From contig CBDCNQ010000005.1 in assembly GCA_965219445.1 (NCBI GenBank), positions 576,001 to 640,000 of the forward strand: a stretch of 64,000 nucleotides of DNA. Reading direction: 5' to 3'. The DNA comes from Longimicrobiales bacterium (GTDB lineage Bacteria; Gemmatimonadota; Gemmatimonadetes; Longimicrobiales; Gaopeijiaceae). How positions within the stretch are numbered: position 1 is the stretch's first letter; each line of letters begins with the position of its first letter. The position numbers were made by a program, and so were the translations under genes. Below are positions 1-64,000 of this stretch, one piece after another. The notes beneath the pieces were generated by a model. That model had not been told where the DNA came from and did not search any database. It saw only the letters and a program-made list of their open reading frames with translations.

Positions 1-299
1 TACGGGAAATTGACCTATCGATGGTAGGTTGATCGGAGCTTCCTGGGGAAAGTGACCCTGAACTCAGGGAGATTTGATCGAGAGATCCCGCCCCGGTCCG
101 GCCAGTCCTGGGAGTAGCGAACCGCGAGAAGTTCGCCGAGTTCGTTGAACGTTACGACACCATCGGTTCGGAAGCGCGGTTGCTGTTCCGGGTCTAGCTG
201 CTTGCAACAGAATGACGATTAGGAAGCCGGTACGGGAACCGAGCCGTCGAAGCCGCGCAGGGAATTTATCTGGCTCGCCCGTGATATGCGCGAAGCGAG

Positions 300-480
300 C
301 GCGCGGAGCTTCAACGGAACGCTCGGCGACGAGGTGCTGAAGCGCGAGATCTTCTATTCTCTGGAGGAGGCACAGGTGCTCATCGAGCAGTGGCGGCGGG
401 AGTACAACACCATCCGACCGCATAGCTCTCTGGCCTATCAGCCGCCGGCCCCGGAGGCGATCCGGCCTGAGCCGGCCTTC
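300..480 (+). pseudogene. IS3-family transposase (OrfB) C-terminal fragment
   Basis: SFNGTLGDEVLKREIFYSLEEAQVLIEQWRREYNTIRPHSSLAYQPP is the typical rve C-terminal motif; no N-terminus present. Confidence 0.8.
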
Positions 481-519
481 CTCAATCTCCCCAGACTCCG
501 AGGCCCTCTCCCCAGGCTC

Positions 520-1092
520 CAGGAGGTACTCCATCAGGACCGGGACATCCCCCTTGATGATGGCCCGGTCGATCCGGTCGATCTCGCGGCCGATTTCGTG
601 GTCGAATTCGGAGGGGTGGGGATCTCGCGCCCAGTTGGCGAGCACCGTCTCCGCCCGGCCCCGCTCGTCCGTTGTCCGGACGACGACCACGACTTCGATC
701 CCGCGACCGCGATCCCAAAGCGCCTCCCAGAGTTCGCGGTGCGCGGCACCCCAGGAGCGGAGCGCCGTCGCGGTCTCGTGGCCCGGATCGACGTAGACGA
801 AGACGGCGTGCTCGGCGTCAAGCGCGACCGGGAGCCGGAGCGGGAAGTAGCGCCGGAGGTTCCCGGCCGCTCCCCGGTAGACCCGCCGGGGCAGGAGCCT
901 GCGCTCGACGCTGAGCGCCTCGAAGGCGGCCACCTTCTCCGGCTCGGTCGGGAGCCAAGGCAGTTGGGGATGATCGAGCACGTAGTCGAACGCGAGGAGG
1001 CGTAGCATGAGCACTTCCCTGGAGGTGATCCGGCGCCGGCGTCTGTCCCCGGCGCCGAGCGCACGGTAGATGCCGCGCCTGTGGATCCGGCA
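520..1092 (-). pseudogene. Fragment of the ICE wHTH protein (paralogue of 19505-20440)
   Basis: DYVLDHPQLPWLPTEPEKVAAFEAL...RRYFPLRLPVALD...VFVYVDPGHET matches 19505-20440; 5' end cut at ~1092 by an AT-richer segment, 3' end runs into the IS3 fragment. Confidence 0.85.
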
Positions 1093-1306
1093 TCAATACT
1101 CACTCATAGTCTGCCGATGTCCGTAGGGATCCAGTAAGTGCTATAAACAGTTATATTCTATACGGTTATGACTGTTCTACAGCGCCCTGAGCCACCCGTA
1201 GCGGCCGACAAGAGTCGCGACCCGGAGGCCGGACCGGCTCGCTGATCCGCCGCGCTCGCAGTGTCGGCGGACGAGTCCGTCAGGCGCTGAAGAGCGGGGG
1301 CGCGAA

Positions 1307-1415
1307 GGCTGGCTCACGACCCGTTAGCAGTCATGAGCCAGCCTACCCTTTGGGGCCACGCTTCGCGGGTCCCCGGCAGGGGCTGGCGAGGGTGGCTCCG
1401 CCCCCTTCGATCCCC
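1307..1415 (+). promoter_or_regulatory. oriT-like structured site (copy 1 of about 9)
   Basis: GGCTGGCTC..GAGCCAGC palindrome, a hairpin and a G/C hairpin; followed by a mobC fragment. Confidence 0.5.
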
Positions 1416-1439
1416 TGGACGCCCGCGCTCCGGCAGGCC

Positions 1440-1495
1440 ATCGCGCGCACGCGGCCGGCAGGTCGCGCGCATCGGCGGCAACCTCAACCACCTCG
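1440..1495 (+). pseudogene. mobC: MobC (relaxosome accessory) fragment
   Basis: RQVARIGGNLNHL resembles the MobC signature L..IGNNLNQ. Confidence 0.55.
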
Positions 1496-1651
1496 GGGCA
1501 GTTTCGGGCTTGGTCGAGCGCCGACGCCGACCTCACTGGGACGACTTGCCGAGCCACCTAGCTGGTGAAAAGCCGCGACCGGCGGCCGGATTCGTTGATA
1601 CGCCGCGCTCGCAGCGGCGCTTGATGGCCTTCCCGCTAGGGATTGCTGGAG

Positions 1652-1743
1652 GGGAGCGACCCCCGGCGGAGGGTGGCATGGGCGTGCACATGCCAACCCT
1701 CCCCGATGCCGATCGAGGCATCCCGAAGGGGGGGGTCGCTCCC
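1652..1743. repeat. ~93-bp three-stem motif, copy 1
   Basis: Outer stem GGGAGCGACCCC/GGGGTCGCTCCC with two inner hairpins; other copies at 19235, 24054, 48063; variant at 47712. Confidence 0.8.
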
Positions 1744-1882
1744 TTCTTCGGCCGAAAGCTCCGGAGCGGTGTCGCCGCTCCGGCGGCCGTGCCGCAACTG
1801 TAAGACAGGCAGCCACATACGGGAGCGCTGGCGCGCACATGGAAATGGCGTTTCGGTGCACATGCACCCCGTTGTCTGATGT

Positions 1883-1970
1883 GCATCAGGTCGCAGGTTC
1901 GTATCCTGCTACGCCCAAAGGACTTACGGGAATCGTTAGTCCGATTCCCGCTATTTGATTCCCGCTATTT
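1883..1970. mobile_element. Integrase-proximal end of ICE-A, with tRNA-3'-half-like sequence and tandem 14-bp arm repeats
   Basis: AGGTC-GCAGG-TTCGTAT-CCTGC-TACGCCCA (1888-1917); GATTCCCGCTATTT x2 (1943-1970); homologous ends at 12041-12127 and 49632-49718. Confidence 0.7.
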
Positions 1971-1973
1971 GGG

Positions 1974-3137
1974 CTAAGAGCAGGCCCTCGGGCGGTCGTC
2001 GAGGGCCTTCCTGAGCTGGTCCTCGTCGGCCCGCTGGTAGCACTGGAGCACTGTCTGGGCCGTCTTCCAGCCGCCGAGTTGGCAGAGGACCTTGAGCGGC
2101 TGGTCCATGAGGTCGGAGGCGAACTTCCGCCTCAGTGAGTGCCAGCCGCGCCCACGCTTGGGTTCCAGCCCTGCGAGCACCTCGGCCTTCTCCCACCAGT
2201 CGCGGATCGGCCACTGGCCCACGCACATCGAGCCATCCTTGGGCGCGGGCAACACCGGAAGGTCCCCGATCCCGGGGTTCCGCCACCGCGCCTCTTCGAG
2301 GACGCCGAGCGCTTCGGCACTCACCGGGGTCCGGTGCTCGTAGCCGGTCTTCTCATGCTCGCCTCGCCACCGGATGACACGAGCTTCCATGTCGATGTCG
2401 GACCATCGCAACTGACGGATGGCACCGATGCGGTGTCCCGTCTCGTGCGCGAGCACGAGAGCGACGTGAAAGCGCCAGTCCACCTCCACGGACACCCGAA
2501 GCATGGCCTCGTATTCCGCCTCAGTGAGCAGCACCCGGATAGGATTCTTCTCCTTCGGCGTCTTGAGGCCCCTGAGGGGGTTGGACTCGAGCAAGAGCCT
2601 TCCCCTCTCGTCCCTCGACCTCGCGGCCCAGTTGAGGACCGAGAGCAGGAACTTGAGGTCCCGTTCGATCGTCCGGTTGGCCACCGGCTTGCCGCTGCGG
2701 CCGGCTCTGCCCGCCAGCCGCTCCCGGATGAACCGGTCCCAGTCGCGCTGGGACAGCGTGGCGGGGTCGCGCTTCCGTCCGAAGCATCCGAGGAACGTCC
2801 CCATTGTGGCTCTGTCGTACCTCTGGGACGGCTTCGTCTTGGTGGGCGTCACCTCTTCACCGTAGATGTCAAAAAGCGTCTCCAGGGTGAGTGGCTCGGG
2901 CTCGGCGTCCGCCTTGCGGTGGAGCTCCGGCCCGAGGTAGCCAGCGGCGAACTCGTCCGCCTGCCGCTTCGCGCGAGCCCAGTCGCGGTGCTTCAGCGAC
3001 CTTGTGAGCCTGCGCCCGTTCTCGCGCCACTCGATCTGGAACAAGCCGGTCTTGGGATCGGGAAAGACCCGTACCCGGTTCCGGCCCCATTCGCCGGCGC
3101 CGTAGGAGCGCCGGATAGGTTTCGTGCGTGCCATCAT
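1974..3137 (-). CDS. Tyrosine recombinase/integrase of ICE-A
   Basis: ETGHRIGAI, HSLRRKFA, GGW, C-terminal Y; paralogues at 12132 and 48463. Confidence 0.9.
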   Translation of the reverse strand: MMARTKPIRRSYGAGEWGRNRVRVFPDPKTGLFQIEWRENGRRLTRSLKHRDWARAKRQADEFAAGYLGPELHRKADAEPEPLTLETLFDIYGEEVTPTKTKPSQRYDRATMGTFLGCFGRKRDPATLSQRDWDRFIRERLAGRAGRSGKPVANRTIERDLKFLLSVLNWAARSRDERGRLLLESNPLRGLKTPKEKNPIRVLLTEAEYEAMLRVSVEVDWRFHVALVLAHETGHRIGAIRQLRWSDIDMEARVIRWRGEHEKTGYEHRTPVSAEALGVLEEARWRNPGIGDLPVLPAPKDGSMCVGQWPIRDWWEKAEVLAGLEPKRGRGWHSLRRKFASDLMDQPLKVLCQLGGWKTAQTVLQCYQRADEDQLRKALDDRPRACS

Positions 3138-3580
3138 TCGATTCCTCTCTCGATGATGGACTGCACGATCTGCGCGTTGGAAACTTCGCCTCGGCGATGC
3201 TTTTCCACCAGTCGCGGTGTGGCTGGCGCCTGGGTCTTCCGTGGCAGGATCGAGCGGGCGATCCTGGGCGCGCCGGGTCTTCCGGCGTTGGGGATCCTGC
3301 CGTCGCGCACGAGGCGGCCGAGATGGTCAGCGGAGTAGCCGCTCTCCCTGGCTGCCTCCGTCAGCGAGAGGGTGGTCTCGTCCCTCTCCCTGAGCGTGGC
3401 CTCGAGCTCGGCCGCGCAGCTTTCGAGCGCGACGGCCGGCGTCTCGCCCCCGTACCGGCGGAGCGCCTTGGCCTGCGTCCGCCAGGTGACTGGCAGGGTC
3501 TCGACGGACGCGCCGCGAGGTGTGCGCGCACGTTTGGGTCGATCTCGTCGGCCCGCCGCGCGCCCGGTCTCCGCGTTCAT
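3134..3580 (-). CDS. Excisionase-like HTH protein
   Basis: LSLTEAARESGYSADHLGRLVRDGRIP; stop overlaps the int start; conserved at 13292-13681. Confidence 0.7.
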   Translation of the reverse strand: MNAETGRAAGRRDRPKRARTPRGASVETLPVTWRTQAKALRRYGGETPAVALESCAAELEATLRERDETTLSLTEAARESGYSADHLGRLVRDGRIPNAGRPGAPRIARSILPRKTQAPATPRLVEKHRRGEVSNAQIVQSIIERGIE

Positions 3581-3891
3581 TCCCAGTCGCCCTCGGCGTC
3601 TCTGCGGAGCGCGTCGGTGAGGGCCGGGTCGCCCTCGCCGCGCCGAACGGAGCGCTCGGCGAGATCGACGCGCCGGCCGAGGTCGGCGAGCCCGGCGGCG
3701 CGTGCGACGGCGTAGATGGCGGCCGCAACGGCTGCGAGTGCCAGCCCGGCGTGCACTGCGATCAAGACGCCGTGTTCGGCGAGGAGGAGCGGCCAATACG
3801 GCGCGAGGTATTCGAGGCGCGGCCCGGCGAGCAGCACGGCAGACCCCGCGATGGCGGCGGTGAGGCCGGCGCTGATTTTCCAGGGTTGCAT
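3577..3891 (-). CDS. Small membrane protein
   Basis: Hydrophobic segments; conserved paralogue at 13688-14002. Confidence 0.75.
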   Translation of the reverse strand: MQPWKISAGLTAAIAGSAVLLAGPRLEYLAPYWPLLLAEHGVLIAVHAGLALAAVAAAIYAVARAAGLADLGRRVDLAERSVRRGEGDPALTDALRRDAEGDWE

Positions 3892-3909
3892 GGCGGGCCT
3901 CTCCCGTAG

Positions 3910-4812
3910 TCAGAGTTCGACTGCGGCCGGATCGCGGTCGGCGGGTCCCCGGAGCGAGGAGCGGTCGCCGCCGCCGCCCAGGCCGAGCGTGCGCAGCAGC
4001 CGCGCCGCGGCCGGTCCGTTGGCGTGGAGCGCGAACCCGGCCGCCGCTTTCGCCTTGATGGCCCCTTCGCGGTAGTTGCCGGACGCGACCTCGATGTTGA
4101 CGCGTCCAGCTCGCCCGTCGGCATCGGCGTACTCGATCTGGGCGTCCGGGTAGAGCACGTGCCCTTCGTCGTCGAGGGGGAGTCCGAGTTCGCCGGCGGT
4201 GCGGTGCCGTTCGGCATCGGCGGCCCGCTTGCCGTCCTTCAGCCGCGCCGCCTCGCTGCCGCGCGCGACGGCGCTCTTGAGTTCGGTGTCGAGCCGGATG
4301 CGCCGCACTGCTGCGCCCCGGTCGAGCAGCCGCTGTTTCTCCTTCATGCAGGCGCGGTAGACGGCGGTGTCGTGCGCGGCCTCGGCAGGCCGGGTGCGGG
4401 CGAACCGGATTTCCTGGCTGGGATCGATTCCCCGTTCGGCTGCCCGCTTCCGAGCTTCGGCCACGCCGCTGCGGGTGAGCGTCAGGACCTTGAACGGGTT
4501 GCCCTTGGGTCCGGTGGCCGTGGTCTCGGTGACGAGCCCTTCCCGTACCCAGGCGTTCACGGCCCGCCGGGTGGTGTAGGGGTGTCCGCCGAAGTGGGCC
4601 TCGGCCAGATCGCGGTACGAGACGGCGCCGTAGACGCCGATGTCGGCGAGCCCGCGCGCGCACCGTTCGGGGAAGGAGGTGGACCCGCGGTCCCTGCTCG
4701 CGGCGTATTCTCGGCGATGGCCGTCCCGCATGCGGTAGCGATTGCGGCTGGGTGGCGCGGCGGTCCGCGGGTCCGGTTCGACCGTGCGGTCGAACATCTC
4801 CTGGCTCCTCAC
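3910..4812 (-). CDS. Putative Replic_Relax/MOBC-like relaxase
   Basis: N-terminal wHTH-like region, HD, then PDAQIEY...VNIEV..NY..AIKAK (PD-(D/E)XK-like); paralogue at 14024-14923. Confidence 0.6.
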   Translation of the reverse strand: MRSQEMFDRTVEPDPRTAAPPSRNRYRMRDGHRREYAASRDRGSTSFPERCARGLADIGVYGAVSYRDLAEAHFGGHPYTTRRAVNAWVREGLVTETTATGPKGNPFKVLTLTRSGVAEARKRAAERGIDPSQEIRFARTRPAEAAHDTAVYRACMKEKQRLLDRGAAVRRIRLDTELKSAVARGSEAARLKDGKRAADAERHRTAGELGLPLDDEGHVLYPDAQIEYADADGRAGRVNIEVASGNYREGAIKAKAAAGFALHANGPAAARLLRTLGLGGGGDRSSLRGPADRDPAAVEL

Positions 4813-4818
4813 CGACCG

Positions 4819-5847
4819 TCAGCGGCGCGGCCCGAAGGTCCGCTGCGGCACGGGGAGCGGCGGCACGGGATGGACGATTCGCCCCGGCGCGGGCGCGCGG
4901 GTCGCGGCCACGGCCGCGGGTTCGCGCACGGCCTCGCGCTCGCGGTGCCGCGAGAGCACGAAGTCGGAGATCTTCTGCGAGTCGGCGGCGGCGCGGCGGA
5001 TCTCGCGGGGGTCCTCCTCGAGTGCGGCGATCCAGCCCTCGACGTACGCGGCGCCCCGGCTCGGGTCATGGCCGACGCCCGCGCGCTCGCCCGTCATCAT
5101 GGCACTGATTTCGGCGCGGAGCTCCTCCTTCGCATAGGCCGGCGAGGCGAACCCTTCAGAGATCCCTTGGGTGAGCGTCTCGCGGTTCATGCGTTCCGGG
5201 TGGCCGGTGCTGTGCCCCAGCTCGTGTAGCGCGGTCTGGTAGTAGTGGTTGGCGGAGGGGAACTGTCCACGCTCGGGCAGCACGATCTCGTCGCGGTTCA
5301 GGTTGTAGAACGCCCGGTCGCCCGCCACGTGACGGACGGGGACCCCGCTGTCCTCGAGGACGCGTTCGGCCTCCTGGTGGACCTTCCAGAGCGGCTCGGC
5401 GGTGGGGTTGGCGCGCGCGGGCAGCCCGTCGGCCTGCTCGGCGTTGAACACGGTGTACTGGCGGACGACGGGCGTGGGCAGGCGCTCGTGGCGGTAAACG
5501 CGCTTGCCTTCGTTGTCCCTCTTGGGCCGCCCGCGCTCGTCGTTGACGGCGAACTTCCGGTGGTCCTGGAACGAGAGGATGCGAGTGCCCTGCTCGCCCT
5601 TGCGCACCTGTCCGTCCCGGGCTTGGATCTGGCGGTAGGTGCCCCAGCGCACGTCGCCGTAGCCGCGCTCCTGGGCCACGGCGGCGAGATGCAGGCTGTT
5701 CCCGCCCCTGTAGGAGCGGCCCGTATCGACGTTGGAGGGGAGCACGCGCTCGCCCGGCCCCCAGGGCTTCTGCCAGAGCGCGGTGCCCTGGCGGATCTGC
5801 TCGATGATGGCGTCGGCGAACTGGCGGTGATATTCGTCGTGTTTCAT
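4819..5847 (-). CDS. ardC: ArdC-like ssDNA-binding/antirestriction protein with zincin domain
   Basis: WQKPW, YRGGN, WGTYRQ, VRKGE, VFNAEQ, HELGH, EELRAE. Confidence 0.85.
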   Translation of the reverse strand: MKHDEYHRQFADAIIEQIRQGTALWQKPWGPGERVLPSNVDTGRSYRGGNSLHLAAVAQERGYGDVRWGTYRQIQARDGQVRKGEQGTRILSFQDHRKFAVNDERGRPKRDNEGKRVYRHERLPTPVVRQYTVFNAEQADGLPARANPTAEPLWKVHQEAERVLEDSGVPVRHVAGDRAFYNLNRDEIVLPERGQFPSANHYYQTALHELGHSTGHPERMNRETLTQGISEGFASPAYAKEELRAEISAMMTGERAGVGHDPSRGAAYVEGWIAALEEDPREIRRAAADSQKISDFVLSRHREREAVREPAAVAATRAPAPGRIVHPVPPLPVPQRTFGPRR

Positions 5848-6044
5848 AGCTCTTCCTCCTCGGGGCCGTGCGGATCCTCTGCGGCGTCGCGGATCTCGTC
5901 CTCGCTGCCCACGTCCTCGGAGAAGAGGCCGTACTCTTCGGCCAGCGAAGCCGGCACCTCGAGCGCCTCGCCTCCGTCGCGCGCGAGCTCGCGGTCGAAG
6001 CCGTCGAGCGTCTCGACGCGAACGATGTTCTCGTCGCCTTTCAT
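5844..6044 (-). CDS. Small acidic protein
   Basis: Overlaps both neighbours; paralogue at 15956-16153. Confidence 0.7.
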   Translation of the reverse strand: MKGDENIVRVETLDGFDRELARDGGEALEVPASLAEEYGLFSEDVGSEDEIRDAAEDPHGPEEEEL

Positions 6045-7048
6045 GGGTTCACCTCCTTGGTGTGTGGGTGCTGTTCTTGCGGGGCTTCGTCGGCCCCGCT
6101 CCAGATCGGTTCGGCGATCCAGCGGCCCTTGGCCGCGTCGTAGCCGCGCACTTCGAGCGCCTCCTCGACGAAGCGCCTGCCCCGTTGCCGGGCCGTGTGC
6201 AGCACAAGTGCGATCCCGTCCACGACGCCCCGGCAGGTGACCTCCCAGGGAAGCGCGCCTTCGGCCTGCATGGCGCAGCTCGCTAGGCGCGAGAGCGCGG
6301 AGCGGGCGTTGTTCGCGTGGATGGTGGTCAGCGAGCCGCCGTGGCCGGTGTTGAGCGCCTGCAGCAGATCGGCGGCCTCGCCGCCCCTGACCTCGCCGAC
6401 GACGATGTGGTCGGGCCGGTGGCGCAGCGCGTGCCGCACCAGGTCGCGGACCCGTACGGAGGTCTCGGTGCCGACAGCCCCGGCCTCGAAGCGGAGGCAG
6501 TTGGCGCGCTCGATCCTGAGCTCGAGCGTGTCCTCGATGGCGACGATCCGCTCGTCTTCGGGCAGCAACTCGATCAGCGCGTTCAGGAGCGTCGTCTTGC
6601 CCGAGCCCGTGCCTCCGGAGACCAGGATGTTCCTGCGGGCCAAGAGGGCCGACCGGGCGGCCCCGAGGACCGTCTCCGGCAGCGAGCCCATGCGCACCAG
6701 GTCCTGAGCCGAGAACGCGCGGCCCCCGAACCGGCGTATGGTGATGGCGACCTCGGGACTCGCGGGCGGCGTGCAGATGGCGACCCTTGAGCCGTCCTCG
6801 AGACGGGCATCGAGGATGGGCCGTGTGGCGGGATCGAGGCCGAGCGGCCGGGCGATGTGGATCGCGGCGCGGTGGAGCCAGGCGGCGGTGAGTGCCGGCG
6901 CCTCGTGGGGCTCGAGTCGGCCGCCTCGCTCGATCCAGACGTTGCCGGGTCCGTTGATCATGATCTCGGAGACCTCCGGGTGCTCAAGGAGCGTCTCCAG
7001 GCCCGGAAGGAACGGCTTCAGGTGCCCGATCCCGCTTGCGCGCTTCAT
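6041..7048 (-). CDS. virB11: VirB11/TrbB/CpaF-family traffic ATPase
   Basis: SGGTGSGKTT, IEDTLEL, RPDHIVVGEVRG, TGHGGSLTTIHA; ATG at 7048. Confidence 0.9.
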   Translation of the reverse strand: MKRASGIGHLKPFLPGLETLLEHPEVSEIMINGPGNVWIERGGRLEPHEAPALTAAWLHRAAIHIARPLGLDPATRPILDARLEDGSRVAICTPPASPEVAITIRRFGGRAFSAQDLVRMGSLPETVLGAARSALLARRNILVSGGTGSGKTTLLNALIELLPEDERIVAIEDTLELRIERANCLRFEAGAVGTETSVRVRDLVRHALRHRPDHIVVGEVRGGEAADLLQALNTGHGGSLTTIHANNARSALSRLASCAMQAEGALPWEVTCRGVVDGIALVLHTARQRGRRFVEEALEVRGYDAAKGRWIAEPIWSGADEAPQEQHPHTKEVNP

Positions 7049-7581
7049 ATCCGTCCCTCCTCGCGGAGCCGCCAGTAGCCCACGTCCCTCGGCAGGTAGT
7101 GGGGTTTCAGGTAGACGCGCCGGGCAGGGAGCGACTTCGTGCCGTCGTATGGCAGGCAGATCGCCTGATAGTTGGCGAGCAGGCTGAAGTCCCGGGGCGT
7201 GAACACGGGCTCCCTCTGCTGCCGGAACGACTTGCTCGCGCCGATCGTGCCGCGGCCCCCTCCGGCTCGCCCGGACAAGAGCGAGAACTCGGGCCTGCCC
7301 GTGGTCTCGGTGAACGTGTAGGAGGGCTGCGTCTTCATGACGCTGCCGCACATCTCGGACGCGATCCGGGCCGACGACTCGTCGCTCAAGGACAGGAAGA
7401 TCCGGGTGCGGAGCGTCTGGAGGAGCGTGCGCCAGGCCTCGCCTCCGGGCAGCACGGAGCGGAGCGAGGAGATCGACTGCGTGGCGACGATCGGGACGCA
7501 GCGGCACTGCCGGGTGAGCGCGAACGCCTTCTCGTCGCCAGCGGGGTCGTCCTGGCCGACGGTCGCGAACGCCTGGTACTC
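7045..7581 (-). pseudogene. virD4: virD4-like coupling protein of ICE-A, 3' part
   Basis: EYQAFATVGQDD...EEGRI matches the C-terminus of 17155-19200; begins at the 9-bp core. Confidence 0.9.
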
Positions 7582-7736
7582 CTTCCACGCACTGTCCATC
7601 TAGGTTCTAGGAAGTCCCATAAGACAAGTGAAGTGGTTGTAGGGGATATACTTACGTTATATTGCCATCTCAGTACGGCTGCTATGTTCCAAGACTGAAA
7701 GGGTGATCCACAGGGTGATCGCAAAAGGGTGACCAC

Positions 7737-8897
7737 ATGGGCAGACACGGCAAGAAACTCACTGCCGCCTTCGTGCGGAGCGTCCAGGAACCGGGGCTGT
7801 ATTGGGACGAGCACGGCCTCGTGCTACGGGTCAAGCCGTCCGGCTACAAGCAGTGGGTCCAGCGACTGTTCATTCACGGCAAGCGCAGGGAGTTGGGGCT
7901 CGGTTCGGTCCGCCTCGTGACGCTGGCCGAGGCGCGGGACGCGGCGCTGGCCAACCGCAAGGTGGCCCGCGCGGGCGGCGATCCGAGGACGAAGCGGCAC
8001 AGTTCAGTGCCGACGTTCGAGCGGGCGGCGGCCAAGGTCTTCGCCATGCACCGTCCGACCTGGACCGACAGGCACGCGGGCCAGTGGATGGCGACGCTGC
8101 GCGCCTATGCGTTTCCCGGGATCGGGGGGAAGCGGGTGGACCGGATCGCGCCCGCCGACGTCATGGGGGTGCTGCTTCCGGTCTGGAACGGGAAGCACCA
8201 GACGGCCAAGCGGGTCCGCCAGCGGATTTCGACGGTGATGCGGTGGGCGATCGCGCAGGGCTACCGCATGGACAACCCCGCGGGCGATGCGATCGGCGCC
8301 GCGCTGCCGAGGCCTCCGCGCGTCCAGAAGCACTACAAGGCGCTACCCTACGGGGAAGTGGCCGGGGCGATTGACGCGATCCAGCGATCCGAGGCAAGGG
8401 TGACGGTGCAGCTGGGCTTCGAGTTTCTGGTGCTGACGGCCTGCCGGTCGGGCGAGGTGCGTGGGGCTCGCTGGGAGGAGGTCGACCTGGAGGGCGGAGT
8501 GTGGACGATCCCGGCGGAGCGGATGAAGAGCCGGCGGGAGCACCGGGTGCCGCTGTCGGCGCGGGCGAGGGAGATCCTGGCCGAGGCGAAGGCGCACGCG
8601 CCTCGTTCGGAGTGGGTGTTCCCGTCCGTGCGGGGGCTGGTGCTGCCGAGCTTCGAGTTCGCGGGCCTGCTCAAGGCGCTCGGGATCGCGGCCGTGCCGC
8701 ACGGCTTCCGCTCCAGCTTCCGGGACTGGACGGCGGAGCGCACCGACGCGCCGCACGCGGTCATGGAGGCGGCGCTGGCGCACGCGGTCCGCAACAGGGT
8801 GGAGGCCGCCTACGCCCGCTCGGACCTGTTCGAGCGCCGCCGCGTCCTGATGGAGCAGTGGGCGGGCTACCTGGCTGGCGAGCGTCGACACGCGTAG
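7737..8897 (+). CDS. P4-type tyrosine integrase with N-terminal arm-binding domain
   Basis: GLVLRV..W..R..GLG; TACRSGE, EHRVPL, HGFRSSFR, LAH, AAY. Confidence 0.92.
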   Translation: MGRHGKKLTAAFVRSVQEPGLYWDEHGLVLRVKPSGYKQWVQRLFIHGKRRELGLGSVRLVTLAEARDAALANRKVARAGGDPRTKRHSSVPTFERAAAKVFAMHRPTWTDRHAGQWMATLRAYAFPGIGGKRVDRIAPADVMGVLLPVWNGKHQTAKRVRQRISTVMRWAIAQGYRMDNPAGDAIGAALPRPPRVQKHYKALPYGEVAGAIDAIQRSEARVTVQLGFEFLVLTACRSGEVRGARWEEVDLEGGVWTIPAERMKSRREHRVPLSARAREILAEAKAHAPRSEWVFPSVRGLVLPSFEFAGLLKALGIAAVPHGFRSSFRDWTAERTDAPHAVMEAALAHAVRNRVEAAYARSDLFERRRVLMEQWAGYLAGERRHA

Positions 8898-8954
8898 GCC
8901 GGTGCCCAGCCGCCGAGGGGCGATCCGTTGAGGCCCGATCCGAGGCCGATCCAC

Positions 8955-9065
8955 GGCTGGCTCATGACCCCTTAAGGGTCAAGAGCCAGCATACCCCTTG
9001 GGGCCACGCTTCGCGGGTCCCCGGCAAGGGCTGGCGAGGGGCTCCGCCCCTTCGACCCCCGACAG
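8955..9065 (+). promoter_or_regulatory. oriT-like site, copy 2
   Basis: GGCTGGCTCATGACCCCTTAAGGGTCAAGAGCCAGCATACCCC...; very similar to 1307-1415. Confidence 0.5.
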
Positions 9066-9282
9066 GTCCGCGCTCCGGCGGAGCGCGCAGTCGGGGGCTC
9101 CGCCCCCCTTCCCCCGGTGCGTCCCGACCGTGGGGGCTATTGAGAACGGTATACCGCTTCACGTTCAGCCCGCCGGTCGAGACCATCCTGCACCGCGTGT
9201 CCGGGTCGTCCCACAGGTGCGCGACTCTCCCGCGCTTTCGTCGGATCAGGTAGAGCTGCGTCCCCGGGTCCCCTTCGGTCAC
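8962..9282 (-). CDS. Small hypothetical protein (3' end uncertain)
   Basis: Protein-like N-terminal half (AHLWDDPDTRCRMVSTGGL); 3' half runs through the structured site. Confidence 0.3.
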   Translation of the reverse strand: MTEGDPGTQLYLIRRKRGRVAHLWDDPDTRCRMVSTGGLNVKRYTVLNSPHGRDAPGEGGRSPRLRAPPERGPVGGRRGGAPRQPLPGTREAWPQGVCWLLTLKGS

Positions 9283-9340
9283 CGTGAGCGTCGTCTCCGC
9301 ACGCCCGCGACCCTGTTGGTTGCCGCCCGTTCACCCCCAC

Positions 9341-10183
9341 TCACGATCCGCCCGCCTTCGAGGGGCGTTCCGGCCACCACATGCAGAACATGAAGGCGAC
9401 CATAAAGAGACGTTGCAGCACCCACGTCATGAAGGCGATGAAGGCGAGCCAGAACAGGACCGACAGCGCGACTCCCGAAACGCCTCCCGCGAGCGCAGCC
9501 ACCAGATCGTCTTCCGCGAGCGTGGGCAGCCTCAGGACGAACTCGGCCAGCCCCCACGAAACGAGGGCGATGAAAGCGAGGATGAGAGCGAGCGTGAACG
9601 GCACCGCTAGAACGGCCGCGAGTGTGGGCAGCCTTAGGACGATCACGCCTCCTCCCCCGTGTCCGGAGCCGTTGCGGATTGCGCGGCCGTTCCCGTCGTC
9701 GCCGCGGTCTGCGTGGCCGTTCCCAGTGCCGCTGCGGGTCGCATCGCCGTCCCCGGAGCCGTCGTGGACCGCGTGGCCGTCCCCGGAGCCGTCGCGGATC
9801 GCGTGGCCATGGCCGGAGCCGCCGCGGAACGCGTGGCCGTGGCCGGAGCCTTCGCGGATCGCATCGCCGTCCCCGAAGCCTTCGCGGATTGCGCGGCCGT
9901 TCCCGGAGCCTTCGCGGATCGCATCGCCGTCCCCGAGGCCGTTGCGGATCGCGCGGCCGTGGCCGGAGCCGCTGCGGATTGCGTGGCCGTGTCCGGGGCC
10001 GGTCATCATCAGCGCACCATCCGCATCGCCGTACATATCGACGGTCAGGCGGTCGCCCTCGGGCACCGTCACGTGCAGGACCGTGCCGGTCGCCTCGACC
10101 GTTGCCCGCACCGTGGACGCCGGAAGCCCGAGCGTCTCTCGCAAGCTCGCCGCCGAGTGACTGACCGATCCGTCGCCGCTCAC
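9341..10183 (-). CDS. Gly-rich decapeptide-repeat membrane protein
   Basis: About 12 RxGxGxGxAI repeats followed by hydrophobic helices. Confidence 0.65.
   Translation of the reverse strand: MSGDGSVSHSAASLRETLGLPASTVRATVEATGTVLHVTVPEGDRLTVDMYGDADGALMMTGPGHGHAIRSGSGHGRAIRNGLGDGDAIREGSGNGRAIREGFGDGDAIREGSGHGHAFRGGSGHGHAIRDGSGDGHAVHDGSGDGDATRSGTGNGHADRGDDGNGRAIRNGSGHGGGGVIVLRLPTLAAVLAVPFTLALILAFIALVSWGLAEFVLRLPTLAEDDLVAALAGGVSGVALSVLFWLAFIAFMTWVLQRLFMVAFMFCMWWPERPSKAGGS
9655..10010. repeat. 30-bp coding tandem repeat (about 12 degenerate units)
   Basis: e.g. ccggagccttcgcggatcgcatcgccgtcc units. Confidence 0.9.
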
Positions 10184-10189
10184 GATCCG

Positions 10190-10295
10190 CCCGCCTTGAA
10201 CTCAGGCGCGTACCTCCGTCCGCTCCCCGACATCCTGACACCTCCCATTGAAATCCAACGCTTCAAAGTGTACAACAAATCGGGGGCCGTGCCCG
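10190..10295 (-). mobile_element. IS3-family left-end/orfA remnant
   Basis: MSGSGRRYAPEFKA after an IRL-like GCCCCCGATTTGTTGTACAC. Confidence 0.5.
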
Positions 10296-10433
10296 ATCGT
10301 CGCACCGTCACCGTCGCCGGTCGAGCTCGCCGGCCGACGGGCCGCAGCGACTGTCGCTGGCGCTGTCGGCACCGCTGCGGCAGGCCATGGCGCACACGCG
10401 GACGTGGACCGCTTCGGCGGACCGCGGCCTCCT

Positions 10434-10528
10434 GGGGGATCGAAGGGGGGCAAAGCGCCCCCCTCGCCAGATCGCAATGTTTGACATTGCGTGGGCTGGC
10501 TTACGCACCTTAAGGGGCGTGAGCCAGC
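10434..10528 (-). promoter_or_regulatory. oriT-like site, copy 3 (inverted, different central hairpin)
   Basis: GGGGATCGAAGGGGGG..CCCCCCTCGCCAG, CGCAATGT-TTG-ACATTGCG, GGCTGGCT..TTAAG..GAGCCAGC. Confidence 0.45.
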
Positions 10529-10568
10529 GCTTCCACCCACGGCCAGCGACGCGGTCGTGGCGGGCAGG

Positions 10569-10901
10569 CTACGGCTTGCCAACGGCCTCCAAGGGCTCCC
10601 CCGTGACGGACGAGCTGTGGCCTCGGTCCACCTGCCTGCGGAGGTGTCTCGACGGTTGGAAGACGGGCACCGCGCGGGGCGGGACCTCCACAGGTTTGCC
10701 GGTCCTGGGGTTGCGGGCCTTGCGGCCCTTGCGGTGCCGCACCTTGAAGGTGCCGAAGCCCCGGAGCTCGATGCCCTCCCCGTGCGCAAGCGCGTCCTTC
10801 ACAGCGTCGAGGAAGGCGTCGACCACCAGCCCGCAGTCCCTCTTGGTGACTCGCGGTCCAACCGCATCGGCGACCTGCTCGACCAGGTCTGCCTTGGTCA
10901 T
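10569..10901 (-). CDS. hup: HU/IHF-family DNA-binding protein
   Basis: MTKADLVEQVA...IELRGFGTFKVRHRKGRKARNPRTG. Confidence 0.92.
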   Translation of the reverse strand: MTKADLVEQVADAVGPRVTKRDCGLVVDAFLDAVKDALAHGEGIELRGFGTFKVRHRKGRKARNPRTGKPVEVPPRAVPVFQPSRHLRRQVDRGHSSSVTGEPLEAVGKP

Positions 10902-11272
10902 AATCCCCTTCTCCTCGCCCGAAGTGTGGCCAGGGTCCCGTCGCTCATCATGATAACTTGCAGGGACGCGCGATGTGGTCGCGGCTTTCGGGTTGCCGGT
11001 TGCTTCACTGGACAGCCGCCCTGCGGGCCGGCCATTTTGAGAGGCGTGTCTCATCCCCGAGATGCGGCCGCTGTCGAACTTGAGTTGCCGGGAGTCGCTA
11101 TGGGACGAGGCCGGGTCCCACGGGACGGCCGAACGACCGAACGGCGAACGGTACTGCTCCATGGGATTCTGCTATCCGCCGTGCAAAGGGTGATCGCAGG
11201 GGTGATCGATGGGGAGAAAGCGACATCATAACTAATTATGGAATATAGAGTTATGACATATAGTTTATCGGA

Positions 11273-12042
11273 CTGGTACTCGTCGCAGATGAACACGGCG
11301 GGCCGGAGGTAGCGGCCGGGCCGGCGTGCGAGCTCGGCGGGCCGCCGGAGCAGCGCCTGCATCCAGGCGTTCTTGAGCAGCACGCCGATGGCGCGGGCGA
11401 GCGCGGGGTTCGCGCCCGCGGGCATGTTGAGCGCGAGGACCTTGCCGCCCTCGATCAGCTCGCTGAGCGGCGGCAGCCGGCGCCGGAGGCCCGGCACGGG
11501 CCGGACGGCCGCCGCATCCTCGTCCGGTGTGTCCTTATATATATGTGTGGGCGCATCCGGCTCGGGAGGCGGCGGGCAGAACACGCCGGCGACCTGCGGC
11601 TGGTCGAAGAGCGAGAGGAACACGCTGATGCCCTCGACGATCGACGTGCGGAGCTTGGCGTCGAGCGCCGTCCAGTCATGCAGATACCACCGCTCGATGG
11701 CCTCGACCTGCTCACGGAACTCGCTCCCCGCTCCGCCCCCGCTCTCCTCCGTCTCGTATGCGACCTTGAGTTCCTTGAGCCGGTCCCGGAGTGCGGGGTC
11801 GAGCTGGCAAGCCGCCTTGTCCGAGCCGGGCACCGGCTCCCAGCCCCAGTCCCCGAGGGGTTCCTTGTGAGCGGCGAGATCCTTGGTCGCGACGGTGGCC
11901 CGCACCGGGCAGAGCCGGTCGGCCAGCTCGCGAGCCTCGCCGATCTTGCGGCCGAACAGTTCCGCATCCACCGTGCAGCGGTAGATGTCTTGGAGCGTGA
12001 CCCAGCCCCCCGGCAAGAGCCGGTACAGTTCGATGATCCAGC
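11273..12042 (-). pseudogene. virD4: virD4 of ICE-A, middle part
   Basis: WIIELYRLLPGGWVTL...FICDEYQ; cut by the ICE-B end at 12041 and by the satellite at 11273. Confidence 0.9.
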
Positions 12043-12127
12043 ATCCGCTTTCGGATTCGGATCTGTTGTGATCATTGAACTTACGAGATTTACCGGTCGG
12101 ATTCCCGCTGTTTGATTCCCGCCAATT
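12041..12127. mobile_element. Integrase-proximal end of ICE-B
   Basis: GCATC...GGATCTGTTG...GAACTTACG plus GATTCCCGC x2; aligns with 49632-49718 (inverted) and 1883-1970. Confidence 0.75.
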
Positions 12128-12131
12128 GGGC

Positions 12132-13295
12132 TCAGGTCCGAACTCTCCGGCGGTTTGCGAGCGCCGCCCTGAGTTGTCCCTCGTCCGCCCGCTGATAACA
12201 CTGGAGGACGGTCTTGGCCGTCTTCCATCCGCCGAGTTCGCAGAGGACCTTGAGGGGCTGGTCCATGAGATCGGACGCGAACTTGCGCCTCAGCGAGTGC
12301 CAGCCCCGTCCGCGTTTCGGCTCCAGACCTGCGAGCCCTTCGGCCCTCTTCCACCAACCGCGGGAGATCCAGGAGCCGACACTCACCGAGGGGTCCCTCG
12401 ACGAGGGCAACACCGGAGCGCTGCCGGTCACGGGGTTCCGCCCCCGCGCCGACTCCAAGGCTGCGATTGCTTCAGCGGTCACCGGCGTTCGGTGCTCGTA
12501 GCCGGTCTTCTCGTGCTCGCTGCGCCACCGGATGGTTTCGCGTGCCAAGTCGATGTCGGACCACCGGAGCTTGCGGATGGCTCCGATGCGGTGTCCGGTC
12601 TCGTGCGCGAGCACGAGCGCGAGATGGAACCGCCAATCCACCTCTTGGGACACCTTCAGAAGCGCTTGGTACTCGTGTTCGGAAAGAACGACCCGGGTGG
12701 GGTTCTTCTCCATGGGCATCTTCAGGCCCCTGAGCGGGTTCGACTCGAGGAGCAGGCGGCCCCGCTCGTCCCTCGACCTCGAGGCCCAGTTGAGGACCGA
12801 GATCAGGTACCTCAGGTCGTATTCGATCATCCGATCCGACACGGGCCTCCCGCTGGGGCCTACGCTTCCCGCCCTGCGCGCCCGGATGAATCGGTCCCAG
12901 TCGCGCTGCGACAAGGTCGCCGGGTCGCGGCTCCTTCCCAGGAACCCGAGGAACATCTTCGCCGCGGTCCGGTCGTGCTGCCGCGAACTCAGGCCCTTGG
13001 TGGGCGTCACCTCTTCACCGTAGATGTCAAAAAGCGTTCCCAGGGTGAGCGGCTCGGGCTCGGCGTTCTTCTTGCCGTTCAGCTCCGGTCCGGCGAACCC
13101 GGCGGCGAACTCGTCCGCCTGCCTCCTCGCCTGCCTCCAGTCGCGGTGCTTCAGCGACCTGGTGAGCCTGCGCCCGTTGTCGCGCCACTCGATCTGGTAC
13201 AAGCCGGTCTTGGGATCGGGGAACACCCTCACCCGGTTCCGGCCCCATTCGCCGGCGCTGTAGCCGCGCCGGACTCGTTTCGTGCGTGCCATCAT
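12132..13295 (-). CDS. Tyrosine integrase of ICE-B
   Basis: Paralogue of 1974-3137; start MMARTK at 13295. Confidence 0.9.
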   Translation of the reverse strand: MMARTKRVRRGYSAGEWGRNRVRVFPDPKTGLYQIEWRDNGRRLTRSLKHRDWRQARRQADEFAAGFAGPELNGKKNAEPEPLTLGTLFDIYGEEVTPTKGLSSRQHDRTAAKMFLGFLGRSRDPATLSQRDWDRFIRARRAGSVGPSGRPVSDRMIEYDLRYLISVLNWASRSRDERGRLLLESNPLRGLKMPMEKNPTRVVLSEHEYQALLKVSQEVDWRFHLALVLAHETGHRIGAIRKLRWSDIDLARETIRWRSEHEKTGYEHRTPVTAEAIAALESARGRNPVTGSAPVLPSSRDPSVSVGSWISRGWWKRAEGLAGLEPKRGRGWHSLRRKFASDLMDQPLKVLCELGGWKTAKTVLQCYQRADEGQLRAALANRRRVRT

Positions 13296-13681
13296 TCGAT
13301 TCCTTTTTCGATGATGGACTGCACGATCTGCGCGTTTGAAACGTCGCGTCGGCGGGGCTTCTCCGCCAGTCGCGGCTCCGTTGGCGCGTGAGCCTTCCGT
13401 GGCAGGTGCCCGCGGGCGATCCTCGGTGCGCCGGGGCGTCCGGCGTTGGGGATCCGGCCGTCGCGGACCAGGCGGCCGAGATGGTCGGCGGAGTAGCCGC
13501 TCTCCGTGGCCGCCTCGACGAGCGAGAAGGTGGTCTCGTCCCTTTCGACGAGCGTGGCTTCGAGTTCGGCGGCGCAGCTTTCGAGCGCGGTGGCCGGAGT
13601 CTCGCCCCCGTAGCGCCGGAGCGCCTTGGCGTGCCTGCGCCAGTTGGCGGGCAGTGTCTCGACGGACGTTCGCTCTCTCAT
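13292..13681 (-). CDS. Excisionase-like HTH protein
   Basis: Paralogue of 3134-3580. Confidence 0.7.
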   Translation of the reverse strand: MRERTSVETLPANWRRHAKALRRYGGETPATALESCAAELEATLVERDETTFSLVEAATESGYSADHLGRLVRDGRIPNAGRPGAPRIARGHLPRKAHAPTEPRLAEKPRRRDVSNAQIVQSIIEKGIE

Positions 13682-13687
13682 GCGCGT

Positions 13688-14002
13688 TCAGTCCCAGTCG
13701 CCTTCGGCGTTCCTGCGGAGCGCTTCGGTGAGGCCCGTATCCCCCTCGCCGCGCCGGACGGACCGTTCGGCGAGATCGACGCGCCGCCCGAGGTCGGCGA
13801 GCCCGGTGGCGCGGGCGACGGCGTAGATGGCGGCCGCGACGGTTGCGAGCGCGAACGCGAGGTGAAGGGAGAGCAGGACGCCGTAATCGGCGAGGATGGC
13901 CGGCCAGAACGGCGACAGGTATTCGAGGCGCGGCCCGGCGAGGATCATGGCCGAACCGGCGATTGCGGCGGTAAGTCCCGCGCTGATCTTCCAGGGTTGC
14001 AT
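13688..14002 (-). CDS. Small membrane protein
   Basis: Paralogue of 3577-3891. Confidence 0.75.
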   Translation of the reverse strand: MQPWKISAGLTAAIAGSAMILAGPRLEYLSPFWPAILADYGVLLSLHLAFALATVAAAIYAVARATGLADLGRRVDLAERSVRRGEGDTGLTEALRRNAEGDWD

Positions 14003-14023
14003 GGGCTGAAGTCCTCCGGGTCG

Positions 14024-14923
14024 TCAGAGTTCGACGGCGGCCGGGTTGCGGTCGGCTGGTCCGCGCAGCCAGGAGCCGCCGTCGCCGCCCAGGCCGAGCT
14101 TGCCGAGGAGTTTCCCGGCGGCCGGCCCGTTGGCGTGGAGCGCGAACCCGGCGGCGGCCTTGGCCCGGACGGCCCCTTCGCGGTAGTTGCCGGAGACGGC
14201 CTCGATGTTGACGCGTCCGGTCCGGCCTTCGGCGTCCGTGTACTCGATCTGCGCGTCCGGGTGGAGCACGCGGCCCTCGTCGTCGAGGGGGAGGCCGAGC
14301 TCTTGGGCGATCCTGTGCCGTTCGGCATCGGCGGCCCGCTTGCCGTCCTTGAGCCGGGCGGCCTCGCTCGCTCGCGCGACGGCGCTCTTGAGTTCGGCGT
14401 CGAGCCGGACGCGCTTGACGGTGGCTCCCTGTTCCACGAGGCGCTGCCGTTCCTTCCAGCAGGCGCGGTAGACGGCGGTGTCGTGCGCGGCGTCGGCGGG
14501 CCTGGTGCGTGCGATCCGGATCTGCTGTGCGGGATCCATCTCGCGTTCGGCAGCGAGTTTCCGGGCCTTGGCCACGCCCTTGCGGGTGAGGGAGAGGACC
14601 TTGAAGGGATTGCCCTTGGGTCCGGTGGCCCGGGTCTCGGTGACGAGACCGTCGCGGATCCAGGCGTTCACGGCCCGCTTGGTGGTGTGGGGATGGCCGC
14701 CGAAGCGGGCCTCGGCGAGGTCGCGGTAGGAGACGGCGCCGTAGACGCCGATATCGGCAAGTCCGCGGGCGCACCGTTCGGGGAAGGAGATGGACCCGCC
14801 GTCCCGGCTCGCGGCGTATTCTCGACGATGGCCGTTCCGCATGCGTTGCTTCTCGCGGCTGGGTGGCGCGGCGGAACGGGGGTCCTCCTCGACCGTGCGG
14901 TCGAACATCTCCCTGCCTCTCAT
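14024..14923 (-). CDS. Putative Replic_Relax/MOBC-like relaxase
   Basis: Paralogue of 3910-4812. Confidence 0.6.
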   Translation of the reverse strand: MRGREMFDRTVEEDPRSAAPPSREKQRMRNGHRREYAASRDGGSISFPERCARGLADIGVYGAVSYRDLAEARFGGHPHTTKRAVNAWIRDGLVTETRATGPKGNPFKVLSLTRKGVAKARKLAAEREMDPAQQIRIARTRPADAAHDTAVYRACWKERQRLVEQGATVKRVRLDAELKSAVARASEAARLKDGKRAADAERHRIAQELGLPLDDEGRVLHPDAQIEYTDAEGRTGRVNIEAVSGNYREGAVRAKAAAGFALHANGPAAGKLLGKLGLGGDGGSWLRGPADRNPAAVEL

Positions 14924-14930
14924 CGGTTGC

Positions 14931-15959
14931 TCAGCGGCTCGGCCCGGAGCTGCGCTCGGGCACGGGGAGCGGGGGCACGGGTACTTGGGTCCGCTGGGGT
15001 CCAGGCGCGCGGGACGCGGCCACTGCCACGGGCTCGCGCACGGCCTCGCGCTCGATGTGCCGAACGAGCACGAAGTCCGAGATCTTCTGCGCGTCGGCGG
15101 CGGCGCGCCGGATCTCACGCGGGTCTTCCTCGAGCGCGGCGATCCAGCCCTCGACGTACGCGGCGCCCCGGCTCGGATCGTGGCCGACGCCGACGCGCTC
15201 TCCGGTCATCATCGCGCTGATCTCCGCCCGGAGCTCCTCCTTCGCGTAGTCGGGCGATCCGAACCCGGTCTTGATCCCTTCGACGAGCGTCTCGCGGTTC
15301 ATCCGCTCAGGGTGGCCGGTGCTGTGGCCCAGCTCGTGGAGCGCGGTCTGGTAGTAGTGGTTGGCGGAGGGGAACTGTCCGCGATCGGGCAGCACGACCT
15401 CGTCGCGGTTCAGGTGGTAGAAGGCGCGGTCGCCCGCGACGTGGCGTATCGGCACCCCGCCGTCCTCGAGCACCCGTTCGGCCTCCTGGTGGGTCTTCCA
15501 GAGCGGCTCGGGCGTCGGGGTGGACCGTGCGGGCAGCCCGTCGGCCTGCTCGGCGTTGAACACGGTGTACTGGCGGACGAAGGGCGCCTTGAGCCGCTCG
15601 TAGCGGTAGACGCGCTTGCCCTCGCCGTCCCTCCTGGGCCGTCCGCGCTCGTCGGTGACTTGGGTCCGCTTCTTGTCCTGGAAGGAGAGGATGCGGGTGC
15701 CGGTCTCGCCCTTCCTGACCTGTCCGCCCCGGGCCTGGATCTGGCGGTAGGTGCCCCAGCGCACGTCGCCGTAGCCGCGCTCCTGCTGGACGGCGGCGAG
15801 GTGCAGGCTGTTGCCGCCGCGATAGGAGCGGTCGGTGTCCACGTTCGCGGGGAGCACGCGCTCGCCCGGCGCCCACGGCTTCTGCCACGGCGCGGTGCCC
15901 TGCTTGATCTGCTCGATGACCCGGTCGGCGAACTTGCGGTGATACTCGTCGTGCTTCAT
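14931..15959 (-). CDS. ardC: ArdC-like protein
   Basis: PWQKPW, HELGH; paralogue of 4819-5847. Confidence 0.85.
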   Translation of the reverse strand: MKHDEYHRKFADRVIEQIKQGTAPWQKPWAPGERVLPANVDTDRSYRGGNSLHLAAVQQERGYGDVRWGTYRQIQARGGQVRKGETGTRILSFQDKKRTQVTDERGRPRRDGEGKRVYRYERLKAPFVRQYTVFNAEQADGLPARSTPTPEPLWKTHQEAERVLEDGGVPIRHVAGDRAFYHLNRDEVVLPDRGQFPSANHYYQTALHELGHSTGHPERMNRETLVEGIKTGFGSPDYAKEELRAEISAMMTGERVGVGHDPSRGAAYVEGWIAALEEDPREIRRAAADAQKISDFVLVRHIEREAVREPVAVAASRAPGPQRTQVPVPPLPVPERSSGPSR

Positions 15960-16153
15960 CGGTCGTCCTCCTCCCAGTACGGATCGGCGCCGGCGTCCAG
16001 GATGTCTTCCTCGCTCCCGACCTCCTCGGGGAAAAGGCCGTACTGCTCGGCCAGGTAGGCCGGGACCTCGAGCGTCTCGCCTCCGTCGCGCGCGAGTTCC
16101 CGGTCGAAGTCTTCGAACGTCTCGACGCGGATGGTCGTCTCACCGTTCGTCAT
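15956..16153 (-). CDS. Small acidic protein
   Basis: Paralogue of 5844-6044, with an AAGGAGG RBS. Confidence 0.7.
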   Translation of the reverse strand: MTNGETTIRVETFEDFDRELARDGGETLEVPAYLAEQYGLFPEEVGSEEDILDAGADPYWEEDDR

Positions 16154-17158
16154 GGGTTCACCTCCTTGGGTTGGTGGGTGCTGCTTTGGGGGGGTTCCTC
16201 GACCCCGCTCGATATCGGTTCGGTGACCCAGTGGCCGGTGGCCGCGTCGTAGCCCTGGACCTGGATGGCCTCCTCGACGAACCGTCCTGCCTCGTTGCCG
16301 GGTGATGTGGAGCACGAGCGCGATGCCGTCGACGACGCCCCGGCAGGTGACCTCCCAGGGGAGCGCCCCTTCGCCCTGCATGGCGCAGCTGGCCAGGCGC
16401 GAGAGAGCGGAGCGGGCGTTGTTCGCGTGCACGGTGGTGAGCGAGCCGCCGTGGCCGGTGTTGAGCGCCTGGAGGAGATCGGCGGCCTCGGCGCCCCTGA
16501 CCTCGCCGACGACGATGTGGTCGGGCCGGTGCCGGAGCGCGTGGCGCACCAGGTCACGGATCGATACCGGCGTCTCGGTGCCGACCGCACCGGCCTCGAA
16601 GCGGAGGCAGTTCGCGCGGTCGATCCTGAGCTCGAGCGTGTCCTCGATCGCGACGATCCGCTCGTCCTCGGGGAGCAGTTCGATCAGCGCGTTCAGCAGA
16701 GTGGTCTTCCCCGAGCCGGTCCCCCCGGAGACGAGGATGTTCCTGCGGGCGCGGAGCACCCTCTTGGCTTCGCGCAAGACCGCCTCCGGCAGCGAACCCA
16801 GGCGCACGAGATCTTCGGGCGAGAACGCCCGCCCCCCGAACCGACGTATGGTGATGGCCACCTCGGCAGCTGCGGGCGGGGTGCAGATGGCGACCCGCGA
16901 CCCGTCGCCGAGCCGGGCGTCGAGGATGGGCCGCGCGGCGGGATCGAGCCCGAGCGGCCGGGCGATGTGGATCGCGGCGCGGTGGAGCCAGGCGGCGGTG
17001 AGTCCGGGCGCGTCGTGGGGCTCGAGCTTCCCCGCCCGCTCGACCCAGACGTTGCCGGGTCCGTTGATCATGATCTCGGAGACCTCCGCGTCCTCGAGCA
17101 GGGTCTCCAGGCCCGGAAGGAACGGAGTGAGGTGGCCGACGCCGCTCGCGCGCTTCAT
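16150..17158 (-). CDS. virB11: VirB11 ATPase with a frameshift near 16285
   Basis: ATPase motifs intact; one extra base relative to copy A shifts the C-terminal tail. Confidence 0.8.
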
Positions 17159-19200
17159 ATCCGGCCCTCCTCGCGGAGCCGCCAGTAGCCGGTCTCCCTC
17201 GGCAGGTAGTGCGGCTTGAGGTAGACGCGCCGCGCGGGGAGCGACACGACCCCGTCATACGGCAGGCAGATCGCCTGGTAGTTCGCGAGCAGCGAGAACT
17301 CGCGCGGCGTGAACACCGGCTCGCGGGCCTGCCTGAACGACTTGCTCGCGCCGATCGTGCCGCGTCCGCCTCCGGCGCGCCCGGAGAGGAGCGAGAACTC
17401 GGGCCTGCCCGTGTTCTCGGTGAACGTGTAGGAGGGCTGCGTCTTCATGACGGTGCCGCACATCTCGGACGCGACCCGCGCCGACGCCTCGTCGGACAGC
17501 GAGAGGAAGATCCGGGTGCGGAGCGTCTGGACGAGCGTGCGCCAGGCCTCGCCCGAGGGCAGCACGGAGCGGAGCGAGGAGATCGACTGCGTGGCGACGA
17601 TCGGGATGCAGCGGCACTGGCGCGTGAGCGCGAACGCCTTCTCGTCGCCCGAAGGGTCGTCCTGCCCGACGGTGGCGAACGCCTGGTATTCGTCGCAGAT
17701 GAACACGGCGGGCCGGAGGTAGCGGTCGGGACGCCGGGCGGCCTCGGCGGGCCGTCGGAGCAGCGCCTGCATCCAGGCGTTCTTGAGGAGCACGCCGATC
17801 GCGCGGGCGAGCGCGGGGTTAGCGCCCGCGGGCATGTTGAGCGCGAGGACCCGTCCGTTTTCGATCAGATCGGCGAGCGGCGGCAGCCGGCGGCGGAGTC
17901 CGGGCAGGGCGTGGGCGGGCGCGTGACCGTCGGCTTTCTCCCCCGCGCCCGCGTCTCTCTCACTTCCGGTGCAAGGAGTGGTGGGCGGCGGAGGGCAGAA
18001 CACGCCGGCGACCTCGGGCTGGTCGAAGAGCGACAGGAAGACGCTGATGCCCTCGACGATCGAGGTGCGGAGCTTGGCGTCGAGCACCGTCCAGTCGTGC
18101 AGGTACCACCGCTCGATGGCCTCGACCTGCTGCCTGAACTCGCCGCCCGCGCCTCCCCCGGCCGCTTCCACCTCGCATGCGACTTCGTGCTTCGCGAGCT
18201 GCGCCCGAAGCTCCGCGTCCATCCGGCAGCGCACCTGTTCAGTGCCGGGCACCGGTGCCCAGTCCCACTTCTTGAGCGCCTCCGCATGGGCGATCATGTC
18301 GTCGCTGGAGATGACGGCGTCCACCGGAGAGATCCGGTCGGCCATCTCGCGGGCCTCGCCGATCTTCCCCGCGAACAACTCCGCGTCCACGGTGCAGCGG
18401 TAGATGTCCCGGAGCGTGACCCAGCCCCCCGGCAGGAGCCGGTGCAACTCGACAATCCAGCGCACGAGGTTCGTGTACGCCTGCTGCCAGAACGGTTCTC
18501 GGCTCTTGCCGAAGAGCTGGTTGATGAGGGACGCCACGCCGTAGGCCAGCGAGTAGGAGTCGAGCAGCGGATCGTCGAGCGGGTTCCACTGCCAGGAGCC
18601 GTCGAGCCCGATTTCGAGGTAGTCCTCGCCGCGCCCGGCGTCCTCGAGGATGCCGCGGACCTGGTGGCAGAAATCCCCCTTTACCTCGAGCACGAGCGCG
18701 CCCGCCCTGCGGCCAGGATCGTCGGCCCGCCAGGAGAGGAGCTGCTGCGCGAACGGATACATGCAGGCGGTGGTCTTGCCGGTGCCGACGGCACCCACGA
18801 TGAGGATGCCGGTGTAGAGCCCCTTCTCGGGGACGACGAGCCAGGAGGGCCGCTCGCTCTCGCGCGCCACGGTCGGATGATGCAGTTCGCCGATCACGAG
18901 CGAGGGCGCCTCGTCGGTGGCCGAGGTGGGCCAGGCGGGGAGCTTCCCGCGGGCGCCGCGCCGGGTACGCGGCTCGAGCCAGACCCTCGAGACCGAGAGG
19001 CAGACGCTGCCGGCGAGCAGCAAGGCGACGGCCGGCACCGCGTAGTACCAGACGCGGATCACCGTGTGCAGGCCCGGATCGTGGTAGGCGATGAGGTCCA
19101 GCGCGGGGTTCCCGCCGATGCCCGGGAACGGCGCAAGGAACGCGCGGACCGTGGCCGCCGTCAGGGCCACCCCGATGATGACCAGCGTCCAGGGCCTCAT
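17155..19200 (-). CDS. virD4: VirD4/TraG-like type IV coupling protein (intact)
   Basis: Two N-terminal TM segments, GAVGTGKT, EVKGD, FICDEYQ, ATQS. Confidence 0.85.
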   Translation of the reverse strand: MRPWTLVIIGVALTAATVRAFLAPFPGIGGNPALDLIAYHDPGLHTVIRVWYYAVPAVALLLAGSVCLSVSRVWLEPRTRRGARGKLPAWPTSATDEAPSLVIGELHHPTVARESERPSWLVVPEKGLYTGILIVGAVGTGKTTACMYPFAQQLLSWRADDPGRRAGALVLEVKGDFCHQVRGILEDAGRGEDYLEIGLDGSWQWNPLDDPLLDSYSLAYGVASLINQLFGKSREPFWQQAYTNLVRWIVELHRLLPGGWVTLRDIYRCTVDAELFAGKIGEAREMADRISPVDAVISSDDMIAHAEALKKWDWAPVPGTEQVRCRMDAELRAQLAKHEVACEVEAAGGGAGGEFRQQVEAIERWYLHDWTVLDAKLRTSIVEGISVFLSLFDQPEVAGVFCPPPPTTPCTGSERDAGAGEKADGHAPAHALPGLRRRLPPLADLIENGRVLALNMPAGANPALARAIGVLLKNAWMQALLRRPAEAARRPDRYLRPAVFICDEYQAFATVGQDDPSGDEKAFALTRQCRCIPIVATQSISSLRSVLPSGEAWRTLVQTLRTRIFLSLSDEASARVASEMCGTVMKTQPSYTFTENTGRPEFSLLSGRAGGGRGTIGASKSFRQAREPVFTPREFSLLANYQAICLPYDGVVSLPARRVYLKPHYLPRETGYWRLREEGRI

Positions 19201-19234
19201 CGGTCCGACACCCTTCCCGGAGGGACTGCTGGCT

Positions 19235-19327
19235 GGGAGCGACCCCGCAGCGGAGGGGAGGATGGGGATGCCCATCGCCATCCTCCCCGATGCCGATCGA
19301 GGCATGCCGAGATGGGGGGTCGCTCCC
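19235..19327. repeat. ~93-bp three-stem motif, copy 2, in the virD4 leader
   Basis: Same outer stem with a different inner stem sequence; about 35 nt upstream of the virD4 ATG. Confidence 0.8.
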
Positions 19328-19504
19328 AGCCACGGCCAAGGAACGCGGATCGGCAACGCCGCCCCGCTGGCCGTGGCACAACCGCCGGAGCGCCAGCGAC
19401 CTGGACGGCCGATGCCGTGTCCGTCCGACCGGCGATTTCGTGTCCGGTCACCCGCGAAGTGAACCGGACACGCACGGATCGGCATCGGCGCCCGCGGGCG
19501 GCGC

Positions 19505-20440
19505 TCAAAACAGGCCCCCGGAAAGCCGGGGGGAACGCCAGACCGTGAAGCCGTCGATCATCGCTTCCGAGGGCGCGGTCGGGAGCGCGGCCCTGAGTTC
19601 GACGATCCGCGCCAGGCAGCCCTGGAGACTGCCGTACGCTTGGATCACGCTCTCGTCCATGCCGCGGATGGCCTGCTCGATCCGGTCGATTTCGCGGCGG
19701 ATCCGACGGCCGGTCGCGGATGCTTTGGACCGGCCGGGGGACCGGGCCGGCGCGGTCCAGTTGCCGAGGACCTTCTCCGCCCGCTCGAACTCCCTGCCGC
19801 CCAGGACGACCGCGACGGACTCTACCGGTCGGCCCCGCTCCCGGAGCGCGCCCCAGAGTTCCCGGTGGGCGCGGCCCCAGGAGCGGAGGCCCGCGGCGGT
19901 CTCGTGGCCCGGATCGGCGTAGACGAACACCGCGCCCTGGCCATCAAGCGCGACGGGCAGCTTGAGCGGGAAGTAGCGCCGGAGGTTCCCGGCCGCTCCC
20001 CGGTAGAGCCGCGAGGGCAGGAGCCGGCGCTCGATGCCGAGGGCCTCGAACGCGGCGACCTTCTCGGCTTCGGTGGCCAGCCACGACAAGTCGGTGTGCT
20101 CGAGCACGTAGTCGAGCGAGAGCAGGCGCCGCAGGAGCACTTCATCGGAAGCGGTCCGGCGGTGGCGGATGTCCTCGGCCCCGAGCGCGCGGTAGATCCC
20201 GCGCCCGCAGATCCGGCAGACTTTCCGGCCTTCCAGTGTCTCGTCGGCTGCCAGCCTTCGCTCCGACATGGCCCGGACGAACCGAAGAGCCTGCCAGCGA
20301 TCGATCCGTAGATAGGCAGAGAGCTGGGCGCGGGTGAACACGCCGCTGTGCAGACAGGCCAGCGCGATCCACTCGGCCTGGCGTCCCGTCCACCCGAACG
20401 GCTCGAGCGCCTGTTCGCGCTCCCGCAGATGGGCGATCAC
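19505..20440 (-). CDS. Conserved ICE protein with wHTH-like N-terminus, function unknown
   Basis: GTG start overlaps the virB8 stop; further partial copies at 520, 24324, 31487. Confidence 0.75.
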   Translation of the reverse strand: MIAHLREREQALEPFGWTGRQAEWIALACLHSGVFTRAQLSAYLRIDRWQALRFVRAMSERRLAADETLEGRKVCRICGRGIYRALGAEDIRHRRTASDEVLLRRLLSLDYVLEHTDLSWLATEAEKVAAFEALGIERRLLPSRLYRGAAGNLRRYFPLKLPVALDGQGAVFVYADPGHETAAGLRSWGRAHRELWGALRERGRPVESVAVVLGGREFERAEKVLGNWTAPARSPGRSKASATGRRIRREIDRIEQAIRGMDESVIQAYGSLQGCLARIVELRAALPTAPSEAMIDGFTVWRSPRLSGGLF

Positions 20441-21108
20441 CTGGGCTGCTCCGTGACCAGGGCACGGTCGGCCTGGAGGTAGGTGATGAGGATGCCCATC
20501 GGGTTGTAGACGACGAGCTCGGAGGGGATGACGGTGAGGAACGTGAACCGGAGCGTGATCGACCAGCGCTCGCGCCGGGTCTCCTGCCCCTGCCTGAGGT
20601 GGATCAGGTCGAAGTCGGCGGTCGCGCCGTGCGGCGCCTCCGGTGCGGGGTGGATGCGGAGCACGACCTGCTCGACCTGGAGCTCGGTGTCGGCGGTGCC
20701 GGCCGCCATGGCGGCGACCTCGGCGCCGTCGCGCGTGAACGCGGCGTTCGCCAGCTCGGTCGAGAGGAACCGCAGGCTCCGGGTCCAGTGCTCCTCGACC
20801 GTCGCCTGGCGCCTGGAGTAGAAGTCGGAGATGAACCGGTTGAGGAAATACTTGGTCGTGGGATCGAGCGGATCCGCCTGCGCCGTGGCGGCCTCGTAGG
20901 CTACGGCCTCGGCGCGGCCGACCTCGTCGACCCGGACCACGATCGGGCGAGGCGGCTGCACGGTCGCGACCCGGAGGAGCAGGAGCACGGCGAGCGCGAG
21001 ACACGCGGCGGCGAGGATGGTCGCCAGCGTCCGGAGCTTCCGGTTCGCCTCGACGGTCTCGCCCCAGATCTCCGCGTATTCGCGGCCGGCATCGTGTTCT
21101 CGGTTCAT
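20437..21108 (-). CDS. VirB8/TrbF-like protein
   Basis: One TM segment, PIVVRVDEVG, C-terminal NPMGILIT. Confidence 0.8.
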   Translation of the reverse strand: MNREHDAGREYAEIWGETVEANRKLRTLATILAAACLALAVLLLLRVATVQPPRPIVVRVDEVGRAEAVAYEAATAQADPLDPTTKYFLNRFISDFYSRRQATVEEHWTRSLRFLSTELANAAFTRDGAEVAAMAAGTADTELQVEQVVLRIHPAPEAPHGATADFDLIHLRQGQETRRERWSITLRFTFLTVIPSELVVYNPMGILITYLQADRALVTEQPR

Positions 21109-21119
21109 GGACGTCTCCT

Positions 21120-22130
21120 TCAGCCTCCGGGGACTGGGGGGCGGGCCGGGTTCGCGGCAGCGCTGAGGCGTCCGCCGCCGCGCACCACGAGCGCCATCAT
21201 GCCCGACCCGACGGATCCGGACCCGGAGACGAGCATCGCGGCGAGCTCGCCCACCTTCATGCCGGCCATCAGGCCGGAGACGACGAGCGGTAGGAGGACG
21301 ACGACCCACAGCCCCAGCTCCGCGGGGTCGGAGGAGCCGGTGCCCATCAAGGCGCCGGTGTAGGTCGTGACGTAGCCCATGCCCACGCCCATGAACACAC
21401 GGAGAATGGCTCCCGCCACGACGCCGTAGAGTGTGTAGACGATGAGCGTGCGGAACCATCCCCAGAACAGGAACGCGAGCGGCTCGAACAGCAGCCAGGG
21501 GATGAACACGGGGCCGAGCAGGATCACGATCGCGAGCGCCACCTGCGCCCAGATCACCTGCGCGTAGGTCAGGCAGAAGAGCGCGACGAGGCCGAGCACG
21601 AGCGGCACGCCCATCATCAGCGCGACGAGGGACGAGAAGAACACGCTCACGCCCTCGGTCATGAGGGTCATCAGGCTCCCGCCCGACCATGCCGCGCCGA
21701 GCCGTGCGGCGAACGCCTGCACCAGCGCGGTCATCTCCGTGTAGCCGACGGACACGACGTCGGAGATGAACAGGTTCTGGAGCCAGATCCCTCCGGCCGC
21801 CACCATGGCCGGGAACGTGAAGCCCACGCCCGGGATCGGGACGCTGTAGTAATGGAGCAGCGTCCGGGGGATCGCGATCCCGAGCACGACACGCACGAGG
21901 GCCCAGGGCTCGAAGGTTCCGCTGAACGCGATCTTGAGGCCGCTCCATGCGACGACGATCGCCGCGAGACCGCCCCACAGCTGGTGGCCGAGCGTCAGCA
22001 CGTCGGGCGCGGCGCCGCCGACCACGGTATCTAGCACGACGTCGAGGAACCCCTTGAAGTCCTGGAGCTGATCCGCCGGGATCTGGGCCGGGACGTTCGG
22101 ATCGATCGACTGCGGGGGAGGAAGCTGCAT
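21120..22130 (-). CDS. VirB6/TrbL-like polytopic membrane protein
   Basis: Multiple TM segments, LGPVFIPWLLF...GW. Confidence 0.8.
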   Translation of the reverse strand: MQLPPPQSIDPNVPAQIPADQLQDFKGFLDVVLDTVVGGAAPDVLTLGHQLWGGLAAIVVAWSGLKIAFSGTFEPWALVRVVLGIAIPRTLLHYYSVPIPGVGFTFPAMVAAGGIWLQNLFISDVVSVGYTEMTALVQAFAARLGAAWSGGSLMTLMTEGVSVFFSSLVALMMGVPLVLGLVALFCLTYAQVIWAQVALAIVILLGPVFIPWLLFEPLAFLFWGWFRTLIVYTLYGVVAGAILRVFMGVGMGYVTTYTGALMGTGSSDPAELGLWVVVLLPLVVSGLMAGMKVGELAAMLVSGSGSVGSGMMALVVRGGGRLSAAANPARPPVPGG

Positions 22131-22148
22131 GGCTGTCGCTCCCGGGGC

Positions 22149-22436
22149 CTATGCTTGGCCGCCCATATAGAACGACGGGACCTTGAACAGGAGCCCCTCC
22201 CGGAGCCGGTCGCGGTTCTGCAGCGCGGCCGTGCGCATCGCATCGGCCATCGCGTTCGTACGGAGCCGCGCGTCCCTCCACTCGGCGAGCCGCTCGAGCC
22301 GGTCGATCTCGGCCTGCTGCATCCGGTTCGCCTGCTCGACCGCCTGATAGGCGAGCACCTGCGCCACGGCGGCGTTGATCCGGCCCTGGGTCAGCGCGGC
22401 CGCGACCTGCGCCTGCTGGAGTGCCGTGTTGGACAG
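22149..22436 (-). pseudogene. 5'-truncated VirB5/TrbJ-like gene
   Basis: Q/A-rich coiled-coil frame upstream of virB6; the open frame extends past the GTG at 22367 and composition breaks at ~22437. Confidence 0.5.
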
Positions 22437-22618
22437 ATTGCCGTTTTGCGTCGATTGACGTCCGATGACGTTCCGTAATGTCCAGATAAGCGGTGGTAAC
22501 TAATGGTTTAAGAGATTTCCATACTCCAGATCGATCCGCTCCCACCCCTTGACAGCCGCGACGATTATGGGGCATTATTCCGGGGCATATCTCTGTTACC
22601 GTCAACCGATGCCCCCAC

Positions 22619-23905
22619 ATGCCCCTGACCGACACCGCCATTCGGAAGGCCAAGCCTCGCGAGAAGCCCCGCAAGCTCTACGACAGCCGCGGCCTCTACC
22701 TCGAAATCGCCCCGCGCGGCACCAAGGCTTGGCGCTTCAAGTACCGCTTCGCCGAGAAGGAGAAGCGGATCTCCATGGGCATCTATCCCGAGGTCTCACT
22801 GAAGCTCGCCCGGCGGCGGAGGGACGAGGCCCGCAAGCTTCTGGCACGGGACATCGACCCGAGCGCCTACCGCAAGGCCCAGAAGCAGTCGAGGCGACAG
22901 TGGGCCAGGAACAGCTTCGAGGCGGTGGCCTCCGAATGGCTCGCCAAGCACTCGCCCAACTGGTCCACGGGTTGGGTTCGGCGGCTCGAGAGCGAGCTTG
23001 TGCGGGAGGTCTTCCCCTACATCGGCGCGAGTCCGGTCGCCCAACTCACGGCGCCGGACCTGCTGGCCGTGGTCCGCCGTGTCGAGGCACGCGGCCACCT
23101 GAGGAAGGCGCACACCGTCTTCCAGGTCTGCGGGAGGGTCCTGCGCTACGCGGTGGCGACGGGACGTGCAGAGCGGGACGTGTCGTCGGACCTGCGCGGG
23201 GCGCTGCCACCCGTCAAGACGAAGCACTTCGCGGCGATCACCGACCCGATGGAGGTCGGTCCGTTGCTCCGGCAGTTAGACGGCTACTCCGGGACGCTGC
23301 CCGTTCGATGCGTGCTCCGTCTCGCACCGCTGGTGTTCGTACGCCTCGGCGAGTTGGTCACGGCGGAGTGGGTCGGCATCGACCTTGAGGGGGCCGAGTG
23401 GCGCTACACGGTGACGAAGACCGGCAGGCCGCACGTAGTGCCCTTGGCGCGTCAGGCGGTCGCGATCCTGCGCGAGGTTCATCCCATGACGGGGCACCAC
23501 CGCTACGTCTTTCCGAACGCGCGTTTTCCATACCGGGAGCTGCCGATGAGCCGTGGCACGCTCTGGAGCGCGTTCCGGGCGTTGGACATCCCGCGGGACC
23601 GGATGACGATGCACGGGTTCCGGGCGATGGCGCGCACCATTCTGGACGAGGTGCTCGGCTTCCGGCCCGACTTCATCGAGCACCAGCTGGCACACGCGGT
23701 CAGGGATCCCAACGGCCGGGCCTACAACCGGACGGCGTTCCTGCCCGAGCGGCGCGTGATGATGCAGGCGTGGGCCGACTATCTGGACCAGCTTCGGGTC
23801 GGGGAGGAGATCGAGCCGGGGACTCACGGCGCCGGGGCCGCCCGCATCCCTACGGCCCTGGGAATCCGGAACGCCAACTCAGGGCTCGCCCTTCCCGGCA
23901 GCTGA
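22619..23905 (+). CDS. P4-type (IntA-like) tyrosine integrase
   Basis: MPLTDTAIRKAKP, GLYLEI, RLGEL, HGFRAMAR, QLAH, AYNR; GGGGCAT repeats upstream. Confidence 0.92.
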   Translation: MPLTDTAIRKAKPREKPRKLYDSRGLYLEIAPRGTKAWRFKYRFAEKEKRISMGIYPEVSLKLARRRRDEARKLLARDIDPSAYRKAQKQSRRQWARNSFEAVASEWLAKHSPNWSTGWVRRLESELVREVFPYIGASPVAQLTAPDLLAVVRRVEARGHLRKAHTVFQVCGRVLRYAVATGRAERDVSSDLRGALPPVKTKHFAAITDPMEVGPLLRQLDGYSGTLPVRCVLRLAPLVFVRLGELVTAEWVGIDLEGAEWRYTVTKTGRPHVVPLARQAVAILREVHPMTGHHRYVFPNARFPYRELPMSRGTLWSAFRALDIPRDRMTMHGFRAMARTILDEVLGFRPDFIEHQLAHAVRDPNGRAYNRTAFLPERRVMMQAWADYLDQLRVGEEIEPGTHGAGAARIPTALGIRNANSGLALPGS

Positions 23906-24053
23906 GCCGCCCCCCAAGGTCGGCGCGGTCCGCAGCGCAGCGCCCGGTCCCTTGGACGAGGGCGCAGGCCACACCGGCTCTCGGCCGCCGACGAACTGGT
24001 GATCCGCCGTCTCTTCGCGGCGCTGTACAGCCTTCCTGCAAGGACTATGGTGC

Positions 24054-24146
24054 GGGAGCGACCCCCGAGCGGGGGGTGGCATGGCTGTGCACATGCCAAC
24101 CCGCCGCGGTGCCGATCGGGGCACGCCGATCGGGGGGGGCGCTCCC
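24054..24146. repeat. ~93-bp three-stem motif, copy 3
   Basis: Paired change GTGCC/GGCAC versus ATGCC/GGCAT in the other copies. Confidence 0.75.
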
Positions 24147-24323
24147 TCTTATCCCCGAGACCCTCGGAGGCGGGTGGCCGCGCAAGCGGCCCGCCCGTAA
24201 CCGCAAGACAGTCAACGATATAAGAAAGAGCGCGTGCTTGCCGGGGAACCGCCTCCCGGCGCACACGCCCCCAATTGTCTGATGTGCGCTCCCCGATCGG
24301 CACGGACTCTCGCCGAGCAACAT

Positions 24324-24700
24324 TCATGACCACCCTCCGGGGAGGCGGGTCGAGCGCCAGGTGGCGAAGCAATCGATCGTCGCTCGGGAGCGCAGCGTGC
24401 GCTGCAGCTCCTTCAGCTCGACGATCCGCTCAAGCCCCGCCTGGAGATCCCCGTACTCGTCGAGCGTGTGGTCATCCCCCTCTAGGATGGCACGCTCGAT
24501 CCGGGTGATCTCGCGCTTGGCTGCCTGAACCGAGTCGGACGAGCTGGAGGCGTCGGATGCGCGTGCACGCACCCAGTGCTCGAGGATCATCCGGCCCCGC
24601 AGCAGTGGGCCGCGCCCCACGAGTGAAGCGCCCTTTCCCTTCGCCGTCTCGTCGAGGGCGATCCATTCGGCCCGGCGTCCTGTCCAGCCGACGGCCACAC
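24324..24700 (-). pseudogene. Internally deleted copy of the ICE wHTH gene
   Basis: GWTGRRAEWIAL joined to REITRIERAI...TWRSTRL. Confidence 0.7.
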
Positions 24701-24886
24701 GGACGGGACGGGACGCGATCGCGGCACACATGGCGACGTGGCGGGCCGACGCGGCCGCACACGGGCACGCGCCTAGCCCGGACGCAGGTGCATGTCGGAA
24801 GACTGGGTGCCACCCGCCAGCGGGGCGACACGCGCTCACAGGCTCCCTCGACACCCGTGGCTGGTGCCTCTACAATAAGGCGGCAG

Positions 24887-25423
24887 ATGACCACCGCGCC
24901 CACGCACATGACGGCGAAGAGAACCCTTTATTTGGCGAACCCCTACGGCTTCTCCGCGCAACAGCGCGGCGGACCGTTACCCGAGCTTGTGGGGGCGCTG
25001 GAGTCGATGGGAGCCGACGTGTGGGAGCCGTTCGCCCGTAACAACCAGATTCACCGGGCGAGTGCGGGCTGGGCGTATCGGATCGGGCAGGCCGATCTGC
25101 GGGACGTGCGCGAGGCCGATGGACTGTTCGCCGTGGTCAACGGCTGTCCGCCGGATGAGGGCGTCATGGTGGAGCTTGGCCTAGCGATCGCGTGGGAGAA
25201 GCCGGTGTTCCTGTTCAGAGACGATTTTCGCCGATGCACCGACAGCGAGGTCTACCCGCTCAATCTGATGTTGTTCACCGGCCTGCCCGCGGTCGGCTGG
25301 GAAGCCGCGTGGTACGGCTCGATCGAGGAGATCGCTGATCCCGGCAAGGCGCTCGCACGCTGGTTGCGGCATGACTGGCCGCCCGGCTCGGCGTCGGCCG
25401 AGGCGGATCCGATAGAAGTATGA
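24887..25423 (+). CDS. Nucleoside 2-deoxyribosyltransferase-family protein
   Basis: YLANPYGF, DLRDVREADG, DEGVMVELGLA, NLML (alternative start 24908). Confidence 0.85.
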   Translation: MTTAPTHMTAKRTLYLANPYGFSAQQRGGPLPELVGALESMGADVWEPFARNNQIHRASAGWAYRIGQADLRDVREADGLFAVVNGCPPDEGVMVELGLAIAWEKPVFLFRDDFRRCTDSEVYPLNLMLFTGLPAVGWEAAWYGSIEEIADPGKALARWLRHDWPPGSASAEADPIEV

Positions 25424-25659
25424 CAGCGCTCACCGCCAGGCAGAGCGCGGCGCACACAACGAAGAGGCCTTATGGCGCTGTATTATAACTTCGCGTTCGC
25501 TGCCAAGGAGGAGCAGCCCATCTGGATGGTCAAACTCCTTGTGGAGGGCATGAAGCAGCAACTCCGATCCCTGTACCCAGGCGGAAGAGGATACCCCAGA
25601 GAACAGGCCGAGAGCAAGGCCTTCACATGTCTCTGGAACAACCTCGGTTTTCGCGCCCC

Positions 25660-25755
25660 CATCCGCGTGGTCGTCGACTTCAGCCGTCTCGATTTCATCA
25701 GCAGCGCGGGCATGCGGGTGCTCCTCATCGCCGCCAAGGCGCTGAAGGCGACAGT
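25660..25755 (+). pseudogene. STAS (anti-anti-sigma) domain fragment
   Basis: VVVDFSRLDFISSAGMRVLL. Confidence 0.7.
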
Positions 25756-25841
25756 TTGGCCGGGGAAAAGAGGACGGTGGCCAACCGCCCTTGCCGTGGT
25801 TACTTGAGAGTTGCCAAGTCCACTCAAGCCACGAGGGAAAG

Positions 25842-25920
25842 ATGACCACCGTCCAGAAGGAGAAGATGGCGCGTCGGAAGCTGAGCCTGCTACGTCTGGC
25901 TCAGGAGCTGGGGAAACGAG
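25842..25920 (+). pseudogene. IS481-family transposase N-terminal fragment
   Basis: MTTVQKEKMARRKLSLLRLAQELG. Confidence 0.6.
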
Positions 25921-26070
25921 TTGCTGCTCAAGGGAATCCAGGTGAGCTCGACGGGCGTGTGGGGAGCTGTTTCGGCAATCGAAGAACAAGGGAGAGAGTC
26001 AGGATATATCGTCAGAGTCTAGCCTTGACGGTGTGGACTCTATGTTGTCCGTTAAGAAGAGGAGCATGAC

Positions 26071-27015
26071 ATGAATCGGCTCATATCTGTTGTCTCGTGC
26101 TTTTTGGTCTCATTGATGCTTCCGTGTGTATCGGAGGCCCAACAGCTATACGTGAGTACTGAGTCGGGCCTTGGGATCGGAAATTCCTTGGGTACCCTAG
26201 GTAGCGATACTGATTTTCCAACTCTCTGCGACAGGCACCTGGATCCCGCCAACCACTTCTCGCCACCGGGAATTACTGAGCCCGGAGAATGCTCGTCCGC
26301 AGCGTCCACTTGGATCAACAGCTTCGGTAGTTCAACCGGAATAATCTCCGGCGTCGCTCTGGGTTTTAAGACCGACATCGGGGCAAGAATTGAAGTGGAA
26401 TATTTTCGGTCTGGCATGCAGTACAATGCGACCTCAGTGCTCGGTGGAGGAGGAGCGGACGTTCAGGACAAATCGGACCAGGAACTCGTCCGCGGGGAGG
26501 AACGCATAGGAAGTGTCAACATAAACAGTTTGGTCGGTAACATCTACTATGACCTGCCGGTTTCCGGACAACTCCGTCCATATGTCGGAGGCGGCGTGGG
26601 TCTCGGCATGGCCGGCCTAGACTATGCCGGATTCTTTTCGCGAAACCTAGACCCTGACGCCATCAAGACGGCGGACGAAGCTACCTACAACGGCAGAGGC
26701 AACGAAGCGGTCGACCGCCAGGCTCTGCATGAGAGAATCGCTGGTACGACCACAACGGCCAGTCACACGCTTCACGATACAATATTGGGCTACCAAGCAA
26801 TGGTGGGAGTGGACTATATGCTGACCGACGACGCTTCTATCGGAGTCAAGGGACGCTGGATCAAGCACGCCAAGTTTAGTGACAGTAACGAATGGGATCA
26901 GTTGCGCAGTCATAGCTCTGACAATGGCTCGGGAACTAACGCCGTCGTCTATACCATTGAGACCGAGGACTTGAGCTCGATTGGTGTCACTCTGGTTATG
27001 AAATACGCGTTCTGA
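26071..27015 (+). CDS. Outer-membrane beta-barrel protein (opacity/surface-antigen-like)
   Basis: Signal peptide, RIEVEY, NIYYD, PYVGGGVG, YQAMVGVDY, terminal F; GAGGAG RBS. Confidence 0.85.
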   Translation: MNRLISVVSCFLVSLMLPCVSEAQQLYVSTESGLGIGNSLGTLGSDTDFPTLCDRHLDPANHFSPPGITEPGECSSAASTWINSFGSSTGIISGVALGFKTDIGARIEVEYFRSGMQYNATSVLGGGGADVQDKSDQELVRGEERIGSVNINSLVGNIYYDLPVSGQLRPYVGGGVGLGMAGLDYAGFFSRNLDPDAIKTADEATYNGRGNEAVDRQALHERIAGTTTTASHTLHDTILGYQAMVGVDYMLTDDASIGVKGRWIKHAKFSDSNEWDQLRSHSSDNGSGTNAVVYTIETEDLSSIGVTLVMKYAF

Positions 27016-27388
27016 TTTTCGGGGCAGGTCAATACGCGACATCGCACGACCCATAGATCCCGAGGATCCCACGAGGGTGCTTTTTCGGCTTGGCCAAGCT
27101 TAGACGCGAGCGGCATAGACAGGATCGTGTCCACCGCGCTGGGGGTAGCCGCCGATGCTCGCCAGCAGGACCTGCGGTGGTAGGGGCATGGGCGAGCGGC
27201 TAGGCGCATCTCGATCCGGTGGGAGTTACCCCACGTGCAGGACCCACTCTTTTCCGGCAGCGCAAGGCCGTCGCACAGCACATGGACGTTATAGTATGGG
27301 GGAGTCAGGCGAGGTCGGTCAGCCTGCCTGGCTGGGACGTTGGGGCGGGAGCGGATCGCCGACATGTCGGAGATTGCGCAACCCGCCG

Positions 27389-29071
27389 ATGAATCTCACG
27401 ATCGCGGATATGATGTCATCCTCCACATTCCTTCGAATGCCGACACCCTATCAAAATGTTGTTGACCAGCTCGATCTAGCCGCCGCATTGACTAATGGAT
27501 CGGAAAGAAACGATCTGCTGCTGCCGCGAGCTGAGGACAAGGTAGGCGGGGAGGTTGGCAACAGGTTTCTTCAGGCTCTGATACGCGACCTCGAACGCGG
27601 GAGATATGATCCGGCTCCTGCATATACCGTCAGGGTGCCGAAATCCACATCTGCGACGCGTCCCGCGGCCCTACTGACGCTCAACGACCGAGTCGTCTAT
27701 GCAGCCTTGGTGGCTACGCTACGTTCGCGGATCGACAGTTACCTTCTCGGCGAAGAAATCGTCTTCTGGCCCCGAGGTCTACAGCGTAACAAGAGCTGGC
27801 TCAAGTTCGAGCACTCGCCGCTCACCGATTCATGCAAGTATGTGGTCCTCGCTGACGTCTCGGGCTTCTACGAATCGGTGGACCATAGGCGCTTGGCCGA
27901 GCGATTGATCCGAGCCACTGGCAAGCGAGCTGAAGTCGAGGCGCTATCCCATTTCCTGACGAGAGTGATGGGCGGCTCCCGTGGCCTACCTCAGGGGCTC
28001 GATGCTTCAGACCCGCTCGCCACAGCTTATCTAGCAGAGCTGGATTTGGCGATGATACGTAATGGATTCGCTTACACGCGACATGGGGACGACTTCCGCG
28101 TCGCGATGAAAGGCTATGACGATGCTCGCGGTGCCTTATACACCCTTGAAGCATGCGTGCGGAGCGCGGGCCTGCTCCTAAGTGGACACAAGACGAGAGT
28201 GCTGAAGGCATCAACCTATAAGGATGCCGTCCAGTCAATTGAGAAGTCGATTGCCGATGTGCGAAGCAAGGTCCTCAGCAAGAAACTCGCAACGCTAGAG
28301 GATGATCCGGATGCGCTAGACACGGCCATCGATCTTGCTGACATGGAACAGCTCGGGTGGGATTTCTTCTATCATGGGAACGTGTCATTGCAGGAAGTTA
28401 TTGACCAGTTGCGGCCGTCACTCGAGCCGAATGCGGTCGAGATTGCCGAGGACCTTTTCGCAGAAACGTGGGAGCGGAGACCCGGTAAACCCAACGCTCT
28501 TGCTAGCGATGCCTTTCATCAGAGGATTGTCGCTTCATTGGTCAGGTTGGCAGCGGGGCGCTCTCCCAAAGCGCTGGGGGCAGCAGGCGATATCCTCATT
28601 TCATATCCCGAGAAATCGGAGGTTGTATGCTCGTATCTCCTCGCGCTGGCGGGAACAGAACCCAAGAAGGTCGCCGCGCAGGCGAGCAAGACCTTGAAAG
28701 CCGGGCGGTTCCGCACGGAGTGGGAGGTGGCGTGGGCTGCCCGGGTCTTAACCTCCGTTGCGGATCAGTTGCCGGAGTGGGTCGTCTCGCAACTGGAGGC
28801 GCTGACCACGTCACCTTTCGATTCGTGGCTCGCAGCAACCGAGGTAGCCAAGCTTCTGAGTGCCCAAGGGGAGCTGAGTCGTGAGGCGTTTATGCTCCTC
28901 TGGAATGCCTGCCCCGTTGTCTTTCGGGCGGACCTCGTCGTAGCGGCGAACAGTCTCTCCACGAATGCAGAATGGGCGAGGGTCTTCCTGTCTGCGGTCA
29001 AGGATGATCGTATTCATCAGGTGATACTAGGTCAGTTGCAGCAACAGGGTACCCAGCCTGCGACCTCCTAG
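27389..29071 (+). CDS. Reverse transcriptase (UG/Abi/DRT-like) with helical C-terminal domain
   Basis: VPK..TRP, ADVSGFYESVDH, GLPQG, RHGDDF, HKT; start uncertain (27389 or 27437). Confidence 0.85.
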   Translation: MNLTIADMMSSSTFLRMPTPYQNVVDQLDLAAALTNGSERNDLLLPRAEDKVGGEVGNRFLQALIRDLERGRYDPAPAYTVRVPKSTSATRPAALLTLNDRVVYAALVATLRSRIDSYLLGEEIVFWPRGLQRNKSWLKFEHSPLTDSCKYVVLADVSGFYESVDHRRLAERLIRATGKRAEVEALSHFLTRVMGGSRGLPQGLDASDPLATAYLAELDLAMIRNGFAYTRHGDDFRVAMKGYDDARGALYTLEACVRSAGLLLSGHKTRVLKASTYKDAVQSIEKSIADVRSKVLSKKLATLEDDPDALDTAIDLADMEQLGWDFFYHGNVSLQEVIDQLRPSLEPNAVEIAEDLFAETWERRPGKPNALASDAFHQRIVASLVRLAAGRSPKALGAAGDILISYPEKSEVVCSYLLALAGTEPKKVAAQASKTLKAGRFRTEWEVAWAARVLTSVADQLPEWVVSQLEALTTSPFDSWLAATEVAKLLSAQGELSREAFMLLWNACPVVFRADLVVAANSLSTNAEWARVFLSAVKDDRIHQVILGQLQQQGTQPATS

Positions 29072-29840
29072 GAAAGCAGCCTAGTTATCCGAAACCCCTC
29101 GCTCCACCACGGTAGGAGTCCATATTTTTGGTACATGAATCCCAACTAGAGTCCGAGCATGGATCGAGCTGAGGCTCTTGCCGTCGTTGACCGGGCCCTG
29201 AGCAAGTTCCCGGAATTGCGCCGTGTGCGGTGTGGGTCTCCTGTCCATGTGTCGTGGGTGCAGACTACAACCATGGATCTTAGCTGGCGAGCTCGGCGGC
29301 CCGGGGATCGTCAATGCGCACGTTCGTCGAACCTGAGCCGACGATGGCGATTAAGACAGCAGTGCCGACACTCGACGCTCGGCTCGGCTGGCAGCCGAGT
29401 TAAACCGTCCACGAAACTGGATCAAGCCCAGAAGGTGCTGCGCGCCTCCGCCGATTGCGCCACGGCCCTCTTAGACTTGCCACTTGCGCCAGCTCCAATC
29501 GACTATCAGTCTCCGATGGACTTCAAGCGAAGCCGTGACGAGGCAGAATGAGGCCGCCTTCTACTCCACCGCTTCACGGCGGAAGCTTTGGCTCCCCGTT
29601 GCTACGCGAGGAGCCAAGACCAGCTCGGCCTTGCCAGCGCAGCCGCCGTGGTGGGGATGAGCCATGTGCTCGTCGCCATGAATCTGCCACGCGGAGGCGG
29701 GCCATTTCCTGGGCTACCCCCCGCGTGGGGCGATTGGAATCTTCCGTTACCGGCTCGATAGTGTGGGATCCGTTGATCGGGGTCCTTGGGAGGCGGTATC
29801 CTCAAATGAAGGCCATCGGACTCAACTGGAGGTGACTCAA

Positions 29841-30698
29841 ATGCCTTTGTCCTGGCAGTTACATGCCTTCGGAGCCACGCTTGCGATCTGCACCCTGCTC
29901 GGCGGAGCGGAACAAGGTGCGGGTCAACAGCCGGGGTCTTACGGGTGGTACGTGAGCGCGAGCGGCGGGACGAACTGGAATCCCGTCATGAAGCAGGCGG
30001 GCCATAACCGGGACAATATCTGTTACCCGAATGACCTTTGCAGCGGCACGCCCGATGGCTACCGCTGGTTTTACGACCTTCCCTCGGATCTCGGTACTGC
30101 TTTTGAAGTCGCCGTCGGTCGAAATTTCGGCGACGTGCGCGTGGAGGTGTCGGTCTCCCAGCGATCGAACAACGTCGAGCAAGAGTTCACCGACATTACC
30201 TTTCTGGATGGATCTCCGATCCTGCCTAACGAAGACAGCAACTATACGTCGGCCAACACAACCAGGGTCGATGCTCTGGGTGCGCGCACGCTGTCCCTGA
30301 ACGCCTATCACGACTTCGCGTTCGCAGAAAGCCGGGTCATGCTTTACCTGGGCGCCGGACTGGGCCTGTCCTTCATCGAATTGTCCGGGCTGTATTTCAG
30401 CAGCGAATATTCCTGCATCAATCCGCCGTGCGACGGTCGTCCCGCGGCGGAGTACAACAGTCTGCAGGACGTTGATCTGTCCGACAGCGGGCTTGCGAAG
30501 CAGCTCTTTGCCGGTGCCGACTATCGTTTGGGCGACAAGCTCCTGCTCGGCCTGAAGGCGTCCTACAGCTGGGTCCACGACCTTGTGGACACGAGTCCTT
30601 ACGAGGTGCATCCGTTTCCTATAATGAACGACACTGAAATCAGTGGCATCAATCCCTGGTCGATGATGCTCGGCTTCAAGTACCTGCTCGGCGAGTGA
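29841..30698 (+). CDS. Outer-membrane beta-barrel protein
   Basis: GGAGG RBS, signal peptide, NAYHDF, YLGAGLG, GADY, GFKYL. Confidence 0.8.
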   Translation: MPLSWQLHAFGATLAICTLLGGAEQGAGQQPGSYGWYVSASGGTNWNPVMKQAGHNRDNICYPNDLCSGTPDGYRWFYDLPSDLGTAFEVAVGRNFGDVRVEVSVSQRSNNVEQEFTDITFLDGSPILPNEDSNYTSANTTRVDALGARTLSLNAYHDFAFAESRVMLYLGAGLGLSFIELSGLYFSSEYSCINPPCDGRPAAEYNSLQDVDLSDSGLAKQLFAGADYRLGDKLLLGLKASYSWVHDLVDTSPYEVHPFPIMNDTEISGINPWSMMLGFKYLLGE

Positions 30699-31029
30699 GG
30701 GGTCGTCCCGACGGATATTGACATGCCACGCGTCGGTGCGGTCCGACCACTACGCGGCCAGCGCTTTGGGATCAACATTGCCTAGTTTTCCACGGTGAGC
30801 CTGCAGGGCTGTTCGGAGCGCAGACTTTGCTCGTGTGTCCTCGGCGAGTTCCCCATTGATTTGGCCGACGAGACCTCTAGTGGCCTCTCCTAGTCCGCGT
30901 CCCCTCAACCGACCCCAGCAGCTGCCTGCCGCCATATGTCCTTCGTGTGGCGCGCGACTCAGGACGCACCGGCAAGAGGGACGGGGGGCGAGCCAGCCGC
31001 CCGTGACCTCCGCCGGAGCGCGGGCGTCC

Positions 31030-31141
31030 AGGGGATCGAAGGGGGGCGGAGCCACCCCTCGCCAGCCCCTGCCGGGGACCCGCGAAGCGTGGCCCCAAAG
31101 GGTAGGCTGGCTCTTGCACCGTAAGGTGCTCCGAGCCAGCC
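31030..31141 (-). promoter_or_regulatory. oriT-like site (inverted)
   Basis: Close to the reverse complement of 1307-1415. Confidence 0.5.
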
Positions 31142-31486
31142 CGGCGGACGCCGCCGAAGCAGCGGGGGAGGGCTTCGGCTGTGACCCGTCCAGATAGGCC
31201 CGCCCAAGCTATCTGCCGCAGTAACGCGGCTGCGGACTGCCGCAGACCCGGAACACGGCACTCCGGTTCGAATATTCCCAGCATCGTTCGTGCGCAGGCC
31301 GACGTCCGGTCGAGATCCGCACCCATTGACGGAGCCTTCGGCGAAGGCCGACGGGGCGTTTGGCAAGCCGCTGGCGGCGGTGTCCAACAGCCCCTGTACC
31401 GTACTGAACGTCTCTGAACGCCACAGGCATTTAGGAGGTTTTCTACGGGTTGACTTCCTTGCAAACGGCTCCTCACCGTTAGGGGC

Positions 31487-32023
31487 ATGAAGACGCTGAA
31501 GCAGCAGTTCAACTCGGCGGCGAGCGGAGCCATCGTCCACCTGCGGGGACGCGAACGGGCACTCGAGGGATTTGGCTGGGCGGGCCGTCAGGCCGAGTGG
31601 ATCGCCTTGGCCTGTCTCCATGGCGGCGTGTTCACTCGGGCTCAGTGGACGAGCTTTCTGGGTTGCCACCACGAAAAGGTGCGCCGCGCCGTCCGCGTCC
31701 TCGTCGCGCAGGGCGTGGCCGTCGAAGAGGATCCGCCCGGCATCGACGGCATCGGTCGAGTGTGCCGAATCCACGCGCGCCGGATCTACCGGGCGCTCGG
31801 CGCCGGGAACCGCCGCCGCCGCCGGATCACCTCCACGGAAGTGCTGATGCGGCGCCTGCTCTCGCTCGACTATGTGCTTGATCATTCCCGCCTGCCTTGG
31901 CTCCCGACCGAGCCGGAGAAGGTCGCCGCCTTCGAGGCGCTCGGCATCGAGCGCAGCATCCTGCCCGTCCGGGTGTACCGGGGCGCCGCAGGCGAGACGC
32001 GGCGCTACTTCCCGCTCAAGTAG
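31487..32023 (+). pseudogene. 3'-truncated ICE wHTH gene
   Basis: Matches 19505-20440 up to RRYFPLK, then stops at an att-like junction. Confidence 0.85.
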
Positions 32024-32025
32024 CG
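32003..32025. mobile_element. att-like junction: 8-bp inverted repeat around a 7-bp spacer
   Basis: CGCTACTT-CCCGCTC-AAGTAGCG, followed by AT-richer DNA and an integrase. Confidence 0.7.
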
Positions 32026-32199
32026 TAGTATGATCGTCCATTTCATCCCATGCTGTCCCATAATGTACCATAACTCGGGTTATATCAACGCTATACAGCA
32101 CGTATGGACCGTGTTCACAGACTCCCTCTTGCGCCGATTCGTACCGTGTTGTACCATGGTGTATCCGTCGATATGTGATACACAAGTAGGACACCATAC

Positions 32200-33384
32200 A
32201 TGCGTAAACGACCGCTTACGGCTGTCTTCGTGGCACGGGTGACGACGCCGGGACGCTACGGCGACGGGGGGCGCGGCGGACTCGGGCTGTACCTCCGCGT
32301 CCACCGAATGAAGTCGGGGCGCGTCTCCAAGTCCTGGGGCCAGCGCGTTCGAGCGGGAGGGAAGCCCACCAATCTCGGACTGGGCTCGTATCCGGTCGTG
32401 ACGCTCAAGGAAGCGAGGGAGGAGGCGCTGGAGAACAGGCGCGCGCTCCATTGGGGCCACGATCCGAGAGCCGCCGGGGTTCCCACCTTCGAGGCGGCCG
32501 TCGAGAAGGTGATCGTGATCCACTCGCCGACCTGGAAGAGCCCTTCCCGCATCGCCGGACAGTGGCGGCAGACGCTGAGGGACTACGCCCATCCGCGCAT
32601 CGGCCGAAAGCGCGTGAGCGAGGTCGCGACGGCCGACGTGCTCGCGATCCTACAGCCCATCTGGTCAAGCAAGCCCGCAGCGGCGAGGGTCGTGCGTCAG
32701 CGGATCGGCGCGGTGATGAAGTGGGCCGTCGCGAAGGGCTACCGGTCGGACAACCCGGCGGGTGACGCCATCGCCGCCGCGCTGCCGCGGAACGGCAACG
32801 CCACCCGGCATCACCAGGCGCTCCCGCATGGCGAGGTGTCGGCGGCGCTGGTCAAGGTCCGCAACTCGGGGTCCCATGCCGGTGTCCGGCTGGCGCTCGA
32901 GTTCATGGTCCTGACCGCGACTCGCTCGAACGAGGTCCGGGGCGCGACGTGGGACGAGTTCGATCACGATGTCTGGACCATTCCCGCCAGCCGCATGAAG
33001 GCGAAGCGCGAGCACCGGGTTCCCCTGTCGAGGCGGGCCTTGGAGATCCTTGAGGAAGCCCGGAAGCGCCACGACGACGGCGAGATCGTCTTCCGGGGCG
33101 CGAAGGGAGGAGGCATCAACGCCTCGCTGTTCAGCGGCTTGCTCCGGGGTCTCGGCATCGAGGGAACGCCTCACGGGATGAGGTCCTCGTTCCGCGACTG
33201 GTGTTCGGAGACGGGCGTGGCGCGCGAGGTGGCCGAAGCGGCGCTGGCCCATGTCGTGAAGAACAAGGTCGAGGCCGCCTACGCCCGTTCCGACCTGCTG
33301 GACCGGAGGCGCGAGGTCATGGAGGCCTGGGCTGCGTACCTGGTCGGCGAGCGCCGGTCCGCTGAGGCCGATCCGGTCTGCTGA
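32200..33384 (+). CDS. P4-type tyrosine integrase
   Basis: TATRSNE, EHRVPL, HGMRSSFR, LAH, AAY. Confidence 0.92.
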   Translation: MRKRPLTAVFVARVTTPGRYGDGGRGGLGLYLRVHRMKSGRVSKSWGQRVRAGGKPTNLGLGSYPVVTLKEAREEALENRRALHWGHDPRAAGVPTFEAAVEKVIVIHSPTWKSPSRIAGQWRQTLRDYAHPRIGRKRVSEVATADVLAILQPIWSSKPAAARVVRQRIGAVMKWAVAKGYRSDNPAGDAIAAALPRNGNATRHHQALPHGEVSAALVKVRNSGSHAGVRLALEFMVLTATRSNEVRGATWDEFDHDVWTIPASRMKAKREHRVPLSRRALEILEEARKRHDDGEIVFRGAKGGGINASLFSGLLRGLGIEGTPHGMRSSFRDWCSETGVAREVAEAALAHVVKNKVEAAYARSDLLDRRREVMEAWAAYLVGERRSAEADPVC

Positions 33385-33429
33385 GGCGCTGGCTCATGAC
33401 CCGTTACCTGTCAGGAGCCAGCCTACCGG

Positions 33430-33956
33430 TCCTCCGGGATCGGCTCGCCGAGCTCGAGATCCCGTTCGAGACCGAGGAGAGCGAGGGCGGTGCGGGCAGC
33501 GAACTCAGGGAGCAGGTGGAGGCGATCGAGCGCTGGTACCTGAACGACTGGGTGGCACTCGATGCCAAGCTCCGCACCTCCATCGTGGAAGGCATCTCGG
33601 TCTTCCTGTCGCTGTTCGATCAGTCCGGCGTGGCCGGAGTGTTCTGTCCGCCGCCTCCGGAGCCGGATGAATCTACATCTATACATATAGGTGACGGTGC
33701 GCCCGGCGAGGACGCCGCGGCCGTCCGGCCCATGTCGGGCCCCCGCCGCCGGCTGCCGCCGCTCACGGAGCTGATCGAAGGGGGCCGGGTCGTGGCCCTC
33801 AACATGCCTGCGGGCGCGAACCCGGCGCTCGGCCGCGCCATCGGCGTGCTGCTCAAGAACGCCTGGATGCAGGCGCTGCTCCGGCGGCCCGCAGAGGCCG
33901 CCCGCCGGCCCGGACGCTACCTCCGGCCCGCAGTGTTCATCTGCGACGAGTACCAG
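33430..33956 (+). pseudogene. virD4: Third virD4 fragment, ending at the Walker B core
   Basis: ...VEAIERWYL...FICDEYQ, then satellite-type end sequence. Confidence 0.88.
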
Positions 33957-34250
33957 TCGGATGTGTTATGGATAATAACACCATGTGGCATAACAGTTTA
34001 TGGTGTCGCTTGTCCCCCGTCGATCACCCTTGAGATCACCCTTTTCGCGGCGGGTAGCGGAATCCCATGGAGCAGTTCCGTTCGCCGTTCGGTCGTTCGG
34101 CCGTCCTGTGGGACCCGGCCTCGTCCCATAGCGACTTCCGGCAACTCAAGTTCGACGGCGGCCGCATCTCGGGGGATGAGGCACGCTTCTCGAAGCGGTC
34201 GCTGCTCGCCGTGTTCCAGCCATCGAGGCTCCTCCGCGGCCGGGTGGAGC
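33948..34250 (-). mobile_element. End of a second virD4-targeting satellite with an HU remnant
   Basis: GAGTACCAG core, GATCACCCT at 34022 and 34034, similar to inverted 11050-11281; VFQPSRLLRGRVER HU tail. Confidence 0.85.
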
Positions 34251-34570
34251 GAGGGTGCCGGGCCGCCGGGGCCGGTGGACCTCCCGAGGGCGGTCGGCGG
34301 ACGAAGCCCGTCAGTGCGGATGAGCGAGGGCTGGTGTGAGCTCTGCGACGACCGCTGGCAACTGACGATCGCACAGCATAAGGGTTCCACGTTCGTCGAT
34401 GTATCGTGCCCAGATGATGCCGTCCCGAACCCTTAGAGGCCGTCAGAGCCGACTTTTCGACGCCGGGAGGGGTCTAGGCCATCCGAAACCGGGGCAATTC
34501 TGAGGGCAATCCAGCGGCGAGCTCTAGGGGAGTACAGTAGCCGCGGGCTTTTTCCGACCGGGATGCAGAG

Positions 34571-35134
34571 TCAACAGTAGCCCTCGTTCACCCGCAGGTA
34601 CTGCAGGATGAACTCGTCTAGGATCTCCGACAGGCGCTCCTGCATAAGGTGGCGCGGGAGCCCATGCATACTCTCGAGCCTAAACACCCCATGCGGCGCA
34701 CTCATCCCGCTTGCGGGGTCGTAGAAAGTCTTCTCGAGAGTTACAACGCCGATTTGCACCACTACTCCATTCGTGAACGGCCCATTGCCAAACACCATGC
34801 TCACATTCAACCGGGGCAGCGTTGTTGGCTGGTAAGGGTCAGAGTCCCCCACGCCCGCATACAGCCTGGCTCCCCGTAGGCGGCTTTCCGCCAGCCTCGC
34901 GGCGCGCTCCCCGAGTATCCTCCATGCCGCTATTCTCTCGTCGTAGGAGCCTTCTATCGAGCGGTCCATCGCGGACACGTTGAGATACACCGGCGCGCAC
35001 TCGGTGAACAGCGCGAAGCGGGCGTGGTCGGCAGCCCTCGCAGCCATCGCAGCACGAATCTCCTCGACTGTCGTTTGGCCCGCCAGCGGCGCGGCGAGCG
35101 CAAGGATGGCCAGAGCGAGCAGGGATAGGCGCAT
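34571..35134 (-). CDS. Secreted hypothetical protein
   Basis: Signal peptide MRLSLLALAILALAAPLAG; GAGGAGG RBS. Confidence 0.75.
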   Translation of the reverse strand: MRLSLLALAILALAAPLAGQTTVEEIRAAMAARAADHARFALFTECAPVYLNVSAMDRSIEGSYDERIAAWRILGERAARLAESRLRGARLYAGVGDSDPYQPTTLPRLNVSMVFGNGPFTNGVVVQIGVVTLEKTFYDPASGMSAPHGVFRLESMHGLPRHLMQERLSEILDEFILQYLRVNEGYC

Positions 35135-35199
35135 GGGTTCTTTCCTCCTCGTGCCCGTCTCAGTCGGCTAGTCCTGCGGCAGGGAGAGCTCGGCAGGGC

Positions 35200-35375
35200 C
35201 GGGAACGCCGGACGTGGGCGCTATTTTCGCCTCGATCCGAGCGACCCGCTCCCGCAGGTCTCCTACGATGGGCTTCCAGTGCGGCTAGGCGAGCCTCGAT
35301 CCTGGCGTGACCCGTGAAGGTCAACCCCGCGAGCCCGACCCCTACCGGGATGATGGCGACGATTTCTCCGCTCAT
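35200..35375 (-). pseudogene. Small TM/coiled-coil protein, frameshifted
   Basis: MSGEIVAIIPVGVGLAGL..., continuing as LRERVARIEA in another frame. Confidence 0.4.
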
Positions 35376-35659
35376 GTTCAGATAGTAGCGGGCCAGTCGA
35401 GCAGGCACCATCTGGAGTCATAGACTGGTGCCAGGCTGCGGTGTCGGGGCCGCAGTCAGTGGACTGATCCAGACCTACGTGGGGAGAGGCTGGGGCTTGT
35501 GGATCCCGTATACGAAGCGTTCCGGGTGTTGGGACTACACCAAGCCGCGCTGGGTCAGCGATGCTTCCGGCTGAACGAAACGGCCAAAGCGAACGCGCAC
35601 CAACAACCCCCGGGCGTGTGCGTTCCCGGCCGCTGTGACGGCACCGCAGGCGCGGACTA

Positions 35660-35730
35660 ACGTGCTTAAGCCAGCATACCCTTTGTACCCACAAAGGGGC
35701 TGGCGAGGGGCTCCGCCCCTTCGATCCCGA
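35660..35730 (+). promoter_or_regulatory. oriT-like site variant
   Basis: TTAAGCCAGCATA-CCCTTTGT..ACAAAGGG-GCTGGCGAGGGG. Confidence 0.45.
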
Positions 35731-35962
35731 AGGACGCCCGCGCTCCGCTGCGGCGTGCGTGCTCGCCCAGCGGAGTACCGAAGGCCCGAATCACGGCAGG
35801 AGATCACGTAAGTCTAATCAGGACTGCACGATCTGCCACTCTTGCCGTTGGGCTATATCCGTTTCCGTCAGATCATGATGGCGGGAAAAACAGGGTTGAT
35901 CAGCGGGAATCCGGACTAGCTTAGAGTGCTCTTGTCGGCGGTCGAAGGATCATCGCGGCGGC

Positions 35963-36670
35963 CTACAAGGGAGAGGGTTCCCATGAGGACTGGTCCTCTT
36001 TCATCCGGTAGTGTGACACACGCGAGCCGACCAGACGCCCTGGGTCCAGTGGATGCTTGGCGAACGGGTTGTGGTACACAGCCAAAGCATACTCGGGGTC
36101 TCCTGCCGTGTCCGGTGATTCCGGCCCGGACAGACCGAAAGGAATCGCGACGCCATCGAAGAACTCGCGCAGCACGGCGATGCAGGACACCGATGTGTTC
36201 ATCTCGGGAGTCAGCTTCTTGCCGGGACCTGGTCGTTCGCGGATAGGAACGATAGGCGAGCCCTGATCTGTCGGAACGTAGTACTCGATGACATCCAGAC
36301 CGCGCATGGCGGTGAGCACGGCGTAGGGGTCGTCGTGTAGTGTGCATGGGGTACGGTTGTACACGACCACCATTCCCGGGTCAGACTGTCCAAGCGCCTT
36401 TAGCTGATTGTTGGCCTTCGGGATCACCTGACGCAGCCGATGTCCCGGTTTGCCGCCTAGCACGCCTGACCCCCTTCCTTGTGCTGCTTCCTGTTCCTCC
36501 GGATTCGGATCGAATTGCTTGACCTCCACTACGATACCAGCACTATCCCCCAACTGGAGGCGGAAATCGGGCACCTTGCTGCCCTCCGCCACGGAGTGCT
36601 CGTCAATCCTCTCGACCCGCCAGCCTTGAGACTTGCAGAAGCGGCGAAAAAGTTCTTCGGACTCGGTCAT
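35963..36670 (-). CDS. PD-(D/E)XK nuclease-like protein
   Basis: ESEELF...PDF...VVEVK. Confidence 0.65.
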   Translation of the reverse strand: MTESEELFRRFCKSQGWRVERIDEHSVAEGSKVPDFRLQLGDSAGIVVEVKQFDPNPEEQEAAQGRGSGVLGGKPGHRLRQVIPKANNQLKALGQSDPGMVVVYNRTPCTLHDDPYAVLTAMRGLDVIEYYVPTDQGSPIVPIRERPGPGKKLTPEMNTSVSCIAVLREFFDGVAIPFGLSGPESPDTAGDPEYALAVYHNPFAKHPLDPGRLVGSRVSHYRMKEDQSSWEPSPL

Positions 36671-36848
36671 CCGGCGTTCTATCTTTCAAATGAAGTTTCG
36701 AGGAGCTCAAGAGATCAAAGATAAACAGGCCGGCCGCGTCCGCGAGTCGGGCGATCAGTCGCGCCCGGGACTGTGACCGCGATCCGCAGTCCGCCCGCCC
36801 TGAAGCCTGCGGGCTCGACGGCCTCGGTCGTTTGACCCTTCGCGCGCC

Positions 36849-39800
36849 CTATTGGGGAAGCGCTTGTTCCAGCAACTCGTAATCCGTCACGAGATCCAAC
36901 ACATCTCGCGCCTTTCCGGAAAACTGCATCGGAGCGAGTTGCTCTGTCACCAGCGCCGACCGCAACTGCAATCGGTCTACGGGAACACCTACGAAGTCCG
37001 CAAGCCGTTGGCGATTGGCTTCAAGAAACGAAACACGGTCGAGGTGCCTCTGCAATGGCGTGCGTTTCCCGTCAACAGTTCCGGCAGAGTACTCTTTCAA
37101 GCGCTCCCCGATCTCGCCGCAGGTGCGGTCGCAACGGAGGCTCTTGCACTCGACAGCGTACACCAGCCCGGTAGCCGGTTGCCATGCCAAGACATCCACA
37201 TCTCCGAGCGACTGGCCGCCTCCGAATCGCGTGAGCCTCACTTCCCCCTTCGTCTTCCACCGCAACTCGCCGAGCCGTTCGGCTACCCTGCGCGCGAACT
37301 CATGCCCATTCCTATCTGCCGCTCTTCCTATACAGGCGCCCATCTCTGGACTGTCAAAGAGGGTCCCTGGAAGTTCGCCGAATGCCGCTTGGTGTAGGTA
37401 GCGCAACGTCCCAGCAAGTATCGAAGGCACCACGGTCACGAAGGGATCGGCCTCCATCGACAATTGGACGAGCGGACGGCGCATGATGGACAGACGGCGG
37501 TTGTATCGCCACGGCCACCAGTCTCTTGCCCTGGCGTTGTCAGGATCATCCTCATTCCACCGAGATCTAGGAACAAGCGCAAATGCTTCGAATACACGCT
37601 CCGGATTCATCACGCCGACATGTCGTAGCCGCTGGACGACTTCGCTTCTCCTGAGCCGCAAATGGGCGCCGTTCGCCTCCAAGGCTTCCACCGTGAGTCG
37701 ATGGACAAACGTCCCGTACTGTTCTGGGCTCAGGCCAAACTCGGCGAGAAAGGCGGATGGGAACTCCGGGTCTGCCACTCCATCCTCGCCTGCGCTCATA
37801 CCGTCGACTTCGTCATCCGTCGCCGCATCCCGAAATGTTCGCTGCCAATGTTCGGTTATCAGCAGACCTGTCGCCGCTGCGGTTGACTCGTCGAATCCGA
37901 AGGAACCATTCGGGTGCATGACCGGCGGGTGCGTCGCTAAACCGTAGTGCAACGCGTCGCTTTGCCCGGCACATTCCAGAAGCGTCGCAACCTCCGCAAC
38001 CAGAAGGTCGAGGTCCGTCCCCGAGCAGGGTGATCCGGTACCGTACGGCGATGTGCACAGCGCCATCTCCGCAATGATCCGGCAAGCCAGACCGGCGGTA
38101 TCCCGGCGAAGGACGTGCTCGTTCGCGGCACCCCTGACCTGCGCATGGTCGTAGAGGGCGAGTTGCGCCGCCGTCGACCGCAGCCAATCCCGATGCTCCT
38201 TCCGGGCCGCGACGTAATTCAAGAGCGATCGTTCGATCACGCTTTCTCGGGAGAGATCGACGAGCCGCGATCTGATGCGCTGCCAAAGCTCAACCACCGC
38301 ATCATTGAGAAGCGCGACGGCACGGGCCGACGGAATGGGGCCTGGTTTGCCCTGGTATCCGGCCCGGCGCCCAAGCTCGAAACGGCTCCAAGCCCAATCT
38401 TCCGGCATCAAGAGGCGCAACTTCGGAAGCGCGGCAACGTCATAGATCGCATCTTCCGGCGTGCTGCTCGGTGTCATCTTGAGGAAACGGGCGCTTTCGG
38501 ATCCGACCATGTCGCCCACCCATTCCTCCAGGTCAGCATCGGAAACAGCCTGGTTGCCGCACAGCGAATCCACGCCTCGCACCAACGACTCAATCATCAG
38601 GCGGTCGCCGAGATTGCCCGCGCTTAGAAAGCAACGTAAGTACTGCGACGTGCAGTCGATGGCGATCCCTCCGCCTTCTACAGCCACCGCAGGTGCTACT
38701 GGTGCCTCCGGCATCTGAATGCCCCGTTGATCGAACGTCTCGATGTCTGGGAAACGGACCCTAATGGCTACAGGACCGGACGGCAGCGTGGTGTTCCGGT
38801 CTTCGAGCAGGGGGACCAAGCGGACCAGCCAGCCGAGGACCATCGCCAGAACGCCGAACGCGACATCGAGGTGCCATCCGGCTTCCGGAAGCTGGCTGCA
38901 TTGGACCCACCATGGTCGCGAGGCGGATTCTACGCAGGCCAGAGGTTCTCCGTGAGCCCAATGCCTGCGACTGAGGAATACCAGGCGACCCCGTGCCTCG
39001 TCGAAATATTCGCCTGTCGGATCGCGCTGGACATCCACCCATGAGTTGCCATCGGGACCCACCGAAGCGTGTCGATCGAGCGCAGTGCGCACCTTGTGGC
39101 GCAGCGGCAAGATAAAGTCGCTGTGCAGGAGCATCGGACCCGGGCTAAAGTTCTCCGGCACGAGCTCAAACCCAACGTGATCCGCGAAGGCCGCCAAGTT
39201 CAAGAAACCGCGCAGATTCGGAAAGACGACGCCCGCTGCTTCCAATTCGTCGACCATCTGGAGAAGCTTCCAGGCCCGCATCGCGGTGAAGTCCGTTTCG
39301 CTTCCCAAGAGCATGAAATCAGGCGCAGATATGCAAAGCTGATGCCAGCCGTCTGGAAGATCTCCCCATACCGGCGCAAACTCACGGCCGATGCCGCCAT
39401 GAACCAGCACCGTCAGGCCTCTCCGGCAACGGTCTTCGCGGGCAAGCTCAGCCGCCCGGTCATGGATTCTTTCCCAGACGGCGTCCTCAAGCCTGTGAAC
39501 GCTTGCTAGTCCCTCCCTGGCGATCTCCTCGAAATCATCGGGAACAAAGACTACATGGACATACGCGTCCTCATCGAAGGCTCCGACGAACTCCCTCATG
39601 CCATCGTCTGGATCACGCTCGAGCATCCTCACGTATTCGATGCCCCAGTCTGGCCTTCCCAATAGGAACGCCTCGATGAACTGCTCCAGGTGGCAGGTCG
39701 ATTGAAACAGCCGCAGGTCCCCCGCCGCTGTAGCCTGCTCAATCACGAAGCGCCTGATCGCTGCCCCGATGCCTGTCGGAAGCGCCACCGTCGTCTGGCC

Positions 39801-40568
39801 CCTGAACCGCACCAATGGCCATCGTTCCAACGCCGTGTGGCCGATCGACTGCCCGGCGAGCAACCGCGCATGCTCTCTTTGGAACAGGAACGGGTTGAGG
39901 TCCGCACGACGGACACCGATGGCGACCAACTCATCGTCACTGAAGCGGACATGACCATTCGATTCGGCCACCGCTGAAGCATTGACGGCAATCGTCTCCC
40001 TCGGCCTGCCTTTCGTGCGAGTATTCCGCGCAATCCCAGCGCGATCAGCAACCGCCTCGCTCACTCGCAGCAGGGCCATGACATGCCGCAGTGTTTGCAT
40101 CGCCCAAGGACGTTCATGGAGGTGGAGCAGCGCTTCGACGCAGGCCTGCACATGATCTGAGTTGTTTGGCCAGCGACCCCCGAACAACCGGGAGTTTCCC
40201 CACGTTCCCACGTTCGAGACGAAGACATCTTCGACGGGAACCTCAAGCTGACAAATGGGATCGTCCGAGACCATCCCGTTCAACCACTGCCGCAAGTGTC
40301 GCGGCCGGGGCTCCTTGTTCCCGCAGCAGGCCAGCGCCGCCAGATGGATCAAGGCTTCAATCCGGGCGGTCGCGCAGTGATTCTCCGGGCGGGTCAGCAG
40401 TCCGGCCAAGGGGGCCGCAACGAGAGGGAAGCTGAACTTCTCAAGACGCTTCAGCAGCCTGCCGAGGCGCGCGGCAATGCTTCTGATTTCGTGCAACTCA
40501 CCACTTGCTGCGTTCGCCATGAGTGCGGCGACTGCCTCGTCATGCGGATCGGGTGCAGTCTTTCTCAA
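36849..40568 (-). CDS. Large (~1.2 kaa) protein with C-terminal NERD-like PD-(D/E)XK domain
   Basis: Long uninterrupted ORF; GHEF...GDVDVL...VECK; start uncertain (TTG 40568 or ATG 40520). Confidence 0.75.
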   Translation of the reverse strand: MRKTAPDPHDEAVAALMANAASGELHEIRSIAARLGRLLKRLEKFSFPLVAAPLAGLLTRPENHCATARIEALIHLAALACCGNKEPRPRHLRQWLNGMVSDDPICQLEVPVEDVFVSNVGTWGNSRLFGGRWPNNSDHVQACVEALLHLHERPWAMQTLRHVMALLRVSEAVADRAGIARNTRTKGRPRETIAVNASAVAESNGHVRFSDDELVAIGVRRADLNPFLFQREHARLLAGQSIGHTALERWPLVRFRGQTTVALPTGIGAAIRRFVIEQATAAGDLRLFQSTCHLEQFIEAFLLGRPDWGIEYVRMLERDPDDGMREFVGAFDEDAYVHVVFVPDDFEEIAREGLASVHRLEDAVWERIHDRAAELAREDRCRRGLTVLVHGGIGREFAPVWGDLPDGWHQLCISAPDFMLLGSETDFTAMRAWKLLQMVDELEAAGVVFPNLRGFLNLAAFADHVGFELVPENFSPGPMLLHSDFILPLRHKVRTALDRHASVGPDGNSWVDVQRDPTGEYFDEARGRLVFLSRRHWAHGEPLACVESASRPWWVQCSQLPEAGWHLDVAFGVLAMVLGWLVRLVPLLEDRNTTLPSGPVAIRVRFPDIETFDQRGIQMPEAPVAPAVAVEGGGIAIDCTSQYLRCFLSAGNLGDRLMIESLVRGVDSLCGNQAVSDADLEEWVGDMVGSESARFLKMTPSSTPEDAIYDVAALPKLRLLMPEDWAWSRFELGRRAGYQGKPGPIPSARAVALLNDAVVELWQRIRSRLVDLSRESVIERSLLNYVAARKEHRDWLRSTAAQLALYDHAQVRGAANEHVLRRDTAGLACRIIAEMALCTSPYGTGSPCSGTDLDLLVAEVATLLECAGQSDALHYGLATHPPVMHPNGSFGFDESTAAATGLLITEHWQRTFRDAATDDEVDGMSAGEDGVADPEFPSAFLAEFGLSPEQYGTFVHRLTVEALEANGAHLRLRRSEVVQRLRHVGVMNPERVFEAFALVPRSRWNEDDPDNARARDWWPWRYNRRLSIMRRPLVQLSMEADPFVTVVPSILAGTLRYLHQAAFGELPGTLFDSPEMGACIGRAADRNGHEFARRVAERLGELRWKTKGEVRLTRFGGGQSLGDVDVLAWQPATGLVYAVECKSLRCDRTCGEIGERLKEYSAGTVDGKRTPLQRHLDRVSFLEANRQRLADFVGVPVDRLQLRSALVTEQLAPMQFSGKARDVLDLVTDYELLEQALPQ

Positions 40569-40626
40569 GGAAGGTGTTTCGGTCAGTCAGAACTTGAAGT
40601 TGGCTGGCACGGGGACGGATGATCGT

Positions 40627-40908
40627 TCATACACACAAGGTAGTTGACGTACCGGTACCGAACGTGACGGAGGGTGCTGCCGAAGCGATTCCCTTTCGGG
40701 ACCGAAGTTGCAAGACCTCATCGCAGTTGACGCACCGATAACGTGGATGGTGCTTCTTGCCGGTGTACCTGAACACGTAGTCGCCATTGCCCAGGTCGTG
40801 GTATTCGTAGTTGCGCGGAGGCTTCTTGCGCCTCCTGGATCTTGAGATCCTGGCCGTTCTGAGGGGTCGCAGCACTGCGGCCAGGAGGGTCGCGACGGCC
40901 TCAATCAT
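40627..40908 (-). CDS. Small hypothetical protein with CxxC
   Basis: ATG just after the R-M gene stop; YRCVNC. Confidence 0.35.
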   Translation of the reverse strand: MIEAVATLLAAVLRPLRTARISRSRRRKKPPRNYEYHDLGNGDYVFRYTGKKHHPRYRCVNCDEVLQLRSRKGIASAAPSVTFGTGTSTTLCV

Positions 40909-43644
40909 TGGTTGGAGGAATAGGGTCACGGAGCGACCACCACGTCTGAATGACCAGCGGCGAGCGCGTTCATCCATGCGAGGGCCAGATCGCGGGACCG
41001 GTAGGTCCCATATGCGGCTGTCTCTTCGCGTTCGACGATGGGAAAGGTCGAGTAGATGTAGCGTATATCCTCCCGGTCCGTCACCCCGTACAGGTGGAAA
41101 TAGAGCGCATCCAGCTTGGCGCGGAGGTGGAGGCGCCTGCCGTCGTCCCAACGGAAGGGCGGCAGTACCTCACCCGCCTCGTCCACGTGGCCCAACTCGT
41201 GGGCAAACGGAGCCATGTCGTGTGCCGTATAGGAGAGTTCCAGCACGGCCTCGCGGACGATCTCCTGCGCCGTCTTGGGTCCGAAGCTCACGGCCCCGTA
41301 CCGCTCCGGTGGTACGACGGGAAGTTGCTCGACGATGAACCAGTTCAGATGCTGGCCCTGGATCTTCTGACGCGCCACGTAGTCGAATAGCACGGCGTTG
41401 AAGTTCGCCAAGAGGCACGTTACGTCGGCCCCGCCGTACCAGTCTGCCGAAACGATGGGGAGCGTGTTCCCTACTCCGGAGCCCGGTATCAGAGCGGCGA
41501 TCATCGAGCGAACGTTCGTTGGCGCGGTGACGTCCTTGAATCCCAGCAGGTATGAGGCTGTCGGGAACGACGTCTTGCCACGGAGCACCCAGTATTGCGG
41601 GTCGGGCAGCCAGTTCGGGTCCCGATGCTGCTCCGGGGTGGCCGGTTTCGGCTGGGCGGGGCGGTGAAGGTTCTTCGGGTTGATGACGATGCTGGCGGCC
41701 CGGTGGTCGAACGCCTGCACCATCTTGCCCTCGTAGAGCGGCACCCATTCGCCGGACCGGCTCTGGTATCGGTTGCCGCCGACCGGCCACGCGCCTTCCT
41801 TATCCTCCAGTTCCGACCGGGTGCGGAACTGGTCGGAGTCGTTGGTCATGTGGAACATCGTCGAGTACTTCACCGGCCACGCCTTCACGGCCTCGCCCGA
41901 CGAGCGGTCCACCAGCACCGGCAAGCGGTCGTAGATCGCCGTCGTGAGTTCCGCGTCGCGGCGCGAGCGGAAGATGGGAGCCGTGCCCGTGTTCGGATTG
42001 ACCCGGGCGAAGTCGGCGGCCGAGAGGGGGAAGCACCGCTCCGGGTCTCCGGTCTCCGAAACGTCTTGCAGAAAGAACGCACAGCGGGCCGGTTCATTCC
42101 CCGGTGCCGGGCTGGCGACGAAGGCGCAGAACTTGAACCGGCTGTCCACGTCTGGGAAGAAAGGCGGCACGTCGTAGCGCGTCCGCCGGTTCTCGAAATC
42201 GTAGAGGGCCTTGAGTCTGCCCTCGGTGGCCACGCTCTTGAAGAACGGGGCCGCCATCTTGTCCGACGCGATGCCGGACGGCACGAGCAGCCCGACCATG
42301 CCGTCGGGCTTGACGAGCGTCATGGCCCGTTCGACGAACAGCGAGTAAAGGTTCAGGTCGCCGCGTGCCAACAGCGGATAGCTGCCCGAGCCGCGGGCCA
42401 CCCGCGCGCCCGCGGCGGCTTGTTCGCTCGCAAGCTGGAAGTCCCCGGCCAACGGGTCTTTCGCCTTCTGGAGTTCGGCGATCATGCGTTTCCGGTCGGC
42501 AGCGCGGGGCGCCATGGCGATCTCGCGCCGGCGGGACGCGAACCATTCGACCTGCTGGAGCTTCATCCGGTCCCATGGCGGGTTGCCGATCACCGCGTCG
42601 AAGCCGCCGGTCAACTCCGCGGCTTCCCAGTCCGACCACACGCCGGGGAACGCCACCTGCCAGTTCAGGAAACGCTCACTGGCTACCAGTCCCAAGGCAT
42701 CCATCAGAAAGGGAAGGTCGGCATCCGACGAATCAGTTTGCTCCCCCTGGGCGACGCCCATCTGATCGCCGAACACACCATCCAACCATTTGAGAAACGC
42801 GGCCTTGACCTCACGCTTTCGGAGGCCCAGCCAGTCGAAGGCGTGAAGAAGCGACATGAAGGCGTGCAGGGGAGCGGTCATCTCCGAGACTTCGGCGAAG
42901 ATGTCGGCCGAACGGTGCGCCTCGGCGATCTCGGCGTCCGTCAACCCCTCTATGATCTGCATCGGCGCAGCCGCGCGCGTGGCCCGCACGAGCGTTCCCC
43001 TCAGGAACAGGCTGCTCTTCTCGTCCGTCCTGCGCACGGCGGGCTCCACCCACGCGCCGAACAGGCTGTCGCCGCAGCGGAGGTGATGATCCAGAAAGCT
43101 CAGCGGGGCGCCGACGGTGAACGTATGGAGCCACAGCGAGACCTTGGTCAGTTCCACCGCCATCGGATTCTTGTCCACTCCGTAGACGCAGCGCTTCAGC
43201 ACCATGCGGCGGACGATGTGCCGGTCGTCGAGTTGGGCCGGATCGAATGTCCAGCCCCTGTCCTCCGCGTTGTCCATGATCGTGTTGCGGATCCCGTCGA
43301 TCCGCTCCAGCAACGGCGAGAGGTATCCGTCCACGAGAGCTTCGGCCTCGGCCATCGCCTCGATAACGCGATCGGCAAGGTAGTCCACGAGGTTGACGAG
43401 GAAGTGTCCAGAGCCCATCGCCGGATCGCAGACCTTCAGCTCCAGCAGCTTCTCTGCCGGGTCTAGCCGCTTCAGGCGACCGATACGGTGGTCCTCCGGC
43501 ATCTTGTTTGACGCGATCTCCTCCACCTTGGCGGCGAAATGCTTCATGCGCGCGTCCGCCAGCGGCCCGACCGTCTCCCGCACGATCAGGTCAACCAGAT
43601 CGTCGGGCGTGTAGTAGCTGCCCGAGTCCTTGCGCGCGAACACG

Positions 43645-44821
<1,177 letters not shown>

Positions 44822-46539
44822 GACGGACGACGATGTTCCCGCCGTCGCGGACGACCTCCCGTTCGAGCAGCCGCTCGTAGATCGAGCCGAGTTGCTGAAC
44901 CCCGAGATCCCGGTAGTTGATGTACCGGCGCGTCGGGCCATTGCGCTCGAAAGACAGCGCGTCGATCACATCGGCCATCACCGCGTCACCCAGCCGAACG
45001 CGCGAAAGCAGGGGCGTGCGCTCCCGGTCGAACAGTCCACCGTTGTAGGGCGGCAAGCCGATGGAGGCGTCACCCGCATCAATGGCGCGGCACAGGTCGT
45101 CGAACGCCGACCAGTAGCGGGCCGCCGTGACCGAGAACACGTCGCCCTGGTCCTTCCGGCGGCCAATGCTACCGCGTACCTGCTCGCGGAGCGCGTAGTC
45201 GTCGTAGCGGCTGTCGCGGACGGGCAGGAGATCCCGGTCTTCGGCGTAGAGGACGAAGAGGAGCCTGTAGAGCAGGACCAGCGCCGTGTCCCGCACCTCG
45301 GGCAACGGGACCTCGGTGTCCGCCTCGGCGAGTGCCCGGACGAGGTCCGGGAACACGTTCTCGAAGACCAGCGCCGACAGACTGCCGGCGACCCGTTCCT
45401 GATGGAAGCGGCCTTCCTCGATCGCCCGTTCGTGAAACGTTCGCTCGTCGGCCGCGCCGGGAAGAAAGGCATCCCGCCGGAACACCAGCCAGAACACCTT
45501 CAGCCAGTGCGCCCTTTCATCCGTCCCGAGCACCTCCTGCCCGTCGTCCGGATACCCGAGGACCGCCGCCAGATCAAGCTCGAAGAACTGTTCGGCGACC
45601 GAGCGCGCGCCGGCGTAGTAGAGACGCCAGCGAGCGCCGTTCGTCAGGATGCCCCAACGGATCTTCCCAATGGTCAGGTCGTCGATGCGGCGGAGGTAGC
45701 GCAGCATCTGCGTCGAGGGCGCGGACTCCTCACCCCGCCGCCCGGAGCGACGGTCCAGCGGTCGAAGCCACCGTTTCGACTCGACGACCGCCAAGCCGTA
45801 CTCGTAGCGCTTCCATTCCTCGGCGAAGCGGTTCGCCCGGTCCTTCGAGGAGCCGTCGGCGAACAACAAGCCATCCGGCACGTCTTGGCGTCCGTGCGCC
45901 GAGAGGTTCTGCTGCCTGAGGCTGGCAGTCCAGCCGAGCCGCGCCAGCACCGGCCAGATCAGGTCATCCTCGGTCTGGCTCTCGTTGGGCGACAGATCCG
46001 TCGGGAACCGATTGAAGAGGCCACGCAACGCGGCTTCAAGGTCTGCGAGCCCCGCGTCGGCTACGTCCCGCCAGTCCGGAAGCTCGGCGATCGCTTCTCG
46101 AAGGAAGTCCTCGGCGAACAGGCTCCCCTCGAAGGGCCGGACCATCGTCATCCGTAACCTCCCAAGCCCAATAGCCCCGAGTCAGCTTGGCCCAGCAGTG
46201 CAGTCCTTAGTATTGTCGAATCCTCGTCTGACAGTGATCCGGCCGTGCATTCAAACTAGCTCCCGCCGCGCTCAAGCGCGCCTCCTCGAAGGCCCACCCG
46301 AGTCCGCGAGCGAAGCTCTGGCCCTACGCTCGTCGGGAGGTGATGGAGGTGCCGCTGGCGGAGGCCGAGTCGGCACCGGGACGGCGCTGGAACGCTTGGG
46401 AAGTGGCCCCGATTCACGGTGTTGACACAGCCGGAATCGGGCTTCTCCGTGTAGGGTGTGGAGACTCTTGTCCGGCGACAAACGGGGCCGGAAGAGCGGT
46501 ACGTGAGACCGGCGGTGTTGGCAGGTTCGACGCGAGCCG

Positions 46540-46640
46540 GCGCCCGCGCTGACAGCGGCACCCTGGTGCTCACAGCGGCTCTTCAGCGGTTCCACCGGGA
46601 TCGTCCACTCCCCGCCGCGCAAGTCGATTTCCTCTCAACG
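46540..46640 (-). pseudogene. P4-type integrase fragment
   Basis: GEWTIP..KSR.EH / VPLSARA. Confidence 0.55.
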
Positions 46641-47034
46641 CCGCGCCTCGGACTAAAGGGCACGGCCAGCCAGGATGAAACCAATTGCGGATGAAATCCG
46701 TAAAGTATTGCCCTTCGGATCACCGAAGCGTGAAGGGCAGCACGACCAAACGAGGCGAAACGGAGGAGACGCGTAGTCAGGTTGATCCACCCCGCGGCCG
46801 AACTGATGCCCGTGTCCATCGACGGGGGCGTCGGCGTGATCAGTCGCCGCTCCGGTTTCTGGGGTACATGGACGGCCCGGCATCGCTGGCCTCCCATCTC
46901 ACCGCCGACCGCGCTTCGCGAGGCTTGTTGAACAGGTTCCCCGGAGCGCTCGCGGGGGTGCTCCGCCGCCGCGTGGGCGGCGGCCAGCGACGACCTTGGG
47001 ACAGGTCACCGCAGGGCTTGTCGGACGCCGCTAA

Positions 47035-47270
47035 TGCCGGGGAGCCAGCATACCCCCTGGGGCCACGCTTCGCGGGTCCCCGAGCGGGGCTGGCGGGGGG
47101 CTGTGCCCCCCTCTGACCCCCCCACCGGCAACGGCGCATCGTGAGCGCTGGACGCGCGAGCGAGGCGGAGCGTGCCGAGTGGCCCGCCAGGGCGCGCTCC
47201 CGCAAGCGGGCCGTCGAGGTCGTCGCCCACTTGATTGCCATCGAGCTGGCGCTCCGGGCGCTGCCCACCA
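47035..47270 (+). pseudogene. mobC: oriT-like site plus internally deleted mobC
   Basis: GAGCCAGCATACCCC..GGGGCTGGC, then RASEAERAEW...AVEVVAHLIAIE. Confidence 0.5.
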
Positions 47271-47711
47271 TCCGGAGCTCCGGTCACGATGGCATTACGT
47301 CTCTCTCGCGCGGCAGCAGCTCGGCCGGCCCGTCGAAACTTGATCGCCATGGACGCGGTAGTGCCTGCCGTGGAGCGTCCGACCGATTGGCCGACCAGCC
47401 GTTTGGACTCCGACTTAGCCGCCATCGTCATCCCCCATTCCATCTTGGAGGCGGACGTGGCAGCCGACCGGGTTGCGGGCGGAGCACGGCGGCAGCGCCG
47501 GGCAAGGAGTGCAGTTCGCCGGAGGCGGGTTGGACGGTAGCCTGCGCTCCGACTTGGAGCCGTACTGGAGTGTGCATGAGACAACGGAGGGTCAATGCAC
47601 ACTTTGGCTCTGCGGTGATGCACACCGGCTGGTCTGCTGATCCGCTGGCGCGGCAACGTCTTGCGGCTCCGCCGCGCGGTCGGCCGTGGCGTACTGGCCG
47701 CTCGGGCCGTG

Positions 47712-47809
47712 GAGGGGAGCGACCCCAGGGCCACAGGGGCTTGGTTCGGGCGTGGGGGCGTGCGCGCTTTCAAACGCCCGCCCCCGCCCCTGCTGGGGTC
47801 GCTCCCCTC
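47712..47809. repeat. Inverted variant of the three-stem motif
   Basis: GAGGGGAGCGACCCCAG/CTGGGGTCGCTCCCCTC outer stem with a different interior. Confidence 0.6.
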
Positions 47810-48062
47810 GAAATATCCCTGCGGGAAGGCGGTTGGCCGCCGCTTCGACGGCGGCGATTCATCCGCGCGACGACCGCTCGTCCGTCGAGCCGAGGAGCAT
47901 CGGGCGGCGCCCGCGGCACCGTTCCCGGGCACGGCACGGGAAAACGGGCCGACAACAACGGACGCCGGGACGAGCGGGCTGGACGGCCCTTGGCATTCCC
48001 TCGCGCAGTAGTCCGTCTTCTCGAAGCGGCGCTCGATGGCCTTCCTGCAAGGACTGCTGGCT

Positions 48063-48155
48063 GGGAGCGACCCCGCAGCGGAGGGGACGATGGGGATGCA
48101 CATCGCCATCCTCCCCGATGCCGATCGAGGCATGCCGAGATGGGGGGTCGCTCCC
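48063..48155. repeat. ~93-bp three-stem motif, copy 4
   Basis: Near-identical to 19235-19327. Confidence 0.8.
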
Positions 48156-48462
48156 ATCCACGGCCAAGGAACGCGGATCGGCATCGGCGTTCCGCTGGCC
48201 GTGGTGCAACCGCAAGCGCGCAAGCGACATGGGGCAGCGGCGGCGTGTCCCATCGCAGGCGCGATTTCGTGTCCGGCCACCCCCAAAGTGCCATGGGCAC
48301 TCGTGGATCGGCATCGGGCGCACCGATTCGGGTCCGGGCCAACGCCTTCCGAGCGGCTGAACAGGGCGCAGGGCCGGCCGAGCCGCGACTGGCGGAGAAG
48401 CCCCGCCGACGCGACGTTTCAAACGCGCAGATCGTGCAGTCCATCATCGAAAAAGGAATCGA

Positions 48463-49626
48463 ATGATGGCACGCACGAAACGAGTCCGGCGCAGCTATGG
48501 CGCCGGCGAATGGGGCCGGAACCGGGTGAGGGTCTTCCCCGATCCCAAGACCGGCTTGTACCAGATCGAGTGGCGGGAGAACGGGCGCAGGCTCACGAGG
48601 TCGCTCAAGCACCGCGACTGGTCGCGGGCCAAGCGGCAGGCGGACGAATTCGCCGCAGGCTTCGCGGGGCCGGAGGTGAACGGGAGCGCGAAAGCCGAGC
48701 CCGAGCCGCTCAAGCTGGGCACGCTTTTTGACATCTACGGTGAAGAGGTGACGCCCACCAAGGCCGAGGGGACACAGCAGAGCGACAGGACCGCGACCGG
48801 GATGTTCCTCCAGTTCTTCGGCAGGGACCGCGACCCGTCCACACTCTCCCAGCGCGACTGGGACCGGTTCATCCGGGAGCGGCGCGCGGGAAGGATCGGC
48901 ATCTCGGGCAAGTCCGTGTCCAATCGGACGATCGCATGGGACCTGACGTTCCTGATGGCCGTGCTCAACTGGGCGGCGAGGTCGAGGGACGAGCGGGGCC
49001 GCCTGCTCCTCGACTCCAACCCGCTGAAGGGCCTCAGGAAGCCCAGGGAGAAGAACCCCACCCGGGTCGTCCTCACCGAACAGGAGTATCAGGCGTTGTT
49101 GAGGGTGTCCCGGGAGGTGGACTGGCGGTTCCATGTCGCGCTCGTACTCGCGCACGAGACCGGGCACCGCATCGGCGCCATCCGCAAGCTCCGGTGGTCC
49201 GATATCGACTCCGAGGGCGAAGCGGTGCGGTGGCGGGCGAAGCACGAGAAGACGGGCTACGAGCACACCACGCCCGTGACCGACGAGGCGTTGGCCGCTT
49301 TGGAGGAAGCGCGAGCGATGAGCGCCGGGACCGGGGACGGGCCGGTGCTGCCCGCCCCGACGGATGCCTCGCGGTGCGTGGGCCGGTCGCTGCCGAGCTT
49401 CTGGTGGCAGAGAGCCCAGAAGCTCGCGGCGCTGGAACCGAAGCGGGGCCGAGGCTGGCACTCGCTGAGGCGGAAATTCGCGTCCGACCTCATGGACCAG
49501 CCGCTCAAGGTGCTGTGCGAACTCGGCGGCTGGAAGACGGCCAAGACCGTCCTCCAGTGCTATCAGAGAGCCGACGAGGGACAGCTGAGGCAGGCGCTCG
49601 CGGACCGCCGGAGAGTTCGGGCCTGA
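48463..49626 (+). CDS. Tyrosine integrase (third ICE-type copy)
   Basis: Paralogue of 1974-3137; only the xis-like 3' tail precedes it; element end at 49632-49718. Confidence 0.9.
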   Translation: MMARTKRVRRSYGAGEWGRNRVRVFPDPKTGLYQIEWRENGRRLTRSLKHRDWSRAKRQADEFAAGFAGPEVNGSAKAEPEPLKLGTLFDIYGEEVTPTKAEGTQQSDRTATGMFLQFFGRDRDPSTLSQRDWDRFIRERRAGRIGISGKSVSNRTIAWDLTFLMAVLNWAARSRDERGRLLLDSNPLKGLRKPREKNPTRVVLTEQEYQALLRVSREVDWRFHVALVLAHETGHRIGAIRKLRWSDIDSEGEAVRWRAKHEKTGYEHTTPVTDEALAALEEARAMSAGTGDGPVLPAPTDASRCVGRSLPSFWWQRAQKLAALEPKRGRGWHSLRRKFASDLMDQPLKVLCELGGWKTAKTVLQCYQRADEGQLRQALADRRRVRA

Positions 49627-50168
49627 TTCCCAATCGGCGGGAATCAATCGGCGGGAATGGCGTCGGCCGAATCCGTAAGTTCAATGATAACAACAGATCC
49701 GCACGGGAATGCGCATGCTCGCCCAGCGTGCGAGCCGTGTCCGGTCGCGCCCGATGGAGCCTGGCCATGCGGCTCCGCTCGCGCCTCAATGACCCAGCAC
49801 GGTCCACGTCAGCGACCGTGTCACCGCCTGCCGCCGCGGCCTCGTGCCGATAGGCGGCGTGCTCCGCCGAGCGTGGGCGCGAGCTGCGCCGGTGACGCTG
49901 AGGCGGTCCGCGGGGATCGCACCGGCGACGCGGTTCGCGATGGCGGCACCCACCGCTCGCTGCCCCGGCAGCGGCGCGGGAAGTTGGGGGTTCAAGGGGG
50001 ACGCAGTGTCCCCTTGGCCAGAGCGCAATAGTGCAGGAAATAGATCTTGTAATATAAGGTGCAACAACCTTCTGCTACAGTTGATATAAACTATTGTCGT
50101 ATAGTAGTTTATATCACAAATTAGGTTTGCACTTGACCAGGAAATAAATCCGTGCGACATTCTCTTTC

Positions 50169-51380
50169 ATGTCTGCGATCAAGTACGAACGACCAGAGAG
50201 TTGGATCCGCTACGAGGGTAGGCACCTCATTCGACAGTTGACGGACGCCAAGGCGGCTGTCATGTCGTTGTGCACGGTTCCCTATCAACGCCGATGGGTG
50301 GAAGCACTTCAAGAGATCGAACTGAAGCGGGAGGTGGCAGGAACTTCTCGTATCGAGGGTGCTGAGTTCACTGAAGGCGAACTCGATGCGGCCATGCAGG
50401 AGACGCCTGCCGAACTGTTGACGCGGTCACAGCGACAGGCACGCGCCGCAGTGGAAACTTATCGGTGGATTCCAAGCATTCCCTCTGATCGGCCTATTGA
50501 CGGCGATTTGATCAAGGAAATTCATCGGAAGATCGTGACCGGAGCGGATGATGACCGATGCGAGCCGGGTCGACTCCGAACAGCCGAGCAGAACGTTGTG
50601 TTTGGATTGCCTCGCCACCGAGGTGCGGAAGGCGGAACAGTTTGCGAGGATACGTTCGCGGACTTCACCCGGGCGATACGGCAGGAATATCGGGAACATG
50701 ATCCGATAATTCGGGCCATCGCGGCTCACTATCACCTAGCTGCCATGCATCCGTTTCTCGACGGCAACGGACGGACCGCGCGAGCGCTTGAGGCCTTGAT
50801 GCTCCAGCGCATCGGGTTACGTGATACGTCCTTTATTGCGATGTCGAATTACTACTACCACGAGCAAGCACAGTATCTAAGCACGCTCGCGGAAGTACGT
50901 AGAGCCGGGCATGACCTTACGGCTTTCCTCTCTTTCGCCCTCACGGGTGTTGCCCAACAGAGCCAGCAGCTGCTTTCCAGGATCCAGAGGGAAATTCAGA
51001 AGGAGTTGTATTTGAATCTGGCTCAGAGCCTGTACGCCCACCTCAAAACTCCGAAGAAGCGGGTTATAGCCGAACGTCAGCTTGAGATAATACGGGTGCT
51101 TCTACGGGGAGACGAAGAAGAGATCGACGTGAGGCATCTGCATCGGGAGACTGCGTTACACTATGCCAGCCTCAAGTTCCCGATTCGGGGTCTATGGCGC
51201 GACTTGACCAGCCTGTTGGCGCTAGAAGCAATTTCCGTGGAAAGGCCTGACGACGATAGAATTCTCATCAAGGCAAGGCTGGATTGGCCAACTAGAATGA
51301 CCGAGACAGACCTATTCAAAAGGCTCAAGGAGCTTCCGAAAGCTAAGACTAGCTTCGTTCACGAGGCCGACCGCCTCTAA
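50169..51380 (+). CDS. Fic-family protein
   Basis: HPFLDGNGRTAR; TSRIEG; AT-rich upstream region. Confidence 0.9.
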   Translation: MSAIKYERPESWIRYEGRHLIRQLTDAKAAVMSLCTVPYQRRWVEALQEIELKREVAGTSRIEGAEFTEGELDAAMQETPAELLTRSQRQARAAVETYRWIPSIPSDRPIDGDLIKEIHRKIVTGADDDRCEPGRLRTAEQNVVFGLPRHRGAEGGTVCEDTFADFTRAIRQEYREHDPIIRAIAAHYHLAAMHPFLDGNGRTARALEALMLQRIGLRDTSFIAMSNYYYHEQAQYLSTLAEVRRAGHDLTAFLSFALTGVAQQSQQLLSRIQREIQKELYLNLAQSLYAHLKTPKKRVIAERQLEIIRVLLRGDEEEIDVRHLHRETALHYASLKFPIRGLWRDLTSLLALEAISVERPDDDRILIKARLDWPTRMTETDLFKRLKELPKAKTSFVHEADRL

Positions 51381-51697
51381 CGCCACGCTCGACTGCCTCA
51401 GGGTGCTTTTCTTCGTGTCAATGGCCAGATGGAGTCGGGACAGCCATCATGCCCCTGCTCCCCCGTTTGCGGCGTGCTCCGCGGAGACGGCCCGGGAGGT
51501 GGGGGGCTCGCCCCCTGAACCCCCTTCCCGGAGGGCAGCCATATTGGGAATAGCCATCTCGTCCAGCCAAGTCCCATAACGCATATAACTGACTTGTTTA
51601 TATTGACTTATCACGATGCATAAGGATCTCTCCTGTCCCATACCGATCCGCTCCATACCCTTGCATCCGCTAATCTGTGGTGGATATATTGGTAGGT

Positions 51698-52912
51698 ATG
51701 ACACCCCCCAAGCGACCCCCGCAACGCAAGCCGCGCAGACGGCATCCCAACAACGCCCTGACGCCTGCCTTCGTGCGCAACGTGAGCCAGGCCGGACGCT
51801 ATTGTGACGGCCAGGGCCTCTATCTCGATGTGCGGCCCTCGGGCAGCCGGGGCTGGATCCAGCGCCTCACGATCCGCGGCCGCCGAACCGAGCTCGGGCT
51901 CGGCGGATTCCCCCTGGTCTCGCTGAAGGAAGCCCGAGAGAAGGCGTTCGCCAACCGGAAGCTCGCCCGCGAGCGAGGCGATCCCCTGTCGGAGAAGCGG
52001 CGGGTCGAGTCGACGCCCACCTTCGCGGACGCGACCCGGCAGGTCTGGAACCAGCTGCGGCCGGGCTGGCGCTCCCCCCAGCATGCGCAGCTCTGGCTGA
52101 GCAGCCTGGAGCGCTACGCTGTTCCTCGCATCGGGAAGATGCCAATTTCGGAGGTGACGAGCGCCGACGTGATCGAGATCCTCGCTCCGATCTGGCACGA
52201 CATGCCGCCCACGGCCCGGAAGTTGCGCCAGCGCATCCGCGCGGTCATGGAGTGGGCGGTGGCGATGGGTCTCAGGCCCGACAACCCGTGCGACCGGATC
52301 GGCCCGGTGCTCGGTTCGCAGGGGGGCGTCGTTCGACACATGCGGGCGTTGCCGCACGGCCAGGTGTCGGCGGCGATCGAGACGGTGCGGAGGTCGAACG
52401 CGCGGCCGGTCGTGAAGCTGGCATTCGAGTTCCTGGTGCTGACGGCGACACGCTCCGGCGAGGTGCGTGGGGCGCTCTGGACGGAGATCGACCGGGGCGA
52501 GGGTGCGTGGATCATCCCGGCCCGACGCACGAAGGCGGCGCGCGAGCACCGGGTCCCGCTGTGCCGGCGTGCGCTGGAGATCCTCGAGGAGGCGCGGGCG
52601 CTCGATCGCGGCAGCCCGCTCGTGTTTCCAGGCCTGCGCAGAAACCCCATTGCGACCACAGCGCTGTCGGAACTGCTCAGGGAGTTAAAGATCGCGGCTG
52701 TGCCGCACGGGTTCCGGTCGAGTTTCCGGGACTGGGCGGCCGAAGATACGGATCATCCCCGCGAGGTCGTGGAGGCGGCGCTGGCGCATGTCGTCCAGAA
52801 CAAGGTCGAGGCCGCCTATCGGCGCACGGACCTGTTCGACCGGCGGCGCCGACTCATGGAGGACTGGGCGAGCTACCTGGCTGGCGAGCGTCAAGAACCG
52901 AAGGGCACGTAG
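51698..52912 (+). CDS. P4-type tyrosine integrase
   Basis: YCDGQGLYL, TATRSGE, HGFRSSFR, LAH, AAY. Confidence 0.92.
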   Translation: MTPPKRPPQRKPRRRHPNNALTPAFVRNVSQAGRYCDGQGLYLDVRPSGSRGWIQRLTIRGRRTELGLGGFPLVSLKEAREKAFANRKLARERGDPLSEKRRVESTPTFADATRQVWNQLRPGWRSPQHAQLWLSSLERYAVPRIGKMPISEVTSADVIEILAPIWHDMPPTARKLRQRIRAVMEWAVAMGLRPDNPCDRIGPVLGSQGGVVRHMRALPHGQVSAAIETVRRSNARPVVKLAFEFLVLTATRSGEVRGALWTEIDRGEGAWIIPARRTKAAREHRVPLCRRALEILEEARALDRGSPLVFPGLRRNPIATTALSELLRELKIAAVPHGFRSSFRDWAAEDTDHPREVVEAALAHVVQNKVEAAYRRTDLFDRRRRLMEDWASYLAGERQEPKGT

Positions 52913-53030
52913 CTCCATCGCCACGGCCCATTCTAACACAGTTCGGGTGCGGTGATGTACACACTGGGCCGTGGGCGCCTTGGTGTGCCAGATCGGAGTG
53001 AGGATCTCGATCACGTCGGCGCGCGTGACC
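52908..53030 (-). pseudogene. Inverted P4-type integrase fragment
   Basis: VTRADVIEILTPIWHTKAPTA...LEWAVAMEL. Confidence 0.7.
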
Positions 53031-53239
53031 TCATCTGGACGGCGCACGCCTGACAACGAAGCACGAGCGACTCCTGCGGCTCGAAGAGACGCCAGGGAAC
53101 GGGATCCGCCGTACCGGAAAGCTCGCATCAGGTCGTCGACCACCAGTTAGGGAGCAACGCGGTGGAGCCGGGACCGTCTGGGATGATTCTGGGCCACTCT
53201 CTTTAGATGCCGAGGGTCATCTGTGGATGGGTCCCGCGA

Positions 53240-54300
53240 CGAGTGGTCCGCATCGACCGTGTAACCTGTTTGGTTGGGAAGAATGAGGCTGGCAAATCCG
53301 CCTTGTTGGAAGCTTTGTACAAGCTGAATCCCGTAGACAGTACCGCCAGATTCGTCCAAGAGGACTACCCGCGGCGATTCGCGCTCACTGACGAAGGTAA
53401 GCAGAACCAAGAGTCAGCCGATGTTTTGACCACCACGTGGGACATTGAGAGCAAAGATTTTGGGATCATAAAGGACGAGCTACCAGAGGTCTCGCTGCTG
53501 GACAATTCCACTGTCACAATAAACAAAGGGTACGGTAACATTCGGTATTGGCGTGTTGCAGCAGATGAAAGTAAAACTGTTGATAACTTAATTCAGTCCG
53601 CACGATTTAATGCTTCTGAGAGAGCATCGGTAGGCAACGTTGATACTCTGATGCAGCTCGCCACCGCCTTGGAGGAAATCAGAGAACCGACGGAAAAACA
53701 TCAAGAACTGTTAGTACGCCTAAACGAAAGATATCAACAACGCTCTATAAGCTTAGCGGTGGCCAACGTTCTTAGTCGGGCATTACCAAAGTTTGTCTAC
53801 TTCCGAGACTACGAAAGACTTCCCGGAAAGGTTGCCATAAATGATCTTATAAGACGCGGACAACAAGACGACTTCACGTTCGAATTGCGAATTTTTCAGG
53901 CTCTCTTAGCACTAGTGAACAGTACCGCTGAGGAGATCGCTGACGCACATAAGTCCGAGCAACTCATCATGAAGTTGGAGGCGATATCCAATCGACTATC
54001 AGACGAGATTTTCGAGTACTGGAGTCAAAACAAACACCTACGAGTTGAGTTTCGATGTGATATGGCACGTAATCAAGACCCATCGCCATTTAATGACGGA
54101 TAATGGATCTTCAGTACCCGGATTGTGAACGAGAGGCATCGAGCGTCTGTCAATTTCGACGAACGCAGTAGTGGATTCATCTGGTTTTTCTCATTTCTGA
54201 TATGGTTCTCCCAGATGAAGGAGAACTACGCTGATAAATTGATAGTGTTACTAGATGAACCAGGTCTGACTCTTCACGGCAAGGCTCAACAAGACCTTTT
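53240..54300 (+). pseudogene. OLD/AAA_15-like ABC ATPase, broken
   Basis: GKNEAGKS, SSG, LLDEPG; in-frame TAA at 54101; truncated at ~54300; lower GC than surroundings. Confidence 0.75.
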
Positions 54301-54550
54301 AGCGCCCCCTTTAGCGCCCCTTTTTAGCGGAGGAGGCAGCGAGGATTCTGGGGAATGTTGGCCTCGCCTCTATCGGAGGTAGGTTGAGCGCGGTGATTTC
54401 TGTGAGACGCGCCCGGGAATTGGAAACTTCCGCCGCCTCCTTGCACCAGCACCGTCCGCGCCTGCGCGGCGACCGAGAGCCCGCGAGCTGGGGGGGGCCT
54501 GGATGAGGACAATGCTGGCGGCAGGACGCCCGACCTCTCGCGAGGGTGGA

Positions 54551-55774
54551 ATGAATGAAGTAAGCCATGCACCCGCTCCGCGCCGCAAGACCAAGCCCAA
54601 GGGCCGCCATCCGCACAAGCGGCTCTCGGCCGCGTTCGTGCCCTCCGCACCGCCGGGCAGATATTGCGACGGCAACGGGCTCTACCTCTTCGTCCAGCCG
54701 AGCGGAGCCCGAAGCTGGGTCCAGCGGCTCGTCATCCGCGGACGGCGGCGGGACTTCGGACTCGGAGGCGTGGCTCTGGTCTCGCTCGCCGAAGCACGGG
54801 AGAAGGCGCGGGCGAACCGCAAGCTGGCCCGCGAGGGCGGCGATCCGCTCGCCGAGAAGCGCCGCGCCCAAGGGATGCCGACGTTTGCCGAAGCCGCCGA
54901 GCGCGTCGTGGAGCAGAAGCGGTCCGGTTGGCGCAACCCGAGGCAGGCCCATGACTGGATGGCGAGCCTGAGGCGCTACGCATTCCCGCGCATCGGTCGG
55001 ACGCTCATCACGGAGGTGACGAGCGGCGACATGCTCGAGATCCTCGGTCCGATCTGGCACACGAGGGCACCCACGGCCCGCGTGCTGCGCCAGCGCATCC
55101 GCACGGTACTGGAGTGGGCCGTGGCGATGGAGTTCCGGACCGACAACCCCGCCGACCGCGTGGCGTCGTTCCTCGGGTCGCAGGAGACGATGGTGCGGCA
55201 CATGCGAGCCTTGCCGCATCGCGAGGTGGCGTCGGCGCTGGACAAGGTGTGGGCCTCGCATGCGATGCCGGTTTCCAAGCTGGCGTTCGAGTTCCTGGTG
55301 CTGACGGCGGCGAGATGGGGCGAGGTCCGTTGGGCCGAGTGGTCGGAGATCGACTTGGCGGAGGGAGTGTGGACGGTTCCAGAAGCGCGCATGAAGGCGA
55401 AGCGGGAGCACCGCGTGCCGTTGTGCCGCCGGGCGTTGGAGCTTCTCGAAGGGACGCGGAAGCGGGACGATAGGTCCGGTTCGTTGGTCTTCACGCGGAA
55501 GGGCGGCCAGCCGCTCGCCGACCGGCAGCTGCGCCAACTGCTCCAGCAGCAGGAGATCGCGGCCGTCCCGCACGGCTTCCGGTCTTCGTTCCGGGATTGG
55601 GCCGCCGAGGAAACGGACCATCCCCGCGAGGTGGTCGAGGCGGCGCTGGCGCACGTCGTCCAGAACAAGGTGGAGGCCGCGTACCGGCGCACGGACCTGT
55701 TCGAGCGGCGTCGTCGGCTCATGGATGACTGGGCGGAGTATCTCGCGGGCCGGAGAGCGGGCACCGAGACCTGA
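54551..55774 (+). CDS. P4-type tyrosine integrase
   Basis: YCDGNGLYL, TAARWGE, HGFRSSFR, LAH, AAY. Confidence 0.92.
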   Translation: MNEVSHAPAPRRKTKPKGRHPHKRLSAAFVPSAPPGRYCDGNGLYLFVQPSGARSWVQRLVIRGRRRDFGLGGVALVSLAEAREKARANRKLAREGGDPLAEKRRAQGMPTFAEAAERVVEQKRSGWRNPRQAHDWMASLRRYAFPRIGRTLITEVTSGDMLEILGPIWHTRAPTARVLRQRIRTVLEWAVAMEFRTDNPADRVASFLGSQETMVRHMRALPHREVASALDKVWASHAMPVSKLAFEFLVLTAARWGEVRWAEWSEIDLAEGVWTVPEARMKAKREHRVPLCRRALELLEGTRKRDDRSGSLVFTRKGGQPLADRQLRQLLQQQEIAAVPHGFRSSFRDWAAEETDHPREVVEAALAHVVQNKVEAAYRRTDLFERRRRLMDDWAEYLAGRRAGTET

Positions 55775-56081
55775 CCTTTACGTGCCTCCGCCTCCGCGAC
55801 GGGCTCAGAGGCCGTTTCGGGGCGGCTCAGGGGCATTTCGGGTTATCCTACGGGCCGTAGGATGGCCGAGGATCGACGATCGCCGGTCCCCGAGGGGTAC
55901 GGGTAGGGCGGAAAGCGGCGGCGCGGCAAAGGGCGCGGCCATCGCCAAGGAGTTGACGGGTCCCCCGTCGCCCTCCCCGTCCGTGAGGCTGACGACCGAG
56001 AGGCGGAGGAGCTTGCCCGCGACGGCTCGGCGGGCGTTGTTCCGGGCGGTGCCCGGACAGGCGTTGCGGAGGCGTCCGCAG

Positions 56082-56180
56082 GGCTGGCTTGAGCCACTCT
56101 TAGGTGGCTAAGCCAGCATACCCCGTGTGGGTACACGGGGCTGGCGAGGGGTGGCTCCGCTCCCCCCTTCGAACCCCCCT
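56082..56180 (+). promoter_or_regulatory. oriT-like site variant
   Basis: GGCTGGCTT..TTAG..AAGCCAGCATA-CCCCGTGT..ACACGGGG-CTGGCGAGGGG. Confidence 0.45.
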
Positions 56181-56274
56181 TCTATTCCGAGCTTGGGGCT
56201 CGGTTCGTGGGGCGGACGGCACACGTCGCCCTCCGCGTTGGACCGCCCCCGGCGGCTGGCTCTCGATGGCGAGA

Positions 56275-59127
56275 TCAGCGCCGGTTCCGTGCGAGCAGTT
56301 CGCGTAGCGCCACGTCGTCGGTGATGTCGCCGGACCAGCCGTAGGCGGCGGCCACGGCGGCGTCGAGTTGGGCATGCGCATCGGCGAGCCATTGCGGTCG
56401 CGCGTTGTAGAGGTTGGTCAGCGTCCGCTTCTTGAGCGCGGTCGCCGCCTTCTTGTCGCGCGGGATCGGGCGCGGGGGATAGCCTCGGACGGGTTCCGCG
56501 ACCCATTCGACCCACTCGGGCGGGTTGAGCCAGCGGTCTCGGAGTTCGACGAGCCGCCGAGCCGCCGAGGCAATGGCCCGGGCGCGTGGAGCGGCCTTGT
56601 AATCGCTGGCGGGGATGTCGGGCGAGAGTCCATCCGGGAAGGGGAAGGTCTCGAAGGTGGTCGTGGGCGTGTAGCGCGGATCGTTGCCCTTGCCAAGCCA
56701 AGTGCCCATGCGTAGCGACCAAGCCTCGTGGAACCGGCTGTGCAGGATGCCGAACGTGGCGTCGTCCTCGCGGGCGATGGCGATCAGGGCGCTGTCGGGG
56801 CAGATCCGGATGTCGAACCAGACGAAGAGGCGGTGTTTGGACACGCGCGGCGTGGCGATGTAGCGGGACAGGCCGCCAAGCGCCTCTCGAAGTTCCTGCC
56901 TCGGTCGAAGATGCCGCCACCACCGGAGACGGTGTTCTTCGATCCGGTTTCTCTGCCGCATCGGGTGGACGTGTTCGCGAATGTGCTGGAACGGAGACTC
57001 GTACAGGGTGGCGTCTCCCTCCTCCATCTCCCACCCGAAATCGACGATCCATTTGTCGGCGGGCCGCCGGGTAACGGCCATGCCATTCATCCACGGCTTG
57101 AGCACGTCCGAGTTGGGGCGGCCGTTGGGGTTCGCGGGCTCCCGCAGCCACTCGCGCGCCAAGTCTCCGGGAACGTCGAACGGCCCGCCCTTGGTGTCGC
57201 CCATGAAGGCCACGCCCGCGTTCCGGGCGAGCCGCCTCGCCTTGGTCAGGTCGATGCCTGCGCCTCCTCGTCGGGCCGTGAGGTCCGTGTAGATCTCGTC
57301 AACGGTCTCGCCGTCGAGGCGGCGGTCCGGCGCGAGTTCGCCGTCCGCCTCCGAGAAGCACACCAGCGAGACGCGGACGGCGGCACCGTCGATCACCCAC
57401 GGCTCGTCGCTCCACGCGTCGACGATCGGCCGACCGTGCGCTGCCCGTTCGAGCGCCCGGCGGTTCGCGCCGCCCCTGATCGAGTTGGTCGCGACCAAGC
57501 CGACCCGCTTCGAGGTCTTGCCGCCCAAGCGTTCACCGGCCTTCACGAACCAGTAGCAGACCAGATCGGCCTCGCGGGGCACCCGGCGCTCGTACACCCG
57601 GAACAGGGTCGATACGTATTCCTCGCCGAGGTTCGAGATGAGGAGCTTGCCGCCAAGGAAGGGCGGGTTGCCGATGACCACATCCGCCTCGGGCCACTCC
57701 GGTTCCCCGCCGTCGGCCGTCAGTATCGCGTCGCGGCACTCGATCGTTTCCAATGGGTCGAGGATCGGCTCCCGCGCGCCCGGAAACCCGTTCCTCCGCA
57801 TCCACTGGATCTCGCCGATCCACACCGACACCCGCGCCAGTTCCGCCGCGTAGGCGTTCAACTCGATCCCCTTCACGTTGGCGGGGCCGACCGAAGGGAA
57901 GCCGCGCTGGAGACCCAGCGCCTCGGCCTCCAACTGGACTTGGTGCTCCATGTCGTGGAGAGCGTGGAGCGCGAGGTAGAGGAAGTTGCCCGAGCCGCAG
58001 GCCGGGTCGAGCACGGTGAAGTTGCGCAGCCGTTCCAGAAACGTGCCGAGCGCGTTCTCCGCCTGCCTGCGGTTCCGCGTCTCCGCACCCTTTGACTTCG
58101 CGGAGTTCGCGCGCTTGATCCTCTTGGCAATCCCAGCTTTCGCGGTCTTCCACTCGGCCAGCAGGGGGCGAACGATCACCGGATCGATGATCCGCATGAT
58201 CTTGTCCCGGTCCGTGTAGTGCGCCCCGAGTTGCGAACGCTTGTCGGGGTCAAGGCCCCGCTCGAACAGCGTGCCCAGGATCGAGGGATCGATGCTGGAC
58301 CAGTCCAGTCCGGAGGCCGCCAGCGTCGTCTCGATCTGCCCCTTGTCCATGGGGAGGGCGGCATCGTCCTCGAACAGCCCGCCGTTGAACCAATCCACGT
58401 CCTCGAACCCGACCTCGCCCCCCGTGGACATCGCGCCGAACAGCTTCCGCGCCAAGTCCGCGAACTTCTCCGGCTCCCGGCGCGCCCGCCTCAGCATGCG
58501 GGTGAACATGTCGTTGGGGAGCAGGCCCACGTCCTCGGCGAACATGCAGAACACGAGGCGGTTCACGAAGTGCGCCACGTCCTCGGGGCCGTGGCCTTGG
58601 TCCCTGAGCGACTGCGCGAGCCGCGCGAAGTGCTTGGCAGCCCGTTCCGTCAGCGTCTGACGGGTCTCGCCCGGCCGCAGCCGCTCAGGGTCGGACATGG
58701 CCCACTTGAGCTTGTCGCGTACCGCGCCGTCCACGAGATCGTCAAGCGCGAACTCGTGCGTCTTGCTGACCGAGTTGGTCCAGTTCGTCCGGATCCGGAA
58801 CCGTCTCATGTCCGAGACGATCAGCAACGGCGGGTTCTCCAGCGCGAGCGCGTACTGCCGCAACTGGTCGAACGCGGCGTCGAGGTTCGCGTGCTTCCCC
58901 TTGTACTCCCAGGCGAAGCAGTGGCGCTTCCACACATCCGCCCAGCTCCCGCCGCCGGAGTCCTTCAGCGCGCCGCGCTCGAAGCAGTAGCGGTCCCCCT
59001 TGGGGTCCGCCTCCGCAGGGGTCGGTTCCCCGAGCAGCCGGCACAGGTCGATGAAGTGCTCCTGCGCCGCCGAGCGCTCCTTCAACTCCGACGCGTGCCA
59101 CTTCGCAATGAACTCGTTCGCGATCAC
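56275..59127 (-). CDS. MmeI-like (type IIL) restriction-modification enzyme
   Basis: AD..WEYK, FNGGLF, GAHYT, DPACGSGNF, GNPPF, TLTNLYN. Confidence 0.88.
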   Translation of the reverse strand: MIANEFIAKWHASELKERSAAQEHFIDLCRLLGEPTPAEADPKGDRYCFERGALKDSGGGSWADVWKRHCFAWEYKGKHANLDAAFDQLRQYALALENPPLLIVSDMRRFRIRTNWTNSVSKTHEFALDDLVDGAVRDKLKWAMSDPERLRPGETRQTLTERAAKHFARLAQSLRDQGHGPEDVAHFVNRLVFCMFAEDVGLLPNDMFTRMLRRARREPEKFADLARKLFGAMSTGGEVGFEDVDWFNGGLFEDDAALPMDKGQIETTLAASGLDWSSIDPSILGTLFERGLDPDKRSQLGAHYTDRDKIMRIIDPVIVRPLLAEWKTAKAGIAKRIKRANSAKSKGAETRNRRQAENALGTFLERLRNFTVLDPACGSGNFLYLALHALHDMEHQVQLEAEALGLQRGFPSVGPANVKGIELNAYAAELARVSVWIGEIQWMRRNGFPGAREPILDPLETIECRDAILTADGGEPEWPEADVVIGNPPFLGGKLLISNLGEEYVSTLFRVYERRVPREADLVCYWFVKAGERLGGKTSKRVGLVATNSIRGGANRRALERAAHGRPIVDAWSDEPWVIDGAAVRVSLVCFSEADGELAPDRRLDGETVDEIYTDLTARRGGAGIDLTKARRLARNAGVAFMGDTKGGPFDVPGDLAREWLREPANPNGRPNSDVLKPWMNGMAVTRRPADKWIVDFGWEMEEGDATLYESPFQHIREHVHPMRQRNRIEEHRLRWWRHLRPRQELREALGGLSRYIATPRVSKHRLFVWFDIRICPDSALIAIAREDDATFGILHSRFHEAWSLRMGTWLGKGNDPRYTPTTTFETFPFPDGLSPDIPASDYKAAPRARAIASAARRLVELRDRWLNPPEWVEWVAEPVRGYPPRPIPRDKKAATALKKRTLTNLYNARPQWLADAHAQLDAAVAAAYGWSGDITDDVALRELLARNRR

Positions 59128-59462
59128 CTCAACGACTCTCCGCTTGCGCTTCGCGGTTCACATGGGCCAACACGCCTCCCCTCGGGCGCTTGACGCAATG
59201 CCATGAATGTATCACCACTTGGGGGTGCGCCGGCGCGATCCCAACACCGCGGGAGGACCCAAGCGGACATGGCCGAGGCGGTACGAAGACGCGCCCGCCC
59301 CCCTACGACGGTGATCGACCGGAACCCGTCCTCGGGTCCAAAGTCCTCCGATGCGGTCGATTGGATTCCCGTTCGGGAAGGGGTAAGGAATGAGGTAAGC
59401 CAATCCTGTGTACACCCCGTAACATCAATAATGGTGGCTGTTTACGCTATATCCAGAGTAGA

Positions 59463-59655
59463 CACATCGTCAACATCCGCGGCAACAGCTACCGGATGCG
59501 TCACCACACCGAACTCTCCAAAGCCCTTCACTCGCCTCCTTCGGAGTCGAGCTCTTCACACCCAAGGCCGAGGAGAAGAAAACGAAAGGAGAACACGACG
59601 TCCTAGAGGCCCGTCACCTCCCTCCGAAGTGTGACATTTTCAACCGGCGTTGACA
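59463..59655 (+). mobile_element. istB: IS21-family remnant: istB 3' end and right end
   Basis: HIVNIRGNSYRMR...stop at 59606; terminus ACATTTTCAACCGGCGTTGACA abuts the CRISPR repeat. Confidence 0.75.
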
Positions 59656-61856
59656 CTCAACGCCTTTCGGCATCACAGAGGTTCTCACCAGGTCGCGTCC
59701 ATTCTGGACAACGAAGACGACATGTGCTCAACGCCTTTCGGCATCACAGAGGTTCTCACTCCCCAGCGGGTGACATTGTGCCCCTGCCAGATGTGGTGCT
59801 CAACGCCTTTCGGCATCACAGAGGTTCTCACGAGCTAGGATCAAAGGGTGAGTAAAAGAGAGGCGACGTACCTTTGCGCTGAGATTTAAACCAGCGAGCC
59901 CGGGTGACAGCCCGGGGAAAGGAACGTCGCCTCATGAGAGAGGATATCGCGGGACCCCGGGGTGCGTCCAGCAGGCCGATGTGGGAGACGCTCGAGGGGA
60001 TGGTTAGGGAGAAGGCGCAGGAGTTCATCCAACAGATCATGGAGGAGGAAGAGTCACGGGAGTTGTTAGGCCGGGAGAAGTCCGAGCGCAGGAGTACGGT
60101 GGACTCGGCCGAGGGCTACCGCAACGGATATGGCAAGCCGAGGCGGTTGGCGATGAGCTCGGGCACGATCACACTCCGACGCCCTCGGGTTCGGGGCGTC
60201 GAGGAGCGGTTCGAGAGTCGGGTGCTGCCGTTGTTCGCGAGACGGACGAAGGAGCTGGGCGCTCTGCTTCCGGAGCTGTATCTGCACGGACTGGCGGAGG
60301 GAGACTTCGAGCTGGCGATGCGGGGACTGCTAGGCGAGGGGGCCCCGCTGTCGAAGTCTTCGATCCGGAGACTGCGGCGGAGTTCGAGGAATGGAGCCAG
60401 CATCGCCTGGAGGTCCGTGAGGTCGTCTACGTATGGGCGGACGGGATCTACGTGAAGGCAGGGCTCGAGCGGGACAAGGCGGCGCTGCTGGTGGTGCTGG
60501 GCGCGATGCGAGACGGGACGAAGGAGGTGTTGGCCCTGAGATCGGGCTACCGAGAGTCGGTCGAGTCCTGGTCCGAGGTGTTGCGGGATCTGAAGGCACG
60601 CGGCATCGAGGTGCCCCGGCTTCTGATGGCGGACGGTAACGCGGCGATCTGGGGCGCAGTACGGCAGGTATGGCCTGAGGCGGGCGAGCAACGGTGCTGG
60701 AACCACAAGATGAGGAACGTGCTGGACCGGCTGCCGCAGCGGGAGCAGAGCGAGGCGAAGGATCTTCTCAAGGGCCGTGGTCTACGCACCGAGGCGGTCC
60801 GAGGCTGTGAAGGCCCGCGAAGTGTTCGCCAGGCGCTACAGGCCGTGGTATCCGAAGGCGGTGGACGTACTCGAGGACGACTGGGAGCGGATGGTGGCGT
60901 TCTACGACTTCCCCGAGGACCACTGGAAGCATCTACGCACGACGAACGTGGTCGAGAGCCCGTTCGCTGCGCTACGGCTCAGGACGACGGCGGCGAAGCG
61001 ATTCAAGCGGATCGAGAGCGCTACGGCGCTGATCTGGAAGTTGCTCTTGGTGGCCGAGAAGCGGTTCCGAAGGCTCGACGCTCCTCACCTCCTCAAGGAC
61101 GTGTTTGAAGGAAGGAAGTTCGAAGACGGAAAGCCCGTCTCAACCCAACAGCGGAAGAATGCCGCCTGATACGTTTACACACCTATTGACCCAACCTCGT
61201 TCTCACAGGAATGGCGTGTCCGGTGCGCGGACCAGTTCGGGTGCTCAACGCCTTTCGGCATCACAGAGGTTCTCACACGTCGTAGTACGCGATCACCATC
61301 CCCTCGTCGAGGTGCTCAACGCCTTTCGGCATCACAGAGGTTCTCACTTTCTACTGAACGGGTTGGTTGCGTCCCCGAAGTTGTGCTCAACGCCTTTCGG
61401 CATCACAGAGGTTCTCACCGGCACCCAGCGAGGAGGTGACCGTCCAGACGGCGTGCTCAACGCCTTTCGGCATCACAGAGGTTCTCACAGGAACCGGCTC
61501 CGACGCAAGCGCCAGCGAGTCTATGTGCTCAACGCCTTTCGGCATCACAGAGGTTCTCACAAGTGAACTCGGGGCATCTCTCCGTCGGCCGTAACATCAT
61601 GTGCTCAACGCCTTTCGGCATCACAGAGGTTCTCACCTCGATCCCCGGTGCAATATGCTGGCTCAGGCTGACTAGTGCTCAACGCCTTTCGGCATCACAG
61701 AGGTTCTCACGCTGCGGGGCGGCGGCGGCAACGAGTTCATCGGTGTGTGCTCAACGCCTTTCGGCATCACAGAGGTTCTCACATAGCCGTCGTAGCACCG
61801 TCGGGTCTCCTATCTGGCGTGTGCTCAATGCCTTTCGGCATCACAGAGGTTCTCAC
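59656..61856 (-). CRISPR. CRISPR array: 12 repeats of 36 bp (first truncated), 11 spacers of 34-40 bp, split by IS256
   Basis: + strand repeat GTGCTCAACGCCTTTCGGCATCACAGAGGTTCTCAC at 59656 (partial), 59724, 59796, 61241, 61312, 61383, 61453, 61525, 61601, 61675, 61747, 61821; strand inferred from the cas genes. Confidence 0.97.
59832..61198 (+). mobile_element. IS256-family element with frameshifted transposase (59934-61169)
   Basis: 25-bp TIRs (19/25 match); 8-bp TSD GTTCTCAC at 59824-31 and 61199-206; YRNGY, DG, QRCWNH, RTTNVVES spread over three frames. Confidence 0.9.
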
Positions 61857-62031
61857 CGCTCTCGGCTGGACATAAGCGGGGGGCGGCTTTCCGGGGTGGT
61901 TTTCATGGACCTCATCTTGTGCGGGAAGGACCCGGTCCCAATGTCCTCTAGAGGATGACGGATCTTCCCGGAATTGCTTGGACATTCGCTTGTTCACGCA
62001 CCCGAGAGCGTGTAAATGCCAGAAGACACCG

Positions 62032-62895
62032 TTACATAGTGTCAATCGCCACACCCTTCGATACCCCCCCCTGGGATGTGAGCTGGACGTTGCCGTGTAA
62101 CACCATAGAGCTCACCTGCGCGATCGGAAGGTCCGTGACGATGCCATCGAGTGCCTGGACCCTCAGACATAGCGCGGCTCTTCCGACCCGCGATCCCGGC
62201 TCGGTGACATGCACTATCTGACGGTCATCGTCTGGAGGAGCCGGTAATGACCGATGGTCGGTCGGCCTTTCCTCATCCGGCAAGCAGACGCCAGAGAGGC
62301 TGCAATGCGTGCAGAGGTTGCGGTTCTCGGCTACCGGTGGGCGCCTTGAGGACGCGCTGAGCCTCCGCGCTTCGGCGATGGCTTTCCGCACGTCGTTACG
62401 GAGGTCATCTGTAACGGCTACGTGAACCCAGGCACTATCGCGTGCGTAGTGGATGCGTGCATGCCGAACGGAGGTCTTCCGAAGGTCCTCCAGAAGCATG
62501 GCATAGGCGCCGACCTGTAGTACGTCAGACGGCCACCCAGCGAGTCCGGCTTCGGTTCGTCTAGCTCTGCCACGCTTAACCTCGACAGGGATCAGATCCT
62601 CCTTCTCCGACCGAATGAAATCGACGCGCCCTTGGAGTCCCAAGCGGGCCGAAACGACGTGCATCGAATCTTTGTGCTTGCGCTCAAGTGAGGCATGGAG
62701 TTCTCGGCCCGCGTAGACGCGGGCGTTGGCCACTCGCTGCCCTTCGACATTCTCGAGATAGAATAGGCGAGGGCAGTAGGCGAGCGCGTGAAGAGCCATC
62801 ACGGGCACCAGTTCGACCGAATCTGCCGGTGGATTTGAGCGGAGCCCCTGGACCCCACTTCCTTCCCCCTCAACCTCCTGGCGTGAGGCGGACAT
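62032..62895 (-). pseudogene. cas4/cas1: Cas4-Cas1 fusion truncated early in Cas1
   Basis: YCPRL, GRVD, VEVK, QVGAY, CxxCSLxxxC; then HVTEPGSRVG...LHGNVQLTSQ and a stop. Confidence 0.85.
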
Positions 62896-63493
62896 AGTCT
62901 TCCTCGTTGAACGCGCGCTCCACAAGGCTGAATCGTCGAAGCCTGGTTGCGGACGGGTCTTCACAATCGACCCAGACGGGGAGGGTGAGCGACCCAGCTT
63001 CATGCGGGTGGAGCGAGACGCCTAGTGGTGGAGCAGTACGGCAGACTGCGATCTCGTCCACCAAGAACGTGCTCTCGCCTAGCGATAGTGCGCCGTACCG
63101 GTCCACGCCCTCAGGATGCTCTAGAGCGTCCCTGACGGAGCTCGAGAGGTCATGTACCGCATCGCCTTGCCTTACTGCGATCCACGCTTCGAGTCCGAGG
63201 ATCACCTCTTGGTAGTCGGGTCGGTAGCTGGCTATTCCGTGGTGCCGACCGCCGACCGGGTCGCGCCGGAGCTTCCGAAGCACGCGCGACGACTCACGGA
63301 CACGGTCCACCATGATCGCGATCCCAGTTCCTCGGTAGTCGGAGTGCGCTCCATCCGTGACACCACAAAGCGAAAGCAGCATTCCGAACACCGTGGCGGG
63401 CGGCGGGACCGGATATGTGTCCTGGTAGTCCCTCGACAGATGCGGACGAAACGAGACGATCGGAACGGACGCCCTGACGACAAACGCGTCCAT
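62870..63493 (-). CDS. cas5: Cas5 (DevS/Cmx5, MYXAN type)
   Basis: VPIVSFR..YQDTYPVPPPATVFGMLLSL, LSLGES. Confidence 0.88.
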   Translation of the reverse strand: MDAFVVRASVPIVSFRPHLSRDYQDTYPVPPPATVFGMLLSLCGVTDGAHSDYRGTGIAIMVDRVRESSRVLRKLRRDPVGGRHHGIASYRPDYQEVILGLEAWIAVRQGDAVHDLSSSVRDALEHPEGVDRYGALSLGESTFLVDEIAVCRTAPPLGVSLHPHEAGSLTLPVWVDCEDPSATRLRRFSLVERAFNEEDYVRLTPGG

Positions 63494-63495
63494 CC

Positions 63496-64000
63496 CTACA
63501 GTCCCAGGTCGCGCCGCAGTCTTGCCTCGGCTTCGTGAAAAGCATCCTTCACGCCCTCGGTGCAGGTGACGCCCGAGGCAGCGAGACTATCCCGCAGCGT
63601 AAGAGCTGCGGGACCCCCGACCACGACTTCGCTGCCATCGATGTCCCCCGAGCGAATGCGTGACAGGAGCGAATCGGCGGTGATCGTACCAAGCTCATCC
63701 TGCTCAAAGCAGTACATGAGCCGAGGAGCCGGGTCGTGCGTCCAGCGCAGCACAATTGCGTCGGGCGAGAAATCGTAGAGATAGCGGCTGTGGTTACCTG
63801 CCACCCGGTGAAGGTCGCGAATACTCTCCAGCGCATCGATGGCGCGCGTGCAATCCTCCAGGGCTTCAGGTGTGAGGGCGAACGAGTATTGGTAGCGCGT
63901 TGCGTGAATCTCGGTCCCGTAAGGGATCGGGTTGGTGTTCCCCGACGACTGCGCGCCGACCGCTGCCGCATTGAAGACGACGTCGCCCGGCCAGGGGCGA
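63496..64000 (-). CDS. cas7: Cas7 (DevR/Cst2), 5' part outside the window
   Basis: PYGTEIHATRYQY, AGNHSRYLYDFSP, WTHDPAPR. Confidence 0.88.
   Translation of the reverse strand, partial: RPWPGDVVFNAAAVGAQSSGNTNPIPYGTEIHATRYQYSFALTPEALEDCTRAIDALESIRDLHRVAGNHSRYLYDFSPDAIVLRWTHDPAPRLMYCFEQDELGTITADSLLSRIRSGDIDGSEVVVGGPAALTLRDSLAASGVTCTEGVKDAFHEAEARLRRDLGL

Follow-up and report, generated by a model that had tools for sequence, protein, structure and literature searches.

The question raised by this locus is which integrases have placed so many element ends inside the conjugation genes of one ICE family. P4-like (IntA) tyrosine integrases usually integrate at tRNA or tmRNA genes. In the window, by which we mean the whole stretch of 64,000 nucleotides of Longimicrobiales DNA analysed here, the initial annotation had described a nested stack between 520 and 34250 in which several P4-type integrases use ICE genes, rather than tRNAs, as attB. 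Its count of eight full-length tyrosine integrases holds for the whole window (Pfam scan), but three of these integrases map beyond 520-34250. All integrases of the window are of the tyrosine type, and no serine integrase was found by Pfam. Five are P4-like (starting at 7737, 22619, 32200, 51677 and 54503), all with Arm-DNA-bind_3 and Phage_int_M domains and with matches to PF13356, PF22022 and PF00589 above cut-off; their match to PRK09692 falls under the cut-off of that model. The other three (1974, 12132 and 48463) are ICE-type, mutually 76-78% identical, and match PF00589 only, without the arm-binding and central domains.

The ICE family has an integrase, VirB4 with other pore genes and a coupling protein, as expected of a VirB-type (MPF-T) ICE, and its gene order is unbroken in three other genomes (G006, G014 and G016). 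VirB11, VirD4, VirB6 and VirB8 were identified by Pfam/NCBIfam, while virB2, virB3, virB4, virB5, virB9 and virB10 were named from translation and gene order and not from a library scan. ICE-A (1974-7581, minus strand) carries the integrase, ORFs of 129 and 104 amino acids, a candidate relaxase (3910-4812), ardC, virB11 and the C-terminal part of virD4, as judged from Pfam; a middle part of the same virD4-A gene, about codons 212-472, lies at 11273-12042 (minus). ICE-B (minus) runs from its att core at 12031-12042 to a cut virB5 at 22445, in the order integrase, candidate relaxase, ardC, virB11, virD4, leader, wHTH, virB8, virB6 and cut virB5. The two ICEs are 83% identical over 5.6 kb in a self-BLAST, and a copy of ICE-B elsewhere in the genome, 98% identical over 10.4 kb, has an intact virB5. 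For the ICE relaxase no protein scored above the Pfam or NCBIfam cut-off, a search with PF13814 gave no match although its control likewise matched nowhere, and an Atlas connection from the ICE to Replic_Relax (score 0.90, rank 10) is a lead only. A structure search with the wHTH protein returned no significant fold, only MarR-like folds at E > 0.02.

Two of the seven junctions reported in the initial annotation, at 1883 and 12041, are the work of non-P4 integrases that the ICE itself encodes. The end of ICE-A lies at 1885/1886 in the leader (1596-1885), a region common to the ICE, where it stands between wHTH and virD4, and to the satellites, as seen by self-BLAST. Leader alleles without an insert exist elsewhere in the same genome, and the leader also serves two satellite subtypes as their target. 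At the att end of ICE-A (1874-1915, plus strand) the bases 1884-1915 are the relic of a tRNA 3'-half, 25 of 32 being identical to the host tRNA-Val, and relatives are located at tRNAs. These tRNA-like bases belong to the element itself; because the flank is leader and empty leader alleles exist, ICE-A is not a tRNA insertion, and a tandem array was rejected on the same grounds. The window has no tRNA targets. The end of ICE-B inside virD4-A was located at 12031-12042, and its 12-bp core is present in the second ICE-B copy, which occupies a gene other than virD4. Elsewhere this ICE-type integrase family is found at tRNAs, restriction genes, mobC and IS genes.

Only one element has both ends in the window. 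Satellite S1 (7573-11281, plus, 3.7 kb) sits in the Walker B codons of virD4-A and is bounded by two copies of the 9-bp sequence CTGGTACTC in direct orientation (7573; 11273-11281), which fall in the codons for DEYQ. S1 has a P4-like integrase (7737-8897, plus; Pfam), arm-like repeats (7700, 7712, 7726, 11187 and 11199), an oriT-like motif (8955-9079) and an HU/IHF-like gene (10569-10901, minus; PF00216) of a kind that other S1-type elements also have. No relaxase gene was found within S1. An in-frame ORF at 7045-7599, considered as a means by which S1 might restore the gene, was rejected, as it is not conserved and has a stop in locus L041. Empty alleles of the S1 site are present in this genome, and the empty joint 7572-11273 was found in three of four public runs, which consist of short contigs; the two records at the S1 junctions reach less than 31 bases to one side and were not counted as bridging, and runs with a small share were left out of the evidence. 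These empty joints may be alleles that were never occupied. No circular forms or excision products were observed. The DEYQ site of virD4 is occupied in four of the five loci whose integrase is at least 88% identical, one of them in an Acidobacterium, and a closed S1 element with direct repeats is present in G262; 15 of 18 S1-like loci have their targets outside the ICE. The virD4 allele of ICE-B has neither the S1 core, nor its own core, nor the codon-215 core. A third virD4 fragment (codons 296-472; 33428-33956, plus; tblastn) ends in a 9-mer at 33948-33956 identical to the S1 core, followed by the far end of an S1-type satellite (33948-34194, minus) that is 83-87% identical to 11036-11281; this junction is also present in G014.

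The virB5 gene of ICE-B is cut by an IntA-like element (22432-24605, plus) with its core at 22432-22445, an integrase (22619-23905), a leader and a wHTH fragment; its far end is missing. The same position, codon 210, is occupied in seven of nine loci with a 92-94% identical integrase, and in four genomes (G117, G352, G284 and G368) the element is closed by direct repeats. Beyond it lies cargo encoding a nucleoside deoxyribosyltransferase, outer-membrane barrels and a reverse transcriptase (24880-30698, plus; Pfam). Two wHTH genes are cut as well, at different sites and by different elements, one at 1092 (codon 75) and one at 32008-32020 (codons 157-160). Neither adjoins a virB8, and they look like satellite-borne copies. 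The first is a 3' part (codons 75-269; 526-1092, minus; tblastn), fused to a fragment of an IS3-type transposase (286-526, plus; rve_3; 98.6% identical to another IS copy over 306-526). It abuts the integrase-proximal end of a P4-like satellite (1083-1206, plus). A deletion at about 1203-1206 has removed the integrase gene of this satellite, which a copy on C5 still has. The junction recurs in G501, and at six of eight other loci the element ending at 1092 lies in an IS transposase. The second cut wHTH (31487-32020) belongs to the arm of another satellite (29767-32020, plus; oriT-like motif at 31012-31116), 98% identical to a locus with an intact wHTH. It is interrupted by satellite S2 (32008-33427, plus), which retains its core (32008-32020), a P4-like integrase (32200-33384) and a broken oriT-like motif, the rest being deleted. 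S2 lies in ICE-family genes at seven of the eight loci with an intact end and is closed with direct repeats in G007. Since about ten bases separate the break at 33427 from the nic-like site, we do not claim a relaxase-mediated fusion.

The seven junctions were thus recovered at, or a few bases from, the positions given initially. The insertions are real, but the region is a heavily deleted, scrambled pile rather than a clean nest, and six of the seven junctions are one-sided. Misassembly of a repeat-rich metagenome-assembled genome could have joined unrelated copies: the genome has about 73-75 related integrase loci, six junctions have no partner end, and no public read crosses the region. Every junction is nevertheless found again in one or more further assemblies, on conserved cores, a 9.2-kb stretch over 12041 is collinear in G362, and the repeats within the window are mostly only 70-90% identical, so we regard such an artefact as hardly credible.

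In the genome as a whole, P4-like integrases tend to lie beside genes of the ICE family. They adjoin ICE-family genes, which make up 3.6% of the DNA, at 19 of 33 loci (12 of 23-26 with loci collapsed by hand, p < 1e-10), whereas none of the 33 is tRNA-adjacent, the nearest tRNA being 2.7 kb away. Among relatives, none of the 8 close loci and 18 of the 49 distant ones adjoin tRNAs; only ARAGORN calls are counted, since a looser search for tRNA fragments had produced one false positive (L048). The distant relatives branch outside a tRNA-free clade of 70 members. Closed elements elsewhere in this genome lie in the ICE integrase, virB4 and virB11; an integrase of its own at one end and direct repeats at both are found in S1 and in the closed virB5, wHTH and virB4 elements. 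A metagenome scan returned relatives at 57% identity or less only. The claim that P4-type integrases take ICE genes as attB therefore stands in part: the tropism is strong, with sites recurring in divergent hosts, but not exclusive, and the junctions at 1883 and 12041 fall outside it. Sister P4-like subtypes often lie in IS genes, P4 integrase ends, repeat proteins, methylases, restriction genes and metabolic genes, and relatives of 50-61% identity adjoin assorted host genes. Such off-target sites would be expected if the clade simply drifted to new protein-gene cores as safe harbours, with no control over a helper and ordinary mobilisation in trans. The ICE genes would then be over-represented as multi-copy, conserved and dispensable targets, the targeting still being sequence-specific; decayed ICE copies are indeed numerous in the genome, and the virD4 cores rank only from the 52nd to the 93rd percentile of conservation, not all of them exceptional. 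We find this account rather doubtful in view of at least ten different sites in one 15-kb family, used by two integrase clades about 28% identical, several of them in genes needed for transfer.

Recurrence could also be inheritance, with a few old insertions spread as composites through ICE transfer or gene conversion. Element and host diverge about equally at four loci (L041, L218, L239 and L360), the ICE-A/ICE-B arrangement recurs in G362, and the recurrences of 12041 (G362) and 1092 (G501) may each be one inherited composite. As a general explanation it is very unlikely. The integrase is at least 13 points closer to the window copy than the host gene is at 6 of 7 virB5, 1 of 4 S1 and 4 of 4 S2 loci tested: 91% against 77-80% at six virB5 loci, 93-99% against 74-76% at three S2 loci, and 89% against 69% at an S1 locus from Bryobacterales. 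The same cores are also used in unrelated genes (L042, L242 and the second ICE-B copy), and discordant divergence rules inheritance out for the virB5 and S2 subtypes.

The explanation that we consider likely is that small satellites use P4-like integrases at fixed cores of 9-14 bp in the genes of one small, T4SS-bearing, ICE-like family in many genomes, with integration that is likely site-specific, excision that would likely restore the broken gene, and a predicted exit of the excised satellite through the transfer pore of the ICE. Direct observation covers the cores, the direct repeats that bound closed elements, insertion at one and the same codon in hosts that diverge, the lack of tRNA targets and the disruption of target genes. 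Each integrase subtype would descend from an ancestor that targeted tRNAs and would have changed its core; the integrases that the ICE itself encodes, likewise apparently tRNA-derived, add insertions of ICE into ICE, and later deletions and recombination among the many related att sites would leave one-sided junctions. A conserved non-coding motif at 1307-1434, with CTGGCT on the minus strand at about 1336-1341, is likely a ColE1-type oriT, judged by comparison with the ColE1 nic sequence (PMC5703827). It has 40 matches in the genome, several of them 270-285 bp ahead of MobC matches, and elsewhere the genome has 8 relaxase and 12 MobC matches. Satellites would have an oriT of the ColE1 kind, accompanied in some by mobC and a relaxase but not in the S1 type, and relaxase-less satellites such as S1 would therefore use a relaxase in trans; a satellite relaxase may couple to this VirD4. 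That the satellites are parasites, as they were first called, we infer from sequence, their excision and transfer being predicted.

Elements that break, and probably ride, the transfer genes of a helper are already known; the integrase group and the ICE family seem new to this behaviour, which a search of open-access main texts did not find described for either. As far as the consulted parts of the sources go, streptococcal IMEs with serine integrases have sites in traG (virD4), maff2 and snf2 of Tn5252-superfamily ICEs in Firmicutes, and those with tyrosine integrases lie at tRNAs, housekeeping genes or oriT (PMC5357655, PMC5704250). The Tn5252 IMEs share with our satellites site-specific insertion in conserved ICE genes, several coupling-protein sites, gene disruption and a proposed excision before transfer; here, unlike there, the integrases are P4-like tyrosine integrases, the system is VirB-type, and virB4, virB5 and virB11 are also sites. 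IME_oriT elements in the oriT of Tn916 and ICESt3 ICEs likewise have tyrosine integrases and target a non-coding transfer site of the ICE (PMC5704250, PMC7563843). The counterpart here is the leader, whose role as an oriT is hypothetical, and the known elements carry Rep-Trans relaxases. Faecalibacterium matryoshkas (PMC12084326) show similar multi-level nesting of IME in ICE and iOriT islands (bioRxiv 10.64898/2026.01.13.699239) are similarly relaxase-less and oriT-only; both concern other ICE families and hosts, and the portions available describe no P4-like clade with many ICE-gene sites. Helper-embedded PICIs (PMC10111431) resemble the satellites in a P4/PICI-related tyrosine integrase clade (likened by description), tropism for helper genes, a match of subclade to site and off-target insertions. 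Their helper is a prophage and they carry primase and packaging functions, whereas the helper here is conjugative and its satellites have an oriT-like site. HE-PICIs are defined by an attB within a late gene of a prophage and by a primase and AlpA module. Our elements fall outside this definition: the targets are conjugation-region genes, and a Pfam scan of 60 ORFs of the window gave neither a phage nor a primase domain. In that paper the strings 'conjugat' and 'ICE' are absent. A conjugative counterpart of helper-embedded satellites is possible and we offer it tentatively: two P4-like clades would share out an ICE family that crosses phyla, each gating a different transfer gene, with the ICE able to move only once its passenger has left, and the ICEs would escape through synonymous changes of the core.

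The elements form a dense series of close integrases, 80-98% identical, whose mapped cores differ and for which an outgroup targets tRNAs. This makes the change of specificity in tyrosine integrases directly testable, and the series could yield integrases for new landing sites. Island finders based on tRNAs would miss these elements, whose insertion would explain the broken look of such ICEs in genome surveys. The finding would extend the notion of satellites that lodge inside their helper to tyrosine integrases and to conjugation of the Gram-negative type, in hosts that are apparently uncultured marine symbionts.

The proposal of the initial annotation that P4-type integrases target ICE genes rather than tRNA genes was followed up in the source genome (4.56 Mb in five contigs), which carries 73-75 integrase loci of these families and dozens of ICE fragments. 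The upstream flanks of 33 P4-like integrases were counted by hand, and 19 consisted of ICE-family genes, 4 of other mobile DNA and 10 of host or unresolved sequence, in a genome of which the ICE family makes up 3.6%. Collapsing to distinct subtype-site pairs left 12 of 23-26 (p below 1e-10, indicative only since the copies are not independent). None of the 33 had a tRNA gene within 2.7 kb, the 64-kb window (contig C5, 576001-640000) contains none at all, and the longest upstream tRNA match among the 33 was 19 bases, compared with 26 and 42 in two distant control integrases. Among 80 GTDB relatives of the integrase of S1, the satellite at 7573-11281, a tRNA was found upstream of 0/8 close, 1/23 middle and 18/49 distant ones, and in a tree of 95 sequences, chosen and labelled by hand, a clade of 70 without tRNAs (support 0.945) lies within the tRNA users, the nodes directly outside it being weak. 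The core of the proposal is supported (19/33 versus 0/33), with sites that recur in other genomes: insertion in ICE genes is real, recurrent and beyond chance.

Further closed or paired insertions were seen in ICE integrase, virB11, virB4 and ardC genes (contig C5, 33023-38679, 12179-19014, 1640100-1649500 and 1002813-1016329). Four middle-distance relatives of the satellite integrases (L058, L062, L115, L063) adjoin LDL-receptor, leucine-rich or fibronectin repeat genes, and two integrase subtypes have a 25-bp flank motif in common, in opposite orientations (C1 216773; C2 177393; C5 1680308, 55442 and 1327469). As to possible misassembly, four public runs gave short contigs only, in which empty alleles were present and the junctions were not bridged; each junction is backed by its presence in other, independent assemblies, but the long-range order is not.

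The complete gene order of the host element was read from copies in three other genomes (G006, G014, G016) as regulator, virB2, B3, B4, B9, B10, B5, B6, B8, the winged-helix gene (wHTH), leader, virD4, virB11, ardC, a 299-aa ORF, two small ORFs and integrase, where VirB11, VirD4, VirB6, VirB8 and ArdC are library matches and the remaining names come from translation and order. No relaxase scored above the cut-off in the family and the 299-aa protein gave an Atlas lead to Replic_Relax, so we regard the family as ICE-like, with a candidate relaxase. The wHTH protein has 2652 homologues, of which the 120 listed showed no Pfam family except in VirB8 fusions, and its fold matches were MarR-like only. 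ICE-A and ICE-B, two copies in the window, align over 5.6 kb at 83% identity, and a second, 98% identical ICE-B copy in the genome extends across intact virB5, virB10 and virB9 and part of virB4. The ICE integrase end was matched in 50 of 401 genomes of the phylum, spread over two families.

S1 occupies 3.7 kb within the DEYQ codons of virD4, bounded by a 9-bp direct repeat. It carries genes for a P4-like integrase and an HU/IHF-like protein as well as an oriT-like motif, and each of its ends has arm-like repeats; its cargo includes a membrane protein with a 30-bp tandem repeat (9341-10183). Among five relatives whose integrases are at least 88% identical, four occupy the same codons, one in a Bryobacterales virD4 of only 54% identity and one in reverse orientation, closed by the same 9-bp repeat; the fifth has the 9-mer inside an unrelated gene. 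The closest relatives of the S1 integrase are recorded as Longimicrobiales, Gemmatimonadota, Ca. Palauibacter, Bryobacterales and Gammaproteobacteria, presumably marine sponge symbionts judging from the taxon names. The annotated cut in a third virD4 at 33956 is likewise an S1-type far end (33948-33956), which recurs in a virD4 of genome G014.

The element cutting the virB5-like gene at about 22437 was also confirmed. A search with its integrase returned 22 loci, nine of them non-self with 92-94% integrases, and seven of these nine (seven genomes, three genera) are inserted at virB5 codon 210, the other two lying in a TIR gene and elsewhere with the same core. When the flanks of all seven were extended, four were closed, at 8.6-18 kb, and past the element the remainder of the ICE followed. 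In six, identity to the window is 91-92% for the integrase versus 77-80% for the host virB5/virB6, which indicates repeated insertion. Relatives at 79-84% use a 104-aa ORF, virD4 codon ~215, a leader hairpin and other sites. A short hairpin directly upstream of the virD4 start codon is the target of two other subtypes (51520-52912; L006, L247, L249, L250).

Both annotated cuts in wHTH, at about 1092 and 32023, were found and recur. The second belongs to S2, a satellite (32008-33427) with seven full copies in the genome. Five of these are inserted at wHTH codon 160, two of them next to virB8, and the remaining two lie in an ICE integrase and an IS gene. In genome G007 S2 is bounded on both sides by a 13-bp repeat, and eight of 11 non-self loci keep the end, in virD4 codon ~145 (four), wHTH (two), an ICE integrase and a methylase. 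The cut at 1092 was made by the end of a different satellite, whose integrase has been deleted. Six of eight other such ends lie in an IS transposase, which we take from its translation to be of the IS3 family, one in wHTH codon 75 and one elsewhere, so wHTH is probably a secondary site here. The virB5, S1 and S2 sites recur, but more distant S1 relatives use other cores (15 of 18 non-self loci elsewhere, one unclear) and the 1092 type is mostly in IS.

The ICE ends at 1883 (ICE-A) and 12041 (ICE-B) recur too, but they were produced by the ICEs' own integrases, whose relatives use tRNA or restriction genes. The ICE-B core is common to virD4-A and a second gene, from its translation presumably hsdM; the virD4 junction is also found in genome G362, where 9.2 kb are collinear and S1 is absent, and 85% relatives were in type ISP restriction genes in two of three scanned. 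ICE-A ends at the leader in four places in the genome and, among four close relatives, in three; its 78-85% relatives are at tRNA genes in eight of nine cases, as judged by eye (14 of 30 loci looked at). A tRNA 3'-half relic is retained in ICE-A (1884-1915), and such decayed halves in the att arm of non-tRNA subtypes are a record of target switching. ICE-type integrases cross over directly past the anticodon loop of several tRNAs (L307, L308, L313, L315, L319, L322, L329, L330). In two genomes, one ICE subtype is inserted tail to tail into the integrase gene of another ICE, at the gene's 3' end (C4 223775-226135 and C5 461572-463932; L017). In ICE-B's own virD4 (17155-19200), the S1 core, ICE-B's own core and the codon-215 core all carry synonymous changes, and most of 15 intact virD4 alleles keep the first two; the changes could possibly reflect target escape or self-avoidance.

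Elsewhere in the window are a reverse transcriptase gene (27155-29071), methylase/restriction genes, one split by IS110 (36849-46151, 56275-59127), and a CRISPR array interrupted by a Mutator-family IS and adjoining cas4/cas1 and cas5 genes (59635-64000).

For the satellite insertions we observe cores, repeats, recurrence and disruption. The satellites would insert by integrase-mediated recombination, and precise excision would restore the reading frame of the host gene. The one-sided junctions are consistent with deletion at a later stage; a satellite outside the window ends in virB4 on one side and, on the opposite side, in a host gene that has a similar core. Mobilisation may start from the oriT-like motif, which has 40 matches, lies within 300 bp of nine of 12 MobC matches and loses conservation immediately past CTGGCT; it is similar to the ColE1 nick sequence, CTGGCTTA (PMC5703827).

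In the literature covered, main texts with few subscription journals, neither a series of P4-like integrase sites within VirB-type ICE genes nor this ICE family was found described. The behaviour matches that of streptococcal serine-integrase IMEs in traG, maff2 and snf2 of Tn5252 ICEs (PMC5357655, PMC5704250) and of P4-related helper-embedded PICIs (PMC10111431), both of which one review mentions (PMC11389934). The reverse arrangement was seen in ICE-C (48463-49719) and its relatives L268, L269, L278 and L280, which end within satellite mobilisation genes, with a mobC motif in the relatives; these are ICEs inserting into their own hitchhikers. Satellite insertion in VirB-type ICE genes is a new form of a known strategy.

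Follow-up and report, generated by a model that had tools for sequence, protein, structure and literature searches.

The window analyzed here is a 64,000-nucleotide stretch of a Longimicrobiales genome in which the Walker B codons of a virD4 gene are split by a 3,700-bp (~3.7-kb) mobile element. The element occupies the 7-bp overlap GTACCAG within these codons and contains neither a relaxase nor mating-pore genes. Because it lacks a relaxase, it probably moves as an oriT-only hitchhiker that depends on relaxases and mating pores provided in trans and is predicted to circularize by means of its own integrase and to use the helper pore; we give this reading a probability of roughly two in three. 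The element and the gene it interrupts consist of the following features.

7045..7581, minus strand: 3' piece of virD4, codons 503-681 (the intact copy has 681 aa)
7573..7581, plus strand: 9-bp direct repeat, integrase-side att; the 7-bp overlap is 7573-7579
7700..7734, plus strand: three arm-type repeats RGGGTGAYC, at 7700, 7712 and 7726
7737..8897, plus strand: P4-type tyrosine integrase, 386 aa, catalytic motifs present
8955..9127, plus strand: oriT-like site 1, ColE1-type, with a hairpin, GAGCCAGCATACCC and a GC-rich hairpin
9341..10183, minus strand: cargo ORF, 280 aa, without a Pfam family; Gly/His repeats of 10 residues, hydrophobic C-terminus
10314..10427, plus strand: degenerate mobC fragment, 78% nucleotide identity to another mobC of the genome
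10430..10535, minus strand: oriT-like site 2, with a TAAGCCAG core, inverted relative to site 1
10569..10901, minus strand: IHF/HU-family DNA-bending protein, 110 aa (PF00216)
11187..11207, plus strand: two arm-type repeats RGGGTGAYC, at 11187 and 11199
11273..11281, plus strand: 9-bp direct repeat, far-side att; the 7-bp overlap is 11273-11279
11273..12042, minus strand: virD4 middle piece, codons 247-505, lacking Walker A

Both copies of the direct repeat read CTGGTACTC, the reverse complement of which encodes E-Y-Q, and excision in silico leaves the frame open through RPAVFICDEYQAFATVGQ to the virD4 stop. The 9-mer is not rare by itself (41 copies in the assembly), but it carries weight because it lies exactly at the ends of both virD4 pieces and because identical junctions are found in relatives. 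As in P4-type islands, the two ends share a 7-bp overlap and arm repeats are present on both sides. The arm motif RGGGTGAYC occurs nowhere else in the element and has a genome-wide background of 0.06 per kb; with the looser pattern RGGGTGAYY, the same layout of three plus two copies was seen in all six virD4 elements for which both ends are available.

The integrase, also of the P4-island type, has Arm-DNA-bind_3, Phage_int_M and Phage_integrase domains and R-K-H-(H-x-x-R)-H-Y motifs, which we take to be the catalytic residues. The cargo ORF is bordered by a 19-bp direct repeat and has seven homologues, none with a name. No transposase is encoded, and neither a sigma-70 promoter nor a terminator was matched in 7400-11450. 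An AlpA-type excisionase, expected of a P4-type island, was not found in any of 15 satellites with one AlpA query, a search that an unrelated RDF would escape. These results agree with most of what the earlier note had read from the window, namely the repeat encoding EYQ, the attP core GGA-CTGGTAC-TCC (which we reconstructed likewise), precise in-frame excision, site-specific integration at Walker B with a 7-bp overlap, arm repeats at both ends, an intact integrase, two oriT-like sites, the satellite nature of the element and the missing 5' end of virD4. Its HU gene does belong to the PF00216 family, but IHF models score higher than HU models, all of them below their cut-offs.

The oriT-like sites resemble the ColE1 mob region (oriT-mbeC-mbeA-mbeB-mbeD) in the TAAGCCAG core and the GC-rich hairpin downstream of it; the nic position within the site is presumed. 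In ColE1, TAAGCCAGTATACAC is located ~400 nt upstream of mbeC, and in the host genome the oriT-like motif was found 106-314 nt upstream of 9 of 12 mobC matches. The mobC operons bearing the motif also carry a PF03432 relaxase (29% identical to ColE1 MbeA, E-value 2e-20) and an MbeD-like gene, so that the mobC-relaxase-MbeD layout of ColE1 is present in co-resident elements. Unlike ColE1, these are chromosomal integrative elements, the motif of their relaxase is of a three-His type and not HEN (which we take to be separate motif classes), and the satellite itself retains just two oriT-like sites and the mobC fragment. In two other mob plasmids (L191, L192), a CTGGCTTA-type motif was not found upstream of mobC.

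The occupied virD4 copy is damaged a second time. Codons 1-246 have been cut off by a second ICE-like element, which brings its own virD4, and a further satellite junction lies at a higher position in the window.

12030..12042, minus strand: junction of the second ICE-like element with virD4, GCTGGATCATCGA
12132..13295, minus strand: tyrosine integrase of the second ICE-like element (domain search)
17155..19200, minus strand: the second element's own virD4, intact and unoccupied, with ATACCAG as its overlap variant
33948..34194, plus strand: second junction at the identical virD4 nucleotide, with a related far-side arm and two arm repeats; the rest of the element is missing

GCTGGATCATCGA is also found where a twin of the second element has entered an hsdM-like gene. 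Among the lost codons are those of Walker A, which spans residues 136-143 in the intact gene copy, and a search of the assembly for a corresponding 5' piece that stops at codon 247 found none. An ATG at 7599 is in frame with the 3' half, but a split protein was rejected, as the closest relatives have a stop there. Downstream of the 3' piece are virB11, ardC and a Replic_Relax-like ORF. The host genome contains five intact, unoccupied full-length virD4 copies and a complete virB2-virB11 module with intact virD4 (C5:1051693-1063812), and 18 of its 32 P4-type integrases adjoin helper-ICE genes. The genome search gave no match to TrwC or Replic_Relax, the control for the latter matching nowhere either. 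ORF 3910-4797 (atlas 0.90 to PF13814) is only a lead to the helper's own relaxase; a 311-aa ORF belongs to no family.

Recurrence of the site was analyzed in 300 genomes of the family. Eight of the nine best-scoring homologous integrases are located at the virD4 Walker B codons, as the survey for split virD4 flanks proposed in the earlier note would have it, and the ninth occupies a secondary site whose overlap is likewise CTGGTAC. The six two-ended elements are inserted in one orientation (window, L116, L123) or the other (L120, L121, L122), with GGA preceding and TCC following the same 7 bases in each; the overlap GTACCAG is pinned because both orientations occur. ATACCAG and GTATCAG are natural variants of this overlap. 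The GA-N7-TC frame is shared by sister elements at other targets. None of the six has a relaxase ORF, and their cargo differs (GmrSD, McrBC, a TonB receptor, beta-propellers), even on near-identical backbones. Integrases with 96-98% identity are found in genomes of three genera, and at three different places in one genome. The junction of an ICE with virD4 is common to the window and L116 and may be inherited.

Pattern searches gave a similar picture. A family search returned 11 matches, two of which are uninterrupted genes (L154, L160). A scan of genome contigs, which is incomplete since some junctions of the family search are absent from it, returned 19 stretches; the four junctions are all labelled Longimicrobiales or Gemmatimonadetes, and the other 15 come from other phyla and are virD4 genes without interruption that read EYQS, which led to the rejection of a wider host range. 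In a metagenome scan with the integrase, the best of the matches listed were at most 57% identical and none of 80 loci had virD4. That the attB is conserved, as had been claimed, receives modest support: the target is at the 87th percentile among six unbiased virD4 copies, the 98th percentile over 21 copies being biased by 15 that had been retrieved through a pattern spanning the site.

Together, the above observations are consistent with a hitchhiker that would be excised as a circle by its own P4-type integrase, with the IHF/HU protein probably bending att DNA and the helper's AlpA perhaps serving as excision factor. Relaxases of other resident elements may nick the ColE1-type oriTs in trans, and exit is predicted to occur through an intact helper mating pore. 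The Walker B codons would offer a landing site wherever the helper is present, live or decayed, and knock-out of the occupied virD4 is, most probably, a side effect that other copies buffer. Against this reading, no excisionase was found inside the element with the AlpA query, the ColE1 8-mer alone is not significant (reached in 50 of 200 shuffles), and no attP circle joint was present among the 15 listed of 118 joints, in contigs, which drop rare variants. An empty-site joint (7572 to 11273) was seen in three of four runs; paralogous virD4 genes could also yield it.

An excision-gated switch, by which helper transfer depends on prior excision of the satellite, had been suggested for the window and is not supported there. 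Excision would not repair this virD4, because codons 1-246 are also lost; the assembly lacks the corresponding 5' piece and has the five unoccupied copies. At the level of the lineage, such a switch is unlikely; in this reading, the satellite would hold the helper's coupling protein off until induction of the virB operon, alpA first, supplied the excision factor and both became transferable together. The insertion does part Walker B from its downstream residues, alpA (PF05930) directly precedes virB2 in helpers whereas satellites lack one, and excision in silico restores the full virD4 frame in three of the six two-ended elements. In G090, a virB2-virB11 module shows no visible break apart from the satellite; this would suit a genuine switch in that case and counts against the hitchhiker reading. 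However, excision leaves the gene incomplete in the window copy and L116 (cut at codon 247) and in L120 (frameshifts), both orientations occur, and the target is not the sole functional copy, as other full-length virD4 genes exist in 6/6 genomes (at least one of them unoccupied in each of the 5 relatives examined). The targets of sister integrases include mobC, integrase genes and ardC, none of which the pore requires, and, as far as the accessible text of the source goes, streptococcal IMEs in ICE genes showed no detectable excision (PMC7168690).

That the element is a once-mobile relic, integrated site-specifically and now a passive rider inside decaying composite ICE regions, is improbable. 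Orphan ends (window 33948, G014, L115, L119), the mobC remnant, the lack of a detected excisionase and the ICE junction shared with L116 would fit it, but not the near-identical integrases in three genera, at three places in one genome and at one secondary site, nor the cargo that varies on near-identical backbones. Still harder to sustain is competitor silencing, in which insertion would be selected for blocking the helper's own transfer and leaving pores to the satellite. A catalytic motif is the target, and the guild is also found in virB4, virB11 and helper integrase genes, but the satellite itself requires VirD4 and the pore. Since VirD4 acts in trans, the loss of one copy favors no single substrate. 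A chance repeat, transposon target duplication or assembly artefact, for which the 41 copies of the 9-mer and the repeat-rich region might speak, is refuted by the same nucleotide junction in independent genomes and both orientations, in an element without transposase.

A broader proposal, possible though rather doubtful, is that a Longimicrobiales radiation of P4-type satellites divides the helper's catalytic motifs (virD4 Walker B in both orientations, virB4, virB11, ardC, mobC), borrows ColE1-like relaxases and is excised by the AlpA heading the helper virB operon. If true, conjugation would be unlocked only by coordinated excision of all passengers.

The closest known systems are streptococcal and clostridial IMEs in traG (VirD4) of Tn5252-superfamily ICEs (IME_Sco1050_traG_site1/2, Tn6104; PMC5357655, PMC5704250), which, in the accessible parts of these papers, likewise insert site-specifically into and disrupt the helper's coupling-protein gene, leave no replacement fragment, use several sites in conserved ICE genes and often have decayed hosts. 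That ICE-gene-targeting IMEs are known in Firmicutes had been pointed out in the earlier note, and the gating idea itself is in print for these elements (Coluzzi 2017, Guedon 2017; same sources). As described there, they use serine integrases, whereas in the present case the integrase is a P4-type tyrosine enzyme with an overlap of 7 bp, a relaxase is lacking, the oriT-like sites are of ColE1 type, an IHF/HU gene is present, both orientations occur and the relatives are Longimicrobiales. Helper-embedded PICIs (HE-PICI; PMC10111431) are similar in several respects: their tyrosine-integrase clade repeatedly evolves new sites in essential helper genes (14 sites in HE-PICI), attP is flanked by doubled arm motifs, insertions can be off-target, and truncated helpers occur. 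They differ in having a prophage as helper, in a late gene of which they lie co-oriented, and in encoding AlpA and primase. The present satellites have a conjugative helper and are found in both orientations, and no AlpA or primase was detected in them. iOriTs, integrative elements with only an oriT (bioRxiv 10.64898/2026.01.13.699239), also combine an integrase and an oriT (putative here, by sequence and position) with the absence of relaxase and mating-pore genes, some with defence-type cargo, but they were reported from six nosocomial species and carry oriTs that match conjugative helpers. The present element lies inside its helper, and the counterparts of its oriT-like sites are in the ColE1-type mob modules that other small elements carry, implying a three-tier dependence. 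A literature search, which mostly did not cover subscription papers, turned up no account of tyrosine-integrase elements inserted in virD4, nor of elements of this kind in Gemmatimonadota. New here are the tyrosine integrases, the Gram-negative host, the two-way capture of one site and the guild (18/32 P4-type integrases). In annotation, split virD4 and virB4 genes of these genomes should be read as insertion sites and not as simple decay. The short, exactly mapped att sites suit trials of the 2017 excision-gating hypothesis, and one 7-bp site used in both orientations, alongside 80-98% identical integrases with different overlaps, forms a natural series for target change. Helper-embedded satellites of conjugative elements are thereby extended from Firmicutes serine integrases to Gram-negative tyrosine integrases.

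The element in the minus-strand virD4 is a real, precisely mapped satellite embedded in its helper. Both virD4 pieces terminate exactly at a 9-bp direct repeat, and in-silico removal of one repeat copy and the 3,700 bp between the copies leaves an open frame via RPAVFICDEYQAFATVGQ to the virD4 stop. Because the 9-mer has 41 copies in the assembly, its weight lies in its position at the ends of the virD4 pieces.

Repeats and junctions (window coordinates)
7573-7581 and 11273-11281: 9-bp direct repeat CTGGTACTC, at both element ends
9340-9358 and 10179-10197: 19-bp direct repeat flanking the Gly/His-repeat cargo ORF
10180-10266: short frame SGSGRRYAPEFKA beside that ORF, presumably resembling the start of IS3-family orfA
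33948-33956: second junction at the identical virD4 nucleotide

The element encodes a P4-type integrase of 386 aa with catalytic motifs present, an IHF/HU-family protein with model scores nearer IHF than HU, and a repeat-rich cargo ORF of 280 aa without family. It also contains a mobC fragment, two oriT-like sites inverted to each other, and arm repeats RGGGTGAYC (three at the left, two at the right). In contigs of public runs, oriT-like site 1 is joined directly to the mobC fragment (window 9127 to 10290), which suggests that the cargo is an insertion at the mobC start.

An integrase match at E ≤ 1e-150 was present in 19 of 300 family genomes searched. The virD4 Walker B codons are adjoined by eight of the nine best-scoring non-self integrases (88-98% identity), the ninth lying at a secondary site with an identical overlap. 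The next matches (79-88%) have other targets, including mobC (5' end) and a different integrase gene (3' end). Sister integrases of 80% identity (loci L129-L132) sit at the mobC start with overlap GCGCCGC or GCATCGC, and one of 85% (L128) interrupts a paralogous integrase gene at its 3' end. A further junction at the identical virD4 nucleotide was found in genome G014, and named records with Walker B junctions are labeled Longimicrobiales or Gemmatimonadetes.

Both ends are in view for six elements, of which three (window, L116, L123) are oriented one way and three (L120, L121, L122) the opposite way. In both orientations, the virD4 heptamer GTACCAG, forward or reversed, has element sequence GGA before it and TCC after it, which fixes the overlap and bears out the one predicted in the earlier note. 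The two orientation groups form separate branches (FastTree, 61 integrases), with weakly supported joining nodes. That note had also inferred a conserved attB; support for Walker B as an unusually conserved target is only modest (87th percentile, six unbiased virD4 copies). In a pattern search, 15 of 19 matches were uninterrupted virD4 genes of other phyla, and none of these 15 (L135-L153) contained an element. The Acidobacteriota and Chloroflexota genes among these loci have TC after the heptamer (GA-GTACCAG-TC), which makes the GA-N7-TC core completely symmetric; in most copies from Longimicrobiales it is GC (GA-GTACCAG-GC).

For mobilization, we infer a three-tier dependence. The helper would provide pore and coupling protein, ColE1-like integrative elements would supply the relaxase, and the oriT-only satellite would depend on both. 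A full virB2-virB11 module and an intact virD4 are present elsewhere on the window's contig. No relaxase ORF was found in the six two-ended elements, and the cargo between their oriT-like sites differs. For 9 of the 12 mobC matches in this genome, an oriT-like motif lies 106-314 nt upstream, and these operons encode a PF03432 relaxase (8 matches; 29% identity to ColE1 MbeA) and an MbeD-like protein. ColE1 itself, ∼400 nt before mbeC, has TAAGCCAGTATACAC, an 8-mer not significant on its own, and behind it GC-rich sequence resembling that at both element sites; the position of nic there is presumptive. The nic sequence is not given in the available text of PMC5935869 and PMC5864857. Two conserved helper ORFs have no Pfam family (window 19505-20440 and 3910-4797); the latter (295 aa) tends towards Replic_Relax by its atlas placement and is a candidate for the relaxase of the helper. 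Neither excision nor transfer was observed at any step: the 15 listed joints (of 118) in public-run contigs included no circle joint, and an empty-site joint occurred in three of four runs, where it may derive from virD4 paralogues.

The excision-gated conjugation switch proposed in the earlier note is inoperable in the window copy and unproven elsewhere. The split virD4 has no codons before 247 and no Walker A, and the assembly (91.8% complete) yielded no piece ending at that codon, so satellite excision would restore no working virD4. At codon 247, virD4 is cut by one end of a second ICE-like element, the other end of which was lost to a further insertion; a twin of this element (98% identical) occupies an hsdM-like gene, at a 13-mer common to both sites. 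The integrase end of the ICE-like element thus lies within the hsdM-like gene (RWIIEND; contig C5 of this assembly, 231688) at one place and within virD4 (RWIIEL; window 12030-12042) at another, via a common GCTGGATCATCGA, and the junction with virD4 is also present in L116 (4303-4420). Excision would restore a full virD4 frame in three of the six two-ended elements (L121, L122, L123). Two observations favor the switch. If AlpA acts in trans, satellite excision would be tied to helper induction, as alpA directly precedes virB2 in helpers and AlpA matches are found in 0 of 15 satellites. In genome G090, the virB2-virB11 module around the satellite is otherwise uninterrupted, though 60 kb contain no helper integrase match. 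However, the genome that carries the window has five intact unoccupied virD4 copies, and all five relatives tested have at least one at full length (in G272 only a 58%-identical copy). In addition, three of the seven uninterrupted Walker B sites in the window's genome deviate from the perfect overlap (ATACCAG in two, GTATCAG in one).

P4-type integrases also adjoin other helper genes. At 18 of 32 near-complete integrase genes in the assembly, the end adjoins, within 155-197 nt, a helper-ICE gene (three weaker or more distant matches are left out). Such genes make up 3.2% of the assembly, a comparison that is no formal test, as paralogues are not independent and mobile elements cluster. Breakpoints repeat to the exact nucleotide, with both halves found.

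Breakpoints in helper genes (nucleotide; copies of the two halves)
virB4: nt 609/619; 3 and 3
311-aa ORF: nt 468/480; 5 and 5
ardC: nt 740/753; 3 and 1
virB11: nt 715/721; 1 and 1
virD4: nt 755/763; 2 and 1

Nucleotide-exact sites of this guild lie in virB11 (GHGGSL motif), virB4, ardC, the 311-aa ORF, virB5 and the helper integrase, with examples on contig C5 at 12174/19014, 1640090/1649481, 1180890/1188935 and 1002813/1016336. Elsewhere, 17 tRNA genes are arrayed in 2.4 kb (contig C3, 31920-34298), and the window contains a reverse transcriptase (27437-29071), a restriction-modification-like cluster interrupted by IS110 (36849-46151) and cas4/cas5-like genes (62032-63804).

Elements with a tyrosine integrase in virD4 did not come up in a literature search, most subscription papers lying outside its coverage. 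For Tn5252-type ICEs, PMC5357655 and PMC5704250 describe IMEs with serine integrases in traG/VirD4 and propose that inducing conjugation excises them, the ICEs concerned all being untested then. For two IMEs in other ICE genes, PMC7168690 reports that excision was not detected. In its mode of action the element resembles the streptococcal traG IMEs but is not one of them, as the integrase class differs. A tyrosine-integrase clade repeatedly evolving sites in helper prophage genes is described in PMC10111431; the element is not a helper-embedded PICI. It works like an iOriT, the oriT-only islands defined in bioRxiv 10.64898/2026.01.13.699239.

Follow-up and report, generated by a model that had tools for sequence, protein, structure and literature searches.

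Class 1 enzymes of the UG/Abi reverse transcriptases (RTs) that have been studied so far are described as making untemplated DNA, with protein priming in some of them (PMC13174585), and the position of the priming tyrosine is reported to differ from one enzyme to another (PMC12783706). AbiK, Abi-P2 and AbiA are described as carrying out Tyr-primed, template-independent DNA synthesis, and Tyr245 of AbiK, which adjoins D247/D248, is reported to stack on the bases of the product (PMC9508834). The best-studied solo Class 1 system is DRT4 (UG15), which is described as producing protein-primed random single-stranded DNA (ssDNA), with an SSB-like protein and dNTP as triggers and an RNase as output (PMC12783706; 10.64898/2026.10.27.754916). 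DRT6 (UG12) has been solved as a hexamer (9wy8), and DRT11 corresponds to UG5. Recent work on such relatives, including DRT3b, DRT4, DRT7 and DRT1, has repeatedly revealed unforeseen routes of making DNA.

The UG22 group was named by Mestre et al. 2022 (PMC9226505), the only relevant paper found in our search of the literature on UG22 RTs. For some members of the group the paper predicts a neighbouring HEPN-like gene (cluster 79); it grades the defence association of UG22 as 'inconclusive', and no mention of a His in motif C was found in it. A search of the literature for HGDD in connection with reverse transcriptases likewise returned no paper on RTs. Here we examined a stretch of 64,000 nucleotides from a Longimicrobiales bacterium (contig CBDCNQ010000005.1), referred to below as the window, in which a first-pass annotation had pointed to a defence-type RT with an HGDD active site.

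The RT gene and its family placement

The window RT was encoded by a single open frame (Table 1), with no stop inside its translation. We found 120 homologues spanning 37-99% identity to the protein, and because their alignments began only at approximately residue 17, translation may in fact begin with the ATG at 27437 instead of at 27389. A longer ORF from 27155 was also considered as the RT gene and was rejected, as the homologues gave it no backing. The Pfam RVT_1 match (E 5.4e-13, 49.6 bits with a cut-off of 29.6), together with the presence of D156 and the PQG motif, agreed with the first-pass reading that the RT motifs are intact.

Table 1. Positions of the RT gene, its domains and the surrounding features in the window.
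Feature	Position	Strand	Evidence
UG22 reverse transcriptase gene	27389..29071	+	uninterrupted ORF, 560 aa, PADLOC profile, homologues
RT fingers-palm core	27635..28204	+	Pfam RVT_1, aa 83-272
Motif C, H232-G-D-D235 replacing YxDD	28082..28093	+	translation '...YTRHGDDFRV...'
C-terminal HEAT-like helical-repeat (alphaRep) domain, aa 275-555 (predicted)	28211..29053	+	structure prediction; holds Y277, Y328, Y416
769-nt spacer 3' of the RT gene	29072..29840	.	codon statistics, indels, no profile match
Outer-membrane beta-barrel-like (OMP-like) gene on the shared segment	29841..30698	+	Pfam OMP_b-brl, Surface_Ag_2
Shared segment of ~4 kb: RT, spacer, OMP-like gene	27105..31163	.	blastn, ~98% nucleotide identity to two Longimicrobiales genome records
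Dispersed repeat, right edge of the shared segment	31040..31145	+	matched 36 times in the genome that holds the window
Tyrosine integrase left of the RT cargo stretch	22619..23905	+	Pfam Arm-DNA-bind_3, Phage_int_M, Phage_integrase
Tyrosine integrase right of the RT cargo stretch	32200..33384	+	Pfam Arm-DNA-bind_3, Phage_int_M, Phage_integrase

The best PADLOC profile for the protein was RT_UG22 (PDLC03760; 5.8e-97, 323.7 bits), aligned over aa 23-547 and over positions 4-473 of the 476 in the profile, with RT_UG21 as the runner-up (1.7e-50, 170 bits). Scores for characterised types were 114 bits for Drt8 and 36 bits for Drt4, and Drt6 was absent among the best 25 PADLOC families. Membership in DRT2, DRT3, DRT4 or DRT5 was rejected from the NCBIfam profiles, with all scores far under the cut-offs (Drt3a, 41.7 bits with a cut-off of 200; Drt5, 28.9 with 550; Drt4, 28.2 with 450; Drt2, 22.4 with 390). 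Judged by these profiles, the window RT lies outside every experimentally characterised DRT type, with no close membership in any of them found, and belongs over its full length to UG22, a group already named within Class 1 of UG/Abi. The divergent new clade suggested in the first-pass annotation is therefore replaced by a named one; its description as a stand-alone, DRT-like UG/Abi RT with a helical-repeat tail agreed with PADLOC, Pfam and the full-length structural matches given below.

Other assignments were tried and rejected. A group II intron RT or maturase scored 82 bits on NCBIfam TIGR04416 (cut-off 300) with no Rfam intron in the window, and a retron RT scored 23.2 bits (cut-off 235) with neither NAxxH nor VTG in the protein and no Rfam match, in line with the earlier statement that hallmarks of introns, retrons and DGRs are missing.

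Other UG22 members from metagenomes scored 350-419 bits on the UG22 profile, the highest being L017 (419) and L037 (397), and the UG22-like family as a whole comprised 815 representatives at E ≤ 1e-30. We placed the protein in an RT tree of 124 rows, none of them a labelled UG reference of the original study. The HGDD rows of this tree formed two clades, one of 56 rows with proteins of ~540 aa (support 96) and one of 13 rows with proteins of 650-730 aa (support 98), while Y/F-x-DD was found in a 40-row clade; the window RT fell in the 56-row clade with L017 and L037. The window RT resembles the UG22 group in its length class (~540 aa), its RT plus alphaRep build and its xGDD box. The published description of the group includes a predicted HEPN-like neighbour, whereas the window copy and most loci of the subclade are without one.

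Predicted fold

The AF2 model of the full RT had a pLDDT of 93.7 and a pTM of 0.89. In this model the RT fingers-palm core is joined to a HEAT-like alphaRep domain where a thumb would be expected. Sixteen helices were predicted for the 286 residues from 275 to 560, a close match to the roughly 290 aa of helical-looking sequence described earlier. When folded on its own (pLDDT 91.5), the C-terminal domain matched only alphaRep, HEAT and armadillo structures, with Foldseek E ≥ 0.1 and VIA Z ≤ 11.8, the latter a level that helical repeats can reach through their arrangement alone. Neither of these searches returned a nuclease or any other type of enzyme for the isolated domain.

The full-length model aligned in VIA through the C-terminal domain to DRT6, AbiK and DRT4. 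The best full-length structural match was DRT6 (9wy8_A, Z 21.9, rmsd 3.8, 436 residues), to which the model aligned over residues 31-546; both are single-gene Class 1 enzymes, but they share 13% identity and belong to separate UG groups. DRT4 also matched over its full length (9l9s_A, Z 20.1, 436 residues) and is likewise a single-gene RT with an alphaRep domain, but its identity to the window RT is 11% and it carries YIDD where the window RT carries HGDD. The fold of AbiK was matched over 445 residues (7r06_A, Z 20.1), and additional full-length matches were found to AbiA (Z 17.2) and Abi-P2 (Z 15.3), with identities of 10-16% to these three proteins.

By sequence profile, the fingers-palm core was closest to group II intron RTs (GsI-IIC, 8.2e-23), which also matched it in VIA (Z 21), but the window RT is without the maturase/thumb domain of these enzymes and without an intron RNA. 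The true group II introns of the genome are distinct from it, with 13 copies in which Rfam recognised intron domains. The G2L4 RT was a structural match to the core (Z 19.4), aligned over aa 22-277 only.

Motif C and conserved residues

The HGDD box was the sole xxDD box of its type in a motif search of the protein, at exactly the position in the translation that the first-pass annotation had given. The Asp of motif A is D156 (nt 27854-27856). Within an alignment of 121 homologues, D156, P201-Q202-G203 (the PQG of motif B), S207, D234-D235 and K268 were invariant, and RHGDD was observed in 117 of the 121 close homologues. After clustering at 50% identity, which left 62 representatives, the first residue of motif C was H in 46, N in 7, Y in 5, R in 3 and K in 1, while the GDD after this variable residue was constant in all 62. 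The HGDD box is thus, judging from the alignments, a trait of the whole clade and not a private mutation of the window RT, a check that the first-pass annotation had proposed. Since some members of the clade have N, Y, R or K at this position, the His appears to be characteristic yet dispensable.

Three tyrosines outside the usual RT motifs were highly conserved in the 121 sequences: Y277 (121/121), Y328 (121/121; within GWDxFYH) and Y416 (120/121). By their conservation alone, these are candidate priming residues. DRT4 primes from Tyr125 in the palm, whereas the window RT has these three candidates only, and the long N-terminal loop of UG22 (aa 38-56) holds no conserved Tyr comparable to Y44 of AbiK. 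Residues conserved specifically in the HGDD branch were D50, W137, G233, R237 and R258.

Neighbouring genes, spacer and transcripts

We clustered 813 flanking ORFs from 42 loci by blastp and found no recurrent neighbour family, the only clusters being those from near-identical loci; the window RT is stand-alone, without a conserved partner gene. No HEPN partner was found by Pfam or PADLOC in the scanned ORFs from 22 to 35 kb, a set that excluded the minus-strand ORFs 24324-24854 and 25483-25989, which are located more than 1.4 kb upstream of the RT, and the Rx4-6H motif was absent from the RT itself. A HEPN_Swt1 protein was observed just downstream of the RT in L043, a member of the longer HGDD sister clade. 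The OMP-like gene clustered, among the neighbours of the 42 loci, only with the copies in the two Longimicrobiales records that share the segment (L009 and L010), and it is a hitch-hiker, absent beside the other UG22 genes examined. A reading of two OMP-like genes as recent duplicates of each other was also considered and rejected (20% identity, E 0.057).

The spacer 3' of the RT gene is most likely non-coding. Its ORF at 29159-29551 (130 aa) had a GC2 of 0.56, compared with 0.44-0.46 in real genes, and was broken by indels in L009; no match to the spacer was found in Pfam, PADLOC or Rfam. At the gathering threshold, Rfam gave no match in the whole window, and relaxing this to E ≤ 1 over 26900-31300 also gave none. 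RNA fold z-scores were 0.53 upstream of the RT and -1.33 in the spacer, whose copies for RNA comparison were 98%-identical ones only. A scan for promoters and terminators returned none of either. Across 20 loci, the median gap was 163 nt on the upstream side of the RT and 82.5 nt on the downstream side, and several loci had less than 70 nt on one side.

Metatranscriptome contigs from four runs of two studies matched parts of the RT gene with 0-1 mismatches, which gives a weak hint that it is expressed; the contigs were shallow (depth 2.5-5) and DNA carry-over is possible. Positions 28024-28759 of the gene had no RNA contig cover in all four runs, which is uninformative. The contigs also touched 29033-29223 and 29521-30093.

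The shared segment and its surroundings

Comparison of the window by blastn with L009 and L010 gave matches of 97.9% identity over 27105-31068 and 27105-31163. The flanks of both relatives differ from the window, with no blastn similarity found in those of L010, and L009 and L010 have their positions 5065-9622 in common. The RT copy of L010 carried 1-nt and 7-nt insertions that break its frame, for which gene decay or faulty assembly could account. At the ends of the shared segment, neither inverted nor direct terminal repeats of a convincing kind were found. Further copies of the dispersed repeat at its right edge were observed in the window at 1335-1405, 8980-9041, 47042-47100 and 56137-56165.

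The RT is carried on recently transferred DNA, and the shared segment sits within a mosaic region where integrases, genes for conjugation and defence genes are mixed. The defence genes of the window included Upx, a type IIG/DrmMI-like gene, SoFic, a MmeI-type IIG gene and Cas4-Cas1/Cas5b. PADLOC matches within ~3.5 kb of the RT were observed in 7 of 17 other loci. This is a raw count without a background comparison; the match in L021 is marginal at 32.6 bits, and matches to helicases or methylases need not mean defence. Of 401 genomes of the phylum, 2 had a UG22 RT, and a genome of the same genus was without it. A search of 50,697 phage records found no UG22 RT (E ≤ 1e-20), and none of 10 pattern matches among IMG/VR viral contigs was confirmed as a UG22 locus. 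Among 72,556 plasmids there were two matches, each limited to the RT core (41-46% coverage).

Proposed function and alternative explanations

We consider it reasonably likely that the stand-alone UG22 RT is an antiphage defence enzyme that synthesises ssDNA without a template and with a protein primer, a prediction drawn from its relatives AbiK, Abi-P2, AbiA, DRT4 and DRT3b. The enzyme would likely form oligomers, since active Class 1 enzymes are expected to be trimers or hexamers, and attach the first nucleotide to a Tyr of its own, with Y277, Y328 and Y416 as candidates. The DNA strand would then be extended through a channel that separates the palm from the alphaRep domain, and a signal from the phage, e.g. 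an SSB-like protein or a rise in dNTP, would turn this synthesis into growth arrest.

An RNA-templated enzyme, comparable to the Class 2 systems DRT2, DRT9 and DRT10 and with its ncRNA in the 769-nt spacer or in the 284 nt upstream, would account for the retention of a long stretch without a credible gene in the 4 kb shared segment, for the metatranscriptome contigs that reach into this stretch, and for the good alignment of the fingers-palm core to group II intron RTs. Against this, the Rfam searches and fold z-scores gave no sign of such an RNA, the short gaps at other UG22 loci leave little room for one, and the alphaRep build is that of Class 1, whose members so far studied are described as untemplated (PMC13174585); we regard templating as quite improbable. 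The window RT might also be half of a two-gene system, the other half being a HEPN-type RNase or the OMP-like gene, with the present copy either incomplete or served in trans. The HEPN-like neighbour that Mestre et al. predict for UG22 (PMC9226505) and the HEPN_Swt1 protein of the sister clade point in this direction, as do genes on the same strand ≤ 70 nt downstream of the RT at other loci (an HNH gene in L021, bSEFIR/TIR in L031, DUF5677 in L092 and a 231-aa protein in L015) and the co-travel of the OMP-like gene with the RT in three genomes. However, the ORFs scanned around the window RT yielded no HEPN and the RT itself is without Rx4-6H; downstream genes vary by locus, with many loci having a convergent gene or none; bSEFIR is counted by PADLOC as a separate system; and the OMP-like gene adjoins the RT only in near-identical copies and at a distance of 769 nt. 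A required partner is, on this evidence, decidedly unlikely.

A DNA-repair role has reportedly been found for G2L4 and for a PrimPol-RT protein, and a polymerase with some other host or mobile-element role, e.g. in DNA repair or island upkeep, would be consistent with the core match to G2L4, with the transposases and the phage GPA replication gene among the neighbours, and with the 10 of 17 loci that have no PADLOC match nearby. The defence association of UG22 was also inconclusive in the only survey (PMC9226505). We nevertheless find a non-defence role unlikely: the distribution is patchy and horizontally transferred, which fits poorly with a housekeeping role, the full-length fold matches are to defence enzymes while that to G2L4 stops at the core, and defence genes are frequent both in the window and near other copies. 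Finally, replacement of the YxDD aromatic, at a position that takes H, N, R, K and Y as though constraint had been lost, could mean that polymerisation is disabled or strongly altered and that the protein is mainly a sensor or scaffold. The homologues nonetheless keep all metal-binding Asp and the residues of motifs B and D without exception, the family is large and the Gly-Asp-Asp after the variable residue is constant, a pattern that fits a working active site, and a sensor or scaffold appears highly improbable.

Returning to protein-primed, untemplated synthesis, the role of His232 can be considered from AbiK, which keeps Tyr245 in motif C where the window RT has His232. As the YxDD Tyr of AbiK stacks on nascent-strand bases and His232 would occupy the same spot, it likely makes contact with the product instead of acting in catalysis. 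The Class 1 enzymes checked keep the motif C Tyr (YIDD in DRT4, Y245 in AbiK), and a His enzyme may therefore behave otherwise. The unusual product chemistry that the first-pass annotation proposed for the window RT is speculation. If His or its variants tune the product, this would amount to a new rule for template-free DNA synthesis; if they do not, the window RT would be another solo defence RT. The window copy is a clean test object, being a single intact gene of recent transfer with no partner evident from its context, and it offers experimental handles in the variable motif C position (His in roughly three of every four members), the invariant Gly-Asp-Asp, the three tyrosines and the five branch-specific residues.

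In DRT3b, two side chains reportedly serve as a protein template. A more specific and rather doubtful reading is that the HGDD branch of UG22 makes non-random DNA, with His232 together with D50, W137, G233, R237 and R258 reading or selecting bases. If so, the N, R and K variants would give products of other compositions, and the motif C position would be a natural dial for product sequence.

Family assignment and predicted structure

The stretch FAYTRHGDDFRVAM in the RT translation fixed His232-Gly-Asp-Asp235 at nt 28082-28093, the exact position at which the first-pass annotation had placed HGDD, and the catalytic residues were intact. Residues 83-272 corresponded to Pfam RVT_1 (E 5.4e-13), while the tail, earlier described as about 290 helical-looking residues, comprised 286 residues with sixteen predicted helices. 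Because homologue alignments began only at about residue 17, the ATG at 27437 may be the real start; a longer ORF from 27155 was without support.

The best PADLOC match by far was RT_UG22 (5.8e-97, 323.7 bits), with residues 23-547 aligned to profile positions 4-473 of 476, followed by RT_UG21 at 170 bits and, further down, by other Class 1 groups. The NCBIfam models for group II intron RTs, Drt2-5 and retron RTs all scored the protein far under their cut-offs, which for Drt2-5 gave no sign of close kinship to a characterised DRT type. NAxxH, VTG and Rx4-6H motifs were absent from the protein and Rfam was empty, in line with the reported lack of intron and retron hallmarks. UG22 is a group already named within the Class 1 UG/Abi RTs, the class being defined by a C-terminal HEAT-like alphaRep domain, and the same source predicts that UG22 has a HEPN-like gene beside it and rates its defence association 'inconclusive' (Mestre et al. 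2022, PMC9226505); our literature search found no later papers on UG22. On sequence grounds the RT is a further member of this known, named group, with predicted activity. The proposal of a stand-alone UG/Abi defence-type RT was right in kind, but the proposed divergent clade already carries the name UG22.

An AlphaFold2 model of the RT built with 53 homologues was confident (pLDDT 93.7, pTM 0.89) and was matched to other structures using Foldseek and VIA-align. Full-length matches were observed to DRT6 (9wy8_A; Z 21.9, rmsd 3.8, 436 residues, model 31-546), AbiK (7r06_A; Z 20.1, 445 residues), UG15/DRT4 (9l9s_A; Z 20.1, 436 residues), AbiA (Z 17.2) and Abi-P2 (Z 15.3), whereas alignment to group II intron, DGR, retron, DRT2 and DRT9 RTs was confined to the fingers-palm core. 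When folded alone (pLDDT 91.5), the C-terminal 286 residues matched only alphaRep/HEAT/armadillo proteins, weakly (Foldseek E >= 0.1, VIA Z <= 11.8), and no nuclease fold was found for them in these searches. Given the full-length match to solved Class 1 enzymes and the alphaRep-like tail, the modelled protein has Class 1 architecture.

Motif C across the clade

The motif C His was not a private mutation: among the RT and 120 homologues (37-99% identity), 117 contained RHGDD, 3 RNGDD and 1 RYGDD. Searching 1.84 billion cluster representatives with a profile returned 815 proteins at E <= 1e-30. Motif C was covered by 62 representatives of the ~540-aa branch, of which 46 had HGDD, 7 NGDD, 5 YGDD, 3 RGDD and 1 KGDD, with the Gly-Asp-Asp invariant. 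In a FastTree tree of 124 rows (local support, without bootstrap), a 56-row clade (support 96) united the ~540-aa branch, and the sequences with N, R, K or Y fell among those with His. Longer proteins (650-730 aa) formed a 13-row clade (support 98), all HGDD; a 40-row clade (support 100) contained Y/F-x-DD, and a small clade contained C, S or R at the His position. Residues D50, Y73, W137, G233, R237 and R258 were conserved in both HGDD clades and not in the Y/F-x-DD clade. More distant RTs in the metagenome scan carried RYVDD or RFNDD. Since His is widespread in the homologues, the representatives and two tree clades, the alignments indicate that it is old and characteristic of UG22 broadly defined, at a site that tolerates polar and basic residues.

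Neighbouring genes

The two genes nearest to the RT were both outer-membrane beta-barrel-like (OMP-like) and unrelated, with 20% identity to each other. The only sizeable ORF in the 769-nt stretch following the RT (130 aa) had a non-coding-like composition (GC2 0.56) and was broken by indels in a near-identical copy. No HEPN was found among ORFs scanned between 22 and 35 kb. We retrieved 80 metagenome loci, 39 of which were treated as UG22-like. When 813 ORFs from the flanks of 42 loci were clustered, no neighbour family was common beyond near-identical loci. Pfam matches among 30 RT-adjacent ORFs (transposases, NERD, HNH, TIR/SEFIR, an ApeA N-terminal domain, HerA-like, a phage GPA replication gene and housekeeping genes) varied from locus to locus. 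A HEPN_Swt1 protein was observed downstream of the RT only in L043, a locus of the longer HGDD clade, which agrees with the published UG22-HEPN link. At 20 loci the median mechanical gap was 163 nt on the upstream side of the RT and 82.5 nt on the downstream side, with several loci <70 nt. The RT flanks in the window had no fold signal, and Rfam gave no match in the window and none at E <= 1 within 26900-31300. The simplest reading for the RT's subclade is a single-gene, RNA-free system.

At a solo-clade UG22 locus with YGDD (L031, 5947-8661), a bSEFIR/TIR gene lay 28 nt after the RT (PADLOC 1.1e-73), and at another locus (L021) an HNH gene followed by 36 nt and a NERD gene preceded the RT. 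These may be optional add-on effectors or mere neighbours.

Mobility and defence setting

Between 26 and 31 kb, GC dropped to 0.54-0.60 from about 0.70. The recently transferred segment 27105-31163 shared 97.9% identity with stretches of two further genome records from Longimicrobiales (L009 and L010). The L010 flanks were unrelated to those of the window and included an IS21 pair, and L009 and L010 had 652 nt more in common on the left. The L010 RT copy carried 1-nt and 7-nt insertions at ~6390-6500 (window 27777, 27882) that divided its frame into ORFs of 211 and 412 aa, and the L009 OMP-like gene carried a 1-nt insertion; these reflect either cargo decay or long-read assembly errors.

The right edge of the shared segment coincided with a dispersed repeat (31040-31145) of ~60-105 nt. 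The window's own genome had 36 matches to this repeat, and three of its window copies sat just downstream of tyrosine integrase genes. No Rfam family matched the repeat, which may represent a small RNA or an element of att-like or REP-like type. Positions 31055-31114 were covered at a depth of 148-340, flanked by many different sequences, in two metatranscriptome runs.

Of 401 sampled genomes of the phylum, two, including the window's own, carried UG22 (E <= 1e-40), which was absent from the same-genus genome. The second carrier had a distant copy (~65% nucleotide identity over 290 nt) adjoining DUF5677, DUF4238 and an HmaA-type helicase. Neither phages nor viral contigs yielded a UG22 copy; two plasmids had matches, to the RT core only.

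The window is a defence-rich mobile mosaic, with type IV secretion genes and ArdC at 4.8-22.7 kb. Two sets of type IV secretion ATPases accompanied the integrases, and the region 1974-55774 looks as if integrative elements had accumulated in tandem at a single site. The Upx protein had no Pfam domain at E <= 1e-4. An IS110-family transposase gene (43645-44628) apparently splits the type IIG gene in two. A nucleoside 2-deoxyribosyltransferase-like domain (24557-25423, +; Pfam 2.1e-25, aa 124-238) shared the RT's integrase-bounded cargo stretch; the N-terminal 120 aa of this ORF look like over-extension. PADLOC matches (E <= 1e-8) lay within ~3.5 kb in 7 of 17 other UG22 loci, one marginal, a count without background control.

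Coordinates of features (window positions unless a contig is named)
Feature	Position	Strand	Remark
RT gene	27389-29071	+	open frame, 560 residues
OMP-like gene	26071-27015		nearest gene to RT
OMP-like gene	29841-30698		nearest gene to RT
Tyrosine integrase genes	1974, 7737, 12132, 22619, 32200, 51677, 54503		seven in 64 kb
Dispersed repeat, other window copies	1335-1405, 8980-9041, 47042-47100, 56137-56165		
PADLOC 'Upx' protein	36849-40568	-	1,238 aa; end-to-end model match, 1.6e-134
Type IIG restriction-methylase/DrmMI-like gene	40926-46151	-	pieces 44736-46151, 40926-43643
SoFic	50169-51380		
MmeI-type IIG enzyme	56275-59127		
Cas4-Cas1/Cas5b	62-64 kb		
RT-matching metatranscriptome contigs	27382-27600, 27469-27657, 27767-28006, 27827-27980, 28838-29047, 28854-29020		
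Group II intron RT copy L002	G000:C4:1221660-1225310		example
Group II intron RT copy L005	G000:C2:106648-110295		example

Possible role of His232

The AbiK-DNA adduct has D163/D247/D248 as its active site, and three aromatics, among them Tyr245 from YxDD, stack on nascent-strand bases -2 to -4 (PMC9508834); the DRT4 motif is YIDD (PMC12783706). By analogy, His, Asn, Arg or Lys at the Tyr245 position could hydrogen bond to the product besides stacking, which makes a biased DNA product conceivable. DRT3b is reported to make poly(dCdA) without a nucleic-acid template, using the active-site-adjacent E22 and R241, with Tyr666 as priming residue (PMC13174585). What product is made by an xGDD enzyme with one of these four residues is an interesting question.

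Judging from relatives, the RT would form an oligomer, prime itself on its own tyrosine and extend untemplated ssDNA in the channel between palm and alphaRep domain; a phage cue would activate it, leading to abortive infection. For DRT4, responses to SSB-like proteins and to dNTP levels have been reported, as has RNA cleavage (preprint 10.64898/2026.10.27.754916). Three conserved tyrosines are candidates for priming: Y277 (conserved in 121/121), Y328 (121/121, within a GWDxFYH motif) and Y416 (120/121). Since known priming tyrosines (AbiK Y44, Abi-P2 Y61, AbiA Y298/Y303, DRT4 Y125, DRT3b Y666; PMC12783706, PMC13174585) differ widely in position, position alone cannot choose among them.

Expression and other RTs in the genome

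The shared segment was present in sequencing runs of 11 studies, and contigs from four metatranscriptome runs (two studies) matched parts of the RT gene, differing at 0-1 positions. Contig depth was 2.5-5 for these parts, compared with 14-20 for the OMP-like pair. As DNA can be present in such libraries, RT expression is only weakly suggested. A further RT (508-aa open frame) occurred in the window's own genome as thirteen near-identical copies, which were group II introns with Rfam matches to group-II-D1D4-3 (115 bits) and D1D4-1; one copy (L005) lay ~120 nt downstream of the tmRNA gene.
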